Positions 1 to 64,000 of a DNA stretch of 64,000 bases are shown piece after piece. Source of the DNA: an uncultured Armatimonadetes bacterium (GTDB lineage: Bacteria > Armatimonadota > Hebobacteria > Hebobacterales > Hebobacteraceae). How positions within the stretch are numbered: position 1 is the first letter of the stretch; every line of letters begins with the position of its first letter. The notes under the pieces were generated by a model. It worked only from the letters and a program-made list of their open reading frames with translations. It was not told where the DNA came from and made no database searches. The stretch is taken from positions 32,001-96,000 of the forward strand of contig OY970296.1 of assembly GCA_963716175.1 (NCBI GenBank), written 5' to 3'. A program made the translations under genes and the position numbers.

Positions 1-307
1 GCAGCTTCCATCCCTTGTTCTCGGCCCTGCTGCCTAACACGGACGCCAGGTACGATTCCACCAATCGCGTGAAGGCGGGGTCAATGGGTGCCGTGTGAAG
101 CCCAGAGAAATCCCACGCCGCCCCCCCTTTGTGGACGACCGAGCGCGCCATCACCCGGCACGCTGCGTAGAAATCGTCGGCCGGCACCAGGTCGCCGGAG
201 GGGTTGAGACGCGAGCCCATATACACGCCGCTGGCATATAGCGTGTGCGACATGACGCGGGTCCCTGAGTGACCTCTTCCGATCACGGTGACCATCATGG
301 TGGCGCC

Positions 308-1738
308 CTACAGCTCCTTCGCCCCGCGCTGTCTGCGCAGTTCGGCGGCTGTGGCCTGCAGCTTCTCCGCCATCTGGGGTGATCCGATGTGGAGCGTGTC
401 GTAGGCTTGCTGCGAGGTGGTGAAGGGCTCTCCATGGCCATGCCAATTCAGATTGGTGAAGATCGGATTGCGTCTGCCCGTCTCCTTCTCCCGCCGCGCG
501 ATGTGCGCGTTCATGCGACTCAACAAAGTCTTCACGATCTCGGGCTCGTGCTTCGCTAGGTTGTGATCCTCGCCAAGATCGATGACGAGATTGTAGAGTT
601 CGATCTTCGGCATGAAGTGGAAATCCGGCTCCAGCGCCTGGATCAGCTTCCACTCCGGGGTGTGCCACCCGTGCTTGCGCATCCAGGTGGCCTCGGTGAG
701 GTAGAACTCCGGCTCCTGGCGGCGCGGCCTGCCCCTCATCAACGGCACCAGGCTGCGCCCATCGAAGCGGATCTTGGTCTTTATGCCCAGCAGCTCCAGA
801 ATAGTCGGCATGATATCCTTCATCTGGACGTAGTCCCGGAACCGCTGACCGGCAGGCACCTTGCCGGGGCAGACGAAGGCGAGCGGGACGCGGATGGTGC
901 ACTCGTAGAGCCCATGGTGATCGAACCAGCACTCATGATCGTAATGCGTTTCGCCGTGGTCCGAGTCAATCACAATAAGCGTCTTGTCCGCGATCTCGAG
1001 CGAGTCCAGGGCGGCGAGGAGGTTGGCGATGCACGAGTCCATGTAAGCGACTGCCCCGTCGTATTGGGCGACGATGTAACCTTTGTCGGTGCAACCCGGG
1101 GGAAACCAGCTTGCGAAGAAGTCACAGAAGGGCCTGAACGCCATCACCGGATCTAGCGAATGGTTCTCCGGATCCAACTCGTCGCCGCCGTAGAACATCC
1201 GGTCGAACGGCCGGGGCGGCAGATAAGGCGCATGTGGGTCCATGTGGCGGAGGAACAGGAAGAAGGGCTGGTCCTCTCCCGCCAGCCGCCCCAGTTCAGG
1301 GATGGCGACTTGGTTGAGGTTCTCAGCCTTGTGGCTCCGGCCTTCCTCCCATGATCCCCAGCCGCTGAAATCGAGGTACTCGTGGAAGCCGCGTGAGGCT
1401 TGGTTGCCGCTGAACCCGACGCAGGTGGTGTGGTAGCCGTTCTCGCCCAGCACTTCTGCGAGTGTGGTCAGGTGCTCGCCGAGCGGCCCCTGGTGTCGCA
1501 GCGCCACCACATCCGTTCCGAAACAGTCCATGCCCGTGAACATGGACCCATAGCCCGGAGTAGTGGGGATCGAAGGGCTGAACGCGTTCTCAAATACACA
1601 GCCGGCGCCTGCAAGCCTGTCAATGTGGGGCGTCGTCAGCCGATGGTACCCGTACAGGCTCATGTGATCGGCACGCAGGCTGTCGATGCCAAGAAGCAGC
1701 AGGTTCGGTCTCTTCCGCACAGAGATCCGTCTCCTCAT
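308..1738 (-). CDS. Sulfatase/alkaline-phosphatase superfamily hydrolase (Thr at nucleophile position)
   Basis: PNLLLLGIDSLRADH, TTPGYGSMFTG, DPHAPY, SDHGE and ELYNL motifs; start could be 1750 or 1738. Confidence 0.9.
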   Translation of the reverse strand: MRRRISVRKRPNLLLLGIDSLRADHMSLYGYHRLTTPHIDRLAGAGCVFENAFSPSIPTTPGYGSMFTGMDCFGTDVVALRHQGPLGEHLTTLAEVLGENGYHTTCVGFSGNQASRGFHEYLDFSGWGSWEEGRSHKAENLNQVAIPELGRLAGEDQPFFLFLRHMDPHAPYLPPRPFDRMFYGGDELDPENHSLDPVMAFRPFCDFFASWFPPGCTDKGYIVAQYDGAVAYMDSCIANLLAALDSLEIADKTLIVIDSDHGETHYDHECWFDHHGLYECTIRVPLAFVCPGKVPAGQRFRDYVQMKDIMPTILELLGIKTKIRFDGRSLVPLMRGRPRRQEPEFYLTEATWMRKHGWHTPEWKLIQALEPDFHFMPKIELYNLVIDLGEDHNLAKHEPEIVKTLLSRMNAHIARREKETGRRNPIFTNLNWHGHGEPFTTSQQAYDTLHIGSPQMAEKLQATAAELRRQRGAKEL

Positions 1739-1762
1739 GGTGGGCGCCAAATCTACCCCCGA

Positions 1763-2563
1763 TCAGCGCGCGCCGAGCGCCTTCAGGCACGCGTTGATGT
1801 AGCCGTAGCTCTCGGCCGCAATGGCCGCGACCTCGGCCAACTCCAGTTCGCCGGCACCGATCACCTCCAGGCAGACCGGCCCGTTATACCCGCCCTCCAC
1901 CATCACCTTGCAGTAGGCGAAGAGGTCAATATCCCCGCGCCCGCAGGCCTGATCTTGCGCCCTCCCCGGCCCTGGGCCCTTGCCGAGGCAATCGCGGATG
2001 TGAATGTGCTTGGTTCGGCTCAGCACCGATCGCAGCGCCTCCGCGGGGTCCTCGCCTGCCCGCCAGATGTGACTTGGATCCATGTCAATGCCGAAGGCTG
2101 GAGATGCGATCTTCTTCATCGCTGCCAGCGTGGTCGGCGTGTTGTCTATGCAGGCGCCGACGTGCGCCTTCACGCACAGCGTCACTCCCCACTGCTCCGC
2201 TTTCTCCGACATACGCGCGATCAGGTCAGTCTGGCGATCGAAGTCCGCCTGCGACCCGCTCTTGCCACCCGGCCCGATGTTCACCACAGGGATCCCAATC
2301 GCGGCCGCCGCCTCGAAGGCCTTCGTCAGTCGGTCCTCGTCCAGCGCCGCCTCCTCCATGGACAGGAACTCGAGTCCGTTGCCGGCGGCGATCTGCTTGA
2401 GCCCCGCGGCCTGCTCGCGCCACCGATCCAACTCCAGATGCTCACACATCCCCTTGATGGCCGACACCTCTACCCCGTCGTAGCCGGCCAGCTTGATGTA
2501 CTTGGCGGCCGTGGCGAAGTCACTGTTGCCAAAGAGGACGGAGTTGACGCCGAGCCTGAGCAT
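1763..2563 (-). CDS. Sugar phosphate isomerase/epimerase (xylose isomerase-like TIM barrel)
   Basis: GYDGVE, DMDPSH, HIHIRD, GYNGPVCLE motifs; ATG at 2563 after GGAAGGGAG. Confidence 0.88.
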   Translation of the reverse strand: MLRLGVNSVLFGNSDFATAAKYIKLAGYDGVEVSAIKGMCEHLELDRWREQAAGLKQIAAGNGLEFLSMEEAALDEDRLTKAFEAAAAIGIPVVNIGPGGKSGSQADFDRQTDLIARMSEKAEQWGVTLCVKAHVGACIDNTPTTLAAMKKIASPAFGIDMDPSHIWRAGEDPAEALRSVLSRTKHIHIRDCLGKGPGPGRAQDQACGRGDIDLFAYCKVMVEGGYNGPVCLEVIGAGELELAEVAAIAAESYGYINACLKALGAR

Positions 2564-2619
2564 CGCGCGCTCCCTTCCTACCTGCGGAGTCGCAGCCGTT
2601 CCCTGATACACGACCCTCA

Positions 2620-3609
2620 TTAGAGGTCAACAACGGCGTGCGTCTCCCAGGACTTGATCGCTGCCTCGATGATGCGCTGCGCCTTCAGCCCGTCTTCGCC
2701 GGAGCCGTCAATCCGGTCGTACGGGGTCTTGGCTTCGATCTGGTCAATCCAAGCCCCGATCCGGCTCCTGAAGGTCTCGCCGAACGCGCGCATACCCCCT
2801 AGGTACTTGTGGCTCTCAGATTCGATGCTATCGCGCGGGTAGAACTGCAGGTCCTCACAGGCGTCCTCAATCACGAATCGGCCTTTCGAGCCGATGACTT
2901 CGCAGTGCTCGAGGCCGTACGAGCCGCCGGCATCGTAGCTGCCCGTCAGAGTGCCCACCACGCCGTTTTCGAAGTGCAGCAGCGCCTGGCAGTTCGAATA
3001 GGTAATGCGACCGTCGCCCTTCTTCAGGAAGCACGCCACACTCTTCACGTCGCCGCAGAAGTATCGCATCACGTCGAAGGAGTGTGGATGGAGCGCTCGC
3101 ATATGGAACCACGGCGAGGTCTCGACGGGGTTGTTGATCCACATCCGCATGTTGATCATGTATAGCGTCCCTAGGCGGCCCCCCGTGACCCACTCCTTCG
3201 CGCGCACGGCGGCGGGAGTGAACCGGTGGTTGAGGTTGATGGCATAGGGGACTCTCTTGTCCCTGGCCAGGGCGACCATCTTCTCGCCCTCGTCAATGCG
3301 ATTAGAGATGGGCTTCTCGCCGAGCACGGGGACGCCCGCCTCGAGTAACTCGATGGTCGGGGTGAAGTGATCGCCGCCATTCTCTTCACCTCTCGTGCAC
3401 ATGCTGCACGCGTCGAGCTTGATCCCATCCGACAACAGCTCCCTGACGCTATAGAAGGCCTTTCCACCGAACTTCGCCGCCGCGGCGTCGGTCTTCTCGT
3501 GGACGATGTCGCAAACCGCTACGACCTCGGTCTTCGGATTACCTTGATAGACTCCGGCGTGAATGCTGCCGATGTTGCCAACTCCCACGATCCCGATCTT
3601 CAGGGGCAT
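2620..3609 (-). CDS. Gfo/Idh/MocA family oxidoreductase
   Basis: IGIVGVGNIG Rossmann motif, EKP, HPHSFD; ATG at 3609 with GAGGGAG RBS. Confidence 0.92.
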   Translation of the reverse strand: MPLKIGIVGVGNIGSIHAGVYQGNPKTEVVAVCDIVHEKTDAAAAKFGGKAFYSVRELLSDGIKLDACSMCTRGEENGGDHFTPTIELLEAGVPVLGEKPISNRIDEGEKMVALARDKRVPYAINLNHRFTPAAVRAKEWVTGGRLGTLYMINMRMWINNPVETSPWFHMRALHPHSFDVMRYFCGDVKSVACFLKKGDGRITYSNCQALLHFENGVVGTLTGSYDAGGSYGLEHCEVIGSKGRFVIEDACEDLQFYPRDSIESESHKYLGGMRAFGETFRSRIGAWIDQIEAKTPYDRIDGSGEDGLKAQRIIEAAIKSWETHAVVDL

Positions 3610-3636
3610 CTTTGCGCTCCCTCTTCCACGCCGCGG

Positions 3637-3700
3637 TGTCCAGAAACTCATCTGGCTCCAGCGCGGTACTGGAGCCGCGCTCGTCGTATTCTCTGCGATC
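3637..3700. mobile_element. Orphan IS481-like terminal sequence
   Basis: TGTCCAGAAACTCATCTGGC is identical to the reverse complement of the IS right end at 43121-43140. Confidence 0.75.
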
Positions 3701-3805
3701 ACTGACGCTCCTCTTCTGGAGAGGCCGAGAGGGTGAGCACGAGTTGTGTGTCCTCCGCTAGAATGGGACAGGAATGGGGGCAAGGCCTTGCGCATATGGA
3801 CGTCA

Positions 3806-4525
3806 TGTCCGACAACTCATCGGCGCCGCCCGGAAGGGATGCGGGCCGGTTCATCGACGGGATGATGGACTGCAGAAGGGCGCCATCCGGCTTCGGATGC
3901 AGGGGCTGAGGTGACGGTCAGAACATCTGACCGCGCGACTGAGGGCGCCGGTGGCGTTGCATGCCCCAGCGTTCCCGGGTGAGCAGCACACGCGGTACGG
4001 ACTACGCGGCCTTGCGGTAGTAGGAGTTCAGCAACCCTCCCAGCAACTGCTCGCACTCCACCACGAGATCCCCATCCGACATCTGGTCGGCGCAATCCCG
4101 CGGCACTCCTCCTGCCGCTCGGCGCTCCGGTATTCGGTTGGCGATCCCCTGATGCGGACGATGGCCATTGAAGAAGCCGACATAGGCCCTGAGGGCGCGC
4201 CGCAGGCTGCTCACGCCGAAGAGAATGAGCTGCTCCAGGCACTCCCCGGTGACACTGCCCACCCACCATTCCGCATGGGCGTTGGCATCAGGGGCGCGAA
4301 ACGGGGTCTTCACCACGTTCGTATGGGCCGTGGTGAGGACCGCATCGAAGTCCCAGGCCAACAGCTTGTCCCGATCATGCAGCACATAGCGGGGCGCGAT
4401 CCCCAGATCCTCGCACGCCATCAGCAGGTTGCGGGCCATCTGCCCCATCCACAGGCCGTTGGGAGAGAAGGTGGCTTCCGCCAGCAGGATCGGGCGCGTG
4501 CTCAGGTGCAGCACGAACCGTGACC
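3806..4525 (-). pseudogene. IS remnant: 3' part of an integrase-core (rve/DDE) transposase with its terminal repeat
   Basis: HDRD, RAPDANAHAE, FFNGHRPHQGI and GGLLNSYYRKAA* (stop 4002); 5' half absent; end-like TGTCCGACAACTCATC at 3806. Confidence 0.8.
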
Positions 4526-4569
4526 GAGCCTGACAAGGCCGACGGTTTTCAGGTTTCCTTTGCCTCGCC

Positions 4570-6618
4570 CTAGCTCTCGGACCCCACGGGAGGCATGCCT
4601 GGAACATCAGGTCCGGTTGCTGGCTTCTCGGCAGTCTCCTGACCAGGTTTCGCTTCAGTCCCGCTCTCTTTCAGACCCGAGGCTTTCGGCAGGAAGTGCT
4701 GGGTGAGTGTGCCCGCGAGGGCATTGAAGATCCCTCCCTCGCCCGGAGCAAATACCTGAGGAACGATCGGATTCTTGCTGTCGCTCAGCGCAAGGATGGC
4801 ATTGACTACCGCGGTCGGACCTTGCCCGAGGGCTTCCACCTGCGCTTTATAAGCTTCAGCGCGCGCCATGCCGACTGCTCGGACTTCCGCACCCTTCGCG
4901 GTTCCGGTTTCGCGAATGAATGTAGCTTCACCGTCCGCTTCGGCCCTACGCGCGTTTGCCCGGTTGATGTTGATATCGACGCCGACCTTGGACTTGGCCA
5001 ATTCCGCCTGCATATCAGCGGTTCCCCGTGCGTTCTCGGTCTGGATCCGCTCGTCCTGAGCCGATTTCTGCATCTGGAAAGTCTCGATTTCCTGCTTGGC
5101 AACAGCGCGGTTGGTTAGGACAGTTACCAGTTGAGCGGGGAAGATGACGTCTTGGATGAAGACCCCGGGGATTTCAACATCGTATCTGCCCAACTGCTCT
5201 TTGATATAGGAGAAAGCCATTTCTTGGACTTGCTGGCGTTCTTCGATGAATTGGATGGCTGGCATCCCCTGGAGCTTCTCCCTGAAGTAATTGCCAACGG
5301 CCGCTTGAAGAACCTCACTGACGAGGTTCATCATGGTCTTTACTTTGGAGATGACAAACGGCGCCTTGACGTCAGGCACATGAATCTGGACTTGGAGATC
5401 GATCTTGAAGACAAAACCTTCGTTGCTCTTGGCTTCGATTGACTGGAGTCTTTGGTCCAGATCATGAGCCATGGAACTGGCTTCGGCCCAATTGAGGGTC
5501 AGAATTGCCGTCGGGACGATCTCGGCCTGGTAACAATGGGGATTGATGGGGTACTTCCCGGTTCTCAACGGCTCTTCCCAGACGCCCCGGTGTCCGGGCT
5601 TGACGATGCTGCCATGCTTGAAGGTTTCGCCGGAGACATCGACCGTGGGCAAGCCAACATAGGCCTTGATAACCGCGACCTCACCTTGCTCGACGACGAG
5701 CATGGGGACGATCTCGACGCGGACAAGGAAGGGATTGAGGTTGTAAGCACCGTAGAGGAGAACATCGTGCTGAAGGCCGATCTTGCCTCCATGGTCAAGG
5801 AAGGCCTGGAGGTCTTGATAGTTGTTGTGCTGGTCGTTTTTGCTGGCTAAGACGGCTTCGACAAGCTTCTGACCAGTCGCGCCACCCCCTTCGAGTTCGG
5901 CAATGTCCGCGAATCCGCCCAGACGACCGGCAATATCGTTTTGGGTCAATGGCTGTCCTTCGAGCGTTGTCACGACGCCGATGACATCCCTCATGCGTTC
6001 GCCTTCTCCTCTTTGTGTGGGGGTGATGACGGTGACATTGAGGTTCTCCGGCGCCAGGCCGAATGCTTCGCAGGTCAGACCTCGATGCGCCACGCGCTGC
6101 AGTTCGGGGTCAACCGGGATTCCGTACACCTTTCGTTTGGTGATCACCAGGAAGGCGATGGGATGGATCGGCAATAGGGATCCGGGTGGAAGGACGGGCC
6201 GTTGCACCCCTTTCTCGCCCTCGCTGCCGATGAAGCTCCGGAGATCGGTGAAGTTGCCGAATGCGGGTTGGAACCGGGCCGATTTCGCTCCGATTGGCAA
6301 GGGCTTGCCAACCTGGGCGATCACCACCCCAATCTCGCCCGCAGGCACTTGAACCCAAGGACGTTTCTCGACGGCATAGATGATCCAAAAGGCCAAACGC
6401 CAGCCTGGCATCAGCAGATCCGCCTGATAGCCCGCCTCACCCTGAAGAGCGATGGGGTTATCTTCCGTCAGCTTCCGCAATCCAAACCGCTTGATAACTA
6501 AACCGACTTCGTTTGGACCGATGCGTCGGATGGAGGGGATCGCCAAGAGCAGAAGGACAATCACGCCCAGGACTGTCCAAAGAAGCGGGGCCGCGACCGG
6601 AGCCGTTTCCATTTCCAT
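4570..6618 (-). CDS. SPFH/band-7 (flotillin-like) membrane protein
   Basis: N-terminal TM helix, repeated VPAGEIGVV/GEKGVQ segments, SPFH core, A/E-rich coiled coil. Confidence 0.85.
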   Translation of the reverse strand: MEMETAPVAAPLLWTVLGVIVLLLLAIPSIRRIGPNEVGLVIKRFGLRKLTEDNPIALQGEAGYQADLLMPGWRLAFWIIYAVEKRPWVQVPAGEIGVVIAQVGKPLPIGAKSARFQPAFGNFTDLRSFIGSEGEKGVQRPVLPPGSLLPIHPIAFLVITKRKVYGIPVDPELQRVAHRGLTCEAFGLAPENLNVTVITPTQRGEGERMRDVIGVVTTLEGQPLTQNDIAGRLGGFADIAELEGGGATGQKLVEAVLASKNDQHNNYQDLQAFLDHGGKIGLQHDVLLYGAYNLNPFLVRVEIVPMLVVEQGEVAVIKAYVGLPTVDVSGETFKHGSIVKPGHRGVWEEPLRTGKYPINPHCYQAEIVPTAILTLNWAEASSMAHDLDQRLQSIEAKSNEGFVFKIDLQVQIHVPDVKAPFVISKVKTMMNLVSEVLQAAVGNYFREKLQGMPAIQFIEERQQVQEMAFSYIKEQLGRYDVEIPGVFIQDVIFPAQLVTVLTNRAVAKQEIETFQMQKSAQDERIQTENARGTADMQAELAKSKVGVDININRANARRAEADGEATFIRETGTAKGAEVRAVGMARAEAYKAQVEALGQGPTAVVNAILALSDSKNPIVPQVFAPGEGGIFNALAGTLTQHFLPKASGLKESGTEAKPGQETAEKPATGPDVPGMPPVGSES

Positions 6619-6685
6619 CTCCCTTTGGCCAGGATTTCCTAGCCCGACAGGCTTTCGGCTTCTTTGTACTCCGCAAAAACCGTCT

Positions 6686-6745
6686 TGTCCAGGAACTCAT
6701 CTGGCTCCCAGGATCCTCATGGAGCCTCTCTAGTGGTATTCTCTC
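6686..6745. mobile_element. Orphan IS481-like right-end fragment
   Basis: About 60 bp similar to the reverse complement of 43081-43140 (TGTCCAGGAACTCATCTGGCTCCCAGGAT...GTGGTATT). Confidence 0.8.
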
Positions 6746-6765
6746 GCGCTTCGCGCGAGACCTGG

Positions 6766-9700
6766 TCACGGCGTGATGGTGAACTCGGGCTGAAGGTCGA
6801 GTTCCTGGAAGACACCGGGTTCGTGCTCCACGCTTACCACGAGGGTGTAGAGGCCCGCCGGCAGTTCGCCGGGTATATCCCACCAGACTGCGTAGTAGGG
6901 GACGCCTGACGACCAAGCCGTATCCCTCGCCGCGTTGAGGTCGTGCTCTGTAAGTGAGGCCACTCCGGCGCGAGCCACAGGCCCGCGCAGATCAAAGCGC
7001 ACATCGAACGAACCGTCACCGGCCGCCAAGTTTGGGCCCAGGCGCGCCGCGTCGAAGACGACGTAAGCATAGCCGGGCTCCGATGCTGGCCCGCCGCTGC
7101 GTGAAGACCACCCGTTGTAGGTGGCGGTCCCCGGGTTGACCGCGGTCACGGCCGGACCTCCCAGCACTACAGGATTGCCGGTAGGCATCACAAAGGCCCG
7201 CCACATGTAAACCGCCATCTGGCCTCGGCTCACCGGATCGCCAGGCCGATAGGTCCTGGTATCAAAGCCTTGGACGATGCCGTGGGCCACGCAGCACTCG
7301 ATCTCGTTATAGGCCCAGTGGTCGGTGAGCACGTCCTTGAAGCTGGGTTCGGGCGGGCCGTCGGGAACCTTGGTGCCTCCCACCAGCGCGCGGGATATGT
7401 AAGCCGCCATCGCATCTCGGTTCACAATCATAGCGGGCCGGTACGTTCCGTCATTGAAGCCTTGCACCACTCCTGCCCGGGCCAGTCCTTCGATCTCGGC
7501 CCAGGCCCAGGAGTCGGCCTGGGTGACGTCCCTGAACCGCCCTTGGTACGGCGCGGTAGGCAGCTTCAGGGCGCGCAGGATGTAGACCGCCATTGCATCC
7601 CGCGCCACCAGGATAGCTGGACGGTAGGTTCCGTCGTCATAACCTCTAACCACGCCGGGCACCCGTCCTGCGAGTTCCTCTATATGGAAGCGTGCCCAGG
7701 AGGCATCATGGCCCAGGCCAGGCTGGATGTCAGAGAAGCGGCTGATCACAACGTCCTCAGAGACCAGACCTCCCTTCCACGGAACCTCCCCACGCGAGAG
7801 CTGCCACCCGCAACCCAGTCCGTCCGGTACACCTGGCGATGTCGTCGTTACTGGTAGATCATAACTCAGCGTCGTCAGCGGCGGGGCTACCGTTGAGAAG
7901 TCGAACGTGCATGTCGCCCCAGGCAGGACCTCTGCTTCCAGGGGGACGGAGGCGACGCCCCAGCGGTCCATACTGCCCCGGGCCTCAAGGTGGTATCCTT
8001 CCCCCGGCCGCCATGTGAAAGCATCAAGGTTCTGGTAGGTGATGGAGGTATTCGCAGCCTCCCCCCAGCTAAGGCTAAGGGGCAGAGACCTTGCTGTCAC
8101 CTCACTCGATCCGGGTGGCACGGACTGAACGGCGAGCGTGACCGCGCCACTGTCGCTGGCTGGGTTCGGTCCGTCGCAGGTGGCGGTGACTGTGAGCGTG
8201 ATGCTCTCCTCGCTGTCTGTGGTGTTGGCTGGAGCAGTATAGGTCGGATTCTGGAGGCTCGGGGAAAGCGAGAAGCTTCCTCCCGCGCCTCCATCAGACC
8301 AGGACCAGGACGCGATAGTATGCCCGGAGCGGGTGTCCGCAGCTGTGGCGGAGAGGGTGGCGGTCCCGCCAGAGGCAACAGCAGCAGGGACAGCAGACGC
8401 GCTGACCACCAGAGAGTGCGCCACCGGCTGCACGACCAAGAGGGTGGAGTTGCTGGCGCTGAGCGGCTCAGGTCCGTCGCAGGTGGCGGTGACTGTGAGC
8501 GTGATGCTCTCCTCGCTGTCCGCGGTGTTGGCTGGAGCAGTATAGGTCGGATTCTGGAGGCTCGGGGAAAGCGAGAAGCTTCCTCCCGCGCCTCCATCAG
8601 ACCAGGACCAGGACGCGATAGTATGCCCGGAGCGGGTGTCCGCAGCTGTGGCGGAGAGGGTGGCGGTCCCGCCAGAGGCAACAGCAGCAGGGACAGCAGA
8701 CGCGCTGACCACCAGAGAGTGCGCCACCGGCTGCACGACCAAGAGGGTGGAGTTGCTGGCGCTGAGCGGCTCAGGTCCGTCGCAGGTGGCGGTGACTGTG
8801 AGCGTGATGCTCTCCTCGCTGTCCGCGGTGTTGGCTGGAGCAGTATAGGTCGGATTCTGGAGGCTCGGGGAAAGCGAGAAGCTTCCTCCCGCGCCTCCAT
8901 CAGACCAGGACCAGGACGCGATAGTATGCCCGGAGCGGGTGTCCGCAGCTGTGGCGGAGAGGGTGGCGGTCCCGCCAGAGGCAACAGCAGCAGGGACAGC
9001 AGACGCACTGACCACCAGAGAGTGCGCCACCGGCTGCACGACCAAGAGGGTGGAGTTGCTGGCGCTGAGCGGCTCAGGTCCGTCGCAGGTTCCCGTGACC
9101 GTGAGACAGATCGTGATGTCAGAACCCGTTAGGTTCTCGGGTGCGCGATACTGCGGGTCCGAAACCGCGGCGGAGGGCGAGAAGCTTCCTCCCGCGCCTC
9201 CATCAGACCAGGACCAGGACGCGATAGTATGCCCGGAGCGGGTGTCCGCAGCTGTGGCGGAGAGGGTGGCGGTCCCGCCAGAGGCAACAGCAGCAGGGAC
9301 AGCAGACGCGCTGACCACCAGAGAGTGCGCCGCCGGCTGCACGACCAAGAGGGTGGAGTTGCTGGCGCTGAGCGGCTCAGGTCCGTCGCAGGTGGCGGTG
9401 ACTGTGAGCGTGATGCTCTCCTCGCTGTCTGTGGTGTTGGCTGGAGCGCTATAGGTCGGATTCTGGAGGCTCGGGGAGGGCGAGAAGCTCCCTCCCGCGC
9501 CTCCATCAGACCAGGACCAGGACGCGATAGTATGCCCGGAGCGGGTGTCCGCAGCTGTGGCGGAGAGGGTGGCGGTCCCGCCAGAGGCAACAGCAGCAGG
9601 GACAGCAGACGCACTGACCACCAGAGAGTGCGCCACCGGCTGCACGACCAAGAGGGTGGAGTTGCTGGCGCTGAGCGGCTCAGGTCCGTCGCAGGTGGCG

Positions 9701-12303
9701 GTGACTGTGAGCGTGATGCTCTCCTCGCTGTCCGCGGTGTTGGCTGGAGCAGTATAGGTCGGATTCTGGAGGCTCGGGGAAAGCGAGAAGCTTCCTCCCG
9801 CGCCTCCATCAGACCAGGACCAGGACGCGATAGTATGCCCGGAGCGGGTGTCCGCAGCTGTGGCGGAGAGGGTGGCGGTCCCGCCAGAGGCAACAGCAGC
9901 AGGGACAGCAGACGCGCTGACCACCAGAGAGTGCGCCGCCGGCTGCACGACCAAGAGGGTGGAGTTGCTGGCGCTGAGCGGCTCAGGTCCGTCGCAGGTG
10001 GCGGTGACTGTGAGCGTGATGCTCTCCTCGCTGTCTGTGGTGTTGGCTGGAGCGCTATAGGTCGGATTCTGGAGGCTCGGGGAGGGCGAGAAGCTTCCTC
10101 CCGCGCCTCCATCAGACCAGGACCAGGACGCGATCTCGTGCGGTCCGCTATCACTCGCGCTTGCGCTCAGCACGGCGCTCCCAGCGGACGCCACACTCCC
10201 CGGCGAGACCGAGGCCGTGACGGATAAGGTGTGTGGGACCACCGTGACTGTGACGGTGTCGCTGGCGGCCTGAGTCCCACTATCCGTAACGGTCAACGTA
10301 TACGTGGTGGTGGCACTCGGAGACGCTACCGGTTGCACGACATGAGGGGCATCAATCCCGGTACTCGGTGACCACGAATAGGAGTAGGGAGGCTGTCCAC
10401 CGGAGGCAGATCCGCCCAACACAGTGGAGTCGCCCGGTGTTATGATCCTGCCGGGCCCCGCTTCGGCAAACAGCCGTGGGATGACGAGTACCCCTACAGT
10501 ATCGCGGTCCGTTCCCCCGGAGCTGTCGGTCACGGTGAGCGTGTAGAGGGTCGTGCTGTCCGGCGATGCCGCAGGATGGGCGACGGCCGGATTGCTCAGG
10601 CCCGCCGTTGGTGACCACGAGTAGTGGTAGGGAGTTACCCCGTTGGATGCGGACCCCTCGAGTGTAGTGGACTCCCCGGCGATGATGGTCTCGTCGGGGC
10701 CCGCTTCAGCCATCACGGTTGATGCCGCCGTGTACGTGTAGCCGAGCGCCTTGACGCCCGACACTACCTGCTTCAGGTAATCGATGTCGTAGTCGGGGTG
10801 GAAGTACGCGCTCGCCCAGCCGTCCCGTACCACCAGGCTCTTCTGGGCGGCCCTGACGATGTCTTCCGGAAACCGCGCGGGACAGTCGTAGAAAGGAACC
10901 GGCTCGACATTGCCCAAGTTCTCGGGCAGGATCCTCTGGTTATACACGTCGCGCTCAATCACATAGGGGTAGAACTGCCCGGCGTAATCCGCGCCATCCG
11001 AAGTGAAGTAGAGCACGCGACCCGCGATGAGGTTGAACCGATGACCAAGCTCAACCGAGTCCAGGCTCGAGGCCAGGTAGTGCGGCGTTTCCCAGGCGAT
11101 GGGAGCGAACCCGCACGCCGCTAGCTCTGCGAGTGCCTGGTCGATACGTCCATTCACCCAAGCGACCGAGTCTTCGGGCAGCGGGCCAATAAGCTCGGTG
11201 TCGCCTGCCGCCTCGTTCCATACTGACCGGAGGAATTCGCAGTCATCCCCTGTCATGCCATCGTAGGGGTTGGGAGTACTGTCGTACTGATGGGTGTAGC
11301 CATGGTCAATGATCTGGCCTCCTCGGGAGACCATATACTTGAGCGCATTCACAACTGTGTGTGACTGAGAGAGGCGCACCGTCTGGGGAGTGCCGTTCAC
11401 AACCCCCAGAGGGTCATTGAAGACCGGGATGGTGGCGACTTCAAACGGTGCTCGCTGCGAAGCAAGATAATCGGCCACTGACTTCAGATCGGAACTGTGG
11501 GCGATGGGATCCACATCTTCGATTCGAATCAGAGCGCGGTGGCTCGGCGCGTGGTCTATGCCCACGATGTCGTGGATGAGATCGCAAAACACGAGGTAGC
11601 GGTCCTCTTCGGATACATAGCTGAACGGCGAATCGGCGAAGTACCAAAGGTTCCCCGAGTGGACCACATATGGCCACGAGGCCCCCGGCTGAGCATCTGT
11701 AGCCGGACGGTAGGCGATGGCCTTCACCTCGGCAAGGTTGGGATCCAGGATCATAGTCGCGCCCACATCCGGGTCCGCGAGGTCCTTCACAAGGGACTCT
11801 TCCTTGTACTGGACCTCGGGGAAGCCACTGCTGTCCACCCCGGCGAACTGGAATCCATAGCGCCCACTGAAAGCAGGATCCCAGTACCCGGCGTCATTCC
11901 AGGCGATCTGCCAGAGGTTGTAACTGAACCAGCAGACCGTCCGCTCTGTCGCCATCACGTCGGACAAGAACGCGCTGGGCAACGGATTATCGAACGCAAC
12001 TCCCAGGTAGAACGTGACCGCGTAGTTCTCCACCTCGCCAGCGGTGTAGCTCTCCACCGGTTCCAGCGTCCACGCCATGGGGAAATGCCCTAGCAGATTT
12101 GCGACCTGCAAGGCATGAAGCTCGCCTAGCCAGGCGCAGGGGGGTGCCGAGTCGTACAGAATGAGGGCCGAAACCGGGTGCTGTGGCGGAGGTCCTGCCG
12201 CTCTGGCCGCCGAGTGACCTAGGGCCAAACAGCTGAGCAGGATGAGGCCCAGCCATCGCGCTCGTCCCGTTGTCGTTCCCAAAGCACTCAGGTTAGAGCG
12301 CAT
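6766..12303 (-). CDS. Large secreted surface protein: DUF2334/polysaccharide-deacetylase-like domain, PKD/Ig-like repeats, three SLH domains
   Basis: Signal peptide; IRIEDV, HGYTHQ, WETPHY, YFHP motifs; seven 101-aa repeats; three FxD...W...GY/FxDGTYRP...R SLH motifs. Confidence 0.85.
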   Translation of the reverse strand: MRSNLSALGTTTGRARWLGLILLSCLALGHSAARAAGPPPQHPVSALILYDSAPPCAWLGELHALQVANLLGHFPMAWTLEPVESYTAGEVENYAVTFYLGVAFDNPLPSAFLSDVMATERTVCWFSYNLWQIAWNDAGYWDPAFSGRYGFQFAGVDSSGFPEVQYKEESLVKDLADPDVGATMILDPNLAEVKAIAYRPATDAQPGASWPYVVHSGNLWYFADSPFSYVSEEDRYLVFCDLIHDIVGIDHAPSHRALIRIEDVDPIAHSSDLKSVADYLASQRAPFEVATIPVFNDPLGVVNGTPQTVRLSQSHTVVNALKYMVSRGGQIIDHGYTHQYDSTPNPYDGMTGDDCEFLRSVWNEAAGDTELIGPLPEDSVAWVNGRIDQALAELAACGFAPIAWETPHYLASSLDSVELGHRFNLIAGRVLYFTSDGADYAGQFYPYVIERDVYNQRILPENLGNVEPVPFYDCPARFPEDIVRAAQKSLVVRDGWASAYFHPDYDIDYLKQVVSGVKALGYTYTAASTVMAEAGPDETIIAGESTTLEGSASNGVTPYHYSWSPTAGLSNPAVAHPAASPDSTTLYTLTVTDSSGGTDRDTVGVLVIPRLFAEAGPGRIITPGDSTVLGGSASGGQPPYSYSWSPSTGIDAPHVVQPVASPSATTTYTLTVTDSGTQAASDTVTVTVVPHTLSVTASVSPGSVASAGSAVLSASASDSGPHEIASWSWSDGGAGGSFSPSPSLQNPTYSAPANTTDSEESITLTVTATCDGPEPLSASNSTLLVVQPAAHSLVVSASAVPAAVASGGTATLSATAADTRSGHTIASWSWSDGGAGGSFSLSPSLQNPTYTAPANTADSEESITLTVTATCDGPEPLSASNSTLLVVQPVAHSLVVSASAVPAAVASGGTATLSATAADTRSGHTIASWSWSDGGAGGSFSPSPSLQNPTYSAPANTTDSEESITLTVTATCDGPEPLSASNSTLLVVQPAAHSLVVSASAVPAAVASGGTATLSATAADTRSGHTIASWSWSDGGAGGSFSPSAAVSDPQYRAPENLTGSDITICLTVTGTCDGPEPLSASNSTLLVVQPVAHSLVVSASAVPAAVASGGTATLSATAADTRSGHTIASWSWSDGGAGGSFSLSPSLQNPTYTAPANTADSEESITLTVTATCDGPEPLSASNSTLLVVQPVAHSLVVSASAVPAAVASGGTATLSATAADTRSGHTIASWSWSDGGAGGSFSLSPSLQNPTYTAPANTADSEESITLTVTATCDGPEPLSASNSTLLVVQPVAHSLVVSASAVPAAVASGGTATLSATAADTRSGHTIASWSWSDGGAGGSFSLSPSLQNPTYTAPANTTDSEESITLTVTATCDGPNPASDSGAVTLAVQSVPPGSSEVTARSLPLSLSWGEAANTSITYQNLDAFTWRPGEGYHLEARGSMDRWGVASVPLEAEVLPGATCTFDFSTVAPPLTTLSYDLPVTTTSPGVPDGLGCGWQLSRGEVPWKGGLVSEDVVISRFSDIQPGLGHDASWARFHIEELAGRVPGVVRGYDDGTYRPAILVARDAMAVYILRALKLPTAPYQGRFRDVTQADSWAWAEIEGLARAGVVQGFNDGTYRPAMIVNRDAMAAYISRALVGGTKVPDGPPEPSFKDVLTDHWAYNEIECCVAHGIVQGFDTRTYRPGDPVSRGQMAVYMWRAFVMPTGNPVVLGGPAVTAVNPGTATYNGWSSRSGGPASEPGYAYVVFDAARLGPNLAAGDGSFDVRFDLRGPVARAGVASLTEHDLNAARDTAWSSGVPYYAVWWDIPGELPAGLYTLVVSVEHEPGVFQELDLQPEFTITP
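8117..10237 (-). repeat. Seven tandem 303-bp coding repeats (101 aa)
   Basis: Near-identical units with 303-bp period (matching positions 8333, 8636, 8939, 9545, 9848). Confidence 0.95.
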
Positions 12304-12704
12304 TTCATAACCTACCGGCTGGCTGGCCGCACCACGCCCTCGCATGAAATGCGCCTGCCACTGCCTGACGTCGTGCAGTGCTGTTTCATAGCCTCCCATG
12401 GGAAGGTTATGAAACAGCTTCTAGTCAACTTCCGCCCAGCGACCCTCTCGGACCTGCCCTAAGCCCCGAAGCGGCTCGCCTTCTTGGTTCAGCGGGAATC
12501 AGCTCTGTTCTTTATCGCCCAAGCCATCCCGCTCCTGCCGCCTGCCCAGGAAACCCCACAGGCCCCCGGTGCATGGCGACCTGGCACCACGTGCGGGCCA
12601 CCCCGGGAGCAACGGCAACGAACCGCGCAGAAAGCCGGGCATCTGCATTATACCAAGAGCGGGCCTCGAACATGCGCGCTCCGACGAACCCTGGGCGCAT
12701 TAGC

Positions 12705-12938
12705 TTCCGCCATCCCACTCCTAAGCCGGTGCCGCTGCTGGAGGAGCTCATCCGCGCATCAGCACCCAGTCAGGGCCTGATCCTCGACCCCTTCGCCGGA
12801 TCGGGGCCGACCTTGATCGCGGCGGAACGAACAGGACGTGCCTGCTATGCGGCCGAACCTGAGCCCAGGTACTGCGGTATTGTCCTCGCCAGATGGGAGG
12901 CGCTCAGCGGATGCAAGGCAACTTGTAGCACTGGATGA
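12705..12938 (+). pseudogene. C-terminal fragment of an N4/N6 DNA methyltransferase
   Basis: HPTPKPVPL...ILDPFAGSGPTLIAAERTGR motif; no recognisable N-terminal part. Confidence 0.8.
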
Positions 12939-13018
12939 ATGGGGCGGGGAGATTACGCCAGCGCTGACAGCCCCAACGAAACGGACGTTTGCGCCACGAG
13001 AAGATGCTATGGCATTTG

Positions 13019-14218
13019 TCAAGCGGCCTGAGGCGCCAAACTGCGTATCATGAGACGGTTGGTTTCGTAGTCCGGATCAAAGGGCCGGCCCGTCTTGAGG
13101 ACGGCGAAGATGATACGAAGCAGCTTGCTCATGCAGGCGATGATTGCTGCCTTGGGACGCTTGCCCTCGGCCAGTTTCCGGAGGTAGTACTGCCGCAGGA
13201 CGGGGTTGTGATTGCGTACCGAGAGGGCGGCCAGGTAGAGGGCATGGCGCAGGGCGGCGGGACCGCACTTGGATAGCTTGACCTTCCCGGCGAAGCGCCC
13301 TGACTGCCGGAACCGGGGATTGAGGCCAGCGAAAGCGATCGCTTGGGTGTCCGTGTCCAGCTGCTCGACGGGGAGCTCCGCCAGGATCACCGGGACGGTG
13401 GCGGCGCCCAGGCCCTCGATGGTGAAGAGCAGATTCCCCTGCACCTGCTCCGCGATGGTCGTCTCCAGCGCCGCGAGACTGCGCTGCAGTTGGCGGATCG
13501 CCGCCACCAGCTGCCGCACCACCACGGCGTCGGTTGTGGTACCTTGCTCTCCTGGGATGGATCTGGCTGACGCCACCAGACGGTCGGCCCGCAGCCTGCC
13601 CACCCGACGCGTGTTGGCTTTCAGTTGTGCCACTCTGTCCGGCCGGGCCTGTGCCAGCATTCCTCCGAGGGGGTATCGATCGAGCACCGCCAACGCGCCG
13701 TAGCAATCAAGGCGGTAGAACCCGCGCTCCACACTGGGGTTGACGCGCTCCAGCAAGCTGCGGAGCAGGTTCACCTGAGCCACCAGACTCGTCAGCAACG
13801 TGTGGCGGCTGCGAGTGAGCCGGGCCAAAGCTGCTTGCTCTGCAGCCACCGTTGCGCGAGGTCGGAGGGCTCGGCAGTAGCGAGCCAGGATGACGGCATC
13901 GACCCGATCGGTCTTCGTGCGCGCCATCAACACCTTGGCAAAGTGATGGCTGGAGCGAGCATTGACCACGCTAACCGTAAAGCCGGGCTGGGCGCGCAGG
14001 AACGCTGCCAGCCGGTGACCGTAGTTGCCGGTGGCCTCCAGGCAGACATGCAGGCTGCTGACCTCAGGCAGCCGCGCCAGCGCATCCAGCAGCCGCGCGT
14101 ACCCAGCGGCATCATCGGTGAATTCGAAATCCTTCGTCCGCAGCTCGCCGTCTCCGTCCACCACCGCCGCGATAGGGCGGCCTTTGCTCACGTCGATTCC
14201 CACGAAGTACTGGCGCAT
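13019..14218 (-). CDS. IS110 family transposase/recombinase
   Basis: VGIDVSK, CLEATG, KTDRVDA (DEDD), AFAGLNP..RQSG, SKCG; ATG at 14218 after AAGGAGA. Confidence 0.95.
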   Translation of the reverse strand: MRQYFVGIDVSKGRPIAAVVDGDGELRTKDFEFTDDAAGYARLLDALARLPEVSSLHVCLEATGNYGHRLAAFLRAQPGFTVSVVNARSSHHFAKVLMARTKTDRVDAVILARYCRALRPRATVAAEQAALARLTRSRHTLLTSLVAQVNLLRSLLERVNPSVERGFYRLDCYGALAVLDRYPLGGMLAQARPDRVAQLKANTRRVGRLRADRLVASARSIPGEQGTTTDAVVVRQLVAAIRQLQRSLAALETTIAEQVQGNLLFTIEGLGAATVPVILAELPVEQLDTDTQAIAFAGLNPRFRQSGRFAGKVKLSKCGPAALRHALYLAALSVRNHNPVLRQYYLRKLAEGKRPKAAIIACMSKLLRIIFAVLKTGRPFDPDYETNRLMIRSLAPQAA

Positions 14219-14269
14219 TCTCCTTGCCTCCGCTATCATGGACGTGCGGTGGCCGGGGCCTCCTGGCTG

Positions 14270-14462
14270 CTCAGTCCTAACCCTCACTCGGCTCAATGTG
14301 TGGTCGTCTGCCACAAGATGCTCGATCTGGGCTTGAGGCTGGGCCGGGAGCGACGTTCTTCTCGGTTGGGTCAAGGCCCGAGTCGGATTAGTGTCGTCTC
14401 CCGGCTCACCGCCTCTCCCCAGTTGCCTAACGGCCACTGCCCGATCCTGCATGAGGCCACCA
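14270..14462 (-). ncRNA. Putative IS110 bridge RNA
   Basis: Stem-loops containing ATCCGACT and CGAGAAG (match the target flanks) and AGCATCT and CGAG (match the donor junction); RNA ends approximate. Confidence 0.85.
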
Positions 14463-14478
14463 CCATCCATGATACGAG

Positions 14479-14539
14479 TCGGATACTGTCGCCACAGGGC
14501 TTCTGGCCCATCCTGACGCCGCAGATGAGTTTCGGAACA
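14479..14539. mobile_element. IS481-like terminal sequence interrupted by the IS110
   Basis: Reverse complement reads TGTTCCGAAACTCATCTGC from 14539. Confidence 0.7.
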
Positions 14540-14643
14540 CTACGGTGTACCGACCCGACTTGACGCGCGCAGGGAGCTCTGTTCTCGGGCTCTCTCTTCA
14601 CCACTCTCCTCTCGCCTCGCTCGCCGCGGACGCCGTTCCTGCC

Positions 14644-16611
14644 CTAGCTCCAGGGCGCGAGCTGCGTGTTCATCCCGAACAGCGGGTCGATCAGGCTGCG
14701 CAGGCCGAAGATGAGGAAGTGGCCTAGCACCATGCCGAGGAAGAGCGGGCGGCAGGTCTTGTACAGCCGCAGGCCGCCGATGCGGCGTAGCGTGACCACG
14801 ACGATCCAGGCGATGAGCGCGTTCGTCCAGATGCGCGCGTTCATGCCCCAGGTGTCGGCCATCACGAAGCCGATCGGGCTGATCCCCCACCACAGGAAGC
14901 TGGTGTGCAGCCAGTGCAGCAGCAGCATGATCGCACCGCCGCTGATGAGGCCGAAGGGGAGGTAGCAATCCGACGCGCGTGGGTTGCGCAGGTCATCCAT
15001 CAACTGCCCGAACTGGCTCAGACCCATGTCCCGGAACCCCCAGGTGTCGAACTTGAAGGCCCCGTGTGTATACGCGCAGTAGAGGACGACCCACGGCGAG
15101 ATGGCGAGCATCAGCACCACGGACACCAGCAGCCCAATAGTCACCAGTCGCCCCGGCAGCCGCGCCGAGTGCGCCACCTTCAGGTCGTTCATCGCGTAGT
15201 GCATGAAGTTGACCTTGTACTCCAGCATGAAGGTGGCCTGAAGGTAGGTCATCATGGTGAGCGTGGGGCCGGAGTAGGCCCCGGCGCCAGTGAGGTTGAC
15301 CAGCATATCCTTGGCCGGCAGTCCCGGGTCCGGGACATACACGCCGCTGGCCGAGACGAGGCGGGCCATGGACAGCGAGAAGGCGTAGTAGACGGTGATC
15401 AGCGCTGCGAAGGCCCATAGGCTCATGCCGGTGCGCGAGGCCCACAGCGCGATCAGGAAGCTGCTCGTCCCGAGCCCCAGCAGCGCCGCGCGGGGAGAGC
15501 GGCGCGAGCGGATCCTGCGGGACGGGCCGGCCGACCAGATGCCCGAACGCGTTGGCGATCGACTTGCGCGACTGCCAGAGGAGCAGCCCGGCCAGCATCA
15601 GCGAGCCGCCGACCTGTTGGTAGGTCAGAAAGGCCCAGGGGCTAAAGACCCGGGCGCTCAGCCCTTCCTGACCGAACCCAAGGACGGAGAGGGTGACGAG
15701 CGCGACGCGGTTGACGATGAAGAAGAACCACAAGCTGAGCGCCACCTCTGCCGGCAGGAGGGCGATGATACCGATGGTTTCGAAGCCGATGTAGACCGTC
15801 GTGCCGGAGATGGCGTCCCAGTGACCGTTTCCCCTGAGCCAGGGGCTCAGCTCGAAATAGAGCGGAGTGTAGGGCACAGCCGGCGCGAAGGTGTGCGCCA
15901 TCTGCACCAGCGACTGCACGACAGGCAGTGCGATCCCGGCCCACAGGTACCGGTTGCGGAAGAGCGGCGCGCGCAGGGAGGGCACGCCGTCGCCGACGAT
16001 CTCCGTGGGGATGGCGGCGAAGGGGAAGCTCAGACGCTGCCCCTCGATCCAGTCCTTCCGCAGCAGACAGCCCAACGAGAACAAACCGGTGTAGAGGGCC
16101 AGCGCGAAGCCCGCCCAGGCGGCCATGGGAGTGAGCCACGGGCTCCAGGGGATGGCCGCGCCGGCCGGTGCGCCTTCGAAGTACCAGTGCACGGCCTCGG
16201 GCAGCTGCACCTGGAGCCAGGTCGGTACCATCGGGAGAAACACCTCCGCCCACTGATTCCCCGGCGACGCGAAGTAGCGGGGATGCACGGAGTTGCCAGT
16301 GGAGTACATGTTCAGGCCCTCGCTCGCAAGGGCGCCTGAGATCGCCATCATGGCGTACATCAGCAGCAGTTCCGGGGCGGTGAAGGCCCACTGCGGCCGC
16401 CGGCGCGCCAACAGTGTGTTCACTGGGAAGACCAGCAGGAACAGCACGAAGATCGGCCCCAGCGCCAGCGGCCGGAAGGCCCAGTCGTACTTGTTCAGCG
16501 AGAGGTTGATCCAGGGTATCAGAAAGGCAAGCGCGACTACCAGTAGCGCGCCGACGAACAGCGCACGCAGCCGTGGCAGCCGGACCGTCGGCTCGGCGGG
16601 TGCCGTCTCAC
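14644..16611 (-). pseudogene. DUF6785/DUF6784-like polytopic membrane protein, copy 1 (frameshifted)
   Basis: Two ORFs (14993-16447, 14644-15426) align with paralogs (ELLLMY, WIEGQRLSFP, WWGISPIGF, GGLRLY..RPLFLG); frameshift near 15490; probable GTG start at 16611 is out of frame. Confidence 0.8.
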
Positions 16612-16749
16612 TTGTCCTGGATGATGTCTCGATAGAGAACAGGGCGACGCTCTTTGGGCCAAAGATAGCGGAACTCAGCCGCGCCGTTCACGGACAGCCA
16701 GGCCTCATAGTGCTCCTGGTCCAGATCGATATCGGCCAACACCCCGTCC
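16608..16749 (-). pseudogene. C-terminal remnant of a carbon-nitrogen hydrolase (nitrilase superfamily)
   Basis: Translates VLADIDLDQ...KERRPVLYRDIIQDK*; cut at the IS end at 16750. Confidence 0.6.
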
Positions 16750-16993
16750 TGTTCAGAAACTCATCTGGCTCCCAGAGCCCCGTAGGGTCCCAAAACTTAT
16801 CTGAACTCCGGTACCAGCACTGCTGGAGACCGGCAGTTGACTTCCAATCCGAGCAGCAGGCATCCTGTCAGCATGTTCTACTACCTGGTCTTGCTGTCCC
16901 TCTCTCCACTGTACGCCCTCATCGGCCGTCTCCTCCTGGACGACCGCGGCCGAGAGGTCGTCACTCTCCGCCAACAGGTTTCCATCCTCCACG
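16750..16993 (+). mobile_element. IS left end plus N-terminus of an integrase-core transposase (remnant)
   Basis: TGTTCAGAAACTCATCTGGC, then MFYYLVLL...REVVTLRQQVSILH. Confidence 0.7.
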
Positions 16994-17032
16994 GTGATAT
17001 GCTTTCCCAGCCCAAGGTGGGAGGGGCGAGGA

Positions 17033-17195
17033 ATGCCTTCACGGCCTGAACCCTTGCTAGGGGAGTTGCTGCTCCGGCACAGGCTGGTCAGCCCACCTCA
17101 GTTAGAGGAGGCGCTGCAGAAGCAGCGCGGCACCCCCAAACACCTCGGCGAGATCCTGGTGGAGATGGGCGCGATCAGCGAAGCCGACCTGGCGA
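17033..17195 (+). pseudogene. MshEN/GspE-N-like fragment
   Basis: LLGELLLRHRLVSPPQLEEALQKQ...HLGEILVEMGAISEADL; no ATPase domain follows. Confidence 0.7.
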
Positions 17196-17280
17196 GTCAG
17201 CCCACGTTGAGTCGGTGGGAGAGGGAGCTCGCGTGGAACTTCATCGTTGGTGATTGGAATGGGCAGCCTCCAGCGTCAGC

Positions 17281-17415
17281 TTCTTCGCCGATTACATCGA
17301 CTCGCTCAAGACCGGCCGCGAGCCACACATCCCGTTCGCCGACTGCGTGCGCGTCACCGAGATCGCCCTCCGCGCCCGTCAATCCGCCAGAACAGGGAAA
17401 CCGTACACGCTGTGA
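17281..17415 (+). pseudogene. C-terminal fragment of a Gfo/Idh/MocA oxidoreductase
   Basis: FFADYIDSLKTGREP...DCVRVTEIALRARQSARTGKPYTL*. Confidence 0.65.
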
Positions 17416-17526
17416 GAAACGAGGATAGTCGTCAGGAGCTTCGATCACCTCTGGCGACTCGCTCCTGACCGGCGGGATCCGCGCCGACCTGCGTCATTTG
17501 CGGACAACGTCAAAGGAGACAACCCG

Positions 17527-19233
17527 ATGCGCCTGCTCTCACCGTGCCTCGTGCTCTTGCTGGTCTGCGCCGCGATCCTTCTCGCCTCCGCCTCCGCCCT
17601 CGCGGCCGACCCGGTCCTCACTCAACGCTGGCTCTTCGTCATGCGCGGCATGCGGACGGCCGAGGACGTTGATCGCACCGTCGCCCTCTTCCCACGCGCC
17701 AAAGCCGATGGCTACAATGCCGTCGTCCTCTCCGATGGCGCGTTCTATGGCCTGGACAGGGTTGACCAGTCCTACCGCGACAACCTCAAGCGCCTCCAGA
17801 AGGCCGCCTTCGACAATGGCCTTGACCTCATTCCCACCGTCATGCCCATCGGCTATGCGGGGAGCATTCTCGATTATGACCCGAATCTCGCCGAAGGTAT
17901 GCCCGTGAAGGACGCGCTCTTCGTCGTGAAGGACAAAGAGGCGCGCCTGGTCTCCGACCATCCCGTCGCCCTCGCGGGCGGCGACTTCGAGACGGCCGAT
18001 GGCAATCGCTTCTCCGGTTGGGAAATGCAGGACAATGTCGGCACCAGCACCTTCGCCGATCGCCAGGTCACCCACAGTGGCGGCCAGTCTCTGCGCATGG
18101 AGAACATCCCGCAGGCCGAACCCAAGTGGGGCCACTCCCGCCTGATGCAGACCATCAAGGTCACGCCCTTCCGCCAGTACCACTTCAGCGTCTGGGTGAA
18201 GACCCAGGACTTCGAGGCCCCCGAGACTGCGCGCGCCGTCGTCCTCGCGCCGACCGAACATGAGCAGTACATCGGCAACCTTTCCATTCACCTCAAGCGC
18301 ACCCAGGACTGGACTCGCTTCGATATGCTGTTCAACAGCCTCAGCTTCTCCGAGGTCCGCATCTACATGGGATGCTGGGGAGGCAAGAACGGCAAGATCT
18401 GGTGGGATGACGCGACCCTCGAGGAAGCCGGCCTCATCAATCCCCTTCGCCGCGACGGCTGTCCGCTCACCGTTCGCGGCAAGGACGGCACGGTGTACGA
18501 AGAGGGGAAGGATTTCGAGGCGGTCAAAGACTCGGAGCTCGCGCCCTACGCCTACTACCACGATCCCCTCGCCATCCGCCTCACCGCCCACAGCCGCATA
18601 CGCGACAGTGCCCGCCTGCGGGTGAGCTACTATCACCCGCTCATGAATCCCGCCGAGCAGCCGAACTGCTGCCTCAGCGCCCCGAGGCTCTACGGCCTCC
18701 TCCGCGACGAAGTGAAACGGGTCAACGACCTGCTGCACCCCAAGGTTTTCTTCATGCAGCACGACGAAATCCGCATCGGCAACTGGGACGCGTCGTGCCA
18801 GGACCGTCACCTCACCGCCGGCCAGATCCTCGCCGACAACGTGCGCAAGTGCATCCGCATCATCCGCGACATCCGGCCCGACGCCGATATCTGGGTCTGG
18901 TCAGACATGTTCGACCCCATGCACAACGCCGTCGGTAGCTACTACTCCGTGAACGGCAGTTGGGCCGGCTCCTGGGAGGGCCTCGACTCGAAGATCGGCA
19001 TCGTGAACTGGTACGGCGAACTCCAAGGGAAAAACGCCAAGTTCTTCGCCGATCGGGGGATGCGCCAGATCTTCGCCGGCTACTACGACGGTAACGAACA
19101 TGGCGAGGACGTCGCCCCCTGGTTCAAGGGCGTCGCCGGCCTCCCCGGCATCGTCGGCGCCATGTACACCACGTGGCAGGACAAGTATGCCGCCATGGAC
19201 GAATGGGCCCGTGCCGCCTGGGGCAAGCCCTGA
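17527..19233 (+). CDS. Secreted glycoside hydrolase-like protein (GH20-like barrel with CBM4/9-like insert)
   Basis: Signal peptide, AAGGAG RBS, GGDFE...HSG...WWDD CBM-like insert, MQHDEIR and WSDMF motifs. Confidence 0.7.
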   Translation: MRLLSPCLVLLLVCAAILLASASALAADPVLTQRWLFVMRGMRTAEDVDRTVALFPRAKADGYNAVVLSDGAFYGLDRVDQSYRDNLKRLQKAAFDNGLDLIPTVMPIGYAGSILDYDPNLAEGMPVKDALFVVKDKEARLVSDHPVALAGGDFETADGNRFSGWEMQDNVGTSTFADRQVTHSGGQSLRMENIPQAEPKWGHSRLMQTIKVTPFRQYHFSVWVKTQDFEAPETARAVVLAPTEHEQYIGNLSIHLKRTQDWTRFDMLFNSLSFSEVRIYMGCWGGKNGKIWWDDATLEEAGLINPLRRDGCPLTVRGKDGTVYEEGKDFEAVKDSELAPYAYYHDPLAIRLTAHSRIRDSARLRVSYYHPLMNPAEQPNCCLSAPRLYGLLRDEVKRVNDLLHPKVFFMQHDEIRIGNWDASCQDRHLTAGQILADNVRKCIRIIRDIRPDADIWVWSDMFDPMHNAVGSYYSVNGSWAGSWEGLDSKIGIVNWYGELQGKNAKFFADRGMRQIFAGYYDGNEHGEDVAPWFKGVAGLPGIVGAMYTTWQDKYAAMDEWARAAWGKP

Positions 19234-19244
19234 TGATCGGAGAC

Positions 19245-19491
19245 GGACGGTGCTCCCTGGAGGTGTCGGGCGCCCGTGAGACCGCAATTGCGGAGGTTCC
19301 CGGTCACCCACGCTGCTCACGCGGCGAGCCCCTAGACAGTGATCCGCGGCTCTGCGACCTTCCGGACCCGTGCCTGACCCCGGATCTGCTTCGCTGATCG
19401 ATCGGGCTTCTGCCAGTGGTGGCCCTGGTAGACCACCGACGGGGTCGCTCCGTCGAGCCCTCCATGGCAGCGGTGGCGGTTGTAGTAGACT
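19245..19491 (-). pseudogene. 3' remnant of the IS481-like transposase family of 41606-43140
   Basis: VYYNRHRCHGGLDGATPSVVYQGHHWQKPDRSAK...RITV*GLAA*; downstream GCGCCCGACACCT shared with the copy at 52308. Confidence 0.8.
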
Positions 19492-19496
19492 TCGGA

Positions 19497-19530
19497 TGTC
19501 AATCGGCTTCGAAAACTGACCCACCCTGGA
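19497..19530. mobile_element. IS21-like terminal inverted repeat fragment
   Basis: TGTCAATCGGCTTCGAAAACTGACCCACC resembles IS21-family ends; lies at the break of the transposase remnant. Confidence 0.5.
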
Positions 19531-19654
19531 TTGGTGAGATCAGTTCAGCGTGGCCTCTGGATTCCTCGTGTTGGTCCTCCAGCTTCCGTTTCCACTGGGT
19601 CAGGTCTCCACGCCGATTTCGCCTCTAGCTGGGTCATGCCGGCACGCCGCCTAA

Positions 19655-19727
19655 CAACACCAACGATCGCGAGAGTGACCAGCAGCTCAATGAACGTGAA
19701 CCCAGTGCCTTTCCCAGGCTTGGCCAT
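19655..19727 (-). pseudogene. Prepilin N-terminal stub
   Basis: MAKPGKGTG|FTFIELLVTLAIVGV; similarity then ends. Confidence 0.6.
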
Positions 19728-19941
19728 CTCTATTCCCCCTTGCTCCGAGGCGTGACGCGAGCGTACCAAGCCGCACCTCAGCCGTCAACGTGCAGAAGGC
19801 ACCCTGTCCACCCCGAAAGCCACACCTGGAGCAGATCAGCGGTACTCAGCAGCCTTGTCTCACGAGGAATGCCCGCCTTGTCGGGCAGTGGCTTCGTAAC
19901 ATTGGTTCCCGCGCCATTCGGGCCCGGGCTTCATCCACCGA

Positions 19942-22213
19942 TCACTGCCAAGCTGTCACCCGTGAGAGCTCAGATTGAAGCTTGCACAGACGGCCGTAGA
20001 GGCCGTCTCCGTCGAGCAACTCGTCATGAGTGCCGATCTCGACGACCCGCCCACGCTCCAGGACAATGATCTTGGAGGCTTTGCGCAGAGTGGAGAGCCG
20101 GTGGGCGATGGCGAACGTGGTTCGGTTCTCCACCAGGCGCTCGAGGGCTTGCTGAATCAGCATCTCGGTCTCGGTGTCAACTGACGACGTTGCCTCATCC
20201 AGGATGAGGATAGGCGGGTTCCTGAGGATGGCGCGAGCGATCGAGACCCGCTGGCGCTCGCCTCCGGACATGAGCTGACCCCGCTCACCTGTCAGGGTGT
20301 CATACCCATGTGGTAGATTCACGATGAAGTCGTGCGCGTTCGCCATCTTGGCGGCCGCGACGATTTCCTCTGCCCCAGCGTCGGGTCTGCCATAGGCGAT
20401 GTTCTCGGCTACCGTGCCGTGGAACAGGAACGGCTCCTGGAGTACGACTCCGATCTGCTGCCGGAGAGGGCGCAGGGCAAGCTGCCGCACGTCGATCCCG
20501 TCAATCAGGATCTGGCCGGACTCGGCATCGTAGAATCTGCTCAGCAATTGCACGAGTGTGCTCTTGCCTGCGCCGCTCGGGCCCACAAGTCCAATCACCT
20601 CGCCCGGCTCAGCCGCAAAGCTGATGTCAGTCAGAACGGGCCTTCCGGGCTCGTAGCCGAAGCTGACGCGCCTGAACTCGATGTGGCCGGTGATGCGCGG
20701 CAGTGTGATTGAGCCGGGGGCATCGGCGAGCTCGGGCGACGTGTCGAGCACCTCGAAGACCCGCTCCGCCGCGGTCAGCGCGTGCTGCACCTGGTGGTTC
20801 ATCTCGCCAAGATTCTCCACCGGATAGTAGAAGGACCAGAGCAACTGCGTGAACATCACCAGGGTGCCCGCGCTGGTCAGTTTCTGCAGCACCTGCATTC
20901 CCCCGACTCCCTGCACCACCAGGAAGCCGACCGCGGTCATGAGTCCGAGCGCAGGGAAGAATGTCGTCCACAGTCTGGCGGCGTTCAGCTCCTGGATGAA
21001 GAGAGAGGCGCTATGCTCGCGGAAACGTTTCGACTCCCGGCTCTCCTGGACGAAAGACTTCACGACCCGGATCCCGGGGATGGCGTCAGTCAGGGCGGCA
21101 TTCATCCCCGACCAGCGTCGCCACAGCTTGTGGTAGACGACATGGATGAGCTTGCCGAACCAGACGGTGCCCAGGACGATGAAAGGGGTCGGCAGCAGGG
21201 CGAGCGCGGCCAGCGTCGCGTTCGCCTGGAAGAGCATAATGCAGATGATGGGGATGGTGAGGAGATTGATCAGAATCTGCTGCAGCCCATCGGAGATGAA
21301 GTACTGCAGTTGCATGATGTCGTTGGTCACCCGAGACATGATCTGGCCCGTCTGCCGGCGACTGAAGAAACCCAGCGAGAGTAGTTGCAGGTGATCGAAG
21401 AGCTGGGTGCGCATGTCGAAGACGACGCGGGAGCCCAGCCACTGCATCATGTAGCCGCGGACCATGCTGATGCCCGCGTACACGACCTCGATCACCAGCA
21501 TCCAGATCACCACGATGGCAAGACCTGGCAGCCATCTCCGGTGCCAGAACCTGGTCAAACAGATACCGGGTCACGTAGGCCGGCAGCAGGCCGACCACTG
21601 TCAGCACGGTGCTGAGCGCGAAGCCCGTGATCGCGACCGCCTTGTGCGGGCCCAGGTAGCCGATCAGACGAAACAGCAGCTGCCTGCGCTGTATGCAGAA
21701 AGGGCACACCTCGGACCCGGCAGGGACTGCCCGTCCGCAGGTCTCGCACCGTCCCGCTTTCGAGGCAGACGCGGTGGAACGTTCCTGACCCTCGTCCTCG
21801 CTGCCAGTCAGTTGCCTCAGCAGATGGTAGACGCGGCTCGCCTCTGCCGCCACCGAACGGGAGAATCGGACCAGCTCAAAGGCCGCGTCGTCTGTGGCGA
21901 CCTCGAGAGCACCTCCTCCGATGAAATCCCTTAGCCGCACTCGGCGGACATCCGCTAGTGGGAGGTCCAGCTCCAGCCATGCGGAGCCCTCCTCCTGGGC
22001 GAGTGTGACTAGTCTCTGGTCAGTCACCACGAGCCAGCGGTTGCCGTAATGACCTGATAGTGTCATGTCCGAGTAGACAGTGGCCAGACGGGTCTCATCA
22101 GGGGCCAAGCAGGCGAACAGCTCCGCCGCCTGCTCGGGAAGATCCGCTTGCAGGGCCGCGTCGTTCAAGAACGGCTGCAGCTCTTTCGTCTCCATGCTGG
22201 TCATCGTCTTCAT
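19942..22213 (-). pseudogene. ABC exporter-type permease/ATPase with N-terminal extension and CxxC-CxxC finger (frameshift near 21545)
   Basis: GPSGAGKS, MSGGERQR, ILDEATSS; N-terminal ORF 21086-22213 with CETC...CPFC. Confidence 0.85.
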
Positions 22214-22761
22214 GCAATCGAGCCGCTCACCGGTGCCCGGAATCCCCTACCAGGCTTCGTGGGCCGGAAACTCGCCCGCCGCCAAGACGAAAAGCGGCAA
22301 TCCCTGCCTCACCCTTCGGCAGAGACGCGAGTGACCAAGGTGGGATCATCGGCTGGGAGTGAGAAGGGCCTTGTCAGTACGAGTCCGGGGAGAGGAAGCT
22401 TCAGTGAGTCCGGACTACTGCACAGGAAGGCTACCGCGTACGCGGCCGCTTGTCAATCGTCTGAACGGCTGGAACCAAACAGAAAAGTGCCAACAGGGAC
22501 GCTGTGCCGATGTCATCGGTCCCGGGCTCCCCACGTCTGCTCGGCTAGCGGCGGCCCTAGCTGCAGGCCGCCGACGAGCCTGCTAGCGGTGGCTCAGGCC
22601 TAACCTCGGAGATAAGTCCGGATGGAACGGTCGCTTGGATCGGGGGCACGGGAGATCGTGAAGAAGGCACCCCAGTACGGGCAGCTAAGCCCTTCTCCGT
22701 ATGCCAACGCGCGTTTGTGGCTCCAAAACGGAAGTTGTGCCTATCCGGTTGGCTCACCAGC

Positions 22762-22777
22762 ATACAACATATTGTAG
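22762..22777. promoter_or_regulatory. Possible NrdR-box-like palindrome
   Basis: ATACAACATATTGTAG fits the core of acaCwAtATaTwGtgt; weak second site at 22795. Confidence 0.3.
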
Positions 22778-22980
22778 GTAGTTGTCCCCCCAGAAAATCC
22801 TATCTAGGGTTTCCAAGAGTTTTGTCTCGCTGGGGCTCGCCTGATATCCTCGGGGCATGACTGGCCCGACTCATCATGCAAGCTCGGAAGCCGTCTGGAC
22901 GTGTCCCATCGCCATTTGACATGCGCAGAGTGTCTGGAGTACCCCGCCTGGGCGCAAGAGGTGAAGGCGCCCCTCCGACG

Positions 22981-24078
22981 CTACACGTAGTCCAGCCCCG
23001 GCAGTGGCACCGGGATGGGGAAAAGGCACGCGAGCACCGCTCCGAGTTCGCCCTTCACCTTCGGCGCGCCCGGCCCACCCAGCACCAACCTGCCCGTCTG
23101 CGACAGGTCCATCTCCTGGCCTTCATCGCCGTACGCGAACCGGCACGCCGCCTCCGTCTGCTCGAACCGGAGCCCGCGCACCTCCGCGGGCGACAGCCGC
23201 GCCAGCGCGTACGGCCGCAGGGCCCGCATTAGGCCCGGCAGGTTGAGCAGGCGGATGGTGTGGTCCGGGATGGTGCCGGGCCGGAATGCCAACCCGCGAG
23301 TGCGACACAGATACGTGAACTCCTCATCGTGCTGGGGGAATGCCACCCGAAGCTCCGTCACACTCCCGGTCGCGAACAGCGGCTCCAGGCTGTCGAGCAG
23401 CGCCGCTCGCGATCCCGCGTACTCGCCCAGCGCGCGCACCGTGCGCGGCACACCGCCCCACACGTGCGTAAGGCAAAAGTAGGCCACCGGCCGGCTATCA
23501 TGCTCTACCAGCCACACTCGGTGGTAGCCCTGGTGCAGATGGCCCGCGTAGTTCTGCGCGGTTCGCACGAAGCGCACCGGCTCGGCCTGGTGCAGCCGCG
23601 CCACCGCGCTCCAGTCCTCCGGCCCGGCGCGGCGTACTGTCACCGCGCCCGGTTCGGTGGGAACGTCGCCCGGCCGCACCGTCGCCCGCCACACCGGGCC
23701 ACTGGGCACGGCATGCGCGCGCCGGTAGAGGCCCTGGTCACCGGAGATGATCAGTAGCGTCGCCTTCGCCGCTGCCGCCTCGTCTATGCATGCCCGCAGC
23801 AGTCGCGAGGCAATGCCGCGCCCGCGGTAATCGGGATGCGTGCACACCCCGCCAAAGCTCACCACCTTCACCTTCGCCCCCTCCAGCGAGAGGCGGTTGT
23901 AGCTCATGTGGATGATGCTCACGGGCTGGCCGTCGAGGGCGATGATGCGCGTCCCCGCAGGCACCCTCGGGAGCTGCTTGCTGGTGCGCGGGGTCGGCGG
24001 ATCGAAGCCGAAGCAGAGCGCACTCAGCCGGTGCAGCTCGTCCATCTCCTCGGGGCGGGGTGGGCGCGAGGTATCCAT
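22981..24078 (-). CDS. GNAT N-acetyltransferase (Eis-like)
   Basis: GGVCTHPDYRGRGIA acetyl-CoA motif; tandem GNAT-like length. Confidence 0.85.
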   Translation of the reverse strand: MDTSRPPRPEEMDELHRLSALCFGFDPPTPRTSKQLPRVPAGTRIIALDGQPVSIIHMSYNRLSLEGAKVKVVSFGGVCTHPDYRGRGIASRLLRACIDEAAAAKATLLIISGDQGLYRRAHAVPSGPVWRATVRPGDVPTEPGAVTVRRAGPEDWSAVARLHQAEPVRFVRTAQNYAGHLHQGYHRVWLVEHDSRPVAYFCLTHVWGGVPRTVRALGEYAGSRAALLDSLEPLFATGSVTELRVAFPQHDEEFTYLCRTRGLAFRPGTIPDHTIRLLNLPGLMRALRPYALARLSPAEVRGLRFEQTEAACRFAYGDEGQEMDLSQTGRLVLGGPGAPKVKGELGAVLACLFPIPVPLPGLDYV

Positions 24079-24492
24079 GGTCACTGCTTCCTCTGTGGGT
24101 GTGCACTTCAAGAACCCTATCATGGCACTCCTGGGCGACTTGCGTCACCTTTGACGGCCTGCTATCCCTCCCTCATGAGTACCGCTTCGTCCTTCTTCTT
24201 CACTGCTGGAGGCATCCTTCGCGCCCTCTGTGAACTCGCCTGTCCTTGTTACGCGGCGATGGAACCGCCCAGATCAACGTTTCCCGACGATCCGGGCTGG
24301 TCTGCCGACAACTACAGCCCTAGCCAGCGGGGCAGCGATCTCGCACAGGCATCGCTGCGCCGGCAGCGCGCATACCGCGCCGGGGCCCATCTGCTGCCGC
24401 GGTGCTTTGCCCGCCCTGAGCTCAAGCAGCCGGTTCCATCGCCGCGTAACAAGGACATCTGGCTCCATGCGGGAGGCAGGGAAGGAGTCGGC

Positions 24493-25422
24493 ATGCTCAA
24501 GAGAAGACGCCCGAGGGAAGACCCAGCCCCGCCCCTTCCCGATCGGCGGGCGCTGGAGAAGGAGATGGCCAACCTGCACCGGTTGTTGGGCACGCGCCGC
24601 TTCGGCAGCGTGAAGGAGATGAAGGCTTTCCTGGAGCAGACGCTGGCCCAGACCGGGGGCCGAGTCCCAGAACAAGCTGCCGGTTCCCCTGTGGAGCAGG
24701 CGCAGAGCGTGATGTACGAGGCCTGGGATGCCCAGGGCAGCGTGCGGGTGGCGCTGGCAAGAAGGGCGCTGGAGATCTCGGCCGACTGCGCGGATGCTTA
24801 TGTGCTGCTGGCGGAGGAGACCGCGCACACCGCCGAAGAAGCACGTGAGCTGTACGCGCAGGGGGTCGCGGCCGGCGAACGCGCCTTGGGTGAGCGGGCC
24901 TTCAGGAAAGAACTTGGCCACTTCTGGGAGGTGCTGGAAGCCCGTCCCTACATGCGGGCGCGGGCCGGCCTCGCCCACTGCCTATGGGAACTTGGTCAGC
25001 GGGAGGCGGCGTTGGATCACTGGGTGGACATGCTGCGGCTCAATCCCGGCGATAGCCTGGGGGTACGCTATCGACTTATCAACGGGCTGCTGCAGTCGGG
25101 GCGGGACCGAGAGGCCGGCAAGCTCCTGCGAGTCTACCAAGGAGACGGCGGGGCCGACTGGCTTTACAGCTGGGCCTTGTGGGCGTTCCGCACCGAAGGC
25201 GACAGCCGCCGCTCCCGACGCCGTCTGACGGAGGCGATGGTGCACAACCCCCACGTGCCCGCGTATCTGCGCGGACTGCGGCCGCTGCCCCGACGCCCCC
25301 CAGAGTTGGTTGGGCTTGGAGACAAGGACGAGGCGGTCAGCTACGCGGCGGCGGCCAAGGTGATCTGGCAGGAGACGCCGGGCGCATTGGACTGGCTCGC
25401 CCACATTCAGCAGGCACTCTAG
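24493..25422 (+). CDS. TPR/ST7-like hypothetical protein
   Basis: ALEISADCADAYVLL, RPYMRAR, LRLNPGDSLGVRY; GAAGGAG RBS. Confidence 0.75.
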   Translation: MLKRRRPREDPAPPLPDRRALEKEMANLHRLLGTRRFGSVKEMKAFLEQTLAQTGGRVPEQAAGSPVEQAQSVMYEAWDAQGSVRVALARRALEISADCADAYVLLAEETAHTAEEARELYAQGVAAGERALGERAFRKELGHFWEVLEARPYMRARAGLAHCLWELGQREAALDHWVDMLRLNPGDSLGVRYRLINGLLQSGRDREAGKLLRVYQGDGGADWLYSWALWAFRTEGDSRRSRRRLTEAMVHNPHVPAYLRGLRPLPRRPPELVGLGDKDEAVSYAAAAKVIWQETPGALDWLAHIQQAL

Positions 25423-25814
25423 CAAGCGGCGGGCCATGTCGCCCCCTGTTGGTCAGGAGCTGACCACGCGTCCGGACAACGTTTCTGGGGAGGACAGGCC
25501 CCCGAGACCGACGACAGAATGCGCGACGTCAGCGCCGATGGAGACATGTCTCTACAGAGACCACTGAGCGATCGTCGGAACACAACACAGGGGATGGGCT
25601 TGACACGCCCGTCTTATGGAGACAAGGACAGCATGCATCGCCTCGGGCGCTCTCAGTCGCGCGGGCAGGGCCTCTGAAAGGCACCCCAGCCCCTGCCTCC
25701 GAAGCCCGATGCTGCCACTCCATTGGCCATCACCCTGTCATCGAATCGGTCCGCATGCCTTCCGGGCAGCGCCGATGGGTTATTGGATAGCACGCCCTCG
25801 ACACCTACAGTACG

Positions 25815-26888
25815 CTACGGCCGTTCTGCTGTTGCGCCGAATCCTGCAAACAGCGGCGCCGGGCCGGTTGACTGCCTGACCACGAGCCGAGCCGTCACCC
25901 GTGGACTCGGAAGCCGGTCTACGCCGTCTCGCATCAGCCACTCGAGGGCGAGGCTCCCCGCCTCGGCCCGCGGCAGAGCGAGCGTTGTGAGCGGCGGATC
26001 CGTGAAACGCGCAGTGAAGATATCGTCTACGCCGACGATCGAGAGGCGCTCGGGCACCCGGAACCCGGACTGCCTCGCGGCCTGAAGCGCCCCTAGGGCA
26101 AGCAGGTCGTTGTGGCAGACGATGGCGGTGACCTCGCCCGCGCCACGCAGGAGATCGAGCACTGCGGCCTGACCGGTCTCCGGGCGCTGGCCGCCCCTTG
26201 CGGTCGCGATCCATTCGTCGGGGAGCTGAAGGCCGTGGTCGGACAGCGCTTCCCGGAAGCAGAAGAAGCGACTCTCGCGGCTGGCGGGACGGTCGGTCGG
26301 ATCCCACAGATAGCCGATGTTGTGGTGACCGAGAGAGGCCAGGTGGGCAACGATGTCGCGCATGCCGGTGCGGAAGTCGATCGAGAGACTCCGGGCTCCC
26401 TCCGGCAGATGGGGCTGTAGCTCCAATCCAAGCACGCGGATGTGAGCGGAGAGCAGGCGCTCGACGTGGCGAGAGTCGAGGCACCAACCCCACATGATGA
26501 CGCCGTCCACGCGCCTGCTGAGCAGCATCTGGACCTGGCGCCAGGCGGCATCCTCCTCGGTTGGCGCGGTGCATACCATCACACTGAGCCGGGAACCTTG
26601 AGCTGCCAGTTCAACACCTTTGATGAAGTCGGCGTAGAATGGGTTTCCCAGGTCACCAACGAGCACCGCCACGGTGTGCGTGTTGCCCTGCCGCAGGCTC
26701 TTCGCGACGTAGTTGATCTCGTAGCCAAGAGTCTCTATGGCAGCTCGGACCCGCGCGGCGGTGGTTTCGCTGACCGATGTGGTCGCGTTGATGACGCGCG
26801 ACACTGTCGCGACAGAAACGCCCGCGCGCCGGGCGACGTCCTGCATACGCACTCTGGCCTGGCGATGCATCACTCGAATGGCTTTCAC
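25815..26888 (-). CDS. LacI family transcriptional regulator
   Basis: MQDVARRAGVSVATVSRVIN HTH; CHNDLLALG; VGVDD; start uncertain. Confidence 0.95.
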   Translation of the reverse strand: MKAIRVMHRQARVRMQDVARRAGVSVATVSRVINATTSVSETTAARVRAAIETLGYEINYVAKSLRQGNTHTVAVLVGDLGNPFYADFIKGVELAAQGSRLSVMVCTAPTEEDAAWRQVQMLLSRRVDGVIMWGWCLDSRHVERLLSAHIRVLGLELQPHLPEGARSLSIDFRTGMRDIVAHLASLGHHNIGYLWDPTDRPASRESRFFCFREALSDHGLQLPDEWIATARGGQRPETGQAAVLDLLRGAGEVTAIVCHNDLLALGALQAARQSGFRVPERLSIVGVDDIFTARFTDPPLTTLALPRAEAGSLALEWLMRDGVDRLPSPRVTARLVVRQSTGPAPLFAGFGATAERP

Positions 26889-26931
26889 TCAGAACGCGGC
26901 AAGAGGCGAGGTCCGCCGCGGGAGTATGCGC

Positions 26932-27923
26932 CTACCGGACGATGAGCACCTTGCCCGACTCGCCCGAGGCGAAGGTGGCAAATGCCTGGTCTGCCTCGCG
27001 CAGCGGGAATCGGTGCGTGACGAGGTCATCAACCTTGAGCCCCCGCCAATGGAGGTCGAGGATCTCGTAATAGTCACTGGGGTTGTAGTACCACGAACCG
27101 ACGGCCGTGATCTCCTTGCGGATGAAGTGATTGCTCGGATGGATGACGGAATCGCCCTTCTCGCCGACGAAGCCGACCTTTCCGAACTCGCGCACGCACT
27201 CGAGCGCGGCAGTGAGGGTCTCCTGTGTGGGACTGCAGTCGAGGGCGATATCAACGCCAGCGCCGTGCGTAAGGTCAATGATGGCCTTGGCGGGATCCTC
27301 GGCGCCCGGGTCAATGACGGAGTCTGCGCCGAGCTGCTTGGCGAGGTTCCGACGATACGGCGAGAGGTCGGCCGCGATGGCGCGGGCGCCCATGAAGTGG
27401 AGGAGGGCGAGCATGCCAAGACCGATGGGTCCGCAGCCCAGCACCGCAGCCGTATGGAACCCGGTGGCGCCGAGACGCTTCAGGGTTCGGTAGGTGGTTC
27501 CGATAGTGTCGCCTCCGAGCAGGACGCCGCGCTCCCAACTCACGTCATCGGGCAACGGCAGGCAGCACATTCGGGCGCGGCGATGAGCTCGGCATGGCCG
27601 CCGATGAGATAGCCCATCTCCGGGCAATGCTCGTAGTCGCCCCGCCTGCAATGGTGGCAGTGGCCACAACCGATCATTATCTGGAGCGCGACCCGGTCAC
27701 CCGACTTCACATGCCGGGTCTGGTTGGCCCAGACCACCTCGCCCACCATTCCGTGGCCGACGATCACCCCGTTCGACCCCTTGGCGCTGTGGTAGGAATG
27801 CAACTCGCTGCCGCAGATCGCCGAAGCGGTCAGCCTGACCAGAGCTTCCCCAGCCTTCGGCTCCGGGTCCGCAAACTCCCTGACCTCTGCCTTGCCACCC
27901 CCAACGAAGACGACGCCAAGCAT
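26932..27923 (-). pseudogene. Zinc-dependent alcohol/polyol dehydrogenase (frameshift near 27572)
   Basis: ICGSELH, GHGMVG (E replaced by G), CGHCHHC..C and GCGPIG split across two frames. Confidence 0.85.
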
Positions 27924-28094
27924 TCTACCTCCTAATGATGCTCGCACAAAGAAGCAACAGCGGCAGGACCATGCGCCCGTCTGCGGCGTAGTCTGTCCGC
28001 GTTTCGCCGTTACCTCCCTTGGCGAAATGAGGTGGCCATTGGCGCGAGTCGCTGCTGCGGATGTTCGCCTGCTCGGCCAATGCTCCCTCCTTGC

Positions 28095-29351
28095 TCATCT
28101 CGGGATGATCTCCACGGATGTGTCCTTGTCCATCACCCGCCCAATCCAGATGAGAGCATCATCGCCGACGGCCTGGGCTCTGAACTCAGACTCTGGCAAC
28201 TCCTTGCCGTTCCAGACTACCGTCACCGGCGGCCTCCCGAGATACAGCCTGAGCACCGGGTTGACGATGGGACGAGTGGGTGAGAACTGGATACGAACTG
28301 GACCTGCGGCCGACCCCCGGAAGCAGTAGGCCCGCTGGCTGTACGAGTACCCCTCGAAGAGGTGGGAACTCTCCACCTTGGCGCGTCCCAACCAGGAGCC
28401 GGCCAGCGATCTCGCCTCGTCCACCCCGCCGGTGACGGCGCCCGTCAGGAAGAGCCAGGAGCTCGGACGCGGCGGGGTCACGCCCCCGTAGCTGTAGCCG
28501 CAGTTCACGAAGGAGGTGTGTGTTGCACGAGTTTGTACCTCCTCATCCGTCGCGCGGACCCACCCGACGAACTCGCGGGAGTCGTTCGCCGGCCAGTGCG
28601 AGTAGTTAGAAGCACCAGGGAATGCATTCATCTGCGGATGTGGTCTGCCACACGCCTGGCAGTTCGCGTGCGGGAAGAGCAGCCGGTTGCGCGGGAAAGC
28701 GACGAAGGGGTTGGGATGATCGCGCAGGTGGACGACGCCGATGTACTCCGACCACTCCGCGATCTCCGGCTTCAGCTGGCAAAGCGCTTTGCCTTGATCG
28801 AACGGATGGGGCCACCTGATGTCGAGTCTCTCGCCCGCCAGGTTGGTCAGTGTGAAGCCCACTGGCTCAACGCAGTCCTCGGGTCGAACCCCTGGGCCGT
28901 TGATGAGGATGAACTCTTCGACCTCCCAGATTCCGGGGTTAAGGCCGTCAGACAGCTCATCACCCGGCCACCCGACTAGCTGGCGGACGGCGATCCCGTC
29001 CGGGAACACTCGATAGTACTCCTCGGAACGGGTGTTCCCATGGAAGACTCGATAGAGACTGTTGCAGAGAGCGTTCTTCCAGTGCACGGTGACGCGGGCC
29101 GGGCCGGACTCCGTGATGTGCGCTTCGCTGAAGCGGCAGTCCTTGTCCATGATGGCTTCGTAGCAGTGCGGGTCCTCCGGCGAACTCGTCTCGAACCATT
29201 CCGGCGTGAACCAGACATCGCCCCCCAGGTCGAAGCACGGCACAAACTGGGCCTTCTCCCAGAGGATGAGCCGCCAGGGATGGCCGGTCTCGACGATCAG
29301 TGCGTCACCCTCTGTGCCCCACAGCGCGAGCTTCTTGCGAAAGGCCTTCAT
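28095..29351 (-). CDS. Hypothetical protein, probably carbohydrate-related
   Basis: 418-aa ORF with GGAG RBS, first gene of the operon with the dehydrogenase and LacI. Confidence 0.7.
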   Translation of the reverse strand: MKAFRKKLALWGTEGDALIVETGHPWRLILWEKAQFVPCFDLGGDVWFTPEWFETSSPEDPHCYEAIMDKDCRFSEAHITESGPARVTVHWKNALCNSLYRVFHGNTRSEEYYRVFPDGIAVRQLVGWPGDELSDGLNPGIWEVEEFILINGPGVRPEDCVEPVGFTLTNLAGERLDIRWPHPFDQGKALCQLKPEIAEWSEYIGVVHLRDHPNPFVAFPRNRLLFPHANCQACGRPHPQMNAFPGASNYSHWPANDSREFVGWVRATDEEVQTRATHTSFVNCGYSYGGVTPPRPSSWLFLTGAVTGGVDEARSLAGSWLGRAKVESSHLFEGYSYSQRAYCFRGSAAGPVRIQFSPTRPIVNPVLRLYLGRPPVTVVWNGKELPESEFRAQAVGDDALIWIGRVMDKDTSVEIIPR

Positions 29352-29463
29352 CTCGGAGTCCCTCCAGAGTAGTTGGCCAGATCATATCACGGCGCCACGG
29401 CACTGCCGCCGCCCCCGCGTGCCCACGGAAACCGGTTCTCCTGCAAGGCCTATGGCCCTTTTC

Positions 29464-29510
29464 AGAAAACGATTACATCCAAGGATAACACGGCCGCTGC
29501 CCTATGTCAA
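29464..29510 (-). promoter_or_regulatory. Sigma70 promoter (TTGACA-17-TATCCT) followed by a LacI-type operator
   Basis: -35 at 29505-29510, -10 at 29482-29487, operator AGAAAACGATTACA at 29464-29477. Confidence 0.7.
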
Positions 29511-29524
29511 CCAATCGGGGTCGG

Positions 29525-31456
29525 TCACAAGAAGGGCATGTCAATGTTGAGAATCGCCCCGATCGTCATGCGCACGAACCCGATAAGCGACGAGCTCACT
29601 ATCATGCCAAGGAAGAACGGCAGCGCTCTGCGATACAGGCGGAGGCCGCCGTACCGCATGATGACTGCCTTCGCAAGCCAGGCGATGAAGATACCTGGCA
29701 GGTAGCAGTCCATCACCCAGGCTGAAGCGATCGGGAAGGCGACGGGATGCAACGGCCAGGCGTAGAAGCGCAGCTTCAGCGCCATGAGAACGCCGGTGCT
29801 CACAAGGCCTACAGCGACGGCGCCCAGGAGTGACGGGTTGGCGCCGCTGGTGGGATTCTCAAGCATGCTCGCCAACTGCACCGGCACCTGCCGCGCGTGG
29901 CCGCTTGCGAACGGGTCGGCGCCGGCCCGTGCCCCGATGTGGTAGAGCACATGCAATGAGGCCCAGAACAGAGAGGGCACGACGACCGCGGTCACGCCGA
30001 CCAGCACCCAGGGGAGCCGCCTCAACTCCATCCTCTGGGAATCGGCCAGCTTGTAGCTCTCGAGAGTCCAGGGCTGAGGGTTCTGAGCGAAGTGCATTGT
30101 GAACGGATATGACAGCCACAGCATCCCCTGGCCTCTAGGCGTGATGGCGGCGCTGCCGAAGAGCGCCGGCAAGAACTGGTTGGGTCCCATGCTCACCTGC
30201 TCGAACCCGGGTGGGCCGAGCTGAGCTCGGACCCGGGTGAGCACCAGTCCGATCAGCAACAGAGTCGCAACCCAGGCCACGCTGACCCAAGTGGCCATGC
30301 CGGCCCGCCCAAACGTGTAGCAGAGGAACCCGACTGCCACCGCCAGTGCCAGCATCGCGCCACGATAGCTCATCGCCTCCCGGCTATCATCAACGGGGGA
30401 CCTCAGCCCCAGGACCCTCCGACAGACCTGGACGATGTAGCGGCGGTCGAGCCACACCGCCACCACCAGCAGGGCGGCGAGTCCGCCCAGTGACTGCATG
30501 TCAATATAGGGGAATCCCGACGCAGTGTTCGTGGACCACGCGAACTGCGACGACACGATCAGCTCGGCCTTCCAGAAGAGGTTGAAGAACCACAGCGAAA
30601 ACGACAGGTCCAGCGGCATGAGATAGCTAAGGCCGATCAGGATCGGCCACACACCGACGCCTTTCCATCGGTACGCGTTCCAGGGGGGATGCTGGTCAAT
30701 CCATGGTCCCAGATCGAAGTAGAACGGGATGACCGGGACTGCAGGGAAAAACCCGTGGAGAGTCGCCATGGTTTCAAAGATCGCAACCAGGGCGAAGCCC
30801 GCCCACATTACCTTGTTGCGCGAGAGCTCATGGCGCTCTTCAGCGATCTGAAGCGGCACTGTCGTGATGGGGAACAAGAGCCTCTCGTCGTCCACCCAGC
30901 GCCTTCGGAAGAGCGAGCTGAGAGAGACGAAGCACAGCATCAAAGCTGTCGCAACCCCGGTCCACCACACGGCAGGGACGGCCCATGCGAGGAGGACGCT
31001 CGCCGCATACGGATTGGCCTCCCCCTCGTAGAAGCCTTGGAGAACGTCCAGGTTCGATACCGTGAGCCAGCTTGGCAAGTTGGGCCAGAGGAGGTCGGCC
31101 CAGCGATTGCCCGGATTGGCAAACCAGAACGAGCCCGATATGGCCTCCGGCAAGGGGATCAGCAGGTCCACCCCGCACCAGGCGGTGGACACCGACAGCA
31201 TGACGTATATGGTGAGCAGCTCTCCCAGGGAGAAGGCGAGCTTGGGCCGCCTACGGCGGAGAAGGGCATTGATGCCGGCGAGCGCGAAGAGGTAGAAGAC
31301 GCAGTTGTAGTAGATCGGATACGGCGTGCCGGCGTCGTTGCCGAACCGCCAGTAAGTCAGGACCATCCAGTACGTGTTGAGCGGGATCCCCACGAGCCCG
31401 ATCATCACCGCCCGGAAGCTCACGGCCGGCCTTCTGCGGATGCCCTCTCCGGCCAA
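29525..31456 (-). CDS. DUF6785/DUF6784-like polytopic membrane protein, copy 2 (putative transporter)
   Basis: Many TM segments; GELLTIY, WVDDERLLFP, WPLHPVAF, YGGLRLYRRALPFFLG. Confidence 0.8.
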   Translation of the reverse strand: MAGEGIRRRPAVSFRAVMIGLVGIPLNTYWMVLTYWRFGNDAGTPYPIYYNCVFYLFALAGINALLRRRRPKLAFSLGELLTIYVMLSVSTAWCGVDLLIPLPEAISGSFWFANPGNRWADLLWPNLPSWLTVSNLDVLQGFYEGEANPYAASVLLAWAVPAVWWTGVATALMLCFVSLSSLFRRRWVDDERLLFPITTVPLQIAEERHELSRNKVMWAGFALVAIFETMATLHGFFPAVPVIPFYFDLGPWIDQHPPWNAYRWKGVGVWPILIGLSYLMPLDLSFSLWFFNLFWKAELIVSSQFAWSTNTASGFPYIDMQSLGGLAALLVVAVWLDRRYIVQVCRRVLGLRSPVDDSREAMSYRGAMLALAVAVGFLCYTFGRAGMATWVSVAWVATLLLIGLVLTRVRAQLGPPGFEQVSMGPNQFLPALFGSAAITPRGQGMLWLSYPFTMHFAQNPQPWTLESYKLADSQRMELRRLPWVLVGVTAVVVPSLFWASLHVLYHIGARAGADPFASGHARQVPVQLASMLENPTSGANPSLLGAVAVGLVSTGVLMALKLRFYAWPLHPVAFPIASAWVMDCYLPGIFIAWLAKAVIMRYGGLRLYRRALPFFLGMIVSSSLIGFVRMTIGAILNIDMPFL

Positions 31457-31509
31457 TTCCCAGCCTCCCGTGCACGCTCCCAGCGACTCGCTGGCGCAGT
31501 ACCGACTCA

Positions 31510-31625
31510 GGAAATCGTTATCATGGGTTCGGCTGCTATCCCAATAGTCCTCCTCTCGCGTTGCATGAGCGGTGGAAGGAGTCTATCTTCCCGCGTCCAA
31601 CAGAGAGGGGATGAAATCGTTGTCA
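31510..31625. promoter_or_regulatory. Two LacI-type operators and a + strand promoter between divergent genes
   Basis: GGAAATCGTTATCA (31510-31523), TGAAATCGTTGTCA (31612-31625), TTGCAT-17-TATCTT (31561-31589). Confidence 0.7.
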
Positions 31626-31706
31626 TGGGCGCGAGGGCTGGCGGGCGTGCCGCTCACCGTCGCGGGGCCGCGCGAGGGTCGAACACCGACGGGGAGGCTG
31701 TTATCG

Positions 31707-33543
31707 ATGGAGTGGTACAGAGATGTGCAGTTTATAGCTGCCGTGCCGATGCCTGTGGAGTGGGCGAAAGAATTCGGGACGACAGTCAACGGGATGTGGG
31801 ATGACCCGGCTCGCTGGAACCGGTCGGCGGTGGAGCAGGCGCATAGAGAAGGGCGTCGCGTGCTCGTGTCCGTCCCGCTCATCGCGCTGACCAGTCGCTA
31901 CTATGAGCGCGACGATGAGCGGTATCTCCTGGATGAAGCCTGCCGGGACATCCTCGGGAATCCGGCCGAGGTCAAATGGTACTACTGGGATCCGAAGCCG
32001 GTCTACTCCATGTGCATCTACAGCAGGACATTCCGCGATTACCTACTGGAGAAGTGCCGCACGGCAGCAGCTGCCGGAGTGGATGTGGTCAACCTGGATG
32101 AGATCAACACCAGCATCGGCCTTATGTCCCGCGGTCCTAAAGGCTCGGGGTTCTGTCCGCGCTGCCTCGAGCGGTACTGCCAGTATCTCGAGGGCGATGC
32201 TGCCGCGCGCGGTCGCGCCGGGGTGGGCAGCGCCAGCGACTTTCGCAAGCATGACTACAGTCTCCTCCTCCAGCATCTGCGCGAGGACGAGGCGCTATAC
32301 CAGGAGTATGTCTCCTACCACGAGCGGGCTGCCTTCAAGACGATCCAGGACTTCATAGGCGAACTGCGCTCCGTGGCCGGCAATGGGCCTGACGCGATGG
32401 CGATCACCGCCAACCTCGCCGGGCTGGGCGCGTTCCTGGAAGGGCAGAACAGACTCTGGGGCGCACAGTGGAGCGAGCTGATCGATTTCGTCCTGATGGA
32501 GAACATCTACCTGGCCGACTCGCGGGAGTTCCACGGTGAGCCTCGTCACCTGCTCCTTCCTCGAGGGAAGTTCCTGGCCACATACCGGCTGGCCTCCTCC
32601 TTCGCCTCGCGGGCCCCGGCCTGGGTGACCCCGCAGATCTACGTGCCCAAGCAGTTAGCTGGGAGGAGGAGCCTCAATTACTACTTGCTGATGTTCCTGG
32701 AGGCCTATGCCAACAACGGCCGCTGGGGCTATTACTGGTGGCCAGGTGTGGATGCGGAGGCACGGCGTGCAGCGACCGCGCCGGAAGCACTCAAGGACTA
32801 CACCCGATTCATACGCGATCATCGGGGCTACTACGAACGGTGCACGACGGCGAACGAGCTCGTGGTGATCTATGCGAACTCGGCTGTGCTGGCGAATCCG
32901 AAGGGCCACCTCAAGTATCTGGCGCTGGCCCAGGCCCTGGCAGAAGCGGGCTACCAGTACGACGTGCTCTACTCGGGCGACGACATCTTCACCCCCAGCC
33001 GGCTGGACGCAGAGACGCTGGACAGGTATCGAGCAGTGCTCGTTCCGGAGGCTGGTAACCTCTCGGCGGACCAGCGCGAGGCACTGAGGGCCTACGCTCA
33101 GAGAGGGGGACGGGTGATCTTCTACTCGGCGAATGCGGTTGGCCCCAGTTCGCGGATCGCCACCTTCACCGATGATCGTCTCATGGACTTCTGGCGTGAG
33201 TACAAGGACCACCAGCGCCTGAGCATAGTGGCTCCGCTGGAAGACCTGGGCAGCGCACGTGTTCTGACCTCTGACCCGAACGTGAGCGTAGTCGTGTACC
33301 GGAAGCAGAGCGCCCTCATCTGCCACGTGCTGAACTATGACTACCGGGAGGGGGATGACACCGATCGCGCTGAAGCGGGACATCGAGATCAGCCTGCCGT
33401 GGTCAGGGCGCGAGGCGCAGCGCACCGTTCGCTGGTTGTCCTTGCAGGGGGAGGAGGAGGTCGCCGGCCGCGTGAAGGGCGGCCGTCTGAGATTCACCAT
33501 CCCCTCAGTTGATGCCTACGGGCTAGCGATAGTCGGGAGCTGA
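31707..33543 (+). CDS. Glycoside hydrolase-like TIM barrel with beta-galactosidase trimerisation-like domain (C-terminal frameshift near 33363)
   Basis: VNLDE, FCPRC, YQYDVL...YRAVLVP; last ~60 aa continue in ORF 33337-33543. Confidence 0.65.
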
Positions 33544-33551
33544 AAACCACA

Positions 33552-33577
33552 GGCGGAGCGCCGTGCGGCGCTCCGCC
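33552..33577. terminator. GC-rich hairpin between convergent genes
   Basis: GGCGGAGCGCCG-TG-CGGCGCTCCGCC. Confidence 0.55.
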
Positions 33578-33627
33578 CGCTCAACTGCAGACCCGTTGCC
33601 TGGCCTCCAGCGAGAGGCCTGGCGGGC

Positions 33628-34727
33628 CTAGTAAAGCACGCCAACGTCCGGGTAGCAGTAATTCGGAGCCAGTCCGCCCGTGTCAGCGGAGCTCGTGGGT
33701 CCCATGATACTGACCCCCTGGATACCCCTGTTGACGAGTGATCCCCCGAAGCAACCGCAGCTATAGCGCGGCGATTGAGCAAGGATACTCTCGCTGCTAA
33801 ACCAGGAAGCGTGGCCGTCGAGGAATCCCACGTTGCTGCCGCCCAGGTGGCGAGCCCGGTCCTTGCGATTCTGCGGGTCCCTAATCATATCGAACTGCTT
33901 CCCACAGGTCTGGGTCCAGCTGCAGTTCGACCAGTCGGCCTGCCAGCAAGGGCAAGCCAGGGCACAGAGGTCAGGATAGGCCAGCGACGCAGCGGAGATC
34001 AGCCCCGGGTTGGCGCCACCATCGGCCACGACAACAAACCAGGAGCTGTCACCAACCGCCGACGTCTTCAGTTCGGCCCCCCCTTTCCTGCCCACGAGGG
34101 GCCGTTGACCGCCATGTTCTGGACAAAGGCGCCGGTCTGCACACCGCCCTCGGCCCTGGTCGCACCATATTCCTGCTGGATGATCGAGTCGGTCACACTT
34201 CCACCCCAGCCGGAAGGCCACGATGTCATGCAGGGCCCGACGGGGCTGCTGTACCCCCACTGCCCTTCCGTGGCCTTCAGATACCCGAGCCAGTCCGGGA
34301 AGCGGATGATGAATGTAGCGCCATGGTCCGTGCGCGAGCTGGGGCATCGCCAGACATCGCGGTTCTTGATATACTCGTCCAAGACCACGGGCCAGCGCAG
34401 GTAGGGGTTGGCGTCCTCGAAGTCTCCCGTGTAGATGATCTCGCAGTCCTCGCCACCTGTTCCGCCCGCAGGGCCTCCGCCAGGCGCCGCGTCGAAGTAG
34501 TCGAATACGTCTGTGCGATGCTCGAGAGGCGGCAGCCGGTCGTAGTCCGTGAGGTACATCTGCACCGCCATGGCGATGTTCTTCACGTTCGAGAGGCACT
34601 GAATCTTGCGAGCCGATTCGCACGCTCGCGCGAACACAGGAAACAGCATGGCCGCGAGGATCGCTATGATCGCGATCACCACTAGCAGCTCGATCAAGGT
34701 GAAGCCCTTCTCGCCTCCTCGTCTCAT
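33628..34727 (-). pseudogene. Prepilin-type N-terminal cleavage / H-X9-DG protein, copy 1 (frameshift at G7 tract 34077-34083)
   Basis: G|[24 protein letters not shown] in one frame, RHLGGSNVGFLDGHA in another. Confidence 0.88.
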
Positions 34728-35101
34728 TGCGAACCTCCGGTGCCAAATGCAGAGTCTCTAACGAAGCTTTTCGCCATGATAGACCAGAACTCACGTGGCC
34801 GCGCCACCGCGGCCTCGAGCGAGTTCTGATCCATCTGAGATGCGCCGAGGTGAGCACCCAAAGATGGGACGACCCACTGCTCTCCTCACCACCTCCTTAC
34901 CGCCGGACATGCTGTGCTCGGCGTTCCCGCCTTCCCTACAGCACGCCGCCTTCCACCCCGTCGCCCCTACCTAGGGCTTGGCTGGACCTCCGATCCGGCT
35001 GGTGCGACCTCGCCCGAACCCTTCAGCCATGAGCCAAAGCCGATAGACGGCTCTGCAGCACATGGACCGACAGCGCATGCGTCACAAGCTGTCCCTCAAC
35101 C

Positions 35102-35157
35102 TTGACGTTCAGGCCGGGTGGCGCTAGTATGATAACGATTTCATACCGGGTCGTCAA
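35102..35157. promoter_or_regulatory. Overlapping divergent sigma70 promoters sharing one LacI-type operator
   Basis: + TTGACG-17-TAGTAT (35102-35130); - TTGACG-17-TATCAT (35157-35129); palindrome GTATGATAACGATTTCATAC (35127-35146). Confidence 0.8.
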
Positions 35158-35438
35158 GGGGGTCGTACGGATCTGGGCGGGGATGGCGCTGAGTTGCGAG
35201 ACGGGGAGCTCGGGGCTGTCCCTGGGAGGCGGGTCGCTACCTGCCGCAGGAGGACCATCCCGGTGACCACGAGGGAACAGGTGGGCGACTGTGGCAGGGC
35301 TGCGGGGGAGAGCGCGTCGAACTGGGCGAGGGACCTGATCGCCAGATCGTGGCTGCGTCAGTTGCCTCGGCGAGACCTCCACCGCGCTCTTGCTGGGCGA
35401 GAAGTCTCGTTGAGTTCTACACGAAAGGAGCGGGAGCG

Positions 35439-36863
35439 ATGAAAGTCGCGGTGATCGGTGCAGGGAGCATTGTGTTTGCGAAGACGCTGCTCAACGACAT
35501 GCTGGCGACGCCGGCCCTATCGGGGGGCGAGTACGCACTGATGAGCCGGACCGAGCCAAAGCTTCGGCGGATGGAGGCCTTCGCCCAGCGCATGGTCAAC
35601 GAGAACGGGTTGTCTGCCAAAGTCTGGGCGACGCTGGATCGGCGGGAGGCGATCCAGGACGCCGACTACGTGATCTGCATGATCCAGGTGGGGGGGATTG
35701 ATGCGTTCAAACTGGACTACGAGATCCCGCTGAAGTACGGGGTTGACCAGTGCATCGGCGACAGCCTGGGGCCGGGCGGCGTGATGCGGGCGGCGCGGTC
35801 TGTCCCGGTGCTGGTCGAGATGGCGAAGGACATTGACGAGGTGGCCAAGCCGGGCGCCATCTTGCTGAACTACACCAACCCCATGGGGATCTGCTGCTAT
35901 GCACTGGGTCGGTGGTCCAACGTCTCCTACATCGGGCTGTGTCATGGCGTGCAGACCACTCTCGATCTGATCTCCGGATACGTCGGGGTGCCGAAAGCCG
36001 AGATTGATTTCACGTGCGCCGGCATTAACCATATGGCCTGGTTCCTGAAGATAGAGCATAGAGGCAGGGACCTCTACCCGTTGTTCAAAGCGAACTGCGA
36101 GAGGCCTGAGTACTACGTCAACGAGAAGGTCCGCATTGAGGTGATGCGACACTTCGGCTACTTCATGACCGAGAGCACCGGCCATCTGTCCGAGTATGTC
36201 CCGTGGTTCCGCAGCAGCGAACGCGCGGTCAAGGAATTCTGCGACCAGCCGGCCTTCGGTGGGGAGTCCGGGGCCTACTATAGGTGGGGCGCGGCGGTGG
36301 CGGAGAAGTACGCCCGGGTTGACCCGCTTGAGTTCGAGTCGCCCAAGCTTCAGCCGCGCAGTGCCGAGTACTGCTCCTACGTGTTGGAGGCGAAGCAGAC
36401 GGGCGTGCCGTTCAAGCTCCAGGGGAACGTCAAGAACGAGGGCTGCATCACGAACCTGCCGCCCGGTTCCTGCGTCGAGGTGCCGGTCTATGTGGACAAG
36501 CAGGGCCTGCACCCGCTGCGGGTCGGGGATCTGCCTCCCCAGTGCGCCGCCCTGAACCAGAGCAACGTGACTGTGCAGGGCCTGGCCGGTGAGGGGGCAA
36601 TGGCGGGCGATCCTGAGCTGGTGATGCCGGCGATGGCGATGGACCCGTTGACATCGGCCTGCTGCACGTTGCGCGAGGTGCGCGAGATGGCGGGCGAGAT
36701 GATCGAGGCCGAGAAGCAGTGGCTACCGCAGTTTGCGGGCAAGAAGCTCCGGCCCACTCCGAGTATCCGCGTCCCCGCCGGCGTGAAGCCGGCCGAAGTC
36801 CCGCTGGATCCCGCGCTGGCCATCGGCAAGCGGTTCATGACGCTGATTCAGCAGAAGACGTGA
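35439..36863 (+). CDS. melA: GH4 alpha-galactosidase/alpha-glucosidase
   Basis: IGAGSIVF, DSLGPGG, NYTNPM, GLCHGV, AGINHMAW, TESTGHLSEY. Confidence 0.9.
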   Translation: MKVAVIGAGSIVFAKTLLNDMLATPALSGGEYALMSRTEPKLRRMEAFAQRMVNENGLSAKVWATLDRREAIQDADYVICMIQVGGIDAFKLDYEIPLKYGVDQCIGDSLGPGGVMRAARSVPVLVEMAKDIDEVAKPGAILLNYTNPMGICCYALGRWSNVSYIGLCHGVQTTLDLISGYVGVPKAEIDFTCAGINHMAWFLKIEHRGRDLYPLFKANCERPEYYVNEKVRIEVMRHFGYFMTESTGHLSEYVPWFRSSERAVKEFCDQPAFGGESGAYYRWGAAVAEKYARVDPLEFESPKLQPRSAEYCSYVLEAKQTGVPFKLQGNVKNEGCITNLPPGSCVEVPVYVDKQGLHPLRVGDLPPQCAALNQSNVTVQGLAGEGAMAGDPELVMPAMAMDPLTSACCTLREVREMAGEMIEAEKQWLPQFAGKKLRPTPSIRVPAGVKPAEVPLDPALAIGKRFMTLIQQKT

Positions 36864-36924
36864 GACGCTGAGCCGGTCCCGGCGGAGCCCTTTTGGGCGC
36901 TGACGGAGAGAAGGAGAAGATGCT

Positions 36925-37602
36925 GTGAGGCGCTCTGAGATCAACCGCTTGATGGATGAGTCGCTCGCGTTCGCGAAGTCACACGGTTTCCTGGTGCCGC
37001 CGTTCGCCGTCTGGTCGCCAGCGGAATGGCGAACGAAGGGACCCGAAGCGGATGAGATCCGAGACTGCATGCTGGGTTGGGACTTGACGGATTTCGGCTC
37101 GGGCGATTTCCACAGGGTCGGCCTCATAATGTTCACGATGCGCAACGGTCACCTCACAGACCCACGATACACCAAGCCGTATTGCGAGAAGATGCTGATC
37201 AGCGAGGAGCAGCAGGTGACACCCTTGCACTTCCACTGGAGCAAGAGCGAGGACATCATCAACCGGGGCGGCGGCGATCTCGCGGTGCAGCTCTACAGTT
37301 CGACGCCGGAGGAGGAGCTGGACGAACGCGACATTGCGGTCTCGGTGGACGGGTTGGTCCGTACTGTTCAGGCGGGCGGCATTATCATGCTGTCGCCTGG
37401 CGAGAGCATCTTCCTGCCCCATGGGCTGTACCACCAGTTCTGGGGCGAGAAAGGCAAAGTGTTGATAGGGGAGGTCTCCTCTATCAACGATGACAGAACC
37501 GACAACCGATTCCATCCGAAGGTGGGACGCTTCCCGGCGATTGAGGAGGATGAGCAGCCTAGGTATCCGCTGTTCTCGGAGTACCCGAGGCCTGCGAGAT
37601 GA
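36925..37602 (+). CDS. D-lyxose/D-mannose family sugar isomerase (cupin)
   Basis: LGWDLTDFG, KPYCEK, PLHFHWSKSEDIINRGGG, GEVSSINDD..DNRF. Confidence 0.9.
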   Translation: MRRSEINRLMDESLAFAKSHGFLVPPFAVWSPAEWRTKGPEADEIRDCMLGWDLTDFGSGDFHRVGLIMFTMRNGHLTDPRYTKPYCEKMLISEEQQVTPLHFHWSKSEDIINRGGGDLAVQLYSSTPEEELDERDIAVSVDGLVRTVQAGGIIMLSPGESIFLPHGLYHQFWGEKGKVLIGEVSSINDDRTDNRFHPKVGRFPAIEEDEQPRYPLFSEYPRPAR

Positions 37603-37666
37603 GCTCAACGGCGGGCCTGGCAGGACGGTATGCTTGCAGCCGTCACCGAGGATCAGGAGGTAGAAC

Positions 37667-38512
37667 GTGAGACTGGGCGGCCCTGTCTTTGTCGAGTCGA
37701 GCGATCCCGAGGTGATCGCGCGAGCACACCGCGCTCTCGGGTACAAGGCAGCGTACACTCCAGCCGGACTGCGTCTAGGAGAGAGCGACCGGGTCAGAGT
37801 GGTACGTGAGGCCTTCGCCAAGCATGACGTGATCATCGCCGAGACCGGGGTCTGGAACAACTTGATGGATCCCGACGAGAGCAAGCGCATGGCGAACCTT
37901 CAGGCGGTGACTGAGGGTCTCGCGCTCGCCGACGAGTTGGGCGCTCGGTGCTGTGTGAACATCGCGGGTGGGTTCAATGCGGACTTCTGGGCCGGCCCCA
38001 ACAGGAGGAACTTCTCTCAGATCGCCTTTGACCTCGCGGTTGAGAATGCGCGGAAGATCATTGATGCGGTGAGACCGAAGGCCGCCAAGTTCACGTACGA
38101 GATGATGCCGCACATGCTGCCCGACAGCGCGGACCGCTATCTCAAGCTGATCGAAGCTGTGGACAGGCCGGCCTTTGGGGTACACCTGGACATCGTAAAC
38201 GCGATAAACAGCCCCGAGCGCGCATACGATAGCGCGGCTGTCATCAAGAACTGCATCGAAAAGCTCGGGCGGTACGTGGTGTCCTGTCACCTCAAGGACG
38301 TCCTGCTCGAGAACGACATCACCGTCCGATTCAAGGAGGTTCCGCTGGGCGAGGGGGGCTTCGACATCGCCGCGTACCTCAAGGGGATCGCTGGGCTGGC
38401 GCAGCAGCCGCCGGCGATGCTGGAGCACTTGAGCACGCCCGCTGAATACGACCGGGCCCGCACATACGCACTGAAGCTCGCGCAGGACCTCGGGGTGGCT
38501 TTCGAGACCTGA
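37667..38512 (+). CDS. Sugar phosphate isomerase/epimerase
   Basis: YEMMP, VHLDIVN, CHLKD, MLEHL. Confidence 0.85.
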   Translation: MRLGGPVFVESSDPEVIARAHRALGYKAAYTPAGLRLGESDRVRVVREAFAKHDVIIAETGVWNNLMDPDESKRMANLQAVTEGLALADELGARCCVNIAGGFNADFWAGPNRRNFSQIAFDLAVENARKIIDAVRPKAAKFTYEMMPHMLPDSADRYLKLIEAVDRPAFGVHLDIVNAINSPERAYDSAAVIKNCIEKLGRYVVSCHLKDVLLENDITVRFKEVPLGEGGFDIAAYLKGIAGLAQQPPAMLEHLSTPAEYDRARTYALKLAQDLGVAFET

Positions 38513-38603
38513 GTCGCTGCCTTCCGTTCACAATGGCCGTCGTCCAGTCTGTGGGCGTGGCAGTGCCCAGGCTCGCGGAGGCGGTTGTGTCGAGAGCCCG
38601 CGG

Positions 38604-38793
38604 TGTCCAGAGAATCGTCTGCCTTCCAGGACCCTGACGTAGCGATACCGACGCCTCGAAGATCCCCACTATGCTGACTCCCGAAGACAACGCGGCGCCG
38701 CTGGGCGGCGCTCACCGCTCGCGGATCATACCCGAAGGAGGTAGCCCGAGCAACCCAGAAGTCTCTTGGTCGCGGTCCTACAGGACCTCGACA
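38604..38793 (-). mobile_element. 190-bp MITE-like internally deleted IS481-like element
   Basis: Reverse complement begins TGTCGAGGTCCTGTAGGACC (cf. 52308), keeps the first transposase codons, ends CAGACGATTCTCTGGACA (cf. 43140). Confidence 0.8.
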
Positions 38794-38798
38794 CCCGC

Positions 38799-38924
38799 AA
38801 GCGGCTCCGTCCGATGCCGAAGATTAGCGTGCCCAAGGATGTGAAACCGGCCTAGGCACCATTGGACCCCGCCCTGGCCATCGGCAAGCGCTTCGACACA
38901 CTGATCGAGCAGAAGACGAGCTAG
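38799..38924 (+). pseudogene. 3' fragment of a second GH4 paralog
   Basis: KRLRPMPKISVPKDVKPA*APLDPALAIGKRFDTLIEQKTS* parallels the C-terminus of 35439-36863. Confidence 0.85.
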
Positions 38925-39012
38925 GCGGGAGGACTCGTTCTCGGCAGGTCCGTCTCTGGGCCGCGCAGGATTTCCCACGCGCCAGACTACGTGGGGACAT
39001 CGGAGGTGTGGG

Positions 39013-41592
39013 ATGCAACCAGCGGTTGATGGACCGTCAACTCGCCTCTTTCGCCCCGTCCCAATACGCGGGAATCTGAGCTTCGAGGCGCTTCGCTCCT
39101 CCGGAGCTCTATCCGAGGAGATGCGGGCGGCCCTGGAGCATGCTCCGCGCGGCAATTGTGTCTGTCAGGGGATTCCCTTTCAGGTGCGCAGGCCCGTGCT
39201 CGTGAAGGACAGGCCCGTGGCGGTGAGGTCCGAGGCGGTCGAGGCCCAGTGGCTCGTGTTCATGCACACCTCCGATCTGCGGCCCTCGGAGACCGATGCC
39301 CACGGGTTCCCAAAGGGCACCGCTGGCCTGGGCCGCCTGGGTGAGCATGCCGCAGACTACGTCATTCTGTACGCTGACGGCACCGAAGAGAGGGTGTCCA
39401 TCCGCAGGCGACATGAGATAGGAGCCTTCTCCCGCGGCTGGGGCGAGAACTGCTTTCAAGCAGTGGCGCACAGAAAGCGCCGTCCCGTGCCGGCTCACCA
39501 CGAGCAGTATCAGGCCCTCGGATGGGGTGGCAGTCAGACCAGGGCGAGCGCTGGCGATGGCGGGCCCTGGGTCAACTGGCTGTGCGCGTGGCGCAACCCG
39601 CATCCGCGGCGGGCCGTCGTTGGCCTTCGTCTCGAACCCGTGAGTGGGGCGGTCCTGCTCTCCGCCATCTCGGCCGGCCAGGCCTCGTCACCTCCCCTGC
39701 GTTGGCTGACCCGGAGGAAGGCAGTGCTGCGCCTGCCGAGAGGGGAGGAGTCTGACCAGAACCTCGACGAGCAGGGTCGGCTCTCGCAGATCCAGCTCGA
39801 CCTGGGCCAGGTGATCTCGGCCTCCAGGCGGCCGCTGTATCCCAACCGCGCCTGGGACAGCACATCCAACAACAGCCTGCCGGAGGTCTCCAAGAGAGAG
39901 GTCCTGGTCGAGTACACCGCCCATCCGGACGCCTGCTTCCATCTGCGCGGCGGCCGGACCGTCCCCGTGAAGCGGCTCGCCGAGCGAGACCGACTGGGCC
40001 TTCTCGCCCCGGTCGCGCCAGCCAACCAACCTGTGCAGATCCGGGTGCTCGACAAGAATTCCGGCGAACCCGTGGCGGTGAAGCTCCACATCCATGGCGC
40101 CGCTGGTGAGTACCTCGCGCCGGTGGACCGCCACCGCATCCCAAACCCGGCCTGGTTCGAGGATTACAGTTGCGACTTCGCTCATGCCGGTCTCCACTAT
40201 TGCACCTACATCCCCGGCGAGGCCCGCGCTAACTTGCCGCTCGGCAGCATCTATCTCGAGGTGTCAAAGGGCTTCGAGATCAGGCCCGTGCGCAAGAGGC
40301 TTCGCGTCACCCGCGCCACAGAAGAGATCGTCGTGGAGATCGAGAAGGTCTTGCCGTGGCGGGAACGTGGGTGGGTCAGCGCCGACACCCATGTCCACTT
40401 CCTCTCCCCCACCACCGCGCTGCTGGAGGGGGCCGGCGAAGGAGTGAACATCATCAACCTGCTGGCCTCGCAGTGGGGGGAGCTGATGACCAACGTCGGC
40501 GACTTCGACGGCAAGACGACGTGGGGCTCCAGGGAGGCGGGCGGAGATGGCGAGTATCTCGTCCGCGTCGGTACGGAGAACCGCCAGCACGTGCTCGGGC
40601 ACATCTCGCTGCTGGGCTACGAAGGGGGCCTCATCGGGCCCATGACCACCGGCGGCCCGGATGAGTCGGCGCTGGGCGATCCCGTCGGCTGCTTAATGAC
40701 CGAATGGGCGCGGCGGTGCAAGCAGCAGAATGGGCTGGTGGTGATCCCGCACTTCCCCAACCCGCGCGCCGAGACCGCTGCCACCATCGTCACCGGTGAC
40801 GCGGATGCGGTGGAGATGACTTCCTGGGGAAACCTGTACGGCGGCATCAGCCCCTATTCCTTGGCCGACTGGTATCGCTATCTCAACTGTGGCTACCTGG
40901 TCGCGGCCGTCGGCGGCACGGACAAGATGACCGCGATCACCGCGGTCGGCACCATCCGCACCTATGCCCGACTCGACCCAGGCCAGCCCTTCACCTACCA
41001 GGCCTGGAAAGAGGCCGTCCGCCAGGCCCGCACCTTCGCCACCTATGGGCCGCTGCTCGAGTTCTCGGTCGAGGGACGCCCCCCGGGGTCGCGTATCTCC
41101 CTTAATCGAACCGGAGGCACGGTTGACGTAGAGTGGGAGGTGGCAACCGTCACCGTTCCCACCTCGCGGGTCGAGCTGGTCGTCAATGGCGAGATCCGGG
41201 AGAGCCAGCGGGTCGGAGCTGGCGGGGCGCGGGGGCACTGGTCGCTCAAGCTCGACCGGAGTTCCTGGCTTGCCTTGCTGGTCCGGGGCCATTACCAGGA
41301 CAAGCCGGAGATCATCGCTGCCCACTCGTCACCGGTGATGGTCGAGCTTGCCGGGTCTCGCTTCCTCGCAGCCGCCGACGCGGTGTCAATCCTCGAGCAG
41401 ATCGAGGGCGCGCTGGCCTACCTCGACACAGTAGGAACGCGCGCCGAGAACCGAGCTTACAGGAGGATGCGCTTGCTGTTGACATCAGCACACCGCAGCC
41501 TCCACAACAGGCTGCATCAGCTGGGGCGTTACCACAACCACACCTCAGTGCAAGACCACCCGGAACACCACGTCCGTGCGAGACGGCAATGA
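39013..41592 (+). CDS. CehA/McbA-like PHP metallohydrolase
   Basis: SADTHVH, GTENR...GHI, IPHFP, AVGGTD, TFATYGP, AHSSPV. Confidence 0.8.
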   Translation: MQPAVDGPSTRLFRPVPIRGNLSFEALRSSGALSEEMRAALEHAPRGNCVCQGIPFQVRRPVLVKDRPVAVRSEAVEAQWLVFMHTSDLRPSETDAHGFPKGTAGLGRLGEHAADYVILYADGTEERVSIRRRHEIGAFSRGWGENCFQAVAHRKRRPVPAHHEQYQALGWGGSQTRASAGDGGPWVNWLCAWRNPHPRRAVVGLRLEPVSGAVLLSAISAGQASSPPLRWLTRRKAVLRLPRGEESDQNLDEQGRLSQIQLDLGQVISASRRPLYPNRAWDSTSNNSLPEVSKREVLVEYTAHPDACFHLRGGRTVPVKRLAERDRLGLLAPVAPANQPVQIRVLDKNSGEPVAVKLHIHGAAGEYLAPVDRHRIPNPAWFEDYSCDFAHAGLHYCTYIPGEARANLPLGSIYLEVSKGFEIRPVRKRLRVTRATEEIVVEIEKVLPWRERGWVSADTHVHFLSPTTALLEGAGEGVNIINLLASQWGELMTNVGDFDGKTTWGSREAGGDGEYLVRVGTENRQHVLGHISLLGYEGGLIGPMTTGGPDESALGDPVGCLMTEWARRCKQQNGLVVIPHFPNPRAETAATIVTGDADAVEMTSWGNLYGGISPYSLADWYRYLNCGYLVAAVGGTDKMTAITAVGTIRTYARLDPGQPFTYQAWKEAVRQARTFATYGPLLEFSVEGRPPGSRISLNRTGGTVDVEWEVATVTVPTSRVELVVNGEIRESQRVGAGGARGHWSLKLDRSSWLALLVRGHYQDKPEIIAAHSSPVMVELAGSRFLAAADAVSILEQIEGALAYLDTVGTRAENRAYRRMRLLLTSAHRSLHNRLHQLGRYHNHTSVQDHPEHHVRARRQ

Positions 41593-41605
41593 GACAACCT
41601 GCGTG

Positions 41606-43140
41606 TGTTGGGCGCCCATAGGGCCGTCCTGGGCGCGTTCTGGGCTTGCTCCAGCTGACTCTCTTCCGTATCATCTGGGACCGGTAGGCGGCGCCTTCGG
41701 GCGCCGTTCTTTCTTTGGGGGTCAGGACGGTGGAGATCTACGAGGCCTCGGTGTCATTGATGGTCCGGGCCCTGGTGGTGAGCGCCCGGTGGGCGGCCCG
41801 GAGCCGCCGTCTCAGCCTGGAACGGGTCTGCGCCCGTGCGGAGGCGGGAGGCGTGGCGAAGCTGGAGGCACGCATCATGGTGTTGGAGGATGCAGTGGCG
41901 TTCCGGGATGCGCGCCTGGAGGTGTTGGAGAAGCGGCTGGGAGAGGAAAGGCCGCGACGGCCCTATCCGCTGGTGGAGCGGCTGCGCCTCCTCTGGCTCA
42001 TCGAGTATTACCAGATCCCGAAAAGGAGGGTCAAGGACACCTTCGGTGTGGCTCGCTCAAGTGTTCACCGCTGGCTCAGGGCCTTCCAAGAGGGCAAGGT
42101 GGGAGGTCGCCGGAGGGCTGCCGAGCCCGTCAACAAGACGCCCAGGGAGATCGCGGAGCTGATCTGGGATATCTTCCGGCAGAATCCCGCGTGGGGCCGG
42201 CATCGGATCGCGATGACGCTGTGGGCGTTGGGCGTGTTCATCGCCGCCTCCACCGTGCGCAACATCCTATGCAGGCCGATGCCAGCCGGTGCATCGCCCC
42301 AGTCGGCGAGTACATGCAAGGCAGAAGAGAAGCCGCGGCAGATCGTGGCTCGCTACCCGAACCACGTGTGGAGCGTAGATCGCACCCGGGTGTGGCGATG
42401 GCGTATCTGGCCCACCTGGGCGCTTGTGGCGATTGACCATTCCTCCCGCGCGGTGACGGCCGTGGCCCCGCTGGAAGGACCCAACGCGGGCTGGGCTATC
42501 GACGCCTTGGAGCAAGCCTTCCTGCGCCACGGGCCCCCCAAGCACCTGATCAGCGACCAGGAAGGCGTCTTCGTGGGTGAGCTGTTCGCGCAACTGCTGA
42601 GGGACTGGAATGTGAAGCAACGCGTCGGGGCGGTAGGCAAGCACAGCTCCATCGCGGTCACGGAACGCCTGATCTGGACGCTCAAACACGAATGGCCCGC
42701 GCGAGTCGTGCTCATCCGGGGCCTGGATCACCTGGGCGAACTGCTCGCAGACTTCCAGCTGTACTACAACCAGTGCCGGTGCCATCGGCGGCTCCATGGC
42801 GCAACCCCCTCGATGCTGTATGAGGGACGGAACTGGCAGAAGCCAGACCGATCCGCGAGGCGAGTGGTAAGCCCGATCCGGCTACGGCACTTCCGCGAGC
42901 AGCGGATCACCGTCTATGAGCTGGCTGCCTGAGAACCAATGATGTCCTCAGCGCTCCGAAGAAGCGGTTCCCGCTGCGGTATCAGGGGTCCCCGACGTAC
43001 GCAGGTGGACCCAGTTCACTCCCCGCTCAGCATCCCTTTCCATCCTCGGTAGCCTCCCGCAATAGGGGTATCAGCGAGTGCCGGGAATACCACGAGAGAG
43101 GTTGCACGAGCATCCTGGAAGCCAGATGAGTTTCTGGACA
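41606..43140 (+). mobile_element. IS481-like insertion sequence, copy A (apparently intact)
   Basis: TGT...ACA ends, flanked by GCGTG on both sides (41601-41605, 43141-43145), single DDE ORF. Confidence 0.88.
41715..42932 (+). CDS. DDE transposase (HTH + integrase core)
   Basis: FGVARSSVHRW HTH; WSVD, ISDQEGVF, VTERL; start may be GTG at 41730. Confidence 0.9.
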   Translation: MGVRTVEIYEASVSLMVRALVVSARWAARSRRLSLERVCARAEAGGVAKLEARIMVLEDAVAFRDARLEVLEKRLGEERPRRPYPLVERLRLLWLIEYYQIPKRRVKDTFGVARSSVHRWLRAFQEGKVGGRRRAAEPVNKTPREIAELIWDIFRQNPAWGRHRIAMTLWALGVFIAASTVRNILCRPMPAGASPQSASTCKAEEKPRQIVARYPNHVWSVDRTRVWRWRIWPTWALVAIDHSSRAVTAVAPLEGPNAGWAIDALEQAFLRHGPPKHLISDQEGVFVGELFAQLLRDWNVKQRVGAVGKHSSIAVTERLIWTLKHEWPARVVLIRGLDHLGELLADFQLYYNQCRCHRRLHGATPSMLYEGRNWQKPDRSARRVVSPIRLRHFREQRITVYELAA

Positions 43141-43148
43141 GCGTGCGA

Positions 43149-45170
43149 TCAAGCTGCGGGCTGGTGGATGCCCAGCACGCCGGATAGAAGGGCGAGGGCT
43201 GCTTCCGGCAGCAGCCCGCCCAGAATCAACCCGAGGAAGGCCGGTCGCACGGCGCGGTAGAGCCTCAGGCCGCCATAGCGACGGACAAGGAAAGTGATGG
43301 CCCAGCCGATGAGTATGCTGGTCCATGTGGTGTAGTTGGTTTCCCATGAGCTGGCGATGAGGAACCCCACCGGGCTGAGTGGCCACCAGACGAAGTTGCT
43401 GTGGAGCCACACCAGCAGCATGGTGAATGCGCCACCGATCACCAGCGCCAGCCGCAGCCAGTTGTCGGGCACCTCCGGTGTACGCAGGGTGGTGTCCAGT
43501 TCCCCGAAAGCCCAGTGAGGGTAGGAGTAGAAGGGCCACTGGCGGAGACCAGTGGCCCCGTGCTGGCAAATGGTGAATGCCATAGCGGGGACGCCGACAC
43601 CGAGTGCGACCACGACGGCCACCGCCGCTGCCAGGGGCCAGCCTCGGCCCCGAATTCGTCCGGTGTGTATCAGCTTGAAGCTGTTCATGATCTGGGGCAT
43701 GGCCAGGTTCATCGGATCATACATGTAGATCACCGAGAGGTAGCTGTACATGGTGAGCGAGGGCACACCCAAGGGGGCGGCGCCGATCGTTCGCAGGATA
43801 ACCTGGCGAGGGAAGAACCCGGTGTCGACGTAGATCACACCTCCGGCAGCGACCAAGCGAGAGGCCCCAATCAGGACAGCGTAGAAAACGCCGAGTAGGA
43901 TTGTGAAGGACCACCATGACATGCCAGCTCGCACGGCCCACCAGAACATGAAACCGTTAGTCAAGGCGAAGCCGACCACGGCCCATCGGCCGGCCATGGG
44001 CGCGTACGGGTCCGTCTCAGCCGCCCTGCGGCCGATCAGCCCGAAGAAGGCCGACTGGATGGCCTTCCGCGACTGGTAAAGCATGGCTGCGCTGAGGGCG
44101 ATGAACCCTCCCGCCTCCTGGAAGGAGATGAACGTGCGGGGGTCTATGGATACCGCCGCGGTGCCCCCGCCCTCTCCCACACCGAATGATGCCCAGGCCA
44201 GTCGCTGGATCTGGAAGAAGATGTAGAAGAACCACAGGCTCAGGGAGACCTCGCCGGGAAGCAGACAGCTGACTCCGATGATTGGAAACAAGATCGAGAG
44301 ACGCATGTCCGAGAGCGCGTTCCATGGGAGGCCCATGCCCGAGAAGTGCTGCCCGATGGGAAGTTCATACACCTGTGGGCTGGGGATGCTGGGGACGATG
44401 CGGTGCAGCCAGCCGAGGAGCACGAGCGCGGCCGGGAGGGCGAACCCCAGCCAGAAGATGCGGCTGCTGAGTAGGCCGGCCTGAAGGGTGGGATGGGGGG
44501 CATCCCCGGTGATCGAAAGTGGCACCTCCACCAGAGGGAACGCCAAGCGCTGCCGCTCGATCCAATCCCTGCTGAGAAGTGCCCCAAGGCAGAACATCCC
44601 TCCCAGCAAAGCGACGGTGAAGGTGACCCAGGCGACCATCGGGGTGAACCAGGCTGCCCAGGGCATGGCGGTGCTGCCCGGCAGCCCTTCCCAGAACCAA
44701 TCGTTTGCCTCCAGCTGGCCGAGCCGCAGCCAGGGCGGGATGTTGGGCCAGAACGAGTGCTGCCAGCCGTTCGTCGGGCTGGCCATGTAGAAAGGGTAGG
44801 TAGTGGCCGAGACGATGTAGGGGATGCCCCCCTGTTGGGCCAGGCCCACGGACACGATCATCATGCCGTAGACCACCAGCAGTTCCGCCCGGGTGAAAGC
44901 GCGGCCTGGCCAGAGGCGGATTACGGCCCAGTTGGACAGCACGAACAGGAAGAGTACGACCACCGTGCTTCTGAGCAGAGAGCCGGAACCCACCGACCAA
45001 GATCGGCTGATGAACGCCACATACGGGTTCATGAGCGCAAGCAGCCCGACACTGATGGCGCCGAGCAGCACTGCCCGCGTGGTGATAGGATTCCAGGGCT
45101 GCCCCTTTGTGTCCGCTGTGCCTGCGCGGTCCGAAGCCTGGGCGGCCGCTGTGCCATTCGCCGAGTCCAC
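43149..45170 (-). CDS. DUF6785/DUF6784-like polytopic membrane protein, copy 3
   Basis: AELLVVY, WIERQRLAFP, WWPLSPVGF, YGGLRLYRAVRPAFLG. Confidence 0.8.
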   Translation of the reverse strand: MDSANGTAAAQASDRAGTADTKGQPWNPITTRAVLLGAISVGLLALMNPYVAFISRSWSVGSGSLLRSTVVVLFLFVLSNWAVIRLWPGRAFTRAELLVVYGMMIVSVGLAQQGGIPYIVSATTYPFYMASPTNGWQHSFWPNIPPWLRLGQLEANDWFWEGLPGSTAMPWAAWFTPMVAWVTFTVALLGGMFCLGALLSRDWIERQRLAFPLVEVPLSITGDAPHPTLQAGLLSSRIFWLGFALPAALVLLGWLHRIVPSIPSPQVYELPIGQHFSGMGLPWNALSDMRLSILFPIIGVSCLLPGEVSLSLWFFYIFFQIQRLAWASFGVGEGGGTAAVSIDPRTFISFQEAGGFIALSAAMLYQSRKAIQSAFFGLIGRRAAETDPYAPMAGRWAVVGFALTNGFMFWWAVRAGMSWWSFTILLGVFYAVLIGASRLVAAGGVIYVDTGFFPRQVILRTIGAAPLGVPSLTMYSYLSVIYMYDPMNLAMPQIMNSFKLIHTGRIRGRGWPLAAAVAVVVALGVGVPAMAFTICQHGATGLRQWPFYSYPHWAFGELDTTLRTPEVPDNWLRLALVIGGAFTMLLVWLHSNFVWWPLSPVGFLIASSWETNYTTWTSILIGWAITFLVRRYGGLRLYRAVRPAFLGLILGGLLPEAALALLSGVLGIHQPAA

Positions 45171-45849
45171 ATTGCCTCCCGCGGGTTTCTGCAGTGCTGA
45201 GCATGCCGGACCAGGCAGGTTGCGCTCCTCACGAACCTGGTCTGAGTTGCTCGACCCTTGGTCGATGCCTCTGAGGCTGTCCCCCTGGAAGACACTATCA
45301 GGACTGTCCTGCGGGGCTGGGTTCGCCGCGGCTCTCTTGGCATCCTTGGGGCATGAATGGGATCGTCGATTGCGTGTGTGGCCTCCGAGGCTGCTTGGGT
45401 GTCCTCCTTCAGCTCCTCCGGTAGTTCTCCGATTCTGCTGAGCGCCGCCGCCGTCAGAAGCGGTGATGGCGGCCCGGCTGCTCGCGGTCCAGAGTCAGTT
45501 GTGCTCGTGACGCGGTGATGGGACCGCTCAGACCAGCGGTTCCCGGCCATCCGGGATGGGCCGACGGCGGCTACAGCCCAGACAGGCGAGACAGCAATCC
45601 CACATAGGCACAGATGCACTGGCAACGCGCGCATACTGCGCCGGCACCCGTCCGCTGCCGCCATGCTTTGCCCAATCTGGATGTGTAGGGCCGGTTACAT
45701 CGCCGCGTAGCAGCAATAACTGGAACCTCTCGATATGGGTGTAAGGCTCCTTCCTGCTGTCTAGGTCGCAGCAATGGAGTCCTGCGGCCTCTCCCTGGCC
45801 AGGCCCCTCTTGCACACTCCATGATATGCGACCGCCGCCCCAGATCGCG

Positions 45850-45878
45850 TTGACTACCCGCCCCTCCGGTGCTACCAT
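45850..45878 (+). promoter_or_regulatory. Sigma70-like promoter for pilin-like copy 2
   Basis: TTGACT-17-TACCAT with extended TG. Confidence 0.55.
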
Positions 45879-46025
45879 TGCGTCAGCGCCTATCGCGTGG
45901 CGCTCCGTCCCAGGTAGAGGTCGTCCCGCTCTATGGGGGGTAGGAAAGGAGGTGACAGGAAGCGGTCACTGGCAGCTAGCCATGCAGCCTTGTTTTCAGG
46001 TTTGGTTTCCCGAGGAGGCGAAGTG

Positions 46026-47087
46026 ATGACCAGAAGACGTGGCTTTACCCTGATTGAGCTTCTCGTCGTGATCGCGATCATCGCGATCCTCGCAGCAATG
46101 TTGTTTCCTGTCTTCGCGCGGGCCAGAGAGTCGGCGCGCAAGATCCAGTGCCTCTCCAATGTGAAGAACGTCGCTTTGGCCGTCCAGATGTACCTCACCG
46201 ACTATGACCGACTCCCGCCGCATGCCAGCGCCAGTGGCGATGAAGCCACCTTCTTCGCTACCATCCCCGGCGGGCGCCCGGACAGGGAGGAATGTGGTGG
46301 TTGGACCTCCTCCGGGCTGTGGGGCGCCAACCCCTACTTGCGCTGGCAGGTGATCTTGGACGAGTACATCAAGAACCGGGATGTCTGGCGCTGCCCCAGC
46401 GCGAAGTACGCGGCCCAGGCCACTCCAGCGTTCATCGTGCCCAACTACGGCGGTGTCTGGTGGAAGTACCTCCAGGACAATGTCGGCTCCTGGGGCTATC
46501 ACACCGACGCCGGCGGCCCCTGCACGAACAGCGGCGCCTTCCCGACCGGGTGGGGCGGCACTGTCACCGACTCCATCAAACAGCAGACGCAGGCCAGCCT
46601 CGACACTGGCGCCTTCGAGTCCACCATCAGCTACTCCAACCAGTGGCTGGACATGAAGACCGCGCAGGTGGATGACCCCTCCTGGTTCATGGTCGTCGGC
46701 GACTGCTGCATGAACCCCTACATCTGGACCGCAGGCAGCGCCTTCTATGAGTTCTGCGGCGGCGACACCACGAGCTGGAATGCCGCTGAGGGCGTAGGCT
46801 GTTACACGTGCGAGGTGGCCGACTGGGTGAACTGCTCGGACACCGTCGACTGCGGCGTCCCCTACGGCGGGATGAGCAAATGGCTCAGTGATGCCTCCTG
46901 GCGCAACAAGCACACCCGGCACATGGGCGGCAGCAACCTGGGCTTCATGGACGGACATGCCGCCTGGTTCCCGGCCGACCAGGCCATGTCGAAAGTGCCG
47001 TACTGCATGCCCTGCGACCCCAGCACCGGCAATGCCGTCATCCACAAGGAAGACAGGCCGCTGATGGGATTCTGCCCGGTGACGTAG
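46026..47087 (+). CDS. Prepilin-type N-terminal cleavage / H-X9-DG protein, copy 2 (intact)
   Basis: MTRRRG|[16 protein letters not shown]; [15 protein letters not shown]; GAGGAGG RBS. Confidence 0.92.
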
Positions 47088-47120
47088 TCGGCCGTCCGCG
47101 GCAGCATCATGGATGACCAG

Positions 47121-47157
47121 AGGCGGGGCCCGATGCGTCGGGCCCCGCCTTCATTTC
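47121..47157 (+). terminator. Rho-independent terminator-like hairpin
   Basis: AGGCGGGGCCCGA-TGCG-TCGGGCCCCGCCT followed by TCATTT. Confidence 0.7.
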
Positions 47158-47592
47158 GCCCTGCGTTGAGACGCGTGCGATTGTCAACAGGCGATGGGAC
47201 AGTGTGTGGGTGTCGAGCGCCCGTAAAGCCGGCCTGAGAGATCTCTGACACAGGGGGGGGTAACCAAACAGCTAGCCGCACGCGAGTGGCACCCGGGCGG
47301 TAGCCTCAGCTAGGCGTATGTGGAATCTCGGGCCCACGACTTCGCTGCCGGTCTGCTTTCCGCCTGAGTTGCCTGAGCCGCAGGGCCCCGCTGAGACGGT
47401 CCCATCGCCGCTCGACACTGACACCCAGTGCCATCAGCGGCAAGATCCTGGAGAACTGCGCGCAGGAGATGGGCGAGAGCGCCGGAACGCAGGAGGGATG
47501 ATCGAGGATGACCCCACGCGCGACAATGCGCGTCCTTGGAACCGTCGGGGTAAATGGGGTCTTGCAGAGAGCTTTCAGAAGGGAAGCTGACA

Positions 47593-49719
47593 ATGGAGAG
47601 ACCCGTAGAGAGGCAGTTCCAGATGCGCCAGATCTTCTGCGACTGGCACTTGCCCAATTTCCTGCCTCAGATCACCATCGATCTCGACGACTACTTCGAG
47701 AACATCGCCAGAACAGGCGCCGAGTGTCTGATCTTCCAGGCCAAGAACGCCCACGGCAACTGCCTCTACCCCACCACGGTTGGTGTTGCGAACCAGGGAA
47801 TGAGGGGCCAGGACATCTTCGGAGATGTCTGTCGCCGGGCGAAACGGATGGGCCTGCAGTTCGTAGCCTACTATAACGTGATCCTCAGTTACGAACTGGC
47901 GAGAACACACCCGGAGTGGCAGCAGGTGGATCAGTACGGAGTGCGCCTGCTGTTCGAGCACTACCCGTCCATGTGCATGAGCAATGATGAGTTCGCAGTG
48001 CACGCCTGCGACCAGATGGAGGAGATTGCACGGGGATACGACATTGATGGGTTCTTCCTGGACCTCCAGTACTTCGACCCACAAGGCTGTTACTGCGAGT
48101 CGTGTCGGCGGAAATTCGAAGCGCAGTATGCTTACCCCCTGTCGCCGACAAGCCTGGTCACGGCACGGGCACGGCTCGATTTCATCAACTTCAAGGTCGC
48201 AATGCGTGAGCGGTTCATGCGCGCCTTACAGGTGCGTTGCGACAGCGCCAAGCCCGGCCTGCTCTGGATGTGGAATTCCGCGGGCAATCCGGAGCTCGCC
48301 GCGCGCAGCTTGGACCGCCACGCCGATTGCATGGTGGGCGAGGCCCATCCGCCGGAGTACCTCCATGCCGACCTGAGAGCAGGGCTCATGCAGGCGACAG
48401 GTGCGCCCTTTGTGCTGATGATGCCCGAGAGCCAGGGAAGCTGGGGCGACTGGACTGTCACAACTGTACCAACCCTGAAGGGGCTCTCAGCACTGGCCAT
48501 CGCCCGAGGCGGGGCGCTCAACCTGAACCACGTCCCGTATCCCTGCGGCGACTACGCCGGCCGGGTGGCGCGACCTGTGTGGGACGCCATCGCTGAGACC
48601 CTCACCTGGGTCCGAGAGCGGGAGCCTTGGTGCGCGGGAAAGCAGCGGGTGGAGGTCTGCGGCTGTCCCGTGTCGGAGACGAGCATCAAGCTCTTCCAGG
48701 CGCTGAGCGGGCTTTCCGGCACCGCGTACTGGAATGATCACCTTGCGACCCTCGGGTCGCTTCATCAACTCCTTTCGGAGCTGCATATTCCCCTCGGGTT
48801 CTTCTACGAGGAGGACGCCCCGAGCAGGATGGGTGACTACGAGTTGGTGATGTTGCCGAACCTGCTGCACATCAGCGCTGCATTCGCTAGCGAACTGCGA
48901 GAGTTCGTGAGACAAGGCGGCAGATTACTGGCCACATACCAGACATCGTTGCTGGATGCGGAGGGCAATCGGCTGCCCAACTTCTCGCTGGCGGACATGT
49001 TCGGCGTGGATTTCGAGGCGGACAGTCCGTACAGCGTGTCTTACCTCGACCGACTCGATTCCTGTTTCCGCGGGACAGTCCCCGACATGCCACTCCTGCT
49101 GAAGGACTTCGACCGAGGCGACAACCCGTCCAACCACGCCCTCTACTGCACGCTGCGACCTGGAGCTCGCGCCCTCGGTTACCTCAGCGATCCCGTGATC
49201 GAAAGCAACTTCGAGTTGGGACACTTCATCTACCATCAGCATTCACCTCCCGACAGATACACCGATTACCCGGCCATCGTTGTCAACGGCTACGGGCGGG
49301 GCAGGGTGGCCTTCTTGCCTGTGCCCTTCTTCAGGGCCTTCCAATCGTCGAGTCCTGCACGCGGGCGAAGCCCGTTCCTGAAGGAAGTCCTCCGGGTCCT
49401 GGTCGAGGAACAACTCGACCTATCTCAGAGGATTCGCGTGAGAGCCCCGGCATCAATCAAGACCATGGTCATGCGGGACGAGGAAGGCTGGCTGCTGCAT
49501 CTGATCCATATCCAGAAGGGATCAGACAGCATGTACCTGGACGCATTCAAGCGGGTCGGGCCCATGGAGGTCTGGGCCAATCCGGGGTGGCCGGTCCTTT
49601 CAGTCACGGAATGCATGACTGGGAGGAGCTTCGCTCACGATCTCGACCGGGGGGGGATTCGCTTTGCAGTTCCGTCAGTGACCGACCATGCAATCCTGAG
49701 GATAGCTAAGCGCGCATGA
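47593..49719 (+). CDS. Glycoside hydrolase-like protein (GHL6/GH29-like barrel plus trimerisation-like domain)
   Basis: AKNAHGNCLYPT, HPEW, YDIDGFFLD, CYCESC, FVRQGGRLLATYQTSL. Confidence 0.75.
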   Translation: MERPVERQFQMRQIFCDWHLPNFLPQITIDLDDYFENIARTGAECLIFQAKNAHGNCLYPTTVGVANQGMRGQDIFGDVCRRAKRMGLQFVAYYNVILSYELARTHPEWQQVDQYGVRLLFEHYPSMCMSNDEFAVHACDQMEEIARGYDIDGFFLDLQYFDPQGCYCESCRRKFEAQYAYPLSPTSLVTARARLDFINFKVAMRERFMRALQVRCDSAKPGLLWMWNSAGNPELAARSLDRHADCMVGEAHPPEYLHADLRAGLMQATGAPFVLMMPESQGSWGDWTVTTVPTLKGLSALAIARGGALNLNHVPYPCGDYAGRVARPVWDAIAETLTWVREREPWCAGKQRVEVCGCPVSETSIKLFQALSGLSGTAYWNDHLATLGSLHQLLSELHIPLGFFYEEDAPSRMGDYELVMLPNLLHISAAFASELREFVRQGGRLLATYQTSLLDAEGNRLPNFSLADMFGVDFEADSPYSVSYLDRLDSCFRGTVPDMPLLLKDFDRGDNPSNHALYCTLRPGARALGYLSDPVIESNFELGHFIYHQHSPPDRYTDYPAIVVNGYGRGRVAFLPVPFFRAFQSSSPARGRSPFLKEVLRVLVEEQLDLSQRIRVRAPASIKTMVMRDEEGWLLHLIHIQKGSDSMYLDAFKRVGPMEVWANPGWPVLSVTECMTGRSFAHDLDRGGIRFAVPSVTDHAILRIAKRA

Positions 49720-49774
49720 GCAGGCCGGTCCGACCTGGCTGTTTGACAACAGCCGTGAAAGGGAGAAGTGAAAC

Positions 49775-50938
49775 ATGAAGACCATTCCAGCGAGCGAGTT
49801 CGAAGAACGACAGAAGAGGGCGCAGCAGCGAGTTGCAGAGGCAGGACTGGACGCCGTCATCGCCCACTCCAACGAGGCCGACTTCGCCAACGTGCGCTAT
49901 CTCTCCGACTATTGGCCGGCATTTGAGTCCGCGGGCGTCATCATCCCCGCCGAGGGAAAGCCGATACTCCTGATCGGGCCCGAGAGCGAGACCTACGCGC
50001 TGGACAGAAGCCGGATCGAGACGGTGCGCAAGGTTCTCTGGTACCGGGAGAGCGCCGAGCCCGACTACCCGGACATCCCGATCAACACCTTCGCCGAGGT
50101 GTTCGCCGAAGCCTGCGGCGGCAAGCCGGTGAAGCGGCTTGGCATCGTGGGCCGAGCGATCTTCCCGATGGTGATCTATGAGGAGATCCGCAAGGCGCTG
50201 CCGGGGATCGAGATGGTGGGCGCCGACGAGATCATCAGTGACATGCGCATCATCAAGAGTCCTAACGAGATTGCGCTGCTGAAGGAGGGTTTCCGGATCA
50301 GCGAGATCGCTATTGACGAGTGCCTCGCGCAGATGAAACCGGGCATGACCGAGCTGAGGGTCGTAGGGCTGGCGCTGAAGTCACTCTACAGCCATGGCGC
50401 GGAGTACGAAGCCCATCCGCAGTATGTCATGGGGGGGACCAACACGAACCATGCCATCTCCCGGGCTAGCTATCGTCCACTGGCTCAGGGGGAGATGATC
50501 CAGCTCAACCTGGGCGCCCGCGTGGGGGGCTACAGCCCAAGTGTCGGCCGACCGTGCTGCTTTGGCAGGATGCCGGACGAGATGCGAAGGCTGGTGCAGA
50601 TTGGGCTTGAGGCTCACCTCAAGACCATGGAGCCTATGCGCGCGGGCGTGTTGGCGAAGGACATCGTGAAACGCTTCGAGGAGTTCGTGAAGTCGAAAGG
50701 ATGCGGAGGAAATCTGCTGTATGGGCCTTGCCACGGCATCGGCATGATCGAGGTTGAGCGGCCCTGGATGGAGAGCACCAGCGACTACCTGCTGCGGGAG
50801 AACATGACCTTCCAGGTCGACACATTCCTGCATACCGACAGCTATGGGTTGCGCTGGGAGGACGGCGTTCGCGTGACGGCCGACGGGGTCGAGCAGTTGT
50901 CGAGCCGCCACCAGGAAGTGCTGGAGCTCCCGCTATGA
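49775..50938 (+). CDS. M24 pita-bread fold hydrolase (Xaa-Pro peptidase/creatinase-like)
   Basis: RIIKSPNEI, HGIG, RWED. Confidence 0.85.
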   Translation: MKTIPASEFEERQKRAQQRVAEAGLDAVIAHSNEADFANVRYLSDYWPAFESAGVIIPAEGKPILLIGPESETYALDRSRIETVRKVLWYRESAEPDYPDIPINTFAEVFAEACGGKPVKRLGIVGRAIFPMVIYEEIRKALPGIEMVGADEIISDMRIIKSPNEIALLKEGFRISEIAIDECLAQMKPGMTELRVVGLALKSLYSHGAEYEAHPQYVMGGTNTNHAISRASYRPLAQGEMIQLNLGARVGGYSPSVGRPCCFGRMPDEMRRLVQIGLEAHLKTMEPMRAGVLAKDIVKRFEEFVKSKGCGGNLLYGPCHGIGMIEVERPWMESTSDYLLRENMTFQVDTFLHTDSYGLRWEDGVRVTADGVEQLSSRHQEVLELPL

Positions 50939-51324
50939 GCTTCCCGCGTCTCCTGGGCCGGACCATGTGGGCATTCCCGGACGGCGACCTGCCCGCGCCC
51001 GGAGAGAAGGAGCCACATGGGCACGAGTCGCTGGTGCTGTTCAACCCAAACGCTCGACCGGCGAAGGTGCAACTCACTATCTTCTTCGAGAACCGGGAAC
51101 CCGAACGCGACCTGTGCGTTACCGTGGATGCAGAACGAGTCCGGTGCGTACGGCTTGACCAACCTGTCGGCGACCGCGGTTTCCGCGTGCCGTTCGGCCA
51201 ATATGCCCTCCTCGTCGACTCCGACCAGCCCATCATCGCGCAGGTCGGCAGGATGGACGTTACGCAGCCCAACCTCGCCTACTACACCGTGATGGGATTC
51301 CCGCTCGGACAGGATACGCGATGA
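50935..51324 (+). CDS. Anabaena sensory rhodopsin transducer (ASRT)-family protein
   Basis: WAFPDG, HESLVLFN, SDQPIIAQ..RMD; ATGA coupling on both sides. Confidence 0.85.
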   Translation: MSFPRLLGRTMWAFPDGDLPAPGEKEPHGHESLVLFNPNARPAKVQLTIFFENREPERDLCVTVDAERVRCVRLDQPVGDRGFRVPFGQYALLVDSDQPIIAQVGRMDVTQPNLAYYTVMGFPLGQDTR

Positions 51325-52223
51325 CACGAGATCGCCGTGTGATAGCAGTGTTCGGCTTCGATATGGAGACCGACATCGGGAGCTGGACGCCGTTCTACGA
51401 GGGACTGGTGAAGGGCACGCCGCGTCTTCTCGAACTGCTCTCCGCGCACGAGATCAGCGCAACTTTCTACTTCACCGGACATGCCGCGCGCACCCACCCT
51501 GAGATGGTGCATGCGGTGGACGCAGCGGGTCACGAGGTCGGTTGCCATAGCCTCTACCACGAGACGGTGGGCGATGAGCTCTTTCCGATCCCTGGCACAT
51601 ACCCCCTGCTCGCCGAAGAGGTCCCCGTGCGCCTGAAGAGGGCGACCGAATGGGTGACGGCCGCGCTGGGGCGGCGCGTGGTTTCCTTCCGGTCACCGCG
51701 ACTGTTCGGCTCTACGGCGGTCGTCAATGCGCTGGAGGCGCTGGGATATGAGACCGACGCGTCGTATCCCCTCTACTACTACCGCGAGCGCCTCACGCCC
51801 TACCACCCCAGCCGCAGCGACTGGACCGCGGAAGGCGACTCGCCGATGCTGGAGATTCCGAACTTCGCCGACCTCTCGATAGAGAGCACGGATCCGCTGG
51901 GCCGCGACCGAGACCAGTGGCCGAAGTACCGCACAGAGGGGGCCGGGGCGCTGCTTGCCACCGTTGACTCCTTCACCGCCATCGCTCACGGCCGCGGGCT
52001 GCCGGCTGTGCTCTGCTTCTACTTGCATCCCTGGGAGTTCGTCGAAATGCCGCAGAGCCTCATTCACTTCGGTGAGGGCGCGGTGCTGCCCGATCCGTTC
52101 ATCGTCGCTGGCTGCGGGGACCATGCCCTGCGCCAACTGGCTGTAGTGCTGAGCGGCCTGAGACAGCGCGGATCCGTCTTCTGCACCGCCCGGCAGATCG
52201 CCGAGACGTGGGATAACGTGTAG
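51321..52223 (+). CDS. Polysaccharide deacetylase (NodB/CE4-like)
   Basis: FDMETD, ATFYFTG, GHEVGCHSLYH, FRSP, YLHPWE. Confidence 0.88.
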   Translation: MTRDRRVIAVFGFDMETDIGSWTPFYEGLVKGTPRLLELLSAHEISATFYFTGHAARTHPEMVHAVDAAGHEVGCHSLYHETVGDELFPIPGTYPLLAEEVPVRLKRATEWVTAALGRRVVSFRSPRLFGSTAVVNALEALGYETDASYPLYYYRERLTPYHPSRSDWTAEGDSPMLEIPNFADLSIESTDPLGRDRDQWPKYRTEGAGALLATVDSFTAIAHGRGLPAVLCFYLHPWEFVEMPQSLIHFGEGAVLPDPFIVAGCGDHALRQLAVVLSGLRQRGSVFCTARQIAETWDNV

Positions 52224-52307
52224 ATCCCGAGCGTCTGTAGAACCGCAGTCTGCGCTTCCTGCTTTGGGCCCGGCCGCTTGTCAGGCGACGATAGGACCGC
52301 GTGTAGG

Positions 52308-53802
52308 TGTCGAAGGACTGTAGGACCGTCCTGGACGTGTTCTGGGCTTGTCGAGGCTGACTTCTTGGCATATCATATGAACTCGGTGCGCGGCGCCTTC
52401 GGGCGCCGCATTCTCTTTGGGAGTCAACGCGGTGGAGGTCTTCGAGGCGTCGGTATCGCTGATGGTGCGGGCCCTGGTGATCAGCGCCCGGTGGACTGGC
52501 CGCAGGCGACGGCTCTGCTTGGAGCAGGCGTGCATGAATGTGCAGGCAGGACGGATCGCGGAACTCGAAGCGTGTGTCGTGGTGCTGGAGGATGCCCTGG
52601 CCTTCCCAGATGCATGCCTGGAGGTGCTGGAGAGGAGGCTTGGGGAGGAGCGACCGCGACGGCCCTATCCCTTGGGGGAGCGGCTGCGTCTCCTGTGGCT
52701 GATTGACTACTACCAGATCCCGAAGCGGAGGGTTAGGGAGACCTTCGGGGTGGCGCGCTCGAGCATTCACCGCTGGCTCAAGGGCTTTGAGGCAGGCAAG
52801 CTCGGGGGTCGTCAGAAACGCTCTGAGCCCGTCAACAAGACGCCACGAGAGATCGCTCAGCTGATCTGGGACATCTTCCGGCGAAACCCACTGTGGGGCC
52901 GTCACCGCATCGCAATGACGGTGTGGGCGCTTGGCGTATTCGTCTCAGCGACCGCGGTGCGTGACATCCTGCTGCGGCCCAGACCTAAGAGGTCTGCCCC
53001 GCAAGCGGCCTGTGCGAAGCCAGAGCCAAAGCGCAGGGAAATCGTTGCCAGCTACCCCAACCACGTGTGGTCGGTGGACCGGACGCGGGTGTGGCGCTTG
53101 GGCGTCTGGCCCACCTGGGTGCTGGTGGCGATCGACCATTTCTCCCGCGCCGTCACCGCCGCGGTTCCCCTGGAAGGGCCAAACGCAGGATGGATCATGG
53201 ACGCCCTGGAGCAGGCCTTCCTGCGCCACGGACAGCCCAAGCACTTGATCACCGACCAAGAAGGGGTCTTCATCTCTGACTTCTTCCGGAACCTCCTCAG
53301 CCAGTGGAAGGTGAGACAGCGCTTCGGTGCCGTGGGCAAGCACGGCTCGATTGCGGTAACTGAGCGGCTGATCCGGACCCTCAAGCGGGAATGGCTGGCG
53401 CGGGTGCCGCTGATCCGTGGTCTGGATCACCTCTCAGAGTTGCTTGCGGCCTTCGCTGTCTACTACAACGAGTACCGCGGTCACCGGCGACTGGGCCGGG
53501 CGACGCCATTGATGCTCTACCGGGGACAGATCTGGCGGCGGCCAAACCGATCAGCCAAGACGCTGCTAGGCTCGGTTCGCACTCGGCACTTCGCCGAGAC
53601 CAGGATCACCGTCTATGAACTCGCCGCCCGACCACCCAGAGGAGACAGCCTCGGGACGCACGAGGTTTGCGGCAGTGGTCCTACGAGCGCCCGACACCTA
53701 CACACGGTCCCAACCTCGCCAGCCTCGCGCTGCCCGCACCGCAGAAGCGAACTCTTCCCGATGCCCGACAGGCGTCTCAAACCAATGTGACAACTGCAGA
53801 CA
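52308..53802 (+). mobile_element. IS481-like insertion sequence, copy B
   Basis: Homologous left end and transposase; no target duplication; right boundary inferred from the adjacent truncated gene. Confidence 0.8.
52417..53790 (+). CDS. DDE transposase with read-through C-terminal extension
   Basis: Paralog of 41715-42932; TGA after VYELAA is CGA here (53629-53631). Confidence 0.85.
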   Translation: MGVNAVEVFEASVSLMVRALVISARWTGRRRRLCLEQACMNVQAGRIAELEACVVVLEDALAFPDACLEVLERRLGEERPRRPYPLGERLRLLWLIDYYQIPKRRVRETFGVARSSIHRWLKGFEAGKLGGRQKRSEPVNKTPREIAQLIWDIFRRNPLWGRHRIAMTVWALGVFVSATAVRDILLRPRPKRSAPQAACAKPEPKRREIVASYPNHVWSVDRTRVWRLGVWPTWVLVAIDHFSRAVTAAVPLEGPNAGWIMDALEQAFLRHGQPKHLITDQEGVFISDFFRNLLSQWKVRQRFGAVGKHGSIAVTERLIRTLKREWLARVPLIRGLDHLSELLAAFAVYYNEYRGHRRLGRATPLMLYRGQIWRRPNRSAKTLLGSVRTRHFAETRITVYELAARPPRGDSLGTHEVCGSGPTSARHLHTVPTSPASRCPHRRSELFPMPDRRLKPM

Positions 53803-53870
53803 TACGTCGGGATCCACTCCCCACCCTGGAAGGTCGCGGTACGTAGATAGTTTGCCCGGTCGCTGAGCAT
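53803..53870 (-). pseudogene. N-terminal stub of a gene cut by IS copy B (uroporphyrinogen-decarboxylase/methyltransferase-like start)
   Basis: MLSDRANYLRTATFQGGEWIPT with upstream GAAGG; family call tentative. Confidence 0.45.
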
Positions 53871-53887
53871 TTCGGGGATCGCCTTCC

Positions 53888-55657
53888 TCAGCTCGCCTCA
53901 ATCACGATCGAATCGAACTGCTTCATACTCCGCTGGTACGAGCCGGCGTAGGTGACGGTATCCTGGTAGGTGACCTGGTGATACCTATCCCACTGCGTCA
54001 CCTTGATCTTCGCGTCCTTCGCCAGCTTCGGGATGACCAGGTCCAGTTCGGTGTCGTGCGTCGCCAGCAGCACCGTCACCTTCTCACCCGCGATCCCCCA
54101 CACATCTGATGAACCGCGCACGCCGCAGCCGGCCAGCAGGTCGCTGATGGGGCCCATCATCTGCCAGCTCACGCAGTTCGCCGGGATGAGGTGCTTGTTG
54201 CCGCGGCTCACGATCAGCGCGACGCCATCGCCTTCCGCCGCCACCGTGCCGATCACCGCGGCGCGCGGGAGCCGCGTCCCGTGCGTGCGTTCTCTCACCG
54301 CGTAGGCGACCAGCACGCCGGTGTACTTGAAGGATGCTCCTTTGTACCTCCCGCTCGCCGGCAGGTCGCCGTCGCGCCAGGTCCCCGTCGGATCGACGCC
54401 GCATGCCACCAGCGCCTTCCGCCAGTTCGCGGTGAGGTCGCTCCCGCTCGGGAGCGTCGCGCCGATCTGCAGGAAGACTGGCTTCTTCCCCGCAAAGAGC
54501 GCGGCGGTCTCGGGTGTGAGATCGAGCGTGCCGCGCTCATCGCGGCCCGTGGTGTAGACGTAGTAGGCGTCGGCGTCAGTGCGCGGCTCTGTGCTCGCCA
54601 CCACATTCCAGCCGGCGTGGAACGCCCCGCACGTGATCGCGTCCCCGGAGCCGGCGAGGTCATCCCAATGTCCATCCTCGCCCTGCCGCAACTGGGCGAC
54701 GACATTCAGCAGCGGCCGCTTCTCTTGCGCGTTCCGTGCTACCAGGCCGGCAACCCACTGCTTCGTGCCGGCGACGTCCATCTGCCGCGCCTTCTCGTCA
54801 TCGAGGCCGATGAGGTCGAACTCGTCGAGGCGAAACTGGAGCGCGCGGATAGCGATGCTCGGTCGGAGGATTCCCTCCCAGTACTCGGGCAGCTCGCCCC
54901 AGTTGTGGCCCACCGTGAAGACCATCACCGTCGGCAGACCCCAGGTGCGCGCGAAGGCATATCCCAGCGACGCCTCCTCGGCAAGGCTGGCCGACTTGCC
55001 GAGTTCGTCGCGGCGGTACTGGTAGTGGTAGAGACTGATCATGTGGCCGCGGCGGTAGATATCGACGAAGCCCTGCCCGGTCCCAGGATGGGAGTAGTGC
55101 ACATAGCCGGGGTCGTCGCCCTCCTGATACTCGAGGCCGATCTTCCGGCCGGTGTCGGCCAGCGCAAAGAAGATGTCCGGCCAGCCGGCCACATCCTCAG
55201 TGAACCAGCGATCCGCGCCGTCCTGGCGTAAATCCGTCATGATCTTGCTGGCCAGCTCGGGAGTCCAGTGCTTCTTGCCCGCCTCGGAGTGCCCTGGGCT
55301 CACGCCCTCCAAGTTGGCCATCACCTTGAGACCGGCCGCGTGCGCGCGGGCCGCGTACTCGGTCAGATTCTCCCGCTCCGATGACTGCTGCGCCCAGTCA
55401 CACCCTCGCAGCGTGGGCGAGTCGAAGTAGTACTTCATCCCCTCGCCATCGCGCGAGCCGGCCGTGAAGCCCACCCCGTCCAGACCCAGCTTCTTCATCA
55501 GCGGCAGGTCTCTAGGCTGCGCATAGCCGAACCACCAGAACGACGGATCGTACTGCTCCTGTCCAGCCATCGCGCTCTCCTTTCCGGCGTACGCGTGTCC
55601 CGGCGCGACCACCATCACCAGCACCACTGCGATCCGAAGCATCGTCGCAGGCGTCAT
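53888..55657 (-). CDS. Secreted hypothetical protein, possibly glycoside hydrolase-like
   Basis: Signal peptide MTPATML...AYA, GGGGAGAG RBS, ~590 aa. Confidence 0.7.
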   Translation of the reverse strand: MTPATMLRIAVVLVMVVAPGHAYAGKESAMAGQEQYDPSFWWFGYAQPRDLPLMKKLGLDGVGFTAGSRDGEGMKYYFDSPTLRGCDWAQQSSERENLTEYAARAHAAGLKVMANLEGVSPGHSEAGKKHWTPELASKIMTDLRQDGADRWFTEDVAGWPDIFFALADTGRKIGLEYQEGDDPGYVHYSHPGTGQGFVDIYRRGHMISLYHYQYRRDELGKSASLAEEASLGYAFARTWGLPTVMVFTVGHNWGELPEYWEGILRPSIAIRALQFRLDEFDLIGLDDEKARQMDVAGTKQWVAGLVARNAQEKRPLLNVVAQLRQGEDGHWDDLAGSGDAITCGAFHAGWNVVASTEPRTDADAYYVYTTGRDERGTLDLTPETAALFAGKKPVFLQIGATLPSGSDLTANWRKALVACGVDPTGTWRDGDLPASGRYKGASFKYTGVLVAYAVRERTHGTRLPRAAVIGTVAAEGDGVALIVSRGNKHLIPANCVSWQMMGPISDLLAGCGVRGSSDVWGIAGEKVTVLLATHDTELDLVIPKLAKDAKIKVTQWDRYHQVTYQDTVTYAGSYQRSMKQFDSIVIEAS

Positions 55658-55947
55658 GGCGTCTCTCCCCTGCCCATGGCAGGCCTCTGTACCATACGGC
55701 CGGCCAAGCGCCCGCACCTGCTGCCACCCAGCCGGCCCGCAGTGCGGGGCGCAAGGGTTGGTGTTGTCGGCATGAGAGCCGCTCTGCTATACTGCCGCGG
55801 CTCAGCAGTCCATCCCGGAAGGCCGCCAGTGTCGGAGCTCGCCAGGCCAAGAGTATACCGGCGCATATGCACCGGCTCCCTGCTGGTTCTGCCAGAACCT
55901 GACCGCTACGTCCTCGTCGACGCGGACAGCAGCATCACTCCCACCAG

Positions 55948-55981
55948 AAAACGGGAGTCCCGGGGTGTTACCGGGACTCCC
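55948..55981 (-). terminator. Rho-independent terminator after pilin-like copy 3
   Basis: GGGAGTCCCGG-TAACACC-CCGGGACTCCC-GTTTT on the minus strand. Confidence 0.75.
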
Positions 55982-56057
55982 ATATCAGTTAGGGATGCGC
56001 TCGCTCAATCGAAACAACGGGAGCGCCATCCGGCGCTAGGCTGCGCGACTCACAGCC

Positions 56058-56815
56058 CTAGTGCACGAAGCTGGTGATCTCGTAGGATGGGCACATGCCC
56101 TTGATCTTGCCTGGCGGTGTCGAGTAGCAGTCTGTATAGTTGGTCTCAGGAGCACAACACCTGGCATTCCCGGCCTCTGTGACGGCGGCCTCCGCATTCC
56201 ACCAGGCGGCGTGTCCATCCGCAAACCCGAGGTTGAGGCCGCCAAGGTGAGGCGCATATTTGCTCCGGAACGAGGGGTCACTGAAGAAGTTGCAGGCATC
56301 GGTGCCGAAGGCGGCACCCGAGTCCCCTCCGCTGAGATCCCAGCAGCAACATGGATTGCTGCCATAGGCCATCCCGAACATCGTTCCCAGATCGCAGCCT
56401 CCCTGGCTATCACCGCACACGACCCACCAGCTCGGGTAATCAATCTCCGACGTTTTCCTTCCGATGAGACACCAGTCATTGTAGCCGATGGTGATTTCGA
56501 GGGCCCCCGTATCTTCGCTTCCCCGCTTCTGCTGGGCGATGGAGTCGGTGACGGAGCCGCCCCAGCCAGGCGGCCAGGCTTGGCAGCAAGGCCTGCCACC
56601 GCAGCCCCCACTAGTGTTGTGATCACTGGAACCCCAGCTTCCTTGAGTCTGCACGAGGTAGTCCCACCAGATCGGGGTGTGCTGGGGCACGATCCACATT
56701 GCCGTGGATATATGCTGAATGCTCGGGCAGCGCCAGACGTCGCGGTTCTTGATGTACTCGTCAAAAACAACGGGCCAGCGCAGGTAGGGGTTCGATCCCT
56801 GGAACCGGTTGCGTG
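56058..56815 (-). pseudogene. H-X9-DG pilin-like protein, copy 3, 5'-truncated by IS copy C
   Basis: [51 protein letters not shown]; prepilin N-terminus absent. Confidence 0.88.
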
Positions 56816-58073
56816 TGTTGGGCACCCATGGCACTGTCCTGGGCGCGTTCTAGGCTTGCCCCGGCTGACTCCCTCCCGTATCATCTGGGGCCGGTAGGCG
56901 GCGCCTTCAGGCGCCGTTCTCTCTTTGGGAGTCAGCGCGGTGGACATCTACGAAGCATCGGTGTCATTGATGGTTCAGGCACTGGTGATCAGCGCCCGGT
57001 GGGCGGCCCGCAGTCGCCGTCTCAGCCTGGAACTGGCCTGCGCCGGTGCGAAGGCGGGACGAGTGGCGCAGCTGGAGGCACGTATCTTGGTGCTGGAGGG
57101 TGCCGTAGCCTTTCGCGATGCGCGCCTGGAGGTCTTGGGGAAGCGGCTGGGAGAGGAAAGGCCGCGACAGCCCTATCCGGTGGTGGAGCGGCTGCGTATC
57201 CTCTGGCTGATGGAGTACTACGGCATCCCGAAGCGGAGGGTGAAGGAAACCTTCGGGGTGGCGCGCTCCAGCGTCCACCACTGGCTCAAAGCCTTCCAGC
57301 AGGGCAAGGAGGGAGGCGGGACATCCTGCTCCGCCCGAGACCTACGGCCTCAACCCCGGCGCCAGCTGAAGCCAAGGAGTGCGGGAAGCCAAAGGCGATC
57401 GTCGCCGGGCACCCCAACCACGTGTGGTCGGTGGACCGGACGCGAGTGATGCGCTGGGGGATCTGGCCCACCTGGGCGCTGGTGGCGATTGATCACTTTT
57501 CCCGCGCAGTGATGGCCGTGGTCCCATTGGAAGGACCAAACGCGGGCTCGGTGGTGGATGCGATGGAGGAGGCATTTCTGCGCCACGGGCCTCCCGAGCA
57601 TCTGATCAGCGACCAGGAAGGGGTCTTCGTGAGCGAGGTGTTTGGGGTGCTGCTCGGCAATTGGAACGTCAAGCAGCGCTTCGGGGCGGTCGGCAAGCAT
57701 GGTTCCATCGCGGTAACGGAACGCCTGATCTGGACCCTTAAGCGGGAATGGCTGGCGCGGATAGCGCTCATCCGTGGCCTGGATCACCTGGGGCGACTCC
57801 TCGCAGACTTCGAGGAGTACTACAAGCAGCACCGGTCCCATCAGCAGCTGAATGGCGCCACACCATCGATACTCTACCAGGGACAAACCTGGCAGAAGCC
57901 CGACCGCTCGGAGAAGGCGCTCCCGTGGCCGATCCGGCTGCGACACTTCCGCGAGCAGCGGATCACCGTCTATGAGCTGGCTGCCTGAGCCAAGGCCGCG
58001 GGATCGGCACTTGAGAGAACGCCTGTCATGGCGGTATCATGAGGCCTCGACATACGCAGGTGGCCGCAGGAAA
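56816..58073 (+). mobile_element. IS481-like insertion sequence, copy C (internal deletion/frameshift near 57318, right end missing)
   Basis: Left end TGTTGGGCACCCATGG; transposase split between ORF 56925-57449 and the frame ending 57988. Confidence 0.85.
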
Positions 58074-58162
58074 CCAGGCCAGAAACAGAAAACTCGCCAC
58101 TCCAAGTAAGGAAAAGCTGGTTGATATGGGGAATCCCGGTCTAGACCGGTGAGACAAGGAGG

Positions 58163-59689
58163 ATGGGTGTGAGTAAGACGGTCTGGCTTCTGATGCTGGT
58201 GGTGGGCGTGTGTCTCCTCACATTCACGGTGACCAGCGCCCAGACCTACCAGCCCTACTCGCAAGACGAGTTGGACGACCTGCTTGCGCCGATCGCTCTC
58301 TATCCGGATCCGCTGTTGGCCCAGATCCTGCCGGCGGCCACCTACGTGGATCAGATAGACGACGCGGAGCGATCGCTTGGCGGAAGTGTCGATGAGGGGT
58401 TCATCGACCGCCAGGACTGGGACGTGAGTGTGAAGTGCGTGGCCCACTACCCTGAAGTGCTGGCAATGATGGATGACAACAGAGACTGGACCATCGCGGT
58501 GGGCCAGGTCTTCGTGCAACAGCAGGACGACGTGTTCGCCGCCGTCCAGCGGCTGCGCGTCAGAGCCTACCAGGTGGGGACCCTCGTCACCACGCCTCAG
58601 CAGCGGGTCATCGTTGCCAACGATGGGACGATCCTCATCGTCCCCCACCAGCCGGACAGGATCTACGTGCCTCGCTACCATCCTCAGGAGGTCTACGTAG
58701 CGCCCAGCGAGCGCACTGTCTCCAGCAACCTCATCAGCTTCGGCTTGGGCCTGCTCATCGGCGCCTGGCTGAATCGGGACTGCGACTGGCACCATCACCG
58801 GGTCTACTACCACGGATGGAAGGGGGGCGGTTGGATCGCCGCCGCGCGGCCTCACGTCGTGATCGTCCCGGTCTACGTCAACCGCCGTTTCAAGCCGAAC
58901 GTGATCGTGGTCAACCGCACGATTGTCGAGCGTCCTGTCCCGGTATTCCGGCAGACCATCAGGCACGATGCCGCCATCAACAGACCTGTCTACACGGCCG
59001 GCCGGAGGCCGACAACAGGGGTGTTTGCCAAACCCACCTATGGCGTCGTGAGGGCGCGCCCAGCGGTCTCGCCCAAGCCATCGCGTGCACCCGCAGCGAA
59101 ACCCACGCGCCCGACTGTACCCCAGCGGCCCGGCGCCGGCGCCAGGCCAACCCGGCCGGCTGTTTCGCCAAGGCCGACCGCGCCGAGCCGGCCACAGAAG
59201 CACGCGGTATCGCCCCGACCGACCGCGCCGAGCCGGCCGCAGAAGCACGCGGTATCGCCCCGACCGACCGCGCCGAGCCGGCCGCAGAAGCACGCGGTAT
59301 CGCCTCGACCGACCGCGCCGAGCCGGCCGCAGAAGCAGGCGGTATCGCCTCGACCGACCGCGCCGAGCCGGCCGCAGAAGCAGGCGGTATCGCCACGGCC
59401 CACCGCGCCGAGTCGGCCCCAGAAGCACGCGGTATCGCCACGGCCCACCGCGCCGAGCCGGTCGCAGAAGCAGACCGCGTCGCCACGGCCCACCGCGCCG
59501 AGCCGCTCGCAGAAGCAGGCCGCGTCGCCACGGCCCACCGCGCCGAGCCGGTCGCAGAAGCAGGCCGCGTCGCCACGGCCGGCGCGCCCGCCAAAGAAAG
59601 CAGCCAACCAGCACGGCCGGGCCGGTGCGAATGCTGGCAAGGCGAAGAAACCTGAGCAGAAAGGACGCGGTGAGCAGGCGCCGCGGTAG
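58163..59689 (+). CDS. DUF3300 domain secreted protein with Pro/Arg-rich repeat tail
   Basis: Signal peptide; LDDLLAPIALYPDPLLAQIL..ATY; AVQRLR; IYVPRY. Confidence 0.9.
   Translation: MGVSKTVWLLMLVVGVCLLTFTVTSAQTYQPYSQDELDDLLAPIALYPDPLLAQILPAATYVDQIDDAERSLGGSVDEGFIDRQDWDVSVKCVAHYPEVLAMMDDNRDWTIAVGQVFVQQQDDVFAAVQRLRVRAYQVGTLVTTPQQRVIVANDGTILIVPHQPDRIYVPRYHPQEVYVAPSERTVSSNLISFGLGLLIGAWLNRDCDWHHHRVYYHGWKGGGWIAAARPHVVIVPVYVNRRFKPNVIVVNRTIVERPVPVFRQTIRHDAAINRPVYTAGRRPTTGVFAKPTYGVVRARPAVSPKPSRAPAAKPTRPTVPQRPGAGARPTRPAVSPRPTAPSRPQKHAVSPRPTAPSRPQKHAVSPRPTAPSRPQKHAVSPRPTAPSRPQKQAVSPRPTAPSRPQKQAVSPRPTAPSRPQKHAVSPRPTAPSRSQKQTASPRPTAPSRSQKQAASPRPTAPSRSQKQAASPRPARPPKKAANQHGRAGANAGKAKKPEQKGRGEQAPR
59159..59581 (+). 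repeat. Nine tandem 45-bp repeats plus a partial unit (AVSPRPTAPSRPQKH)
   Basis: Visible at DNA and protein level. Confidence 0.95.
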
Positions 59690-60338
59690 GTGCAGCGGGG
59701 CGCGCTGTCAGGCGCTCAGGTAGCGTTTGGACAGAGTGGCAGGAGCCAAGGCTCCTGTCCAACCCGATAGGACGCGGCAATCGTGGCTCGGTACTTCAGG
59801 AAGAACTCTCTGACGCGATCCGGCTGCTTGCTGAAATTGTGAAGCATCTCGACTGAAGCAGCAGTGGGTGTCCATGCAGGCTCGGAAGGCCGCGACAAGC
59901 CAAGGCCCTCCGGGGGCACTAATGCTCCAGGGAAGGGCGCGCTCCGCCGAAGACGCGCCGCGGCCCCACCACCACGTCGCTACGCCCGAGGCGCACAAGT
60001 CCCGAGCGCGGCCCTGATGCGCCAGAGGCGCACAAGAGCCAACCAGCCAGAGGCTCACCCGCCTCTGATGGGCTCGGAAGCGTGGTGCGCCGCTTCTGGG
60101 CCATTGCAGCAAAGGGGCCGAAGAGCTGGCGCTTCACGGTGGGACAGTCTCTGAGGTCGCCGGACAACCACGGCCCCTGGGGCCAATGTCGCGGCCGCAG
60201 AGGAGGTATCCGAGGGGCCGAGCAGCATCGAAGGCGCCGTCAGGCGACTGCGGGAAGGGGGCAGAGGGGGGAACGCGGCCACGCCAGGAGCGAGTAGCAG
60301 CTAGCGCGAGCCGCAGGAGTCTGCACCACAGAAGTCGC

Positions 60339-60423
60339 CACGCCTGGGTGACGACCACCCAGCGCTACACCCATCTCGAGGACGACGACCTGCAGGCTCA
60401 GGTGGCACAGCTGCCGGCCAACC
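60339..60423 (+). pseudogene. Tyrosine recombinase C-terminal remnant
   Basis: HAWVTTTQRYTHL resembles the GH..TT..Y box II motif. Confidence 0.5.
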
Positions 60424-60498
60424 TGGTCGCCGGCACCTCGTATCATCCTCGCCCGTCATGCCACTGAGCAAGCCTTGCCGTCACACCGGTTGTCGCGC

Positions 60499-61809
60499 TC
60501 AGTCTGAGGCCATCGACTCCGGAGCGCGTGGCTTGTCTCTGCGCAGACGCCTCCATCCGATGGCCGCGGCCGCGGTCCCTGCCAGAGTGATCGCCGCGCC
60601 GATCACGACCGCCACCGGAGCGGTCAGGTACTGGGCCAGGGTTCCTGCCTGGAAGCTGCCCAAGGGAGCCGAGCCGGCGTTCACCAATGCCCATACCCCC
60701 ATGACGCGCCCGCGCATGTGATCCGGGACGGACATCTGGATCAGGGTGTTGGCGACCGACATCACGGCCACGCCGCCTAGACCCGCGACTGCCAGTATCG
60801 CCATGGAAAGGTGGAGCATGCGCGAGAACGCGAAGCCTGCCGCCGCGGCCGAGAGCAGGAAGCCTCCCCCAAAGAGAATGCGTTCTCGGCGGGGATACCC
60901 GCCCAGAGAGGCCACCAGGAGGGCGCCCACCAGTGCGCCGATTCCGCTCGAGGTCATGAGGAGGCCGAGGCCCTGCGCGCCGGCGCGCAGGATATCGCGA
61001 GCGAAGATCGGCATGAGCACATTGTAGGACCAGCCGAAGATCGAGAAGACGGCGAGGAGTGCCGACAGCCCCAACACCATCCGGTTGGTCCGTACGTAGC
61101 GCAGACCCTCCAACGAGTCCGCCACTATCCCGCGGACACGCGTTCTCGCCGCTTGTGGCTGGAAGCGCATCAGGAGTAGTCCCACGATCACCGCCAGAAA
61201 GGAGAGCCCGTTCACGAAGAAGCACCAGGCCGGGCCCAGCCTCGCGACCAGTATCCCGGCGAGGGCCGGGCCGATGATGCGGGCGCTGTTGAAGATGGAG
61301 GAGTTCAGGGCGATGGCGTTCATCAGGTCTTCCCGGCCCACCATCTCCACCACGAAGGCCTGGCGAGCCGGCATGTCGAACGCCATCGTCGTCCCGCTGA
61401 ACGCCGCCAGCACCGCCACCTGCCAGGCGCGGATCCACCCGGCCCCGGTGAGGCCCGCGAGCACGAAGGCGAGCAGCATCATCGCGGACTGGGTGACGAG
61501 CAGGACGCGCCGCTTGTTAACGCGGTCGGCCACCACCCCGCCCAGCAGGGAGAAGAGGGCCATCGGAAGGGAGCCTATGCCGCCGATGATACCGAGCAGG
61601 AGGGCGCTGTTCGTCAACTGGTAGACGAGCCAGGCCAGCGCCATCTGCTGCATCCAGGTGCCGATCAGCGAGACCAGCTGGCCCGAGAAGAAGAGCTGAT
61701 AGTTACGGTGCCGCAAGGCGGAAAAGGTACGAATAAGCTGCCTGGGCTCCCGCTCGGATGAAGGTGGGCCGTTCTTATCTCGGTCTCCGCGGTGTAAGCT
61801 GAGGCGCAT
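60499..61809 (-). CDS. MFS transporter
   Basis: GQLVSLIGTWMQ, GGVVADRVNKRR, PARQAFVVEMVG, RGRVMG; ~12 TM. Confidence 0.92.
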   Translation of the reverse strand: MRLSLHRGDRDKNGPPSSEREPRQLIRTFSALRHRNYQLFFSGQLVSLIGTWMQQMALAWLVYQLTNSALLLGIIGGIGSLPMALFSLLGGVVADRVNKRRVLLVTQSAMMLLAFVLAGLTGAGWIRAWQVAVLAAFSGTTMAFDMPARQAFVVEMVGREDLMNAIALNSSIFNSARIIGPALAGILVARLGPAWCFFVNGLSFLAVIVGLLLMRFQPQAARTRVRGIVADSLEGLRYVRTNRMVLGLSALLAVFSIFGWSYNVLMPIFARDILRAGAQGLGLLMTSSGIGALVGALLVASLGGYPRRERILFGGGFLLSAAAAGFAFSRMLHLSMAILAVAGLGGVAVMSVANTLIQMSVPDHMRGRVMGVWALVNAGSAPLGSFQAGTLAQYLTAPVAVVIGAAITLAGTAAAAIGWRRLRRDKPRAPESMASD

Positions 61810-62351
61810 CCGCGGCTCCTAGGGCCGCGGCGCAAGGAGCCGGAACCCAACGGTGCTTGTTACGCGCCGGTCGGGCCATTTCCTCCTAGGGAATGGACGG
61901 ATGCCGGATCGACCCGCCCGAGGACCTGACATACTGGGCGGCCGAGTGCGACGCCGCGAGAAGCTGAGGCAAGACTGAGCCCATGACACATTGTGGGACC
62001 AACGCGCATCGCCCGGCGGCCGCAGCCCAGATCCGACGCGGCCCTACCTCCACCCCGCTCCCGAGCGCGGCCCTGGAACCAACCAGCCAGAGGCTGGCAA
62101 GCGTGGCGCGCCGTTCTAGGCTACTTTGGGCGAGAAGGCCGCGAATTGCGGCATGCAGGCCGGTCCGCTTACATTGGCAGCCCGAACGGCCTCACCCTAA
62201 TAACGCGACCTGTTCTACACCTCATGGAGAAGCGGCTCACACTCAGGGGACTTCGCGCGGTCGGCAGGTGGGCGGCGTGAGTGGTATAATCCGGGGCGTG
62301 GCCGAACGGTCACGCCCCGAGTAAGGATAAACCGGAGGACGGGATTCAGCC

Positions 62352-64000
62352 ATGTCAATCAGCTTGCCTGCCATCGTAGAGGTGACCATTGTGCTCGCCC
62401 TCACCGCCAGCATCTGTCTTGCGGAAGAGGTGAGCATTCCGCGAGTGCCCCCGGGTCATCCCCGGGTTTATCTCCGTCCCACCAATCTCCCGGACCTCAA
62501 GGAGAAGGTGGCGTCGCCTCAGTTCCACCAGCTCTGGGAGGACGTGCGTGGGGCCGCCAGCGACACCCCCATCTGCGCCGCCTTCGTCTACCTCGTCACC
62601 GGCGACAAGGCCGCCGGTCGATCTGCGATTGATGGCGCTCTCACCGCGCTGAAATCATCCACCGATGCCCGTGTGTTCGAGGAGCCGTTCCACTGGGGCG
62701 CATGCATCTACGATTGGTGCTATGACCTGCTGACAAGCCAGGAGAAGGCGGCATTCATCAAGGAGTTCGAGCGCATTGCGAACCTCCATGAGCCCTACTA
62801 TCCGGCCCGCACGGACACTGGTGCCGTCGTTGGGCACTCCTGTGAGGGCTGGCTGCTGACAGGTGAACTGCCGGCCGGCGTCGCCATCTACGATGAATCG
62901 CCCGCCATGTACGCCGCCGCCGCCCGGCTCTTCATGGAGAAGTTCGTGCCTGTCCGCAACTTCCACTACGCTGCTCACTGGCACCATCAGGGCGACTCCT
63001 ACCTCTCCACTCGCTTCGCGCACGATCTGGCCGTCTCCTGGCTCTTCCGGCGCATGGGGGATGGGGACGTGCTCAGCCGCGAGCAGCAGTTCGTCCCATA
63101 CCAGCTCATCTACGGTCTCCGCCCCGATGGACAGCAGATGCGAAGCGGAGACACCTATGACGACTCCGGCAGGAGCGGACAGAAACGCCTGGTGGCGATG
63201 CTGGCCGGCTCCTACTACGAGGACCCGTATCTGCTCACCATGGCGGACTCGGATCTCTTCGGGGGGTCCGGCCGCTTCGCCAGGGTGCTGGCGATCATCT
63301 TCCGAGAGCCGGATGCTGAGAAGCGACCGATCAGCGAGCTACCGCTCACCAAGTACTTCGCCGACCCTGGTGGCGAGATGGTGGCGCGCACCGGCTGGAC
63401 GATCGGTCCCGATAGCCCGGACGCAGTCGTGCAGATGCGAATCGGCGGCTACTTCTTCGGCAATCATCAGCACCGCGATTTCGGTACCTTTCAGGTCTAT
63501 CACCGGGGCGCGCTCGCCATCGACAGCGGCCTCTATGAGGGCGAGGCCAGCGAGTACGGGACCGAGCACTGGGGAGCGTACTATCACCAGACCCTCGCCC
63601 ATAGCGGCCTGCTGGTGTTCGATCCGGACGAGCAAGGTCTGAACCGCGTTCGCCCAGTCAATGACGGCGGCCAGCGAGTGCCCAGTGGCGGTCGAGACCA
63701 CCCCCGCGACCTCGAGACGATGAAGACTATGGGATACCGCATGGGCGAGGTGACGGCCCACGCCTTCGGCCCCGATAGCCACGCACCCGAGTACAGCTAC
63801 CTCGCCGGTGACATCACCAAGGCCTACACCGATAAGGTGCGCTCCGTCACCAGGTCCATGGTCGCTCTGAACCTGCGTGACGCCACCTATCCCGCGGCCC
63901 TGGTCGTGTACGACCGCGTCGTCGCCAGCAAACCCGGGTTCAGAAAGACCTGGCTGCTCCACACGATCGAAAAACCGCAGGTGAATGGCCGCACCATCGT
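62352..64000 (+). CDS. Heparinase II/III-like polysaccharide lyase (runs off the window end)
   Basis: Manual translation: signal peptide, HPRVYL, VGHSCE, HQGDSY, ARTGW, GNHQHRDFGTFQVY..ALAIDSG; GGAGG RBS. Confidence 0.88.
   Translation, partial: MSISLPAIVEVTIVLALTASICLAEEVSIPRVPPGHPRVYLRPTNLPDLKEKVASPQFHQLWEDVRGAASDTPICAAFVYLVTGDKAAGRSAIDGALTALKSSTDARVFEEPFHWGACIYDWCYDLLTSQEKAAFIKEFERIANLHEPYYPARTDTGAVVGHSCEGWLLTGELPAGVAIYDESPAMYAAAARLFMEKFVPVRNFHYAAHWHHQGDSYLSTRFAHDLAVSWLFRRMGDGDVLSREQQFVPYQLIYGLRPDGQQMRSGDTYDDSGRSGQKRLVAMLAGSYYEDPYLLTMADSDLFGGSGRFARVLAIIFREPDAEKRPISELPLTKYFADPGGEMVARTGWTIGPDSPDAVVQMRIGGYFFGNHQHRDFGTFQVYHRGALAIDSGLYEGEASEYGTEHWGAYYHQTLAHSGLLVFDPDEQGLNRVRPVNDGGQRVPSGGRDHPRDLETMKTMGYRMGEVTAHAFGPDSHAPEYSYLAGDITKAYTDKVRSVTRSMVALNLRDATYPAALVVYDRVVASKPGFRKTWLLHTIEKPQVNGRTI

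Follow-up and report, generated by a model that had tools for sequence, protein, structure and literature searches.

Positions 13002–14478 (minus strand) of the window, the 64,000 nt stretch of contig OY970296.1 that was analysed, are best read as a structurally complete insertion sequence (IS) of the IS110 group carrying a bridge RNA that matches the element's own target and donor; the probability of this reading is put at roughly 0.9. The RNA-guided mechanism is already known and the novelty is the ortholog, a caveat made in the preliminary description and upheld here, though published supplementary orthologue lists may tabulate the element. Within the biology of this genome it is an ordinary IS, of value as an example that is clean and can be decoded in full. 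The element, its gene and the adjoining target halves are as follows.

13002–14478, minus strand: complete IS110-group element of 1477 bp; its core CT is found at 14478–14477 and 13003–13002
14479–14485, minus strand: left target half TATCCGA, in the flank and outside the element
12997–13001, minus strand: right target half TCTCG, beyond which lies a conserved stretch, CGCSACAAACG...GTTT
13019–14218, minus strand: recombinase gene, 399 aa, an open frame; the span includes the stop codon

On the minus strand the left flank reads ...TATCCGA (14485–14479) and then CT (14478–14477), and the right end reads ...AGCAT-CT (13008–13002) and then TCTCG (13001–12997). The non-coding ends measure 260 nt on the left (14478–14219) and 17 nt on the right (13018–13002). 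A long left non-coding end, a short right end and an RNA upstream of the gene are described for the IS110 group in the available part of PMC11208160; given these two end lengths, the element is assigned to the IS110 group and not to IS1111. Long terminal inverted repeats are absent, the only pair being a 4 bp CCAT/ATGG around the donor.

Judged from its sequence, the 399 aa protein is an IS110-family DEDD+Ser recombinase. Both PF01548 (E=1.8e-28) and PF02371 (E=2.3e-18) pass their curated cut-offs, the NCBIfam equivalog NF033542 'IS110 family RNA-guided transposase' is matched at 222.7 bits (cut-off 140), and phmmer against PDB returns ISCro4 (E=1.2e-36) and IS621 (E=5.8e-34). The preliminary description had proposed an intact DEDD recombinase, and this holds: the frame is open, and D9, E61, D104, D107 and S306 align with IS621 D11, E60, D102, D105 and S241, so that all five catalytic residues are kept (S306-G307 aligns with S241-G242, the PDB chain numbering being offset by 2). 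The roles of the IS621 residues are taken from the available part of PMC11208158. A longer frame of 483 aa, which begins at 14470 and crosses the RNA region before entering the recombinase, was rejected as a GC-rich accident because the 13 close homologues of the protein collection all have lengths of 399–401 aa and a GGAGG (14231–14227) stands 8 nt upstream of the ATG at 14218.

The boundaries could in principle be misplaced, if TCCGA in the left flank and TCTCG with some 20 nt more in the right flank belonged to a longer element whose 'guides' would simply be its own termini repeated. This very improbable reading draws on a stretch of about 24 nt (TCTSRCGCSACAAACG...GTTT) that 10 of the 14 right flanks examined have in similar form, both genomic copies included. 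However, the stretch is absent from three right flanks (L098, L051 and L048) and from a right-end fragment in the genome, and at genome position ~2966597 it occurs with no IS. Left flanks diverge upstream of their last 7 nt, similarity to relatives breaks off at the element ends, and the similarity of contigs from three other runs to the window ends at 13001 and 14482/14483. Furthermore, in one metagenome contig (L049) the right end passes through a single CT directly into a left end, AGCAT-CT-CGTATC. As this contig joins two non-identical copies and is of metagenomic origin, the junction may be an assembly chimera. Contigs of four sequencing runs, compared with the window, gave no joints and showed no circle junction or empty site. 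In the genomes of 41 relatives no syntenic empty site was found; there the flanks are matched only separately, as multi-copy genes.

The boundaries as drawn leave the element with two halves of a promoter.

13017–13022, minus strand: −35 half TTGACA, overlapping the recombinase stop codon and present in all right ends shown
14469–14474, minus strand: −10 half TATCAT, the promoter being complete only across joined ends

At the L049 junction of right end (RE) and left end (LE) the two halves form TTGACA-17-TATCAT (11/12). They lie 1.4 kb apart in the integrated copy of the window, for which no promoter-like site was found within 12900–14600.

Downstream of the −10 half lies the predicted RNA, with two loop units.

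14276–14461, minus strand: putative bridge RNA of about 185 nt, its 5′ end guessed from the −10 box and its 3′ end from the last stem
14343–14405, minus strand: target-binding loop unit, with an outer stem of 14405–14393 with 14354–14343 and an inner hairpin of GGG (14379–14377) with CCC (14370–14368)
14381–14389, minus strand: left target guide AAUCCGACU, in the same sense as left flank plus core
14358–14364, minus strand: right target guide CGAGAAG, the reverse complement of CT-TCTCG
14356–14357, minus strand: probable handshake position of the target loop, AA, by a rule from the available part of PMC11208158
14280–14332, minus strand: putative donor-binding loop unit, with an outer stem of GCCC (14332–14329) with GGGU (14283–14280) and an inner hairpin at 14314–14300
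14316–14322, minus strand: left donor guide AGCAUCU, matching the final 7 nt of the right end in sense orientation (7/7)
14287–14294, minus strand: right donor guide GAgcCGAG, of which CGAG (14290–14287) is contiguous with CT-CG (4/4)
14285–14286, minus strand: probable handshake position of the donor loop, UG, from comparison of flanks and guides

As a single sequence the RNA folds at a minimum free energy (MFE) of −116.4 kcal/mol with a z-score of −4.23, and none of 200 shuffles folds equally well. In that fold CUCGG of the left target guide pairs with CCGAG of the right target guide, a pairing lost in relatives. The preliminary description had placed the guides in loops rather than stems. 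For the target guides this stands, the loop being clear in the consensus fold of 13 sequences, where both are unpaired between the 12 bp stem and the GGG/CCC hairpin; a donor loop emerges only when the fold is constrained or limited to a sub-region. Under constraint, the donor guides come to lie in an internal loop with the GCCC/GGGU stem on one side and a GUGGC/GCCAC hairpin on the other. The consensus fold has the left donor guide partly paired, its GCAU with an upstream AUGC (columns 30–33 with 161–164); columns 30–31 fall in a gap in L050. The donor outer stem of L050 is GUCC/GGGC, with one-sided changes that preserve pairing. Within the target loop unit 10 of 12 outer-stem pairs and all three inner-hairpin pairs are invariant in the 13 sequences, and the two remaining outer pairs change one-sidedly. 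Overall, 99.0 % of 402 cells are paired in the proposed structure, versus 28.8–45.3 % with the partners slid. Since compensatory changes were found in none of the 31 stem pairs tested (24 pairs never vary), the fold is argued from energy, conservation and analogy and not from covariation. An Rfam scan of 12500–15000 gave no matches at E≤1, and a covariance model of our own, run over 71 loci that are mostly more distant IS110 elements, gave two non-significant matches (E 0.39 and 0.49).

All four guide motifs of the preliminary description, among them ATCCGACT at 14388–14381, were verified at their positions on the minus strand. The left target guide matches its own flank, TATCCGA-CT, at 8/9 positions and the flank of the second genomic copy at 9/9; the right target guide matches its own flank at 7/7, and with a right guide of 7 nt, target recognition would span 14 bp in total. 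According to the available part of PMC11208160, the 3′ side of each IS621 loop is the reverse complement of core plus RT or core plus RD. The orientation of the guides agrees with this, as had been proposed in calling the logic IS621-type. In the right donor guide just four contiguous nucleotides are matched; its GA could pair with the TC of CGTATC across a 2 nt mismatch, and only CGAG is firm. At the handshake positions, the first A of the target-loop AA may be able to pair with donor T7 (AGCAT|CT), not with target A7, and the donor-loop U may pair with target A7; L050 carries a C at the latter site, and its target carries G7.

Could these matches be due to chance, or reflect subterminal repeats bound as DNA by a protein, with no RNA guide involved? 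The donor half of the pattern is by itself not rare: among random junctions, 0.57 % have a sense 7-mer with an antisense 4-mer after it, and 2.8 % have the 7-mer when the 4-mer is not required. Moreover, none of the sequencing runs on record as RNA was found with the stretch. The target loop stands against chance: random 13-mers from the same genome produced the pattern (the first 8 nt in sense, then the reverse complement of the last 7 nt within 60 nt) in the 261 nt left end in just 9 of 200,000 draws. Terminal repeats fail as an explanation because the DNA matched by the loop letters is external to the element, and in relatives the two change together. The guide letters also lie in predicted loops of a stable, conserved fold. 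Taken together, a reading without an RNA guide appears extremely improbable.

The relatives bear further on the bridge RNA reading. The genome holds two full copies, one left-end fragment and one right-end fragment. The second full copy is 94 % identical over 1508 nt, and the 399-codon ORFs are open in both; the 6 % difference gives no sign of recent movement in this genome. Close relatives came from 10 metagenome loci. A search of 401 genomes of the phylum (E≤1e-40) returned two positives, the window's own genome and one with a broken copy (G010), and a single-protein search of genome contigs found one locus that at 29 % identity is too distant for use. That copies might sit at unrelated targets, a prospect raised in the preliminary description, was not borne out: all 13 left ends of the close clade are preceded by ...TCCGA-CT, and differing right guides accompany differing right flanks. 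Among relatives at 62–95 % protein identity the stems are invariant, and the right target guide and the right flank change together. At the nine loci for which both right guide and right flank are known, 42 of 45 positions match and six loci are perfect, a result equalled in 32 of 100,000 permutations. Five right guide variants occur. CGAGAAG, UGAUAAG and ACCGAAG are perfect against the flank in every copy, UCAGAAG is perfect in two of four copies, and CUAGAAG has one mismatch. Of the three loci with a single mismatch, L041 has a C-C clash, and those at L045 and L048 would be rU-dG. A truncated copy (L010) matches its flank at 6/9. On the donor side, the ends are invariant across relatives, and AGCAUCU is identical in 12 of the 13 aligned.

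By analogy with IS621, the element would leave as a circle, in which RE and LE, joined over one CT, would bring TTGACA of the right end to 17 nt from TATCAT of the left end. This junction promoter would drive transcription of the bridge RNA, with the approximate ends given above, from the 260 nt left end. The first loop would then read the target AATCCGA-CT-TCTCG via the 9 nt left and 7 nt right guides, the second would read the donor junction AGCAT-CT-CG(TATC), and the recombinase would be expected to swap strands at the CT core.

Present-day mobility is likewise a matter of analogy, and the copy in the window may be a well-preserved fossil, with all parts complete but no longer mobile in its host, so that the guide matches record a past insertion. 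The limited identity of the two full copies, the truncated left and right ends elsewhere in the genome and the integrated copy without a promoter-like site are consistent with this, as is the finding that the genome holds no free target within one mismatch of the ideal 14-mer. Against it, both ORFs are open, the five catalytic residues are intact, and the RNA stems are invariant across the relatives while the guides vary and follow the flanks. Frozen stems and flank-tracking guides together point to selection on function in the clade. The loss of mobility is regarded as unlikely, though more probable than the other alternatives to the main reading.

The surroundings of the target site include a gene remnant.

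12378–12938, plus strand: remnant of a ParB-type N4/N6 DNA methylase gene, homologous only over its last ~70 codons and ending 63 nt from the IS

PF01555 is matched by this remnant over profile positions 159–218 of 221 only. Full-length methylase paralogs sit in terS-MTase-terL cassettes. The target lies behind phage-type terminase/methylase cassettes, an observation that, like the handshake positions and the split promoter, goes beyond the preliminary description and offers a lead on homing sites outside enterobacteria. A paralogous repeat without an IS (L005) reads on through ...ATCCGGCT. Whether it represents the complete L048 site in empty, paralogous form was considered; the two resemble each other on the left, the alignment of the right side was unconvincing (score 39), and the candidate was dropped.

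These locations raise the tentative possibility that the small clade, as sampled in metagenomes only, is a natural series of retargeted bridge RNAs, with a frozen scaffold and four or more rewritings of the right target guide, and that it homes to the conserved tail of phage-type terS / ParB-methylase / terL cassettes. The head-to-tail L049 junction, and a solo right-end remnant beside the second copy (copy B), would then be traces of insertion next to a resident copy via a half-matching LD-CT-RT site. This proposal is more doubtful than not; if true, it would describe an RNA-guided IS hunting another mobile or phage-derived module.

Bridge recombinases are in development as programmable tools for DNA insertion, excision and inversion, and orthologs with other guide lengths and protein architectures enlarge the pool for testing. 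The close relatives reveal which RNA positions vary and which are fixed, which helps in choosing what to reprogram.

The best-scoring solved relative is the ISCro4 transposase (PDB 9t56; E value above), compared by alignment only, in which the same two domains align and which shows the same length difference from the present protein as IS621. With IS621 of E. coli (PDB 8wt6), as described in the available parts of PMC11208160 and PMC11208158, the present element shares a DEDD RuvC-like domain and a Tnp domain with a catalytic serine, a CT core and an RNA encoded in the long left end. Likewise shared are two internal loops (here as predicted) whose 5′ strand is in top-strand sense and whose 3′ strand is its complement, a 9 nt left target guide, a promoter rebuilt over joined ends, and a short inverted repeat flanking the donor (here CCAT...ATGG). 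The two differ in protein length, the PDB chain having 328 residues against 399 aa here; only the two conserved domains align, with about 70 extra residues between the aligned blocks (query 166–238). The right target guide has 7 nt, versus 4 nt in IS621 according to the same part of PMC11208160, and the left donor guide, at 7 nt here, differs as well. The target is a different one and is no E. coli REP element, and the present element, unlike IS621, is known here from sequence alone. The IS1111 group of the IS110 family shares the recombinase family and the RNA-guided logic, but in the available part of PMC11208160 its long non-coding end and RNA are on the right and its subterminal inverted repeats are longer.

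The element belongs to the IS110 group, and its predicted bridge RNA can be decoded. Its parts, read along the minus strand, are as follows.

ending at 14479, minus strand: left flank ...GACAGTATCCGA
14478-14477, minus strand: core CT, left side
between core CT and ORF, minus strand: non-coding left end, 260 nt
14388-14381, minus strand: ATCCGACT, left target guide
14364-14358, minus strand: CGAGAAG, right target guide
14322-14316, minus strand: AGCATCT, left donor guide
14290-14287, minus strand: CGAG, right donor guide
14218-13019, minus strand: ORF, 399 codons
CT at 13003-13002, minus strand: right end, 17 nt, finishing ...ATAGCAT-CT
after 13002, minus strand: right flank TCTCGTGGCGCAAACG...

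The preliminary description had placed the four guide motifs at these positions, and motifs and coordinates are confirmed. The ends are fixed to the base by a metagenome contig (L049:1585-1798) in which two non-identical copies lie head to tail: the right end ...ATAGCAT-CT of one passes directly into CGTATCATGG... of the other, with a single CT common to both. The junction may represent a tandem dimer or a read path derived from a circle, or it may be a chimera of the assembly. In contigs of three other runs, the likeness of related copies to the window ends at 13001 and at 14482/14483, and the sequences are unlike beyond. No circle junction or empty site was seen in the contigs of four sequencing runs, and none of the runs listed as containing the stretch was an RNA run.

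[quoted passage not shown] The left target guide, extended by one base (AAUCCGACU), matches its own TATCCGA-CT at 8/9 positions, and the right target guide matches its own CT-TCTCG at 7/7. For the donor, AGCAUCU matches the right end at 7/7 and CGAG matches CT-CG of the left end at 4/4; an extra GA of the latter guide might also pair, two positions further on, across a 2 nt mismatch. The target-loop pattern was found in the left end for 9 of 200,000 random 13-mers drawn from the same genome, while the donor pattern by itself is weak (0.57 % in the chance control).

Other copies bear on the same reading. The source genome holds a second full copy (copy B), 94.0 % identical over 1508 nt and with its ORF open, so that the two full copies differ by 6 %, as well as a left-end fragment of 150 nt and a right-end fragment of 175 nt. 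Metagenome contigs supplied 10 further close loci, and the genome of a relative supplied one truncated left end (L010). Copies at unrelated targets would have spoken against the proposal; all 13 of 13 close-clade left ends are preceded by ...TCCGA-CT, and beyond the last 7 nt the left flanks fall into several families, unrelated or partly related. Right flanks start with TCTCG, TCTCA, TATCA, TCTGA, TCTGG, TCCAG or TCCTT, and with TCGGT in contig locus L050. In the left-end alignment the stems are invariant and variation is confined to the guide columns. Nine loci have both a known RNA and a known right flank; in these, the five flank bases are as predicted from the right guide at 42 of the 45 positions, for example:

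CGAGAAG, flank TCTCG: window and copy B
UGAUAAG, flank TATCA: L042
UCAGAAG, flank TCTGA: L046 and L047
ACCGAAG, flank TCGGT: L050

Three contig loci have one mismatch each, a C-C clash in L041 and what would be rU-dG pairs, if formed, in L045 and L048. When flanks were shuffled among loci, 42 was reached in 32 of 100,000 trials, a figure that overstates independence as the loci are related. The left guide matches at 9/9 in four loci, 8/9 in seven, 7/9 in L050 and 6/9 in the truncated L010. A search of the source genome for the ideal target, allowing one mismatch, found no free site.

Under the handshake rule, as given in the part of PMC11208158 consulted, the base that follows the core-binding AG of each loop should pair not with position 7 of its own DNA but with that of the other. 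By analogy, the target-loop A would pair with donor T7 rather than target A7, and the donor-loop U with target A7 rather than donor T7. L050 has target G7 and a donor-loop C; L010 is an exception to the rule.

The left end (261 nt) folds at −116.4 kcal/mol (z=−4.23), a stability that none of 200 shuffled sequences reached. When this sequence is folded alone, the two target guides pair with each other over five bases, as expected because the core complement is present in both; this pairing is absent from the 13-sequence consensus fold, in which both target-loop strands are unpaired, with a 12-bp outer stem on one side and a GGG/CCC hairpin on the other. The donor loop is less clear than the target loop. 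In the consensus, GCAU of the left donor guide is paired with AUGC farther upstream; part of this pairing, columns 30–31, coincides with a gap in L050. In constrained and sub-region folds the donor guides occupy an internal loop bounded by GCCC/GGGU and a GUGGC/GCCAC hairpin. On the alignment, 99.0 % of 402 cells of the proposed structure are paired, versus 28.8–45.3 % with slid partners. Of 31 stem pairs, 24 are invariant, four change on one side, three depart via unpaired cells alone and none changes on both sides; the structure is thus based on energy, conservation and analogy, not covariation. A scan of 12500–15000 returned no Rfam match (E≤1). Upstream of the gene at a distant IS110 locus (L100:57-124, 40 % protein identity) there is also a stem/internal-loop/hairpin unit, whose GGGAGACG and GACC motifs resemble the target loop (covariance hit E=0.39, not significant).

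The L049 junction carries TTGACA-17-TATCAT (11/12 matches in a promoter scan; shuffle mean 0.0). The same motifs lie apart in the window, TTGACA at 13022-13017 and TATCAT at 14474-14469 (minus strand), and the scan found no promoter-like site in 12900–14600 of this integrated copy. A promoter split on integration and joined at the right end–left end junction is the arrangement that PMC11208160, in the part consulted, gives for the circular form.

Beyond the right core, a stretch of 24 nt is shared, with similar sequence, by 10 of the 14 right flanks compared. The same stretch occurs without the IS at genome position ~2,966,597 (...ACTCCGA-CT-CGCGCCACAAACG), three bases short and hence without a match to the right guide. 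Directly upstream of this site, of copy B and of the left-end fragment there is in each case a paralogous three-gene cassette (68–72 % nucleotide identity):

G000:C1:2845142-2848714: cassette at locus L122
G000:C1:2962926-2966430: cassette at locus L121
G000:C1:~2879350-2882220: cassette at locus L123

The genes encode a terminase small subunit (phrog_6299, E=8e-15), a ParB-domain DNA methyltransferase (phrog_498, E=1.7e-101; PF02195, PF01555) and a terminase large subunit (phrog_2, E=9.5e-31; PF17289). The IS target is within the conserved downstream tail of the cassettes; ordinary convergent host genes lie beyond each stand-alone cassette, and no other phage genes were found in the few kb examined. 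In the window the methylase is reduced to its last ~70 codons, 63 nt from the IS. The left flank there is a different 60 nt intergenic repeat (14486-14545; genome 2803556-2803615, 2899028-2899092 and 4505986-4506045; 86–88 % identical), which occurs behind a small unrelated ORF as well. With flanks of two families, the window copy may reflect rearrangement between copies. In two other places the repeat ends ...GACAGCATCT, seven letters of the IS right end plus core, and in locus L005 it reads ...GACAGCATCCGGCT. Past the right end of copy B (L122 ~3715-3815, genome ~2848715-2848815) lies a ~31 nt right-end remnant ending AGCAT-CT (79 % identical over 48 nt), after which the conserved right-flank stretch occurs a second time, giving the order IS, flank, solo right end, flank.

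Several further features were noticed. At least 35 copies of a ~104 nt repeat, 88–100 % identical, are spread across the chromosome (e.g. 4501313-4501416, 4506748-4506850); it resembles a small non-autonomous repeat. In the window, the overlapping minus-strand ORFs 14993-16447 and 14644-15426 (region 14644-16447) look like one membrane-protein gene that a frameshift around 15430 has split; the final part of the former resembles out-of-frame sequence. A 1877-aa ORF (6766-12399, minus strand) holds ~8 near-identical tandem repeats of ~100 aa, and its C-terminal motifs resemble cell-surface anchoring repeats. Another, only distantly related IS110-family element (29.5 % protein identity to the one described here) has three full copies and one split, at genome 816029-817204, 2788245-2789420, 4047778-4048953 and 783262-784435.

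The recombinase matches DEDD_Tnp_IS110 (E=1.8e-28) and Transposase_20 (E=2.3e-18) in Pfam, and the NCBIfam equivalog NF033542, ‘IS110 family RNA-guided transposase’, at 222.7 bits (cut-off 140). The mechanism itself is known, and the protein is one that standard annotation already labels an RNA-guided transposase. In the protein collection, 13 relatives share 61–95 % identity with it, all metagenome-derived and without a specific name; the next match has 45 % identity over just 30 % of the query. The preliminary view that the mechanism is known and the ortholog may be new holds, the novelty being the ortholog and its small, metagenome-only clade. Only two distinct PDB sequences match, the transposases of ISCro4 (E=1.2e-36) and IS621 (E=5.8e-34). 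D9, E61, D104, D107 and S306-G307 align with IS621 D11, E60, D102, D105 and S241-G242, the residues that make up its composite active site as described in the part of PMC11208158 consulted. The blocks aligned to IS621 are residues 4–165 and 239–383, and between them the recombinase of this element, unlike that of IS621, has ~70 extra residues.

Follow-up and report, generated by a model that had tools for sequence, protein, structure and literature searches.

Armatimonadota of the lineage studied here multiply a family of DUF6785/6784 membrane proteins, which are predicted to share the OPT fold and very probably act as importers, and the genome also encodes a similarly expanded family of type IV pilin-like proteins ending in an H-X9-DG motif. 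We lean, with reserve, towards a reading in which stand-alone OPT-fold importers, many of which probably take up carbohydrates, are combined in PUL-like cassettes with pilins that act separately and are induced by substrate. Three copies of each family fall within the window, the whole 64-kb stretch of DNA that was analysed, and are laid out as follows.

14644..16610 (end ~16610), minus strand: DUF6785/6784 candidate importer, copy 1; Pfam matches on both pieces
17527..19233, plus strand: secreted protein with CBM_4_9 (PF02018, E 2.8e-6), divergent from copy 1
19653..19727, minus strand: prepilin stub with an N_methyl match, fused to an IS remnant
25815..26846, minus strand: LacI-family regulator, the sole LacI match in the genome
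26932..29351, minus strand: 418-aa protein without assigned family and a frameshifted Zn-dependent dehydrogenase, downstream of copy 2
29525..31456, minus strand: DUF6785/6784 candidate importer, copy 2; 643 aa, intact, the protein used for modelling
31707..33512, plus strand: enzyme-like protein of 601 aa, unclassified, flanked by copy 2 and pilin 1; weak DUF4350 and DMFA2_C matches only
33628..34727, minus strand: H-X9-DG pilin 1; its reading frame is broken in two next to a homopolymer of seven bases
35439..38512, plus strand: GH4 alpha-galactosidase, D-lyxose/D-mannose isomerase-like protein and xylose-isomerase-like TIM barrel; the group is transcribed away from pilin 1
43149..45170, minus strand: DUF6785/6784 candidate importer, copy 3; 673 aa, intact
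46026..47087, plus strand: H-X9-DG/DUF1559 pilin 2, intact, with N_methyl and DUF1559 matches and 14 Cys; divergent from copy 3
47623..52223, plus strand: GHL6/GH42-trimerisation glycosidase-like protein, M24-family hydrolase, ASRT protein and polysaccharide deacetylase, downstream of pilin 2
56058..56834, minus strand: H-X9-DG pilin 3, with its N-terminal ~90 residues missing and an rve-type IS in their place

All three ~650-aa membrane paralogues described in the first-pass annotation are DUF6785+DUF6784 proteins, of which only copies 2 and 3 read intact. PF20581 and PF20580 score above the curated cut-off in one frame in copies 2 and 3 and on two pieces in copy 1, which changes reading frame near 15490 and, with no ATG, GTG or TTG in frame before 16447, has an uncertain 5' start; the two domains make up a single protein. 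The copies are 28-39% identical pairwise (37-39% for copy 1 against copy 3). The three pilins described alongside them likewise hold as members of the family, with the C-terminal motif read in each, and pilin 2 alone is intact. Pilin 2 carries a class III signal (G|FTLIELL) with a DUF1559 domain, pilin 1 an N_methyl match, and pilin 3 has lost the signal through its IS truncation; against TIGR04294, pilin 1 scores above the cut-off and pilins 2 and 3 slightly below. The H, D and G of the motif are invariant across 136 aligned sequences. The stub at 19655 was considered as a functional fourth pilin and rejected: it belongs to a 144-nt segment that matches, at 95% identity, the start of another pilin gene (G000:2904471-2904614) in the same assembly, and represents a duplicated 5' pilin end joined to an IS remnant. 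Frameshifts affect 10/47 membrane genes and 6/53 pilins genome-wide, and as they also occur in unrelated genes of the window (an ABC exporter and the dehydrogenase), most frame breaks here are probably long-read errors.

The divergent arrangement of copy 3 and pilin 2 (856 bp apart) and the interleaved sugar genes, namely the GH4 enzyme, isomerases, GHL6 protein, deacetylase and LacI regulator, are as first described, and a profile search likewise found no sugar ABC importer, PTS or SusC/D within the window. Sequence searches of the PDB returned no match for the proteins at 17527..19233 and 31707..33512, and a sequencing-run search with 43149-47087 returned no RNA run among those listed. The first 405 kb of the genome hold 16/47 importers, so that co-occurrence inside 64 kb alone carries little weight, but direct adjacency counted over the whole genome is above chance.

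A census of the genome gave 47 DUF6785/6784 proteins and 53 H-X9-DG pilins. DUF6784 is present in 127/151 genomes of the phylum, usually in 5-30 copies, as against 0/14 control genomes; the literature searched, with most subscription journals outside its scope, contains no mention of DUF6785, DUF6784, PF20581 or TIGR04294. The predicted model of copy 2 (pLDDT 95) had a single clear match among 48,161 chains, barley YS1 (7wsr; Z 24.4, 552 aligned residues, rmsd 3.9), with the next at Z 5.3, and Foldseek matched it to YS1 at E 3e-7 and TM 0.61/0.65. The question of a transporter fold, and an OPT-like one, can thus be answered affirmatively at the level of a model. Sequence identity to YS1 is 8-12%, and an importer profile found 0 matches among PDB sequences at E 10. 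The Pfam OPT profile (PF03169, a family which we take to be TC 2.A.67) matched three DUF6785 loci in the genome, one above cut-off, and DUF6785 loci in 9/14 genomes of the same family, the best relative reaching E 3.4e-13 over positions 2-618; the window copies were not matched at E 0.001. Profile-profile comparison by hhalign detected no inverted repeat of the N- and C-halves; such a repeat follows solely from the structural match. At position 466 (copy 2 numbering), 33 of the 47 paralogues have Glu or Asp, 11 Asn, two Thr and one a gap; the correspondence of its helix to YS1 TM9 is one of topology, not of residue-level alignment, and the core acidic residues of YS1 are Asp446/490/494. We are almost certain of the predicted OPT fold, and quite confident that the family comprises importers.

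Their substrates are suggested by their neighbours, for which the first-pass annotation had proposed a statistical comparison. Glycan-degrading enzymes (GH, PL, CE and sulfatase) account for 21/159 importer neighbours versus 3/140 genes of control regions (Fisher p 4e-4), a contrast inflated by the choice of control regions away from both families. General sugar-catabolic enzymes are not enriched near importers (21/159 vs 14/140, p 0.47), and nor are GFO, TIM-barrel isomerase, URO-D, MFS, SLH or ECF genes. Cassettes of regulator, transporter and CAZymes occur at loci L002, L007, L027, L037 and L038, in orders such as dehydrogenase-pilin-importer-alpha-fucosidase-SDR and AraC-pilin-importer-GH4. 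The importer gene preceding the alpha-fucosidase lies at G000:264259-266184, and those preceding GH4 genes at 4347502-4349439 and 2833459-2835327. On this evidence many importer copies probably carry carbohydrates. An unlikely alternative is that they retain canonical OPT chemistry, transporting oligopeptides, glycopeptides, amides or metal chelates, and that nearby sugar enzymes merely reflect large catabolic regions. The fold and profile matches would suit it, as would the absence of a canonical OPT gene elsewhere in the genome by PF03169 search, the enrichment of nitrilase-family hydrolases near importers (4/14 within 1.5 kb), the methyltransferases and amidohydrolases among the neighbours, the M24 hydrolase near copy 3, and Poribacteria, in which GHs make up 0/63 immediate importer neighbours. 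Against it stand the glycan-enzyme enrichment itself and the alpha-fucosidase and GH4 cassettes, while 47 diverged copies suit a diverse ligand class; moreover, the 159 neighbours include one peptidase (M23) and zero metallophore-synthesis, Fur or TonB genes. Many importer copies also lie among housekeeping genes (his, rpl, AIRS), and in other families of Armatimonadota named GHs constitute 8/100 immediate importer neighbours, a count with no matched control set. A giant peptidase-like/FtsX partner was sought and rejected, with none in the 159 neighbours or on rescanning the 12 large unannotated ones among them, and one ordinary MacB/FtsX gene at L006.

The relation between importers and pilins is looser than first proposed. 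Co-occurrence beyond chance is borne out within the genome: a pilin lies directly upstream of 9/47 importers, against null means of 0.12-0.55 and a count reached by 0/600 shuffles, and the excess holds under local jitter of 10-100 kb. The nine pairs share one orientation, are 102-312 bp apart and have no T-run terminator between them. Their importers fall in at least four starred clades of the importer tree, and a single recent cassette duplication is rejected as the origin of the pairing given this spread. Such pairs, families of comparable size (53 and 47), direct adjacency at 7/60 importer loci in other families (once as pilin-importer-pilin-importer) and the Atlas cluster name 'DUF1559 family PulG-like putative transporter' are what one would cite for a strict model, in which the pilin stays membrane-anchored and binds the substrate for its cognate DUF6785 importer, as the binding protein does in ABC or TRAP systems. 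We consider this improbable. No pilin occurs within 1 kb of 36/47 importers; direct pairs number 0/26 in genome G020, where tandem pilin arrays lie away from importers, and a pilin is nearby at 0/23 loci in three genomes and 0/48 in Poribacteria. Five Poribacteria genomes encode 17-59 importers and 3-4 N_methyl (pilin-motif) genes, and homologues of copy 3 vary in orientation, the three closest having no pilin inside 1.5 kb. YS1, too, functions without a binding protein (PMC9691689). As importers are mostly unpaired, the copy 3/pilin 2 pair is not kept and Poribacteria expand the importer only, the claim of a fixed glycan-binding pilin and cognate importer fails.

Of 12 AraC genes, 11 have a pilin at a distance of at most 504 bp (null expectation 0.6-2.0), and the adjacency recurs in three other genomes (4/7, 9/12 and 1/2). 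In published RNA-seq of Fervidibacter sacchari, an isolate of the phylum, over eight polysaccharides, 12/30 DUF1559 genes vary at least 5-fold with polysaccharide and 18/30 less, a count for DUF1559 genes alone, and three rank 2, 5 and 14 of 3610 (PMC11535203 supplement). Of the sugar-dependent co-induction foreseen for both families, these data speak to the pilins: homologous pilins respond to polysaccharide. The expression table names DUF6785 nowhere, and the isolate's accessions are none of the 120 DUF6785 matches or 10 clusters. The model of pilin 2 has an N-terminal helix at 3-54; in fold searches with the whole pilin, other pilins fill the top rows (best Z 4.6, Foldseek E 0.13), and no lectin, two-lobed or other binding-protein structure is listed. 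Glycan binding by the pilin head is offered as a tentative possibility, suggested by context. It is doubtful, to a degree similar to the strict model, that the pilins have nothing to do with uptake and serve as a variable repertoire of adhesins or for evasion of phages and predators, and that the two families meet through insertion into the same regulated catabolic regions. Such a repertoire would fit the 32/53 pilins that begin their own transcription unit, the leader motif common to 26/50 pilins and 0/47 importers, the G020 arrays, and the at least 41 such pilins evenly distributed around genomes of Planctomycetales (PMC8567305). It sits poorly with adjacency that survives jitter, with AraC coupling that recurs across genomes, and with substrate-specific induction in F. 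sacchari. DUF1559-type proteins have been found in Tuwongella membrane fractions (PMC8567305), and the genome encodes PilD (x2), secretins (x9) and assembly ATPases.

Returning to separately acting importers and pilins, DUF6785/6784 proteins would be distant members of the OPT/Yellow-Stripe fold in the cytoplasmic membrane, working as elevator-type secondary importers which need no partner and which, by analogy with YS1, may be ion-driven, probably by protons. The lineage would have multiplied this importer 47-fold with clade-specific binding loops, to serve in the role that PTS, sodium symporters or numerous ABC importers fill in other bacteria, and many copies probably bring oligo- and monosaccharides and modified sugars to the enzymes encoded alongside. 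The H-X9-DG proteins would be subunits resembling type IV pilins, in which the N-terminal helix is invariant and the large, Cys-rich head varies. Some of them, switched by an adjacent ligand-sensing AraC, may place heads specific to a substrate on the outer side of the membrane, where they would most likely bind that substrate or the surface bearing it. Shared regulation, and not a fixed complex, would then underlie the recombination of regulator, pilin, importer and hydrolase into PUL-like cassettes. A bolder version, which we regard as rather unlikely, is SusCD-independent foraging, whereby induced variable-headed type IV pilins assemble through a secretin, catch glycan beyond the cell surface and draw it back to the periplasm, from which a dedicated set of OPT-fold importers takes up the products. 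The evidence points to an undescribed route of sugar uptake in which importer and pilin are not an obligatory pair; its substrates, and pilin binding, are putative assignments from sequence and models.

Armatimonadota and Poribacteria are glycosidase-rich, which raises the question of how they import their food. The present genome yields no SSF or PTS EIIC match in a profile search, two TonB receptors (both more than 20 kb away from any importer) and few ABC importers, with 12 permease and 10 SBP_bac_1 matches; phylum-wide OPT-fold carriers are the obvious candidate. The SBP_bac_1 ABC importers that are present, and 17 MFS proteins, count against this reading. The idea is directly testable, as an isolate and published RNA-seq exist. 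If the foraging route were true, the OPT fold would gain carbohydrates as a class of substrates, and a function would be assigned to DUF1559/H-X9-DG proteins, which are among the largest unexplained families of Planctomycetota, Verrucomicrobiota and Armatimonadota and for which the literature searched gave no functional description. AraC-pilin coupling, together with glycan-dependent expression, is the first handle found on that function.

The substrate of YS1 is of the metal chelate/peptide class and not a sugar (PMC9691689). To our knowledge, the same holds for the other OPT transporters that have been characterised. DUF6785/6784 proteins resemble the OPT/YSL family (HvYS1, PDB 7wsr/7wst) in predicted whole-chain fold, with ~640 aa in a core and scaffold layout, in weak profile matches among paralogues and perhaps in a helix position, mostly acidic or amide, that matches YS1 TM9 by topology; they differ in copy number (5-59 per genome, versus one or few) and in having glycosidases and pilins as neighbours, not metallophore or peptide genes. 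A precedent for a pilin with a glycan-binding head is given by the type IV minor pilins of Streptococcus sanguinis, where one or two modular pilins reportedly serve adhesion, in contrast to ~50 regulated variants here with a head of unrecognised fold and putative binding (PMC9934059). With the DUF1559/SBP_bac_10 H-X9-DG family (PF07596, TIGR04294), our pilins share the class III signal, DUF1559 match, C-terminal motif and large paralogous expansion, but are Cys-rich, longer (320-375 aa), AraC-coupled and often placed beside OPT-fold importers. Polysaccharide utilisation loci of Bacteroidota are built on SusC/SusD. The likeness to these loci lies in clusters of regulator, surface protein, transporter and glycosidases repeated in substrate-specific variants; here, by contrast, the tandem susC/susD is lacking, the transporter would be a secondary carrier of the inner membrane, the surface protein would be a pilin, and the linkage between the two is loose, with 9/47 direct pairs.

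Computation shows that the DUF6785/DUF6784 importer has an OPT fold, bearing out the OPT-like transporter that the first-pass annotation had suggested looking for by structure prediction. The AlphaFold2 model of copy 2 (29525-31456), built from 142 sequences, has a mean pLDDT of 95.0 and pTM of 0.94; its two Foldseek matches at E < 0.001 are both barley Yellow stripe 1 (YS1; E 3e-7, TM 0.61-0.65, 12% identity), and in a wide structure search YS1 scores Z 24.4 over 552 residues at rmsd 3.9, against Z 5.3 for the chain ranked second. Independently of fold, the Pfam OPT profile matches three DUF6785 loci in the source genome, of which one passes the cut-off, as well as loci in 9/14 same-family genomes. 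An 878-member, mostly archaeal (Bathyarchaeota) Atlas cluster carries DUF6785/6784, with DUF6785 in 95% of members and OPT in 11%, and the family therefore reaches archaea. PMC9691689 describes YS1 as a core and scaffold domain with elevator-like motion and proton symport, binding substrate at hairpin loops and discontinuous helices; the term DUF is absent from the available part of a 2026 preprint on OPT evolution. The 47 importer paralogues of the source genome have a median identity of 27%, and segments matching the YS1 substrate-binding elements by topology are clade-specific among them. At position 466, 33 paralogues have Glu or Asp, 11 have Asn and 2 have Thr; Arg408 is conserved in 45/47. 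We infer an importer of diversified specificity, its likeness to the YS1 elements being topological; import is likely to be coupled to ions, and carbohydrates would be the substrates of many copies.

Pfam matched both domains in all three window genes previously read as paralogous membrane proteins; copies 2 and 3 (43149-45170) are intact, and copy 1 (14644-16610), broken around 15490, has no in-frame start codon of a standard type. The sugar enzymes named in the same annotation are likewise present. Its three pilins and stub stand as one intact H-X9-DG prepilin-like gene (pilin 2, 46026-47087), but the others are broken or fragmentary: 33628-34727 falls into two reading frames, an IS has removed the 5' part of 56058-56834, and the stub at 19653-19727 represents a duplicated stretch adjoining an IS remnant. 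The source genome is a single 4.56 Mb contig, 91% complete, of which the window is G000:C1:32001-96000; its named homologues and Atlas clusters suggest that it belongs to Armatimonadota. Because 10/47 importer and 6/53 pilin loci are frameshifted, such frameshifts are probably assembly errors. An rve-type IS family (17 matches genome-wide) has four window copies or remnants, 70-86% identical, two of which break pilin genes. The window's insertion elements are:

41730-42932, rve-type IS copy or remnant
52420-53628, rve-type IS copy or remnant
56928-57988, rve-type IS copy or remnant
19316-19487, rve-type IS copy or remnant
13019-14218, IS110 transposase

The window also encodes an 1877-aa secreted protein (6766-12399) that combines a DUF2334 deacetylase-like domain and SLH domains with PKD-like repeats in near-identical tandem copies (about 48 SLH proteins are encoded genome-wide); a DUF3300 protein (58163-59689) whose C-terminal part carries a long series of one Pro/Arg/Ser-rich repeat unit; and a HepB-like heparin/heparan-sulfate lyase (62352-63998; NF045571, 510 bits) that the end of the window truncates. 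A frameshifted ABC exporter (19942-22246), whose nearest family is cyanophycin-associated, lies 3 kb from copy 1, and a similar exporter with DUF1854 (L013:4968-7879) comes after the importer that resembles copy 3 most closely.

Both families are computationally shown to be expanded in the source genome (47 importers, 53 pilins), where conventional uptake is sparse: 12 ABC-importer permease, 10 SBP_bac_1 and 2 TonB receptor matches, 17 MFS proteins (local profile), and no SSF or PTS EIIC match in whole-genome profile searches. DUF6784 occurs in 127/151 genomes drawn from the phylum, mostly at 5 to at least 30 copies, and in 0/14 control genomes; 78 loci from named genomes are mostly from Poribacteria (48) and Armatimonadota. 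Counts in the source genome also include about 60 GFO/IDH/MocA, 44 URO-D-like, 37 xylose-isomerase-like and 16 GH4 genes, with a single LacI.

Neighbours were taken as two genes per side of each of the 44 importer loci that lie outside the window, giving 159 genes once importers, pilins and genes <120 aa had been skipped and with 2 not fetched. The controls were 140/167 genes of 20 randomly drawn regions, each separated by at least 15 kb from any member of the two families. In this hand-counted comparison, whose control design favours contrast, glycoside hydrolases, lyases, carbohydrate esterases and sulfatases make up 21/159 neighbours vs 3/140 controls (p 4e-4), and general sugar-catabolic oxidoreductases, isomerases and kinases 21/159 vs 14/140 (p 0.47). 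Housekeeping genes surround many importers. In other Armatimonadota families named GHs account for 8/100 immediate neighbours (100/120 scanned, uncontrolled), and in Poribacteria for 0/63 (63/87 scanned, apparent repeats dropped by eye). Nitrilase-family (CN_hydrolase) genes lie within 1.5 kb of importers in 4/14 cases (L009, L020, L028, L036) vs about 1.0-1.5 expected, which hints that some copies take substrates other than sugars. Cassettes outside the window include:

L007, dehydrogenase-pilin-importer-alpha-fucosidase-SDR
L037, AraC-pilin-importer-GH4
L027, GH4, pilin-importer-GH4

Pilin-importer adjacency is non-random in the source genome. A same-strand pilin directly precedes 9/47 importers, a number reached in 0/600 circular shifts and local jitters of 10-100 kb (null means 0.12-0.55); the gaps are 102-312 bp, a T-run terminator is found in 0/9, and the nine importers fall into four or more of the starred clades in a quick tree. 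Two further importers have a divergent pilin, one being copy 3 with pilin 2, as first annotated. Counting all N_methyl genes, a pilin lies within 2.5 kb of 5/18 and 8/41 importers in G001 and G011, both above nulls, and of 1/26 in G020, without excess. Among 60 regions from seven other-family genomes, picked from 99 listed rows, a pilin lies within about 4 kb in 13 and is directly adjacent in 7, with 0/23 in three of the seven; Poribacteria have 0/48, some loci with short flanks. Of 27 copy 3 homologues from related genomes, 6 carry a pilin no more than 1.5 kb away; all four orientations occur, and no pilin lies that near to the three closest homologues (69-71%). Five Poribacteria genomes carry 17, 22, 28, 30 and 59 DUF6784 matches and 3-4 N_methyl matches each. 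With many importers and few N_methyl genes there, and weaker linkage outside the source genome, the importer is therefore shown computationally to be independent of these pilins, and the earlier strict model of pilins as glycan-binding subunits of cognate importers gives way: the arrangement is not a fixed binding-protein/importer pair. L198, in a genome of another family, holds a tandem pilin-importer-pilin-importer array, and a 39-codon 3' importer remnant between two tandem pilin genes (L009:12122-12238) suggests loss of an importer from a former pair.

The strongest link found for the pilins is regulatory, and computation shows AraC-pilin coupling: 11/12 AraC genes in the source genome lie 119-504 bp from a pilin, mostly divergently, and the twelfth at 1.75 kb (null 0.6-2.0; observed level reached in 0/300). 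An importer lies within 5 kb of 8/12, 5/6 AraC proteins rescanned have cupin-type sensor domains, and by-eye comparison of three other genomes gave 4/7, 9/12 and 1/2 beside a pilin; the window pilins have no AraC neighbour. Examples are:

L002:11825-12649, AraC gene beside a pilin
L037:13035-13907, AraC gene beside a pilin

From supplement file 5 of PMC11535203, all 30 DUF1559 rows of the Fervidibacter sacchari RNA-seq sheet, distant homologues of the window pilins, were taken. Over eight polysaccharides the expression of 12/30 changes at least fivefold, by as much as 43-fold, and for some of these the maximum falls on a single substrate (gellan, chondroitin sulfate); 18/30 vary less; three hold ranks 2, 5 and 14 of 3610, as inferred from adjusted/raw p-value ratios in that table (0.12 expected, p 2e-4). 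Its proteome sheet has 20 DUF1559 rows. Taking accession order as gene order, 6/8 AraC-type rows lie no more than three accession numbers from a pilin, so that the adjacency apparently extends to F. sacchari; AraC WP_259100849 is expressed flat, and its neighbouring pilin rises sevenfold on chondroitin sulfate.

Pilin paralogues share nearly identical first 60 residues, with 8-18 cysteines and conserved motifs among variable loops, and a model of pLDDT 87.5 shows an N-terminal helix of 52 residues plus a globular head. Type IV pilins came first in the two fold searches, with low scores (Z 4.6; E 0.13), the alignments covering helix and strands as far as the H-X9-DG region. Genes for two prepilin peptidases, nine secretin-domain proteins and assembly ATPases are present in the genome. 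The heads may bind glycans. In the available text of PMC8567305, Planctomycetales have at least 41 N_methyl + SBP_bac_10 proteins per genome, and 25/91 were detected in Tuwongella membrane fractions, with no function given there; PMC4807772 terms DUF1559 proteins solute-binding. A Shine-Dalgarno-like polypurine stretch (45930-45975) is situated well ahead of where pilin 2 starts, and its short form precedes 26/50 pilin genes, 0/47 importers and 46/3556 called genes.

DUF6785, PF20581, DUF6784 and TIGR04294 do not occur in the literature searched, and among the papers listed none describes the pilin/importer arrangement. The DUF6785/DUF6784 proteins form a family of OPT-fold carriers set in PUL-like cassettes that contain new parts, and these DUF6785/pilin cassettes differ from the SusCD-type PULs, of which they are not members.
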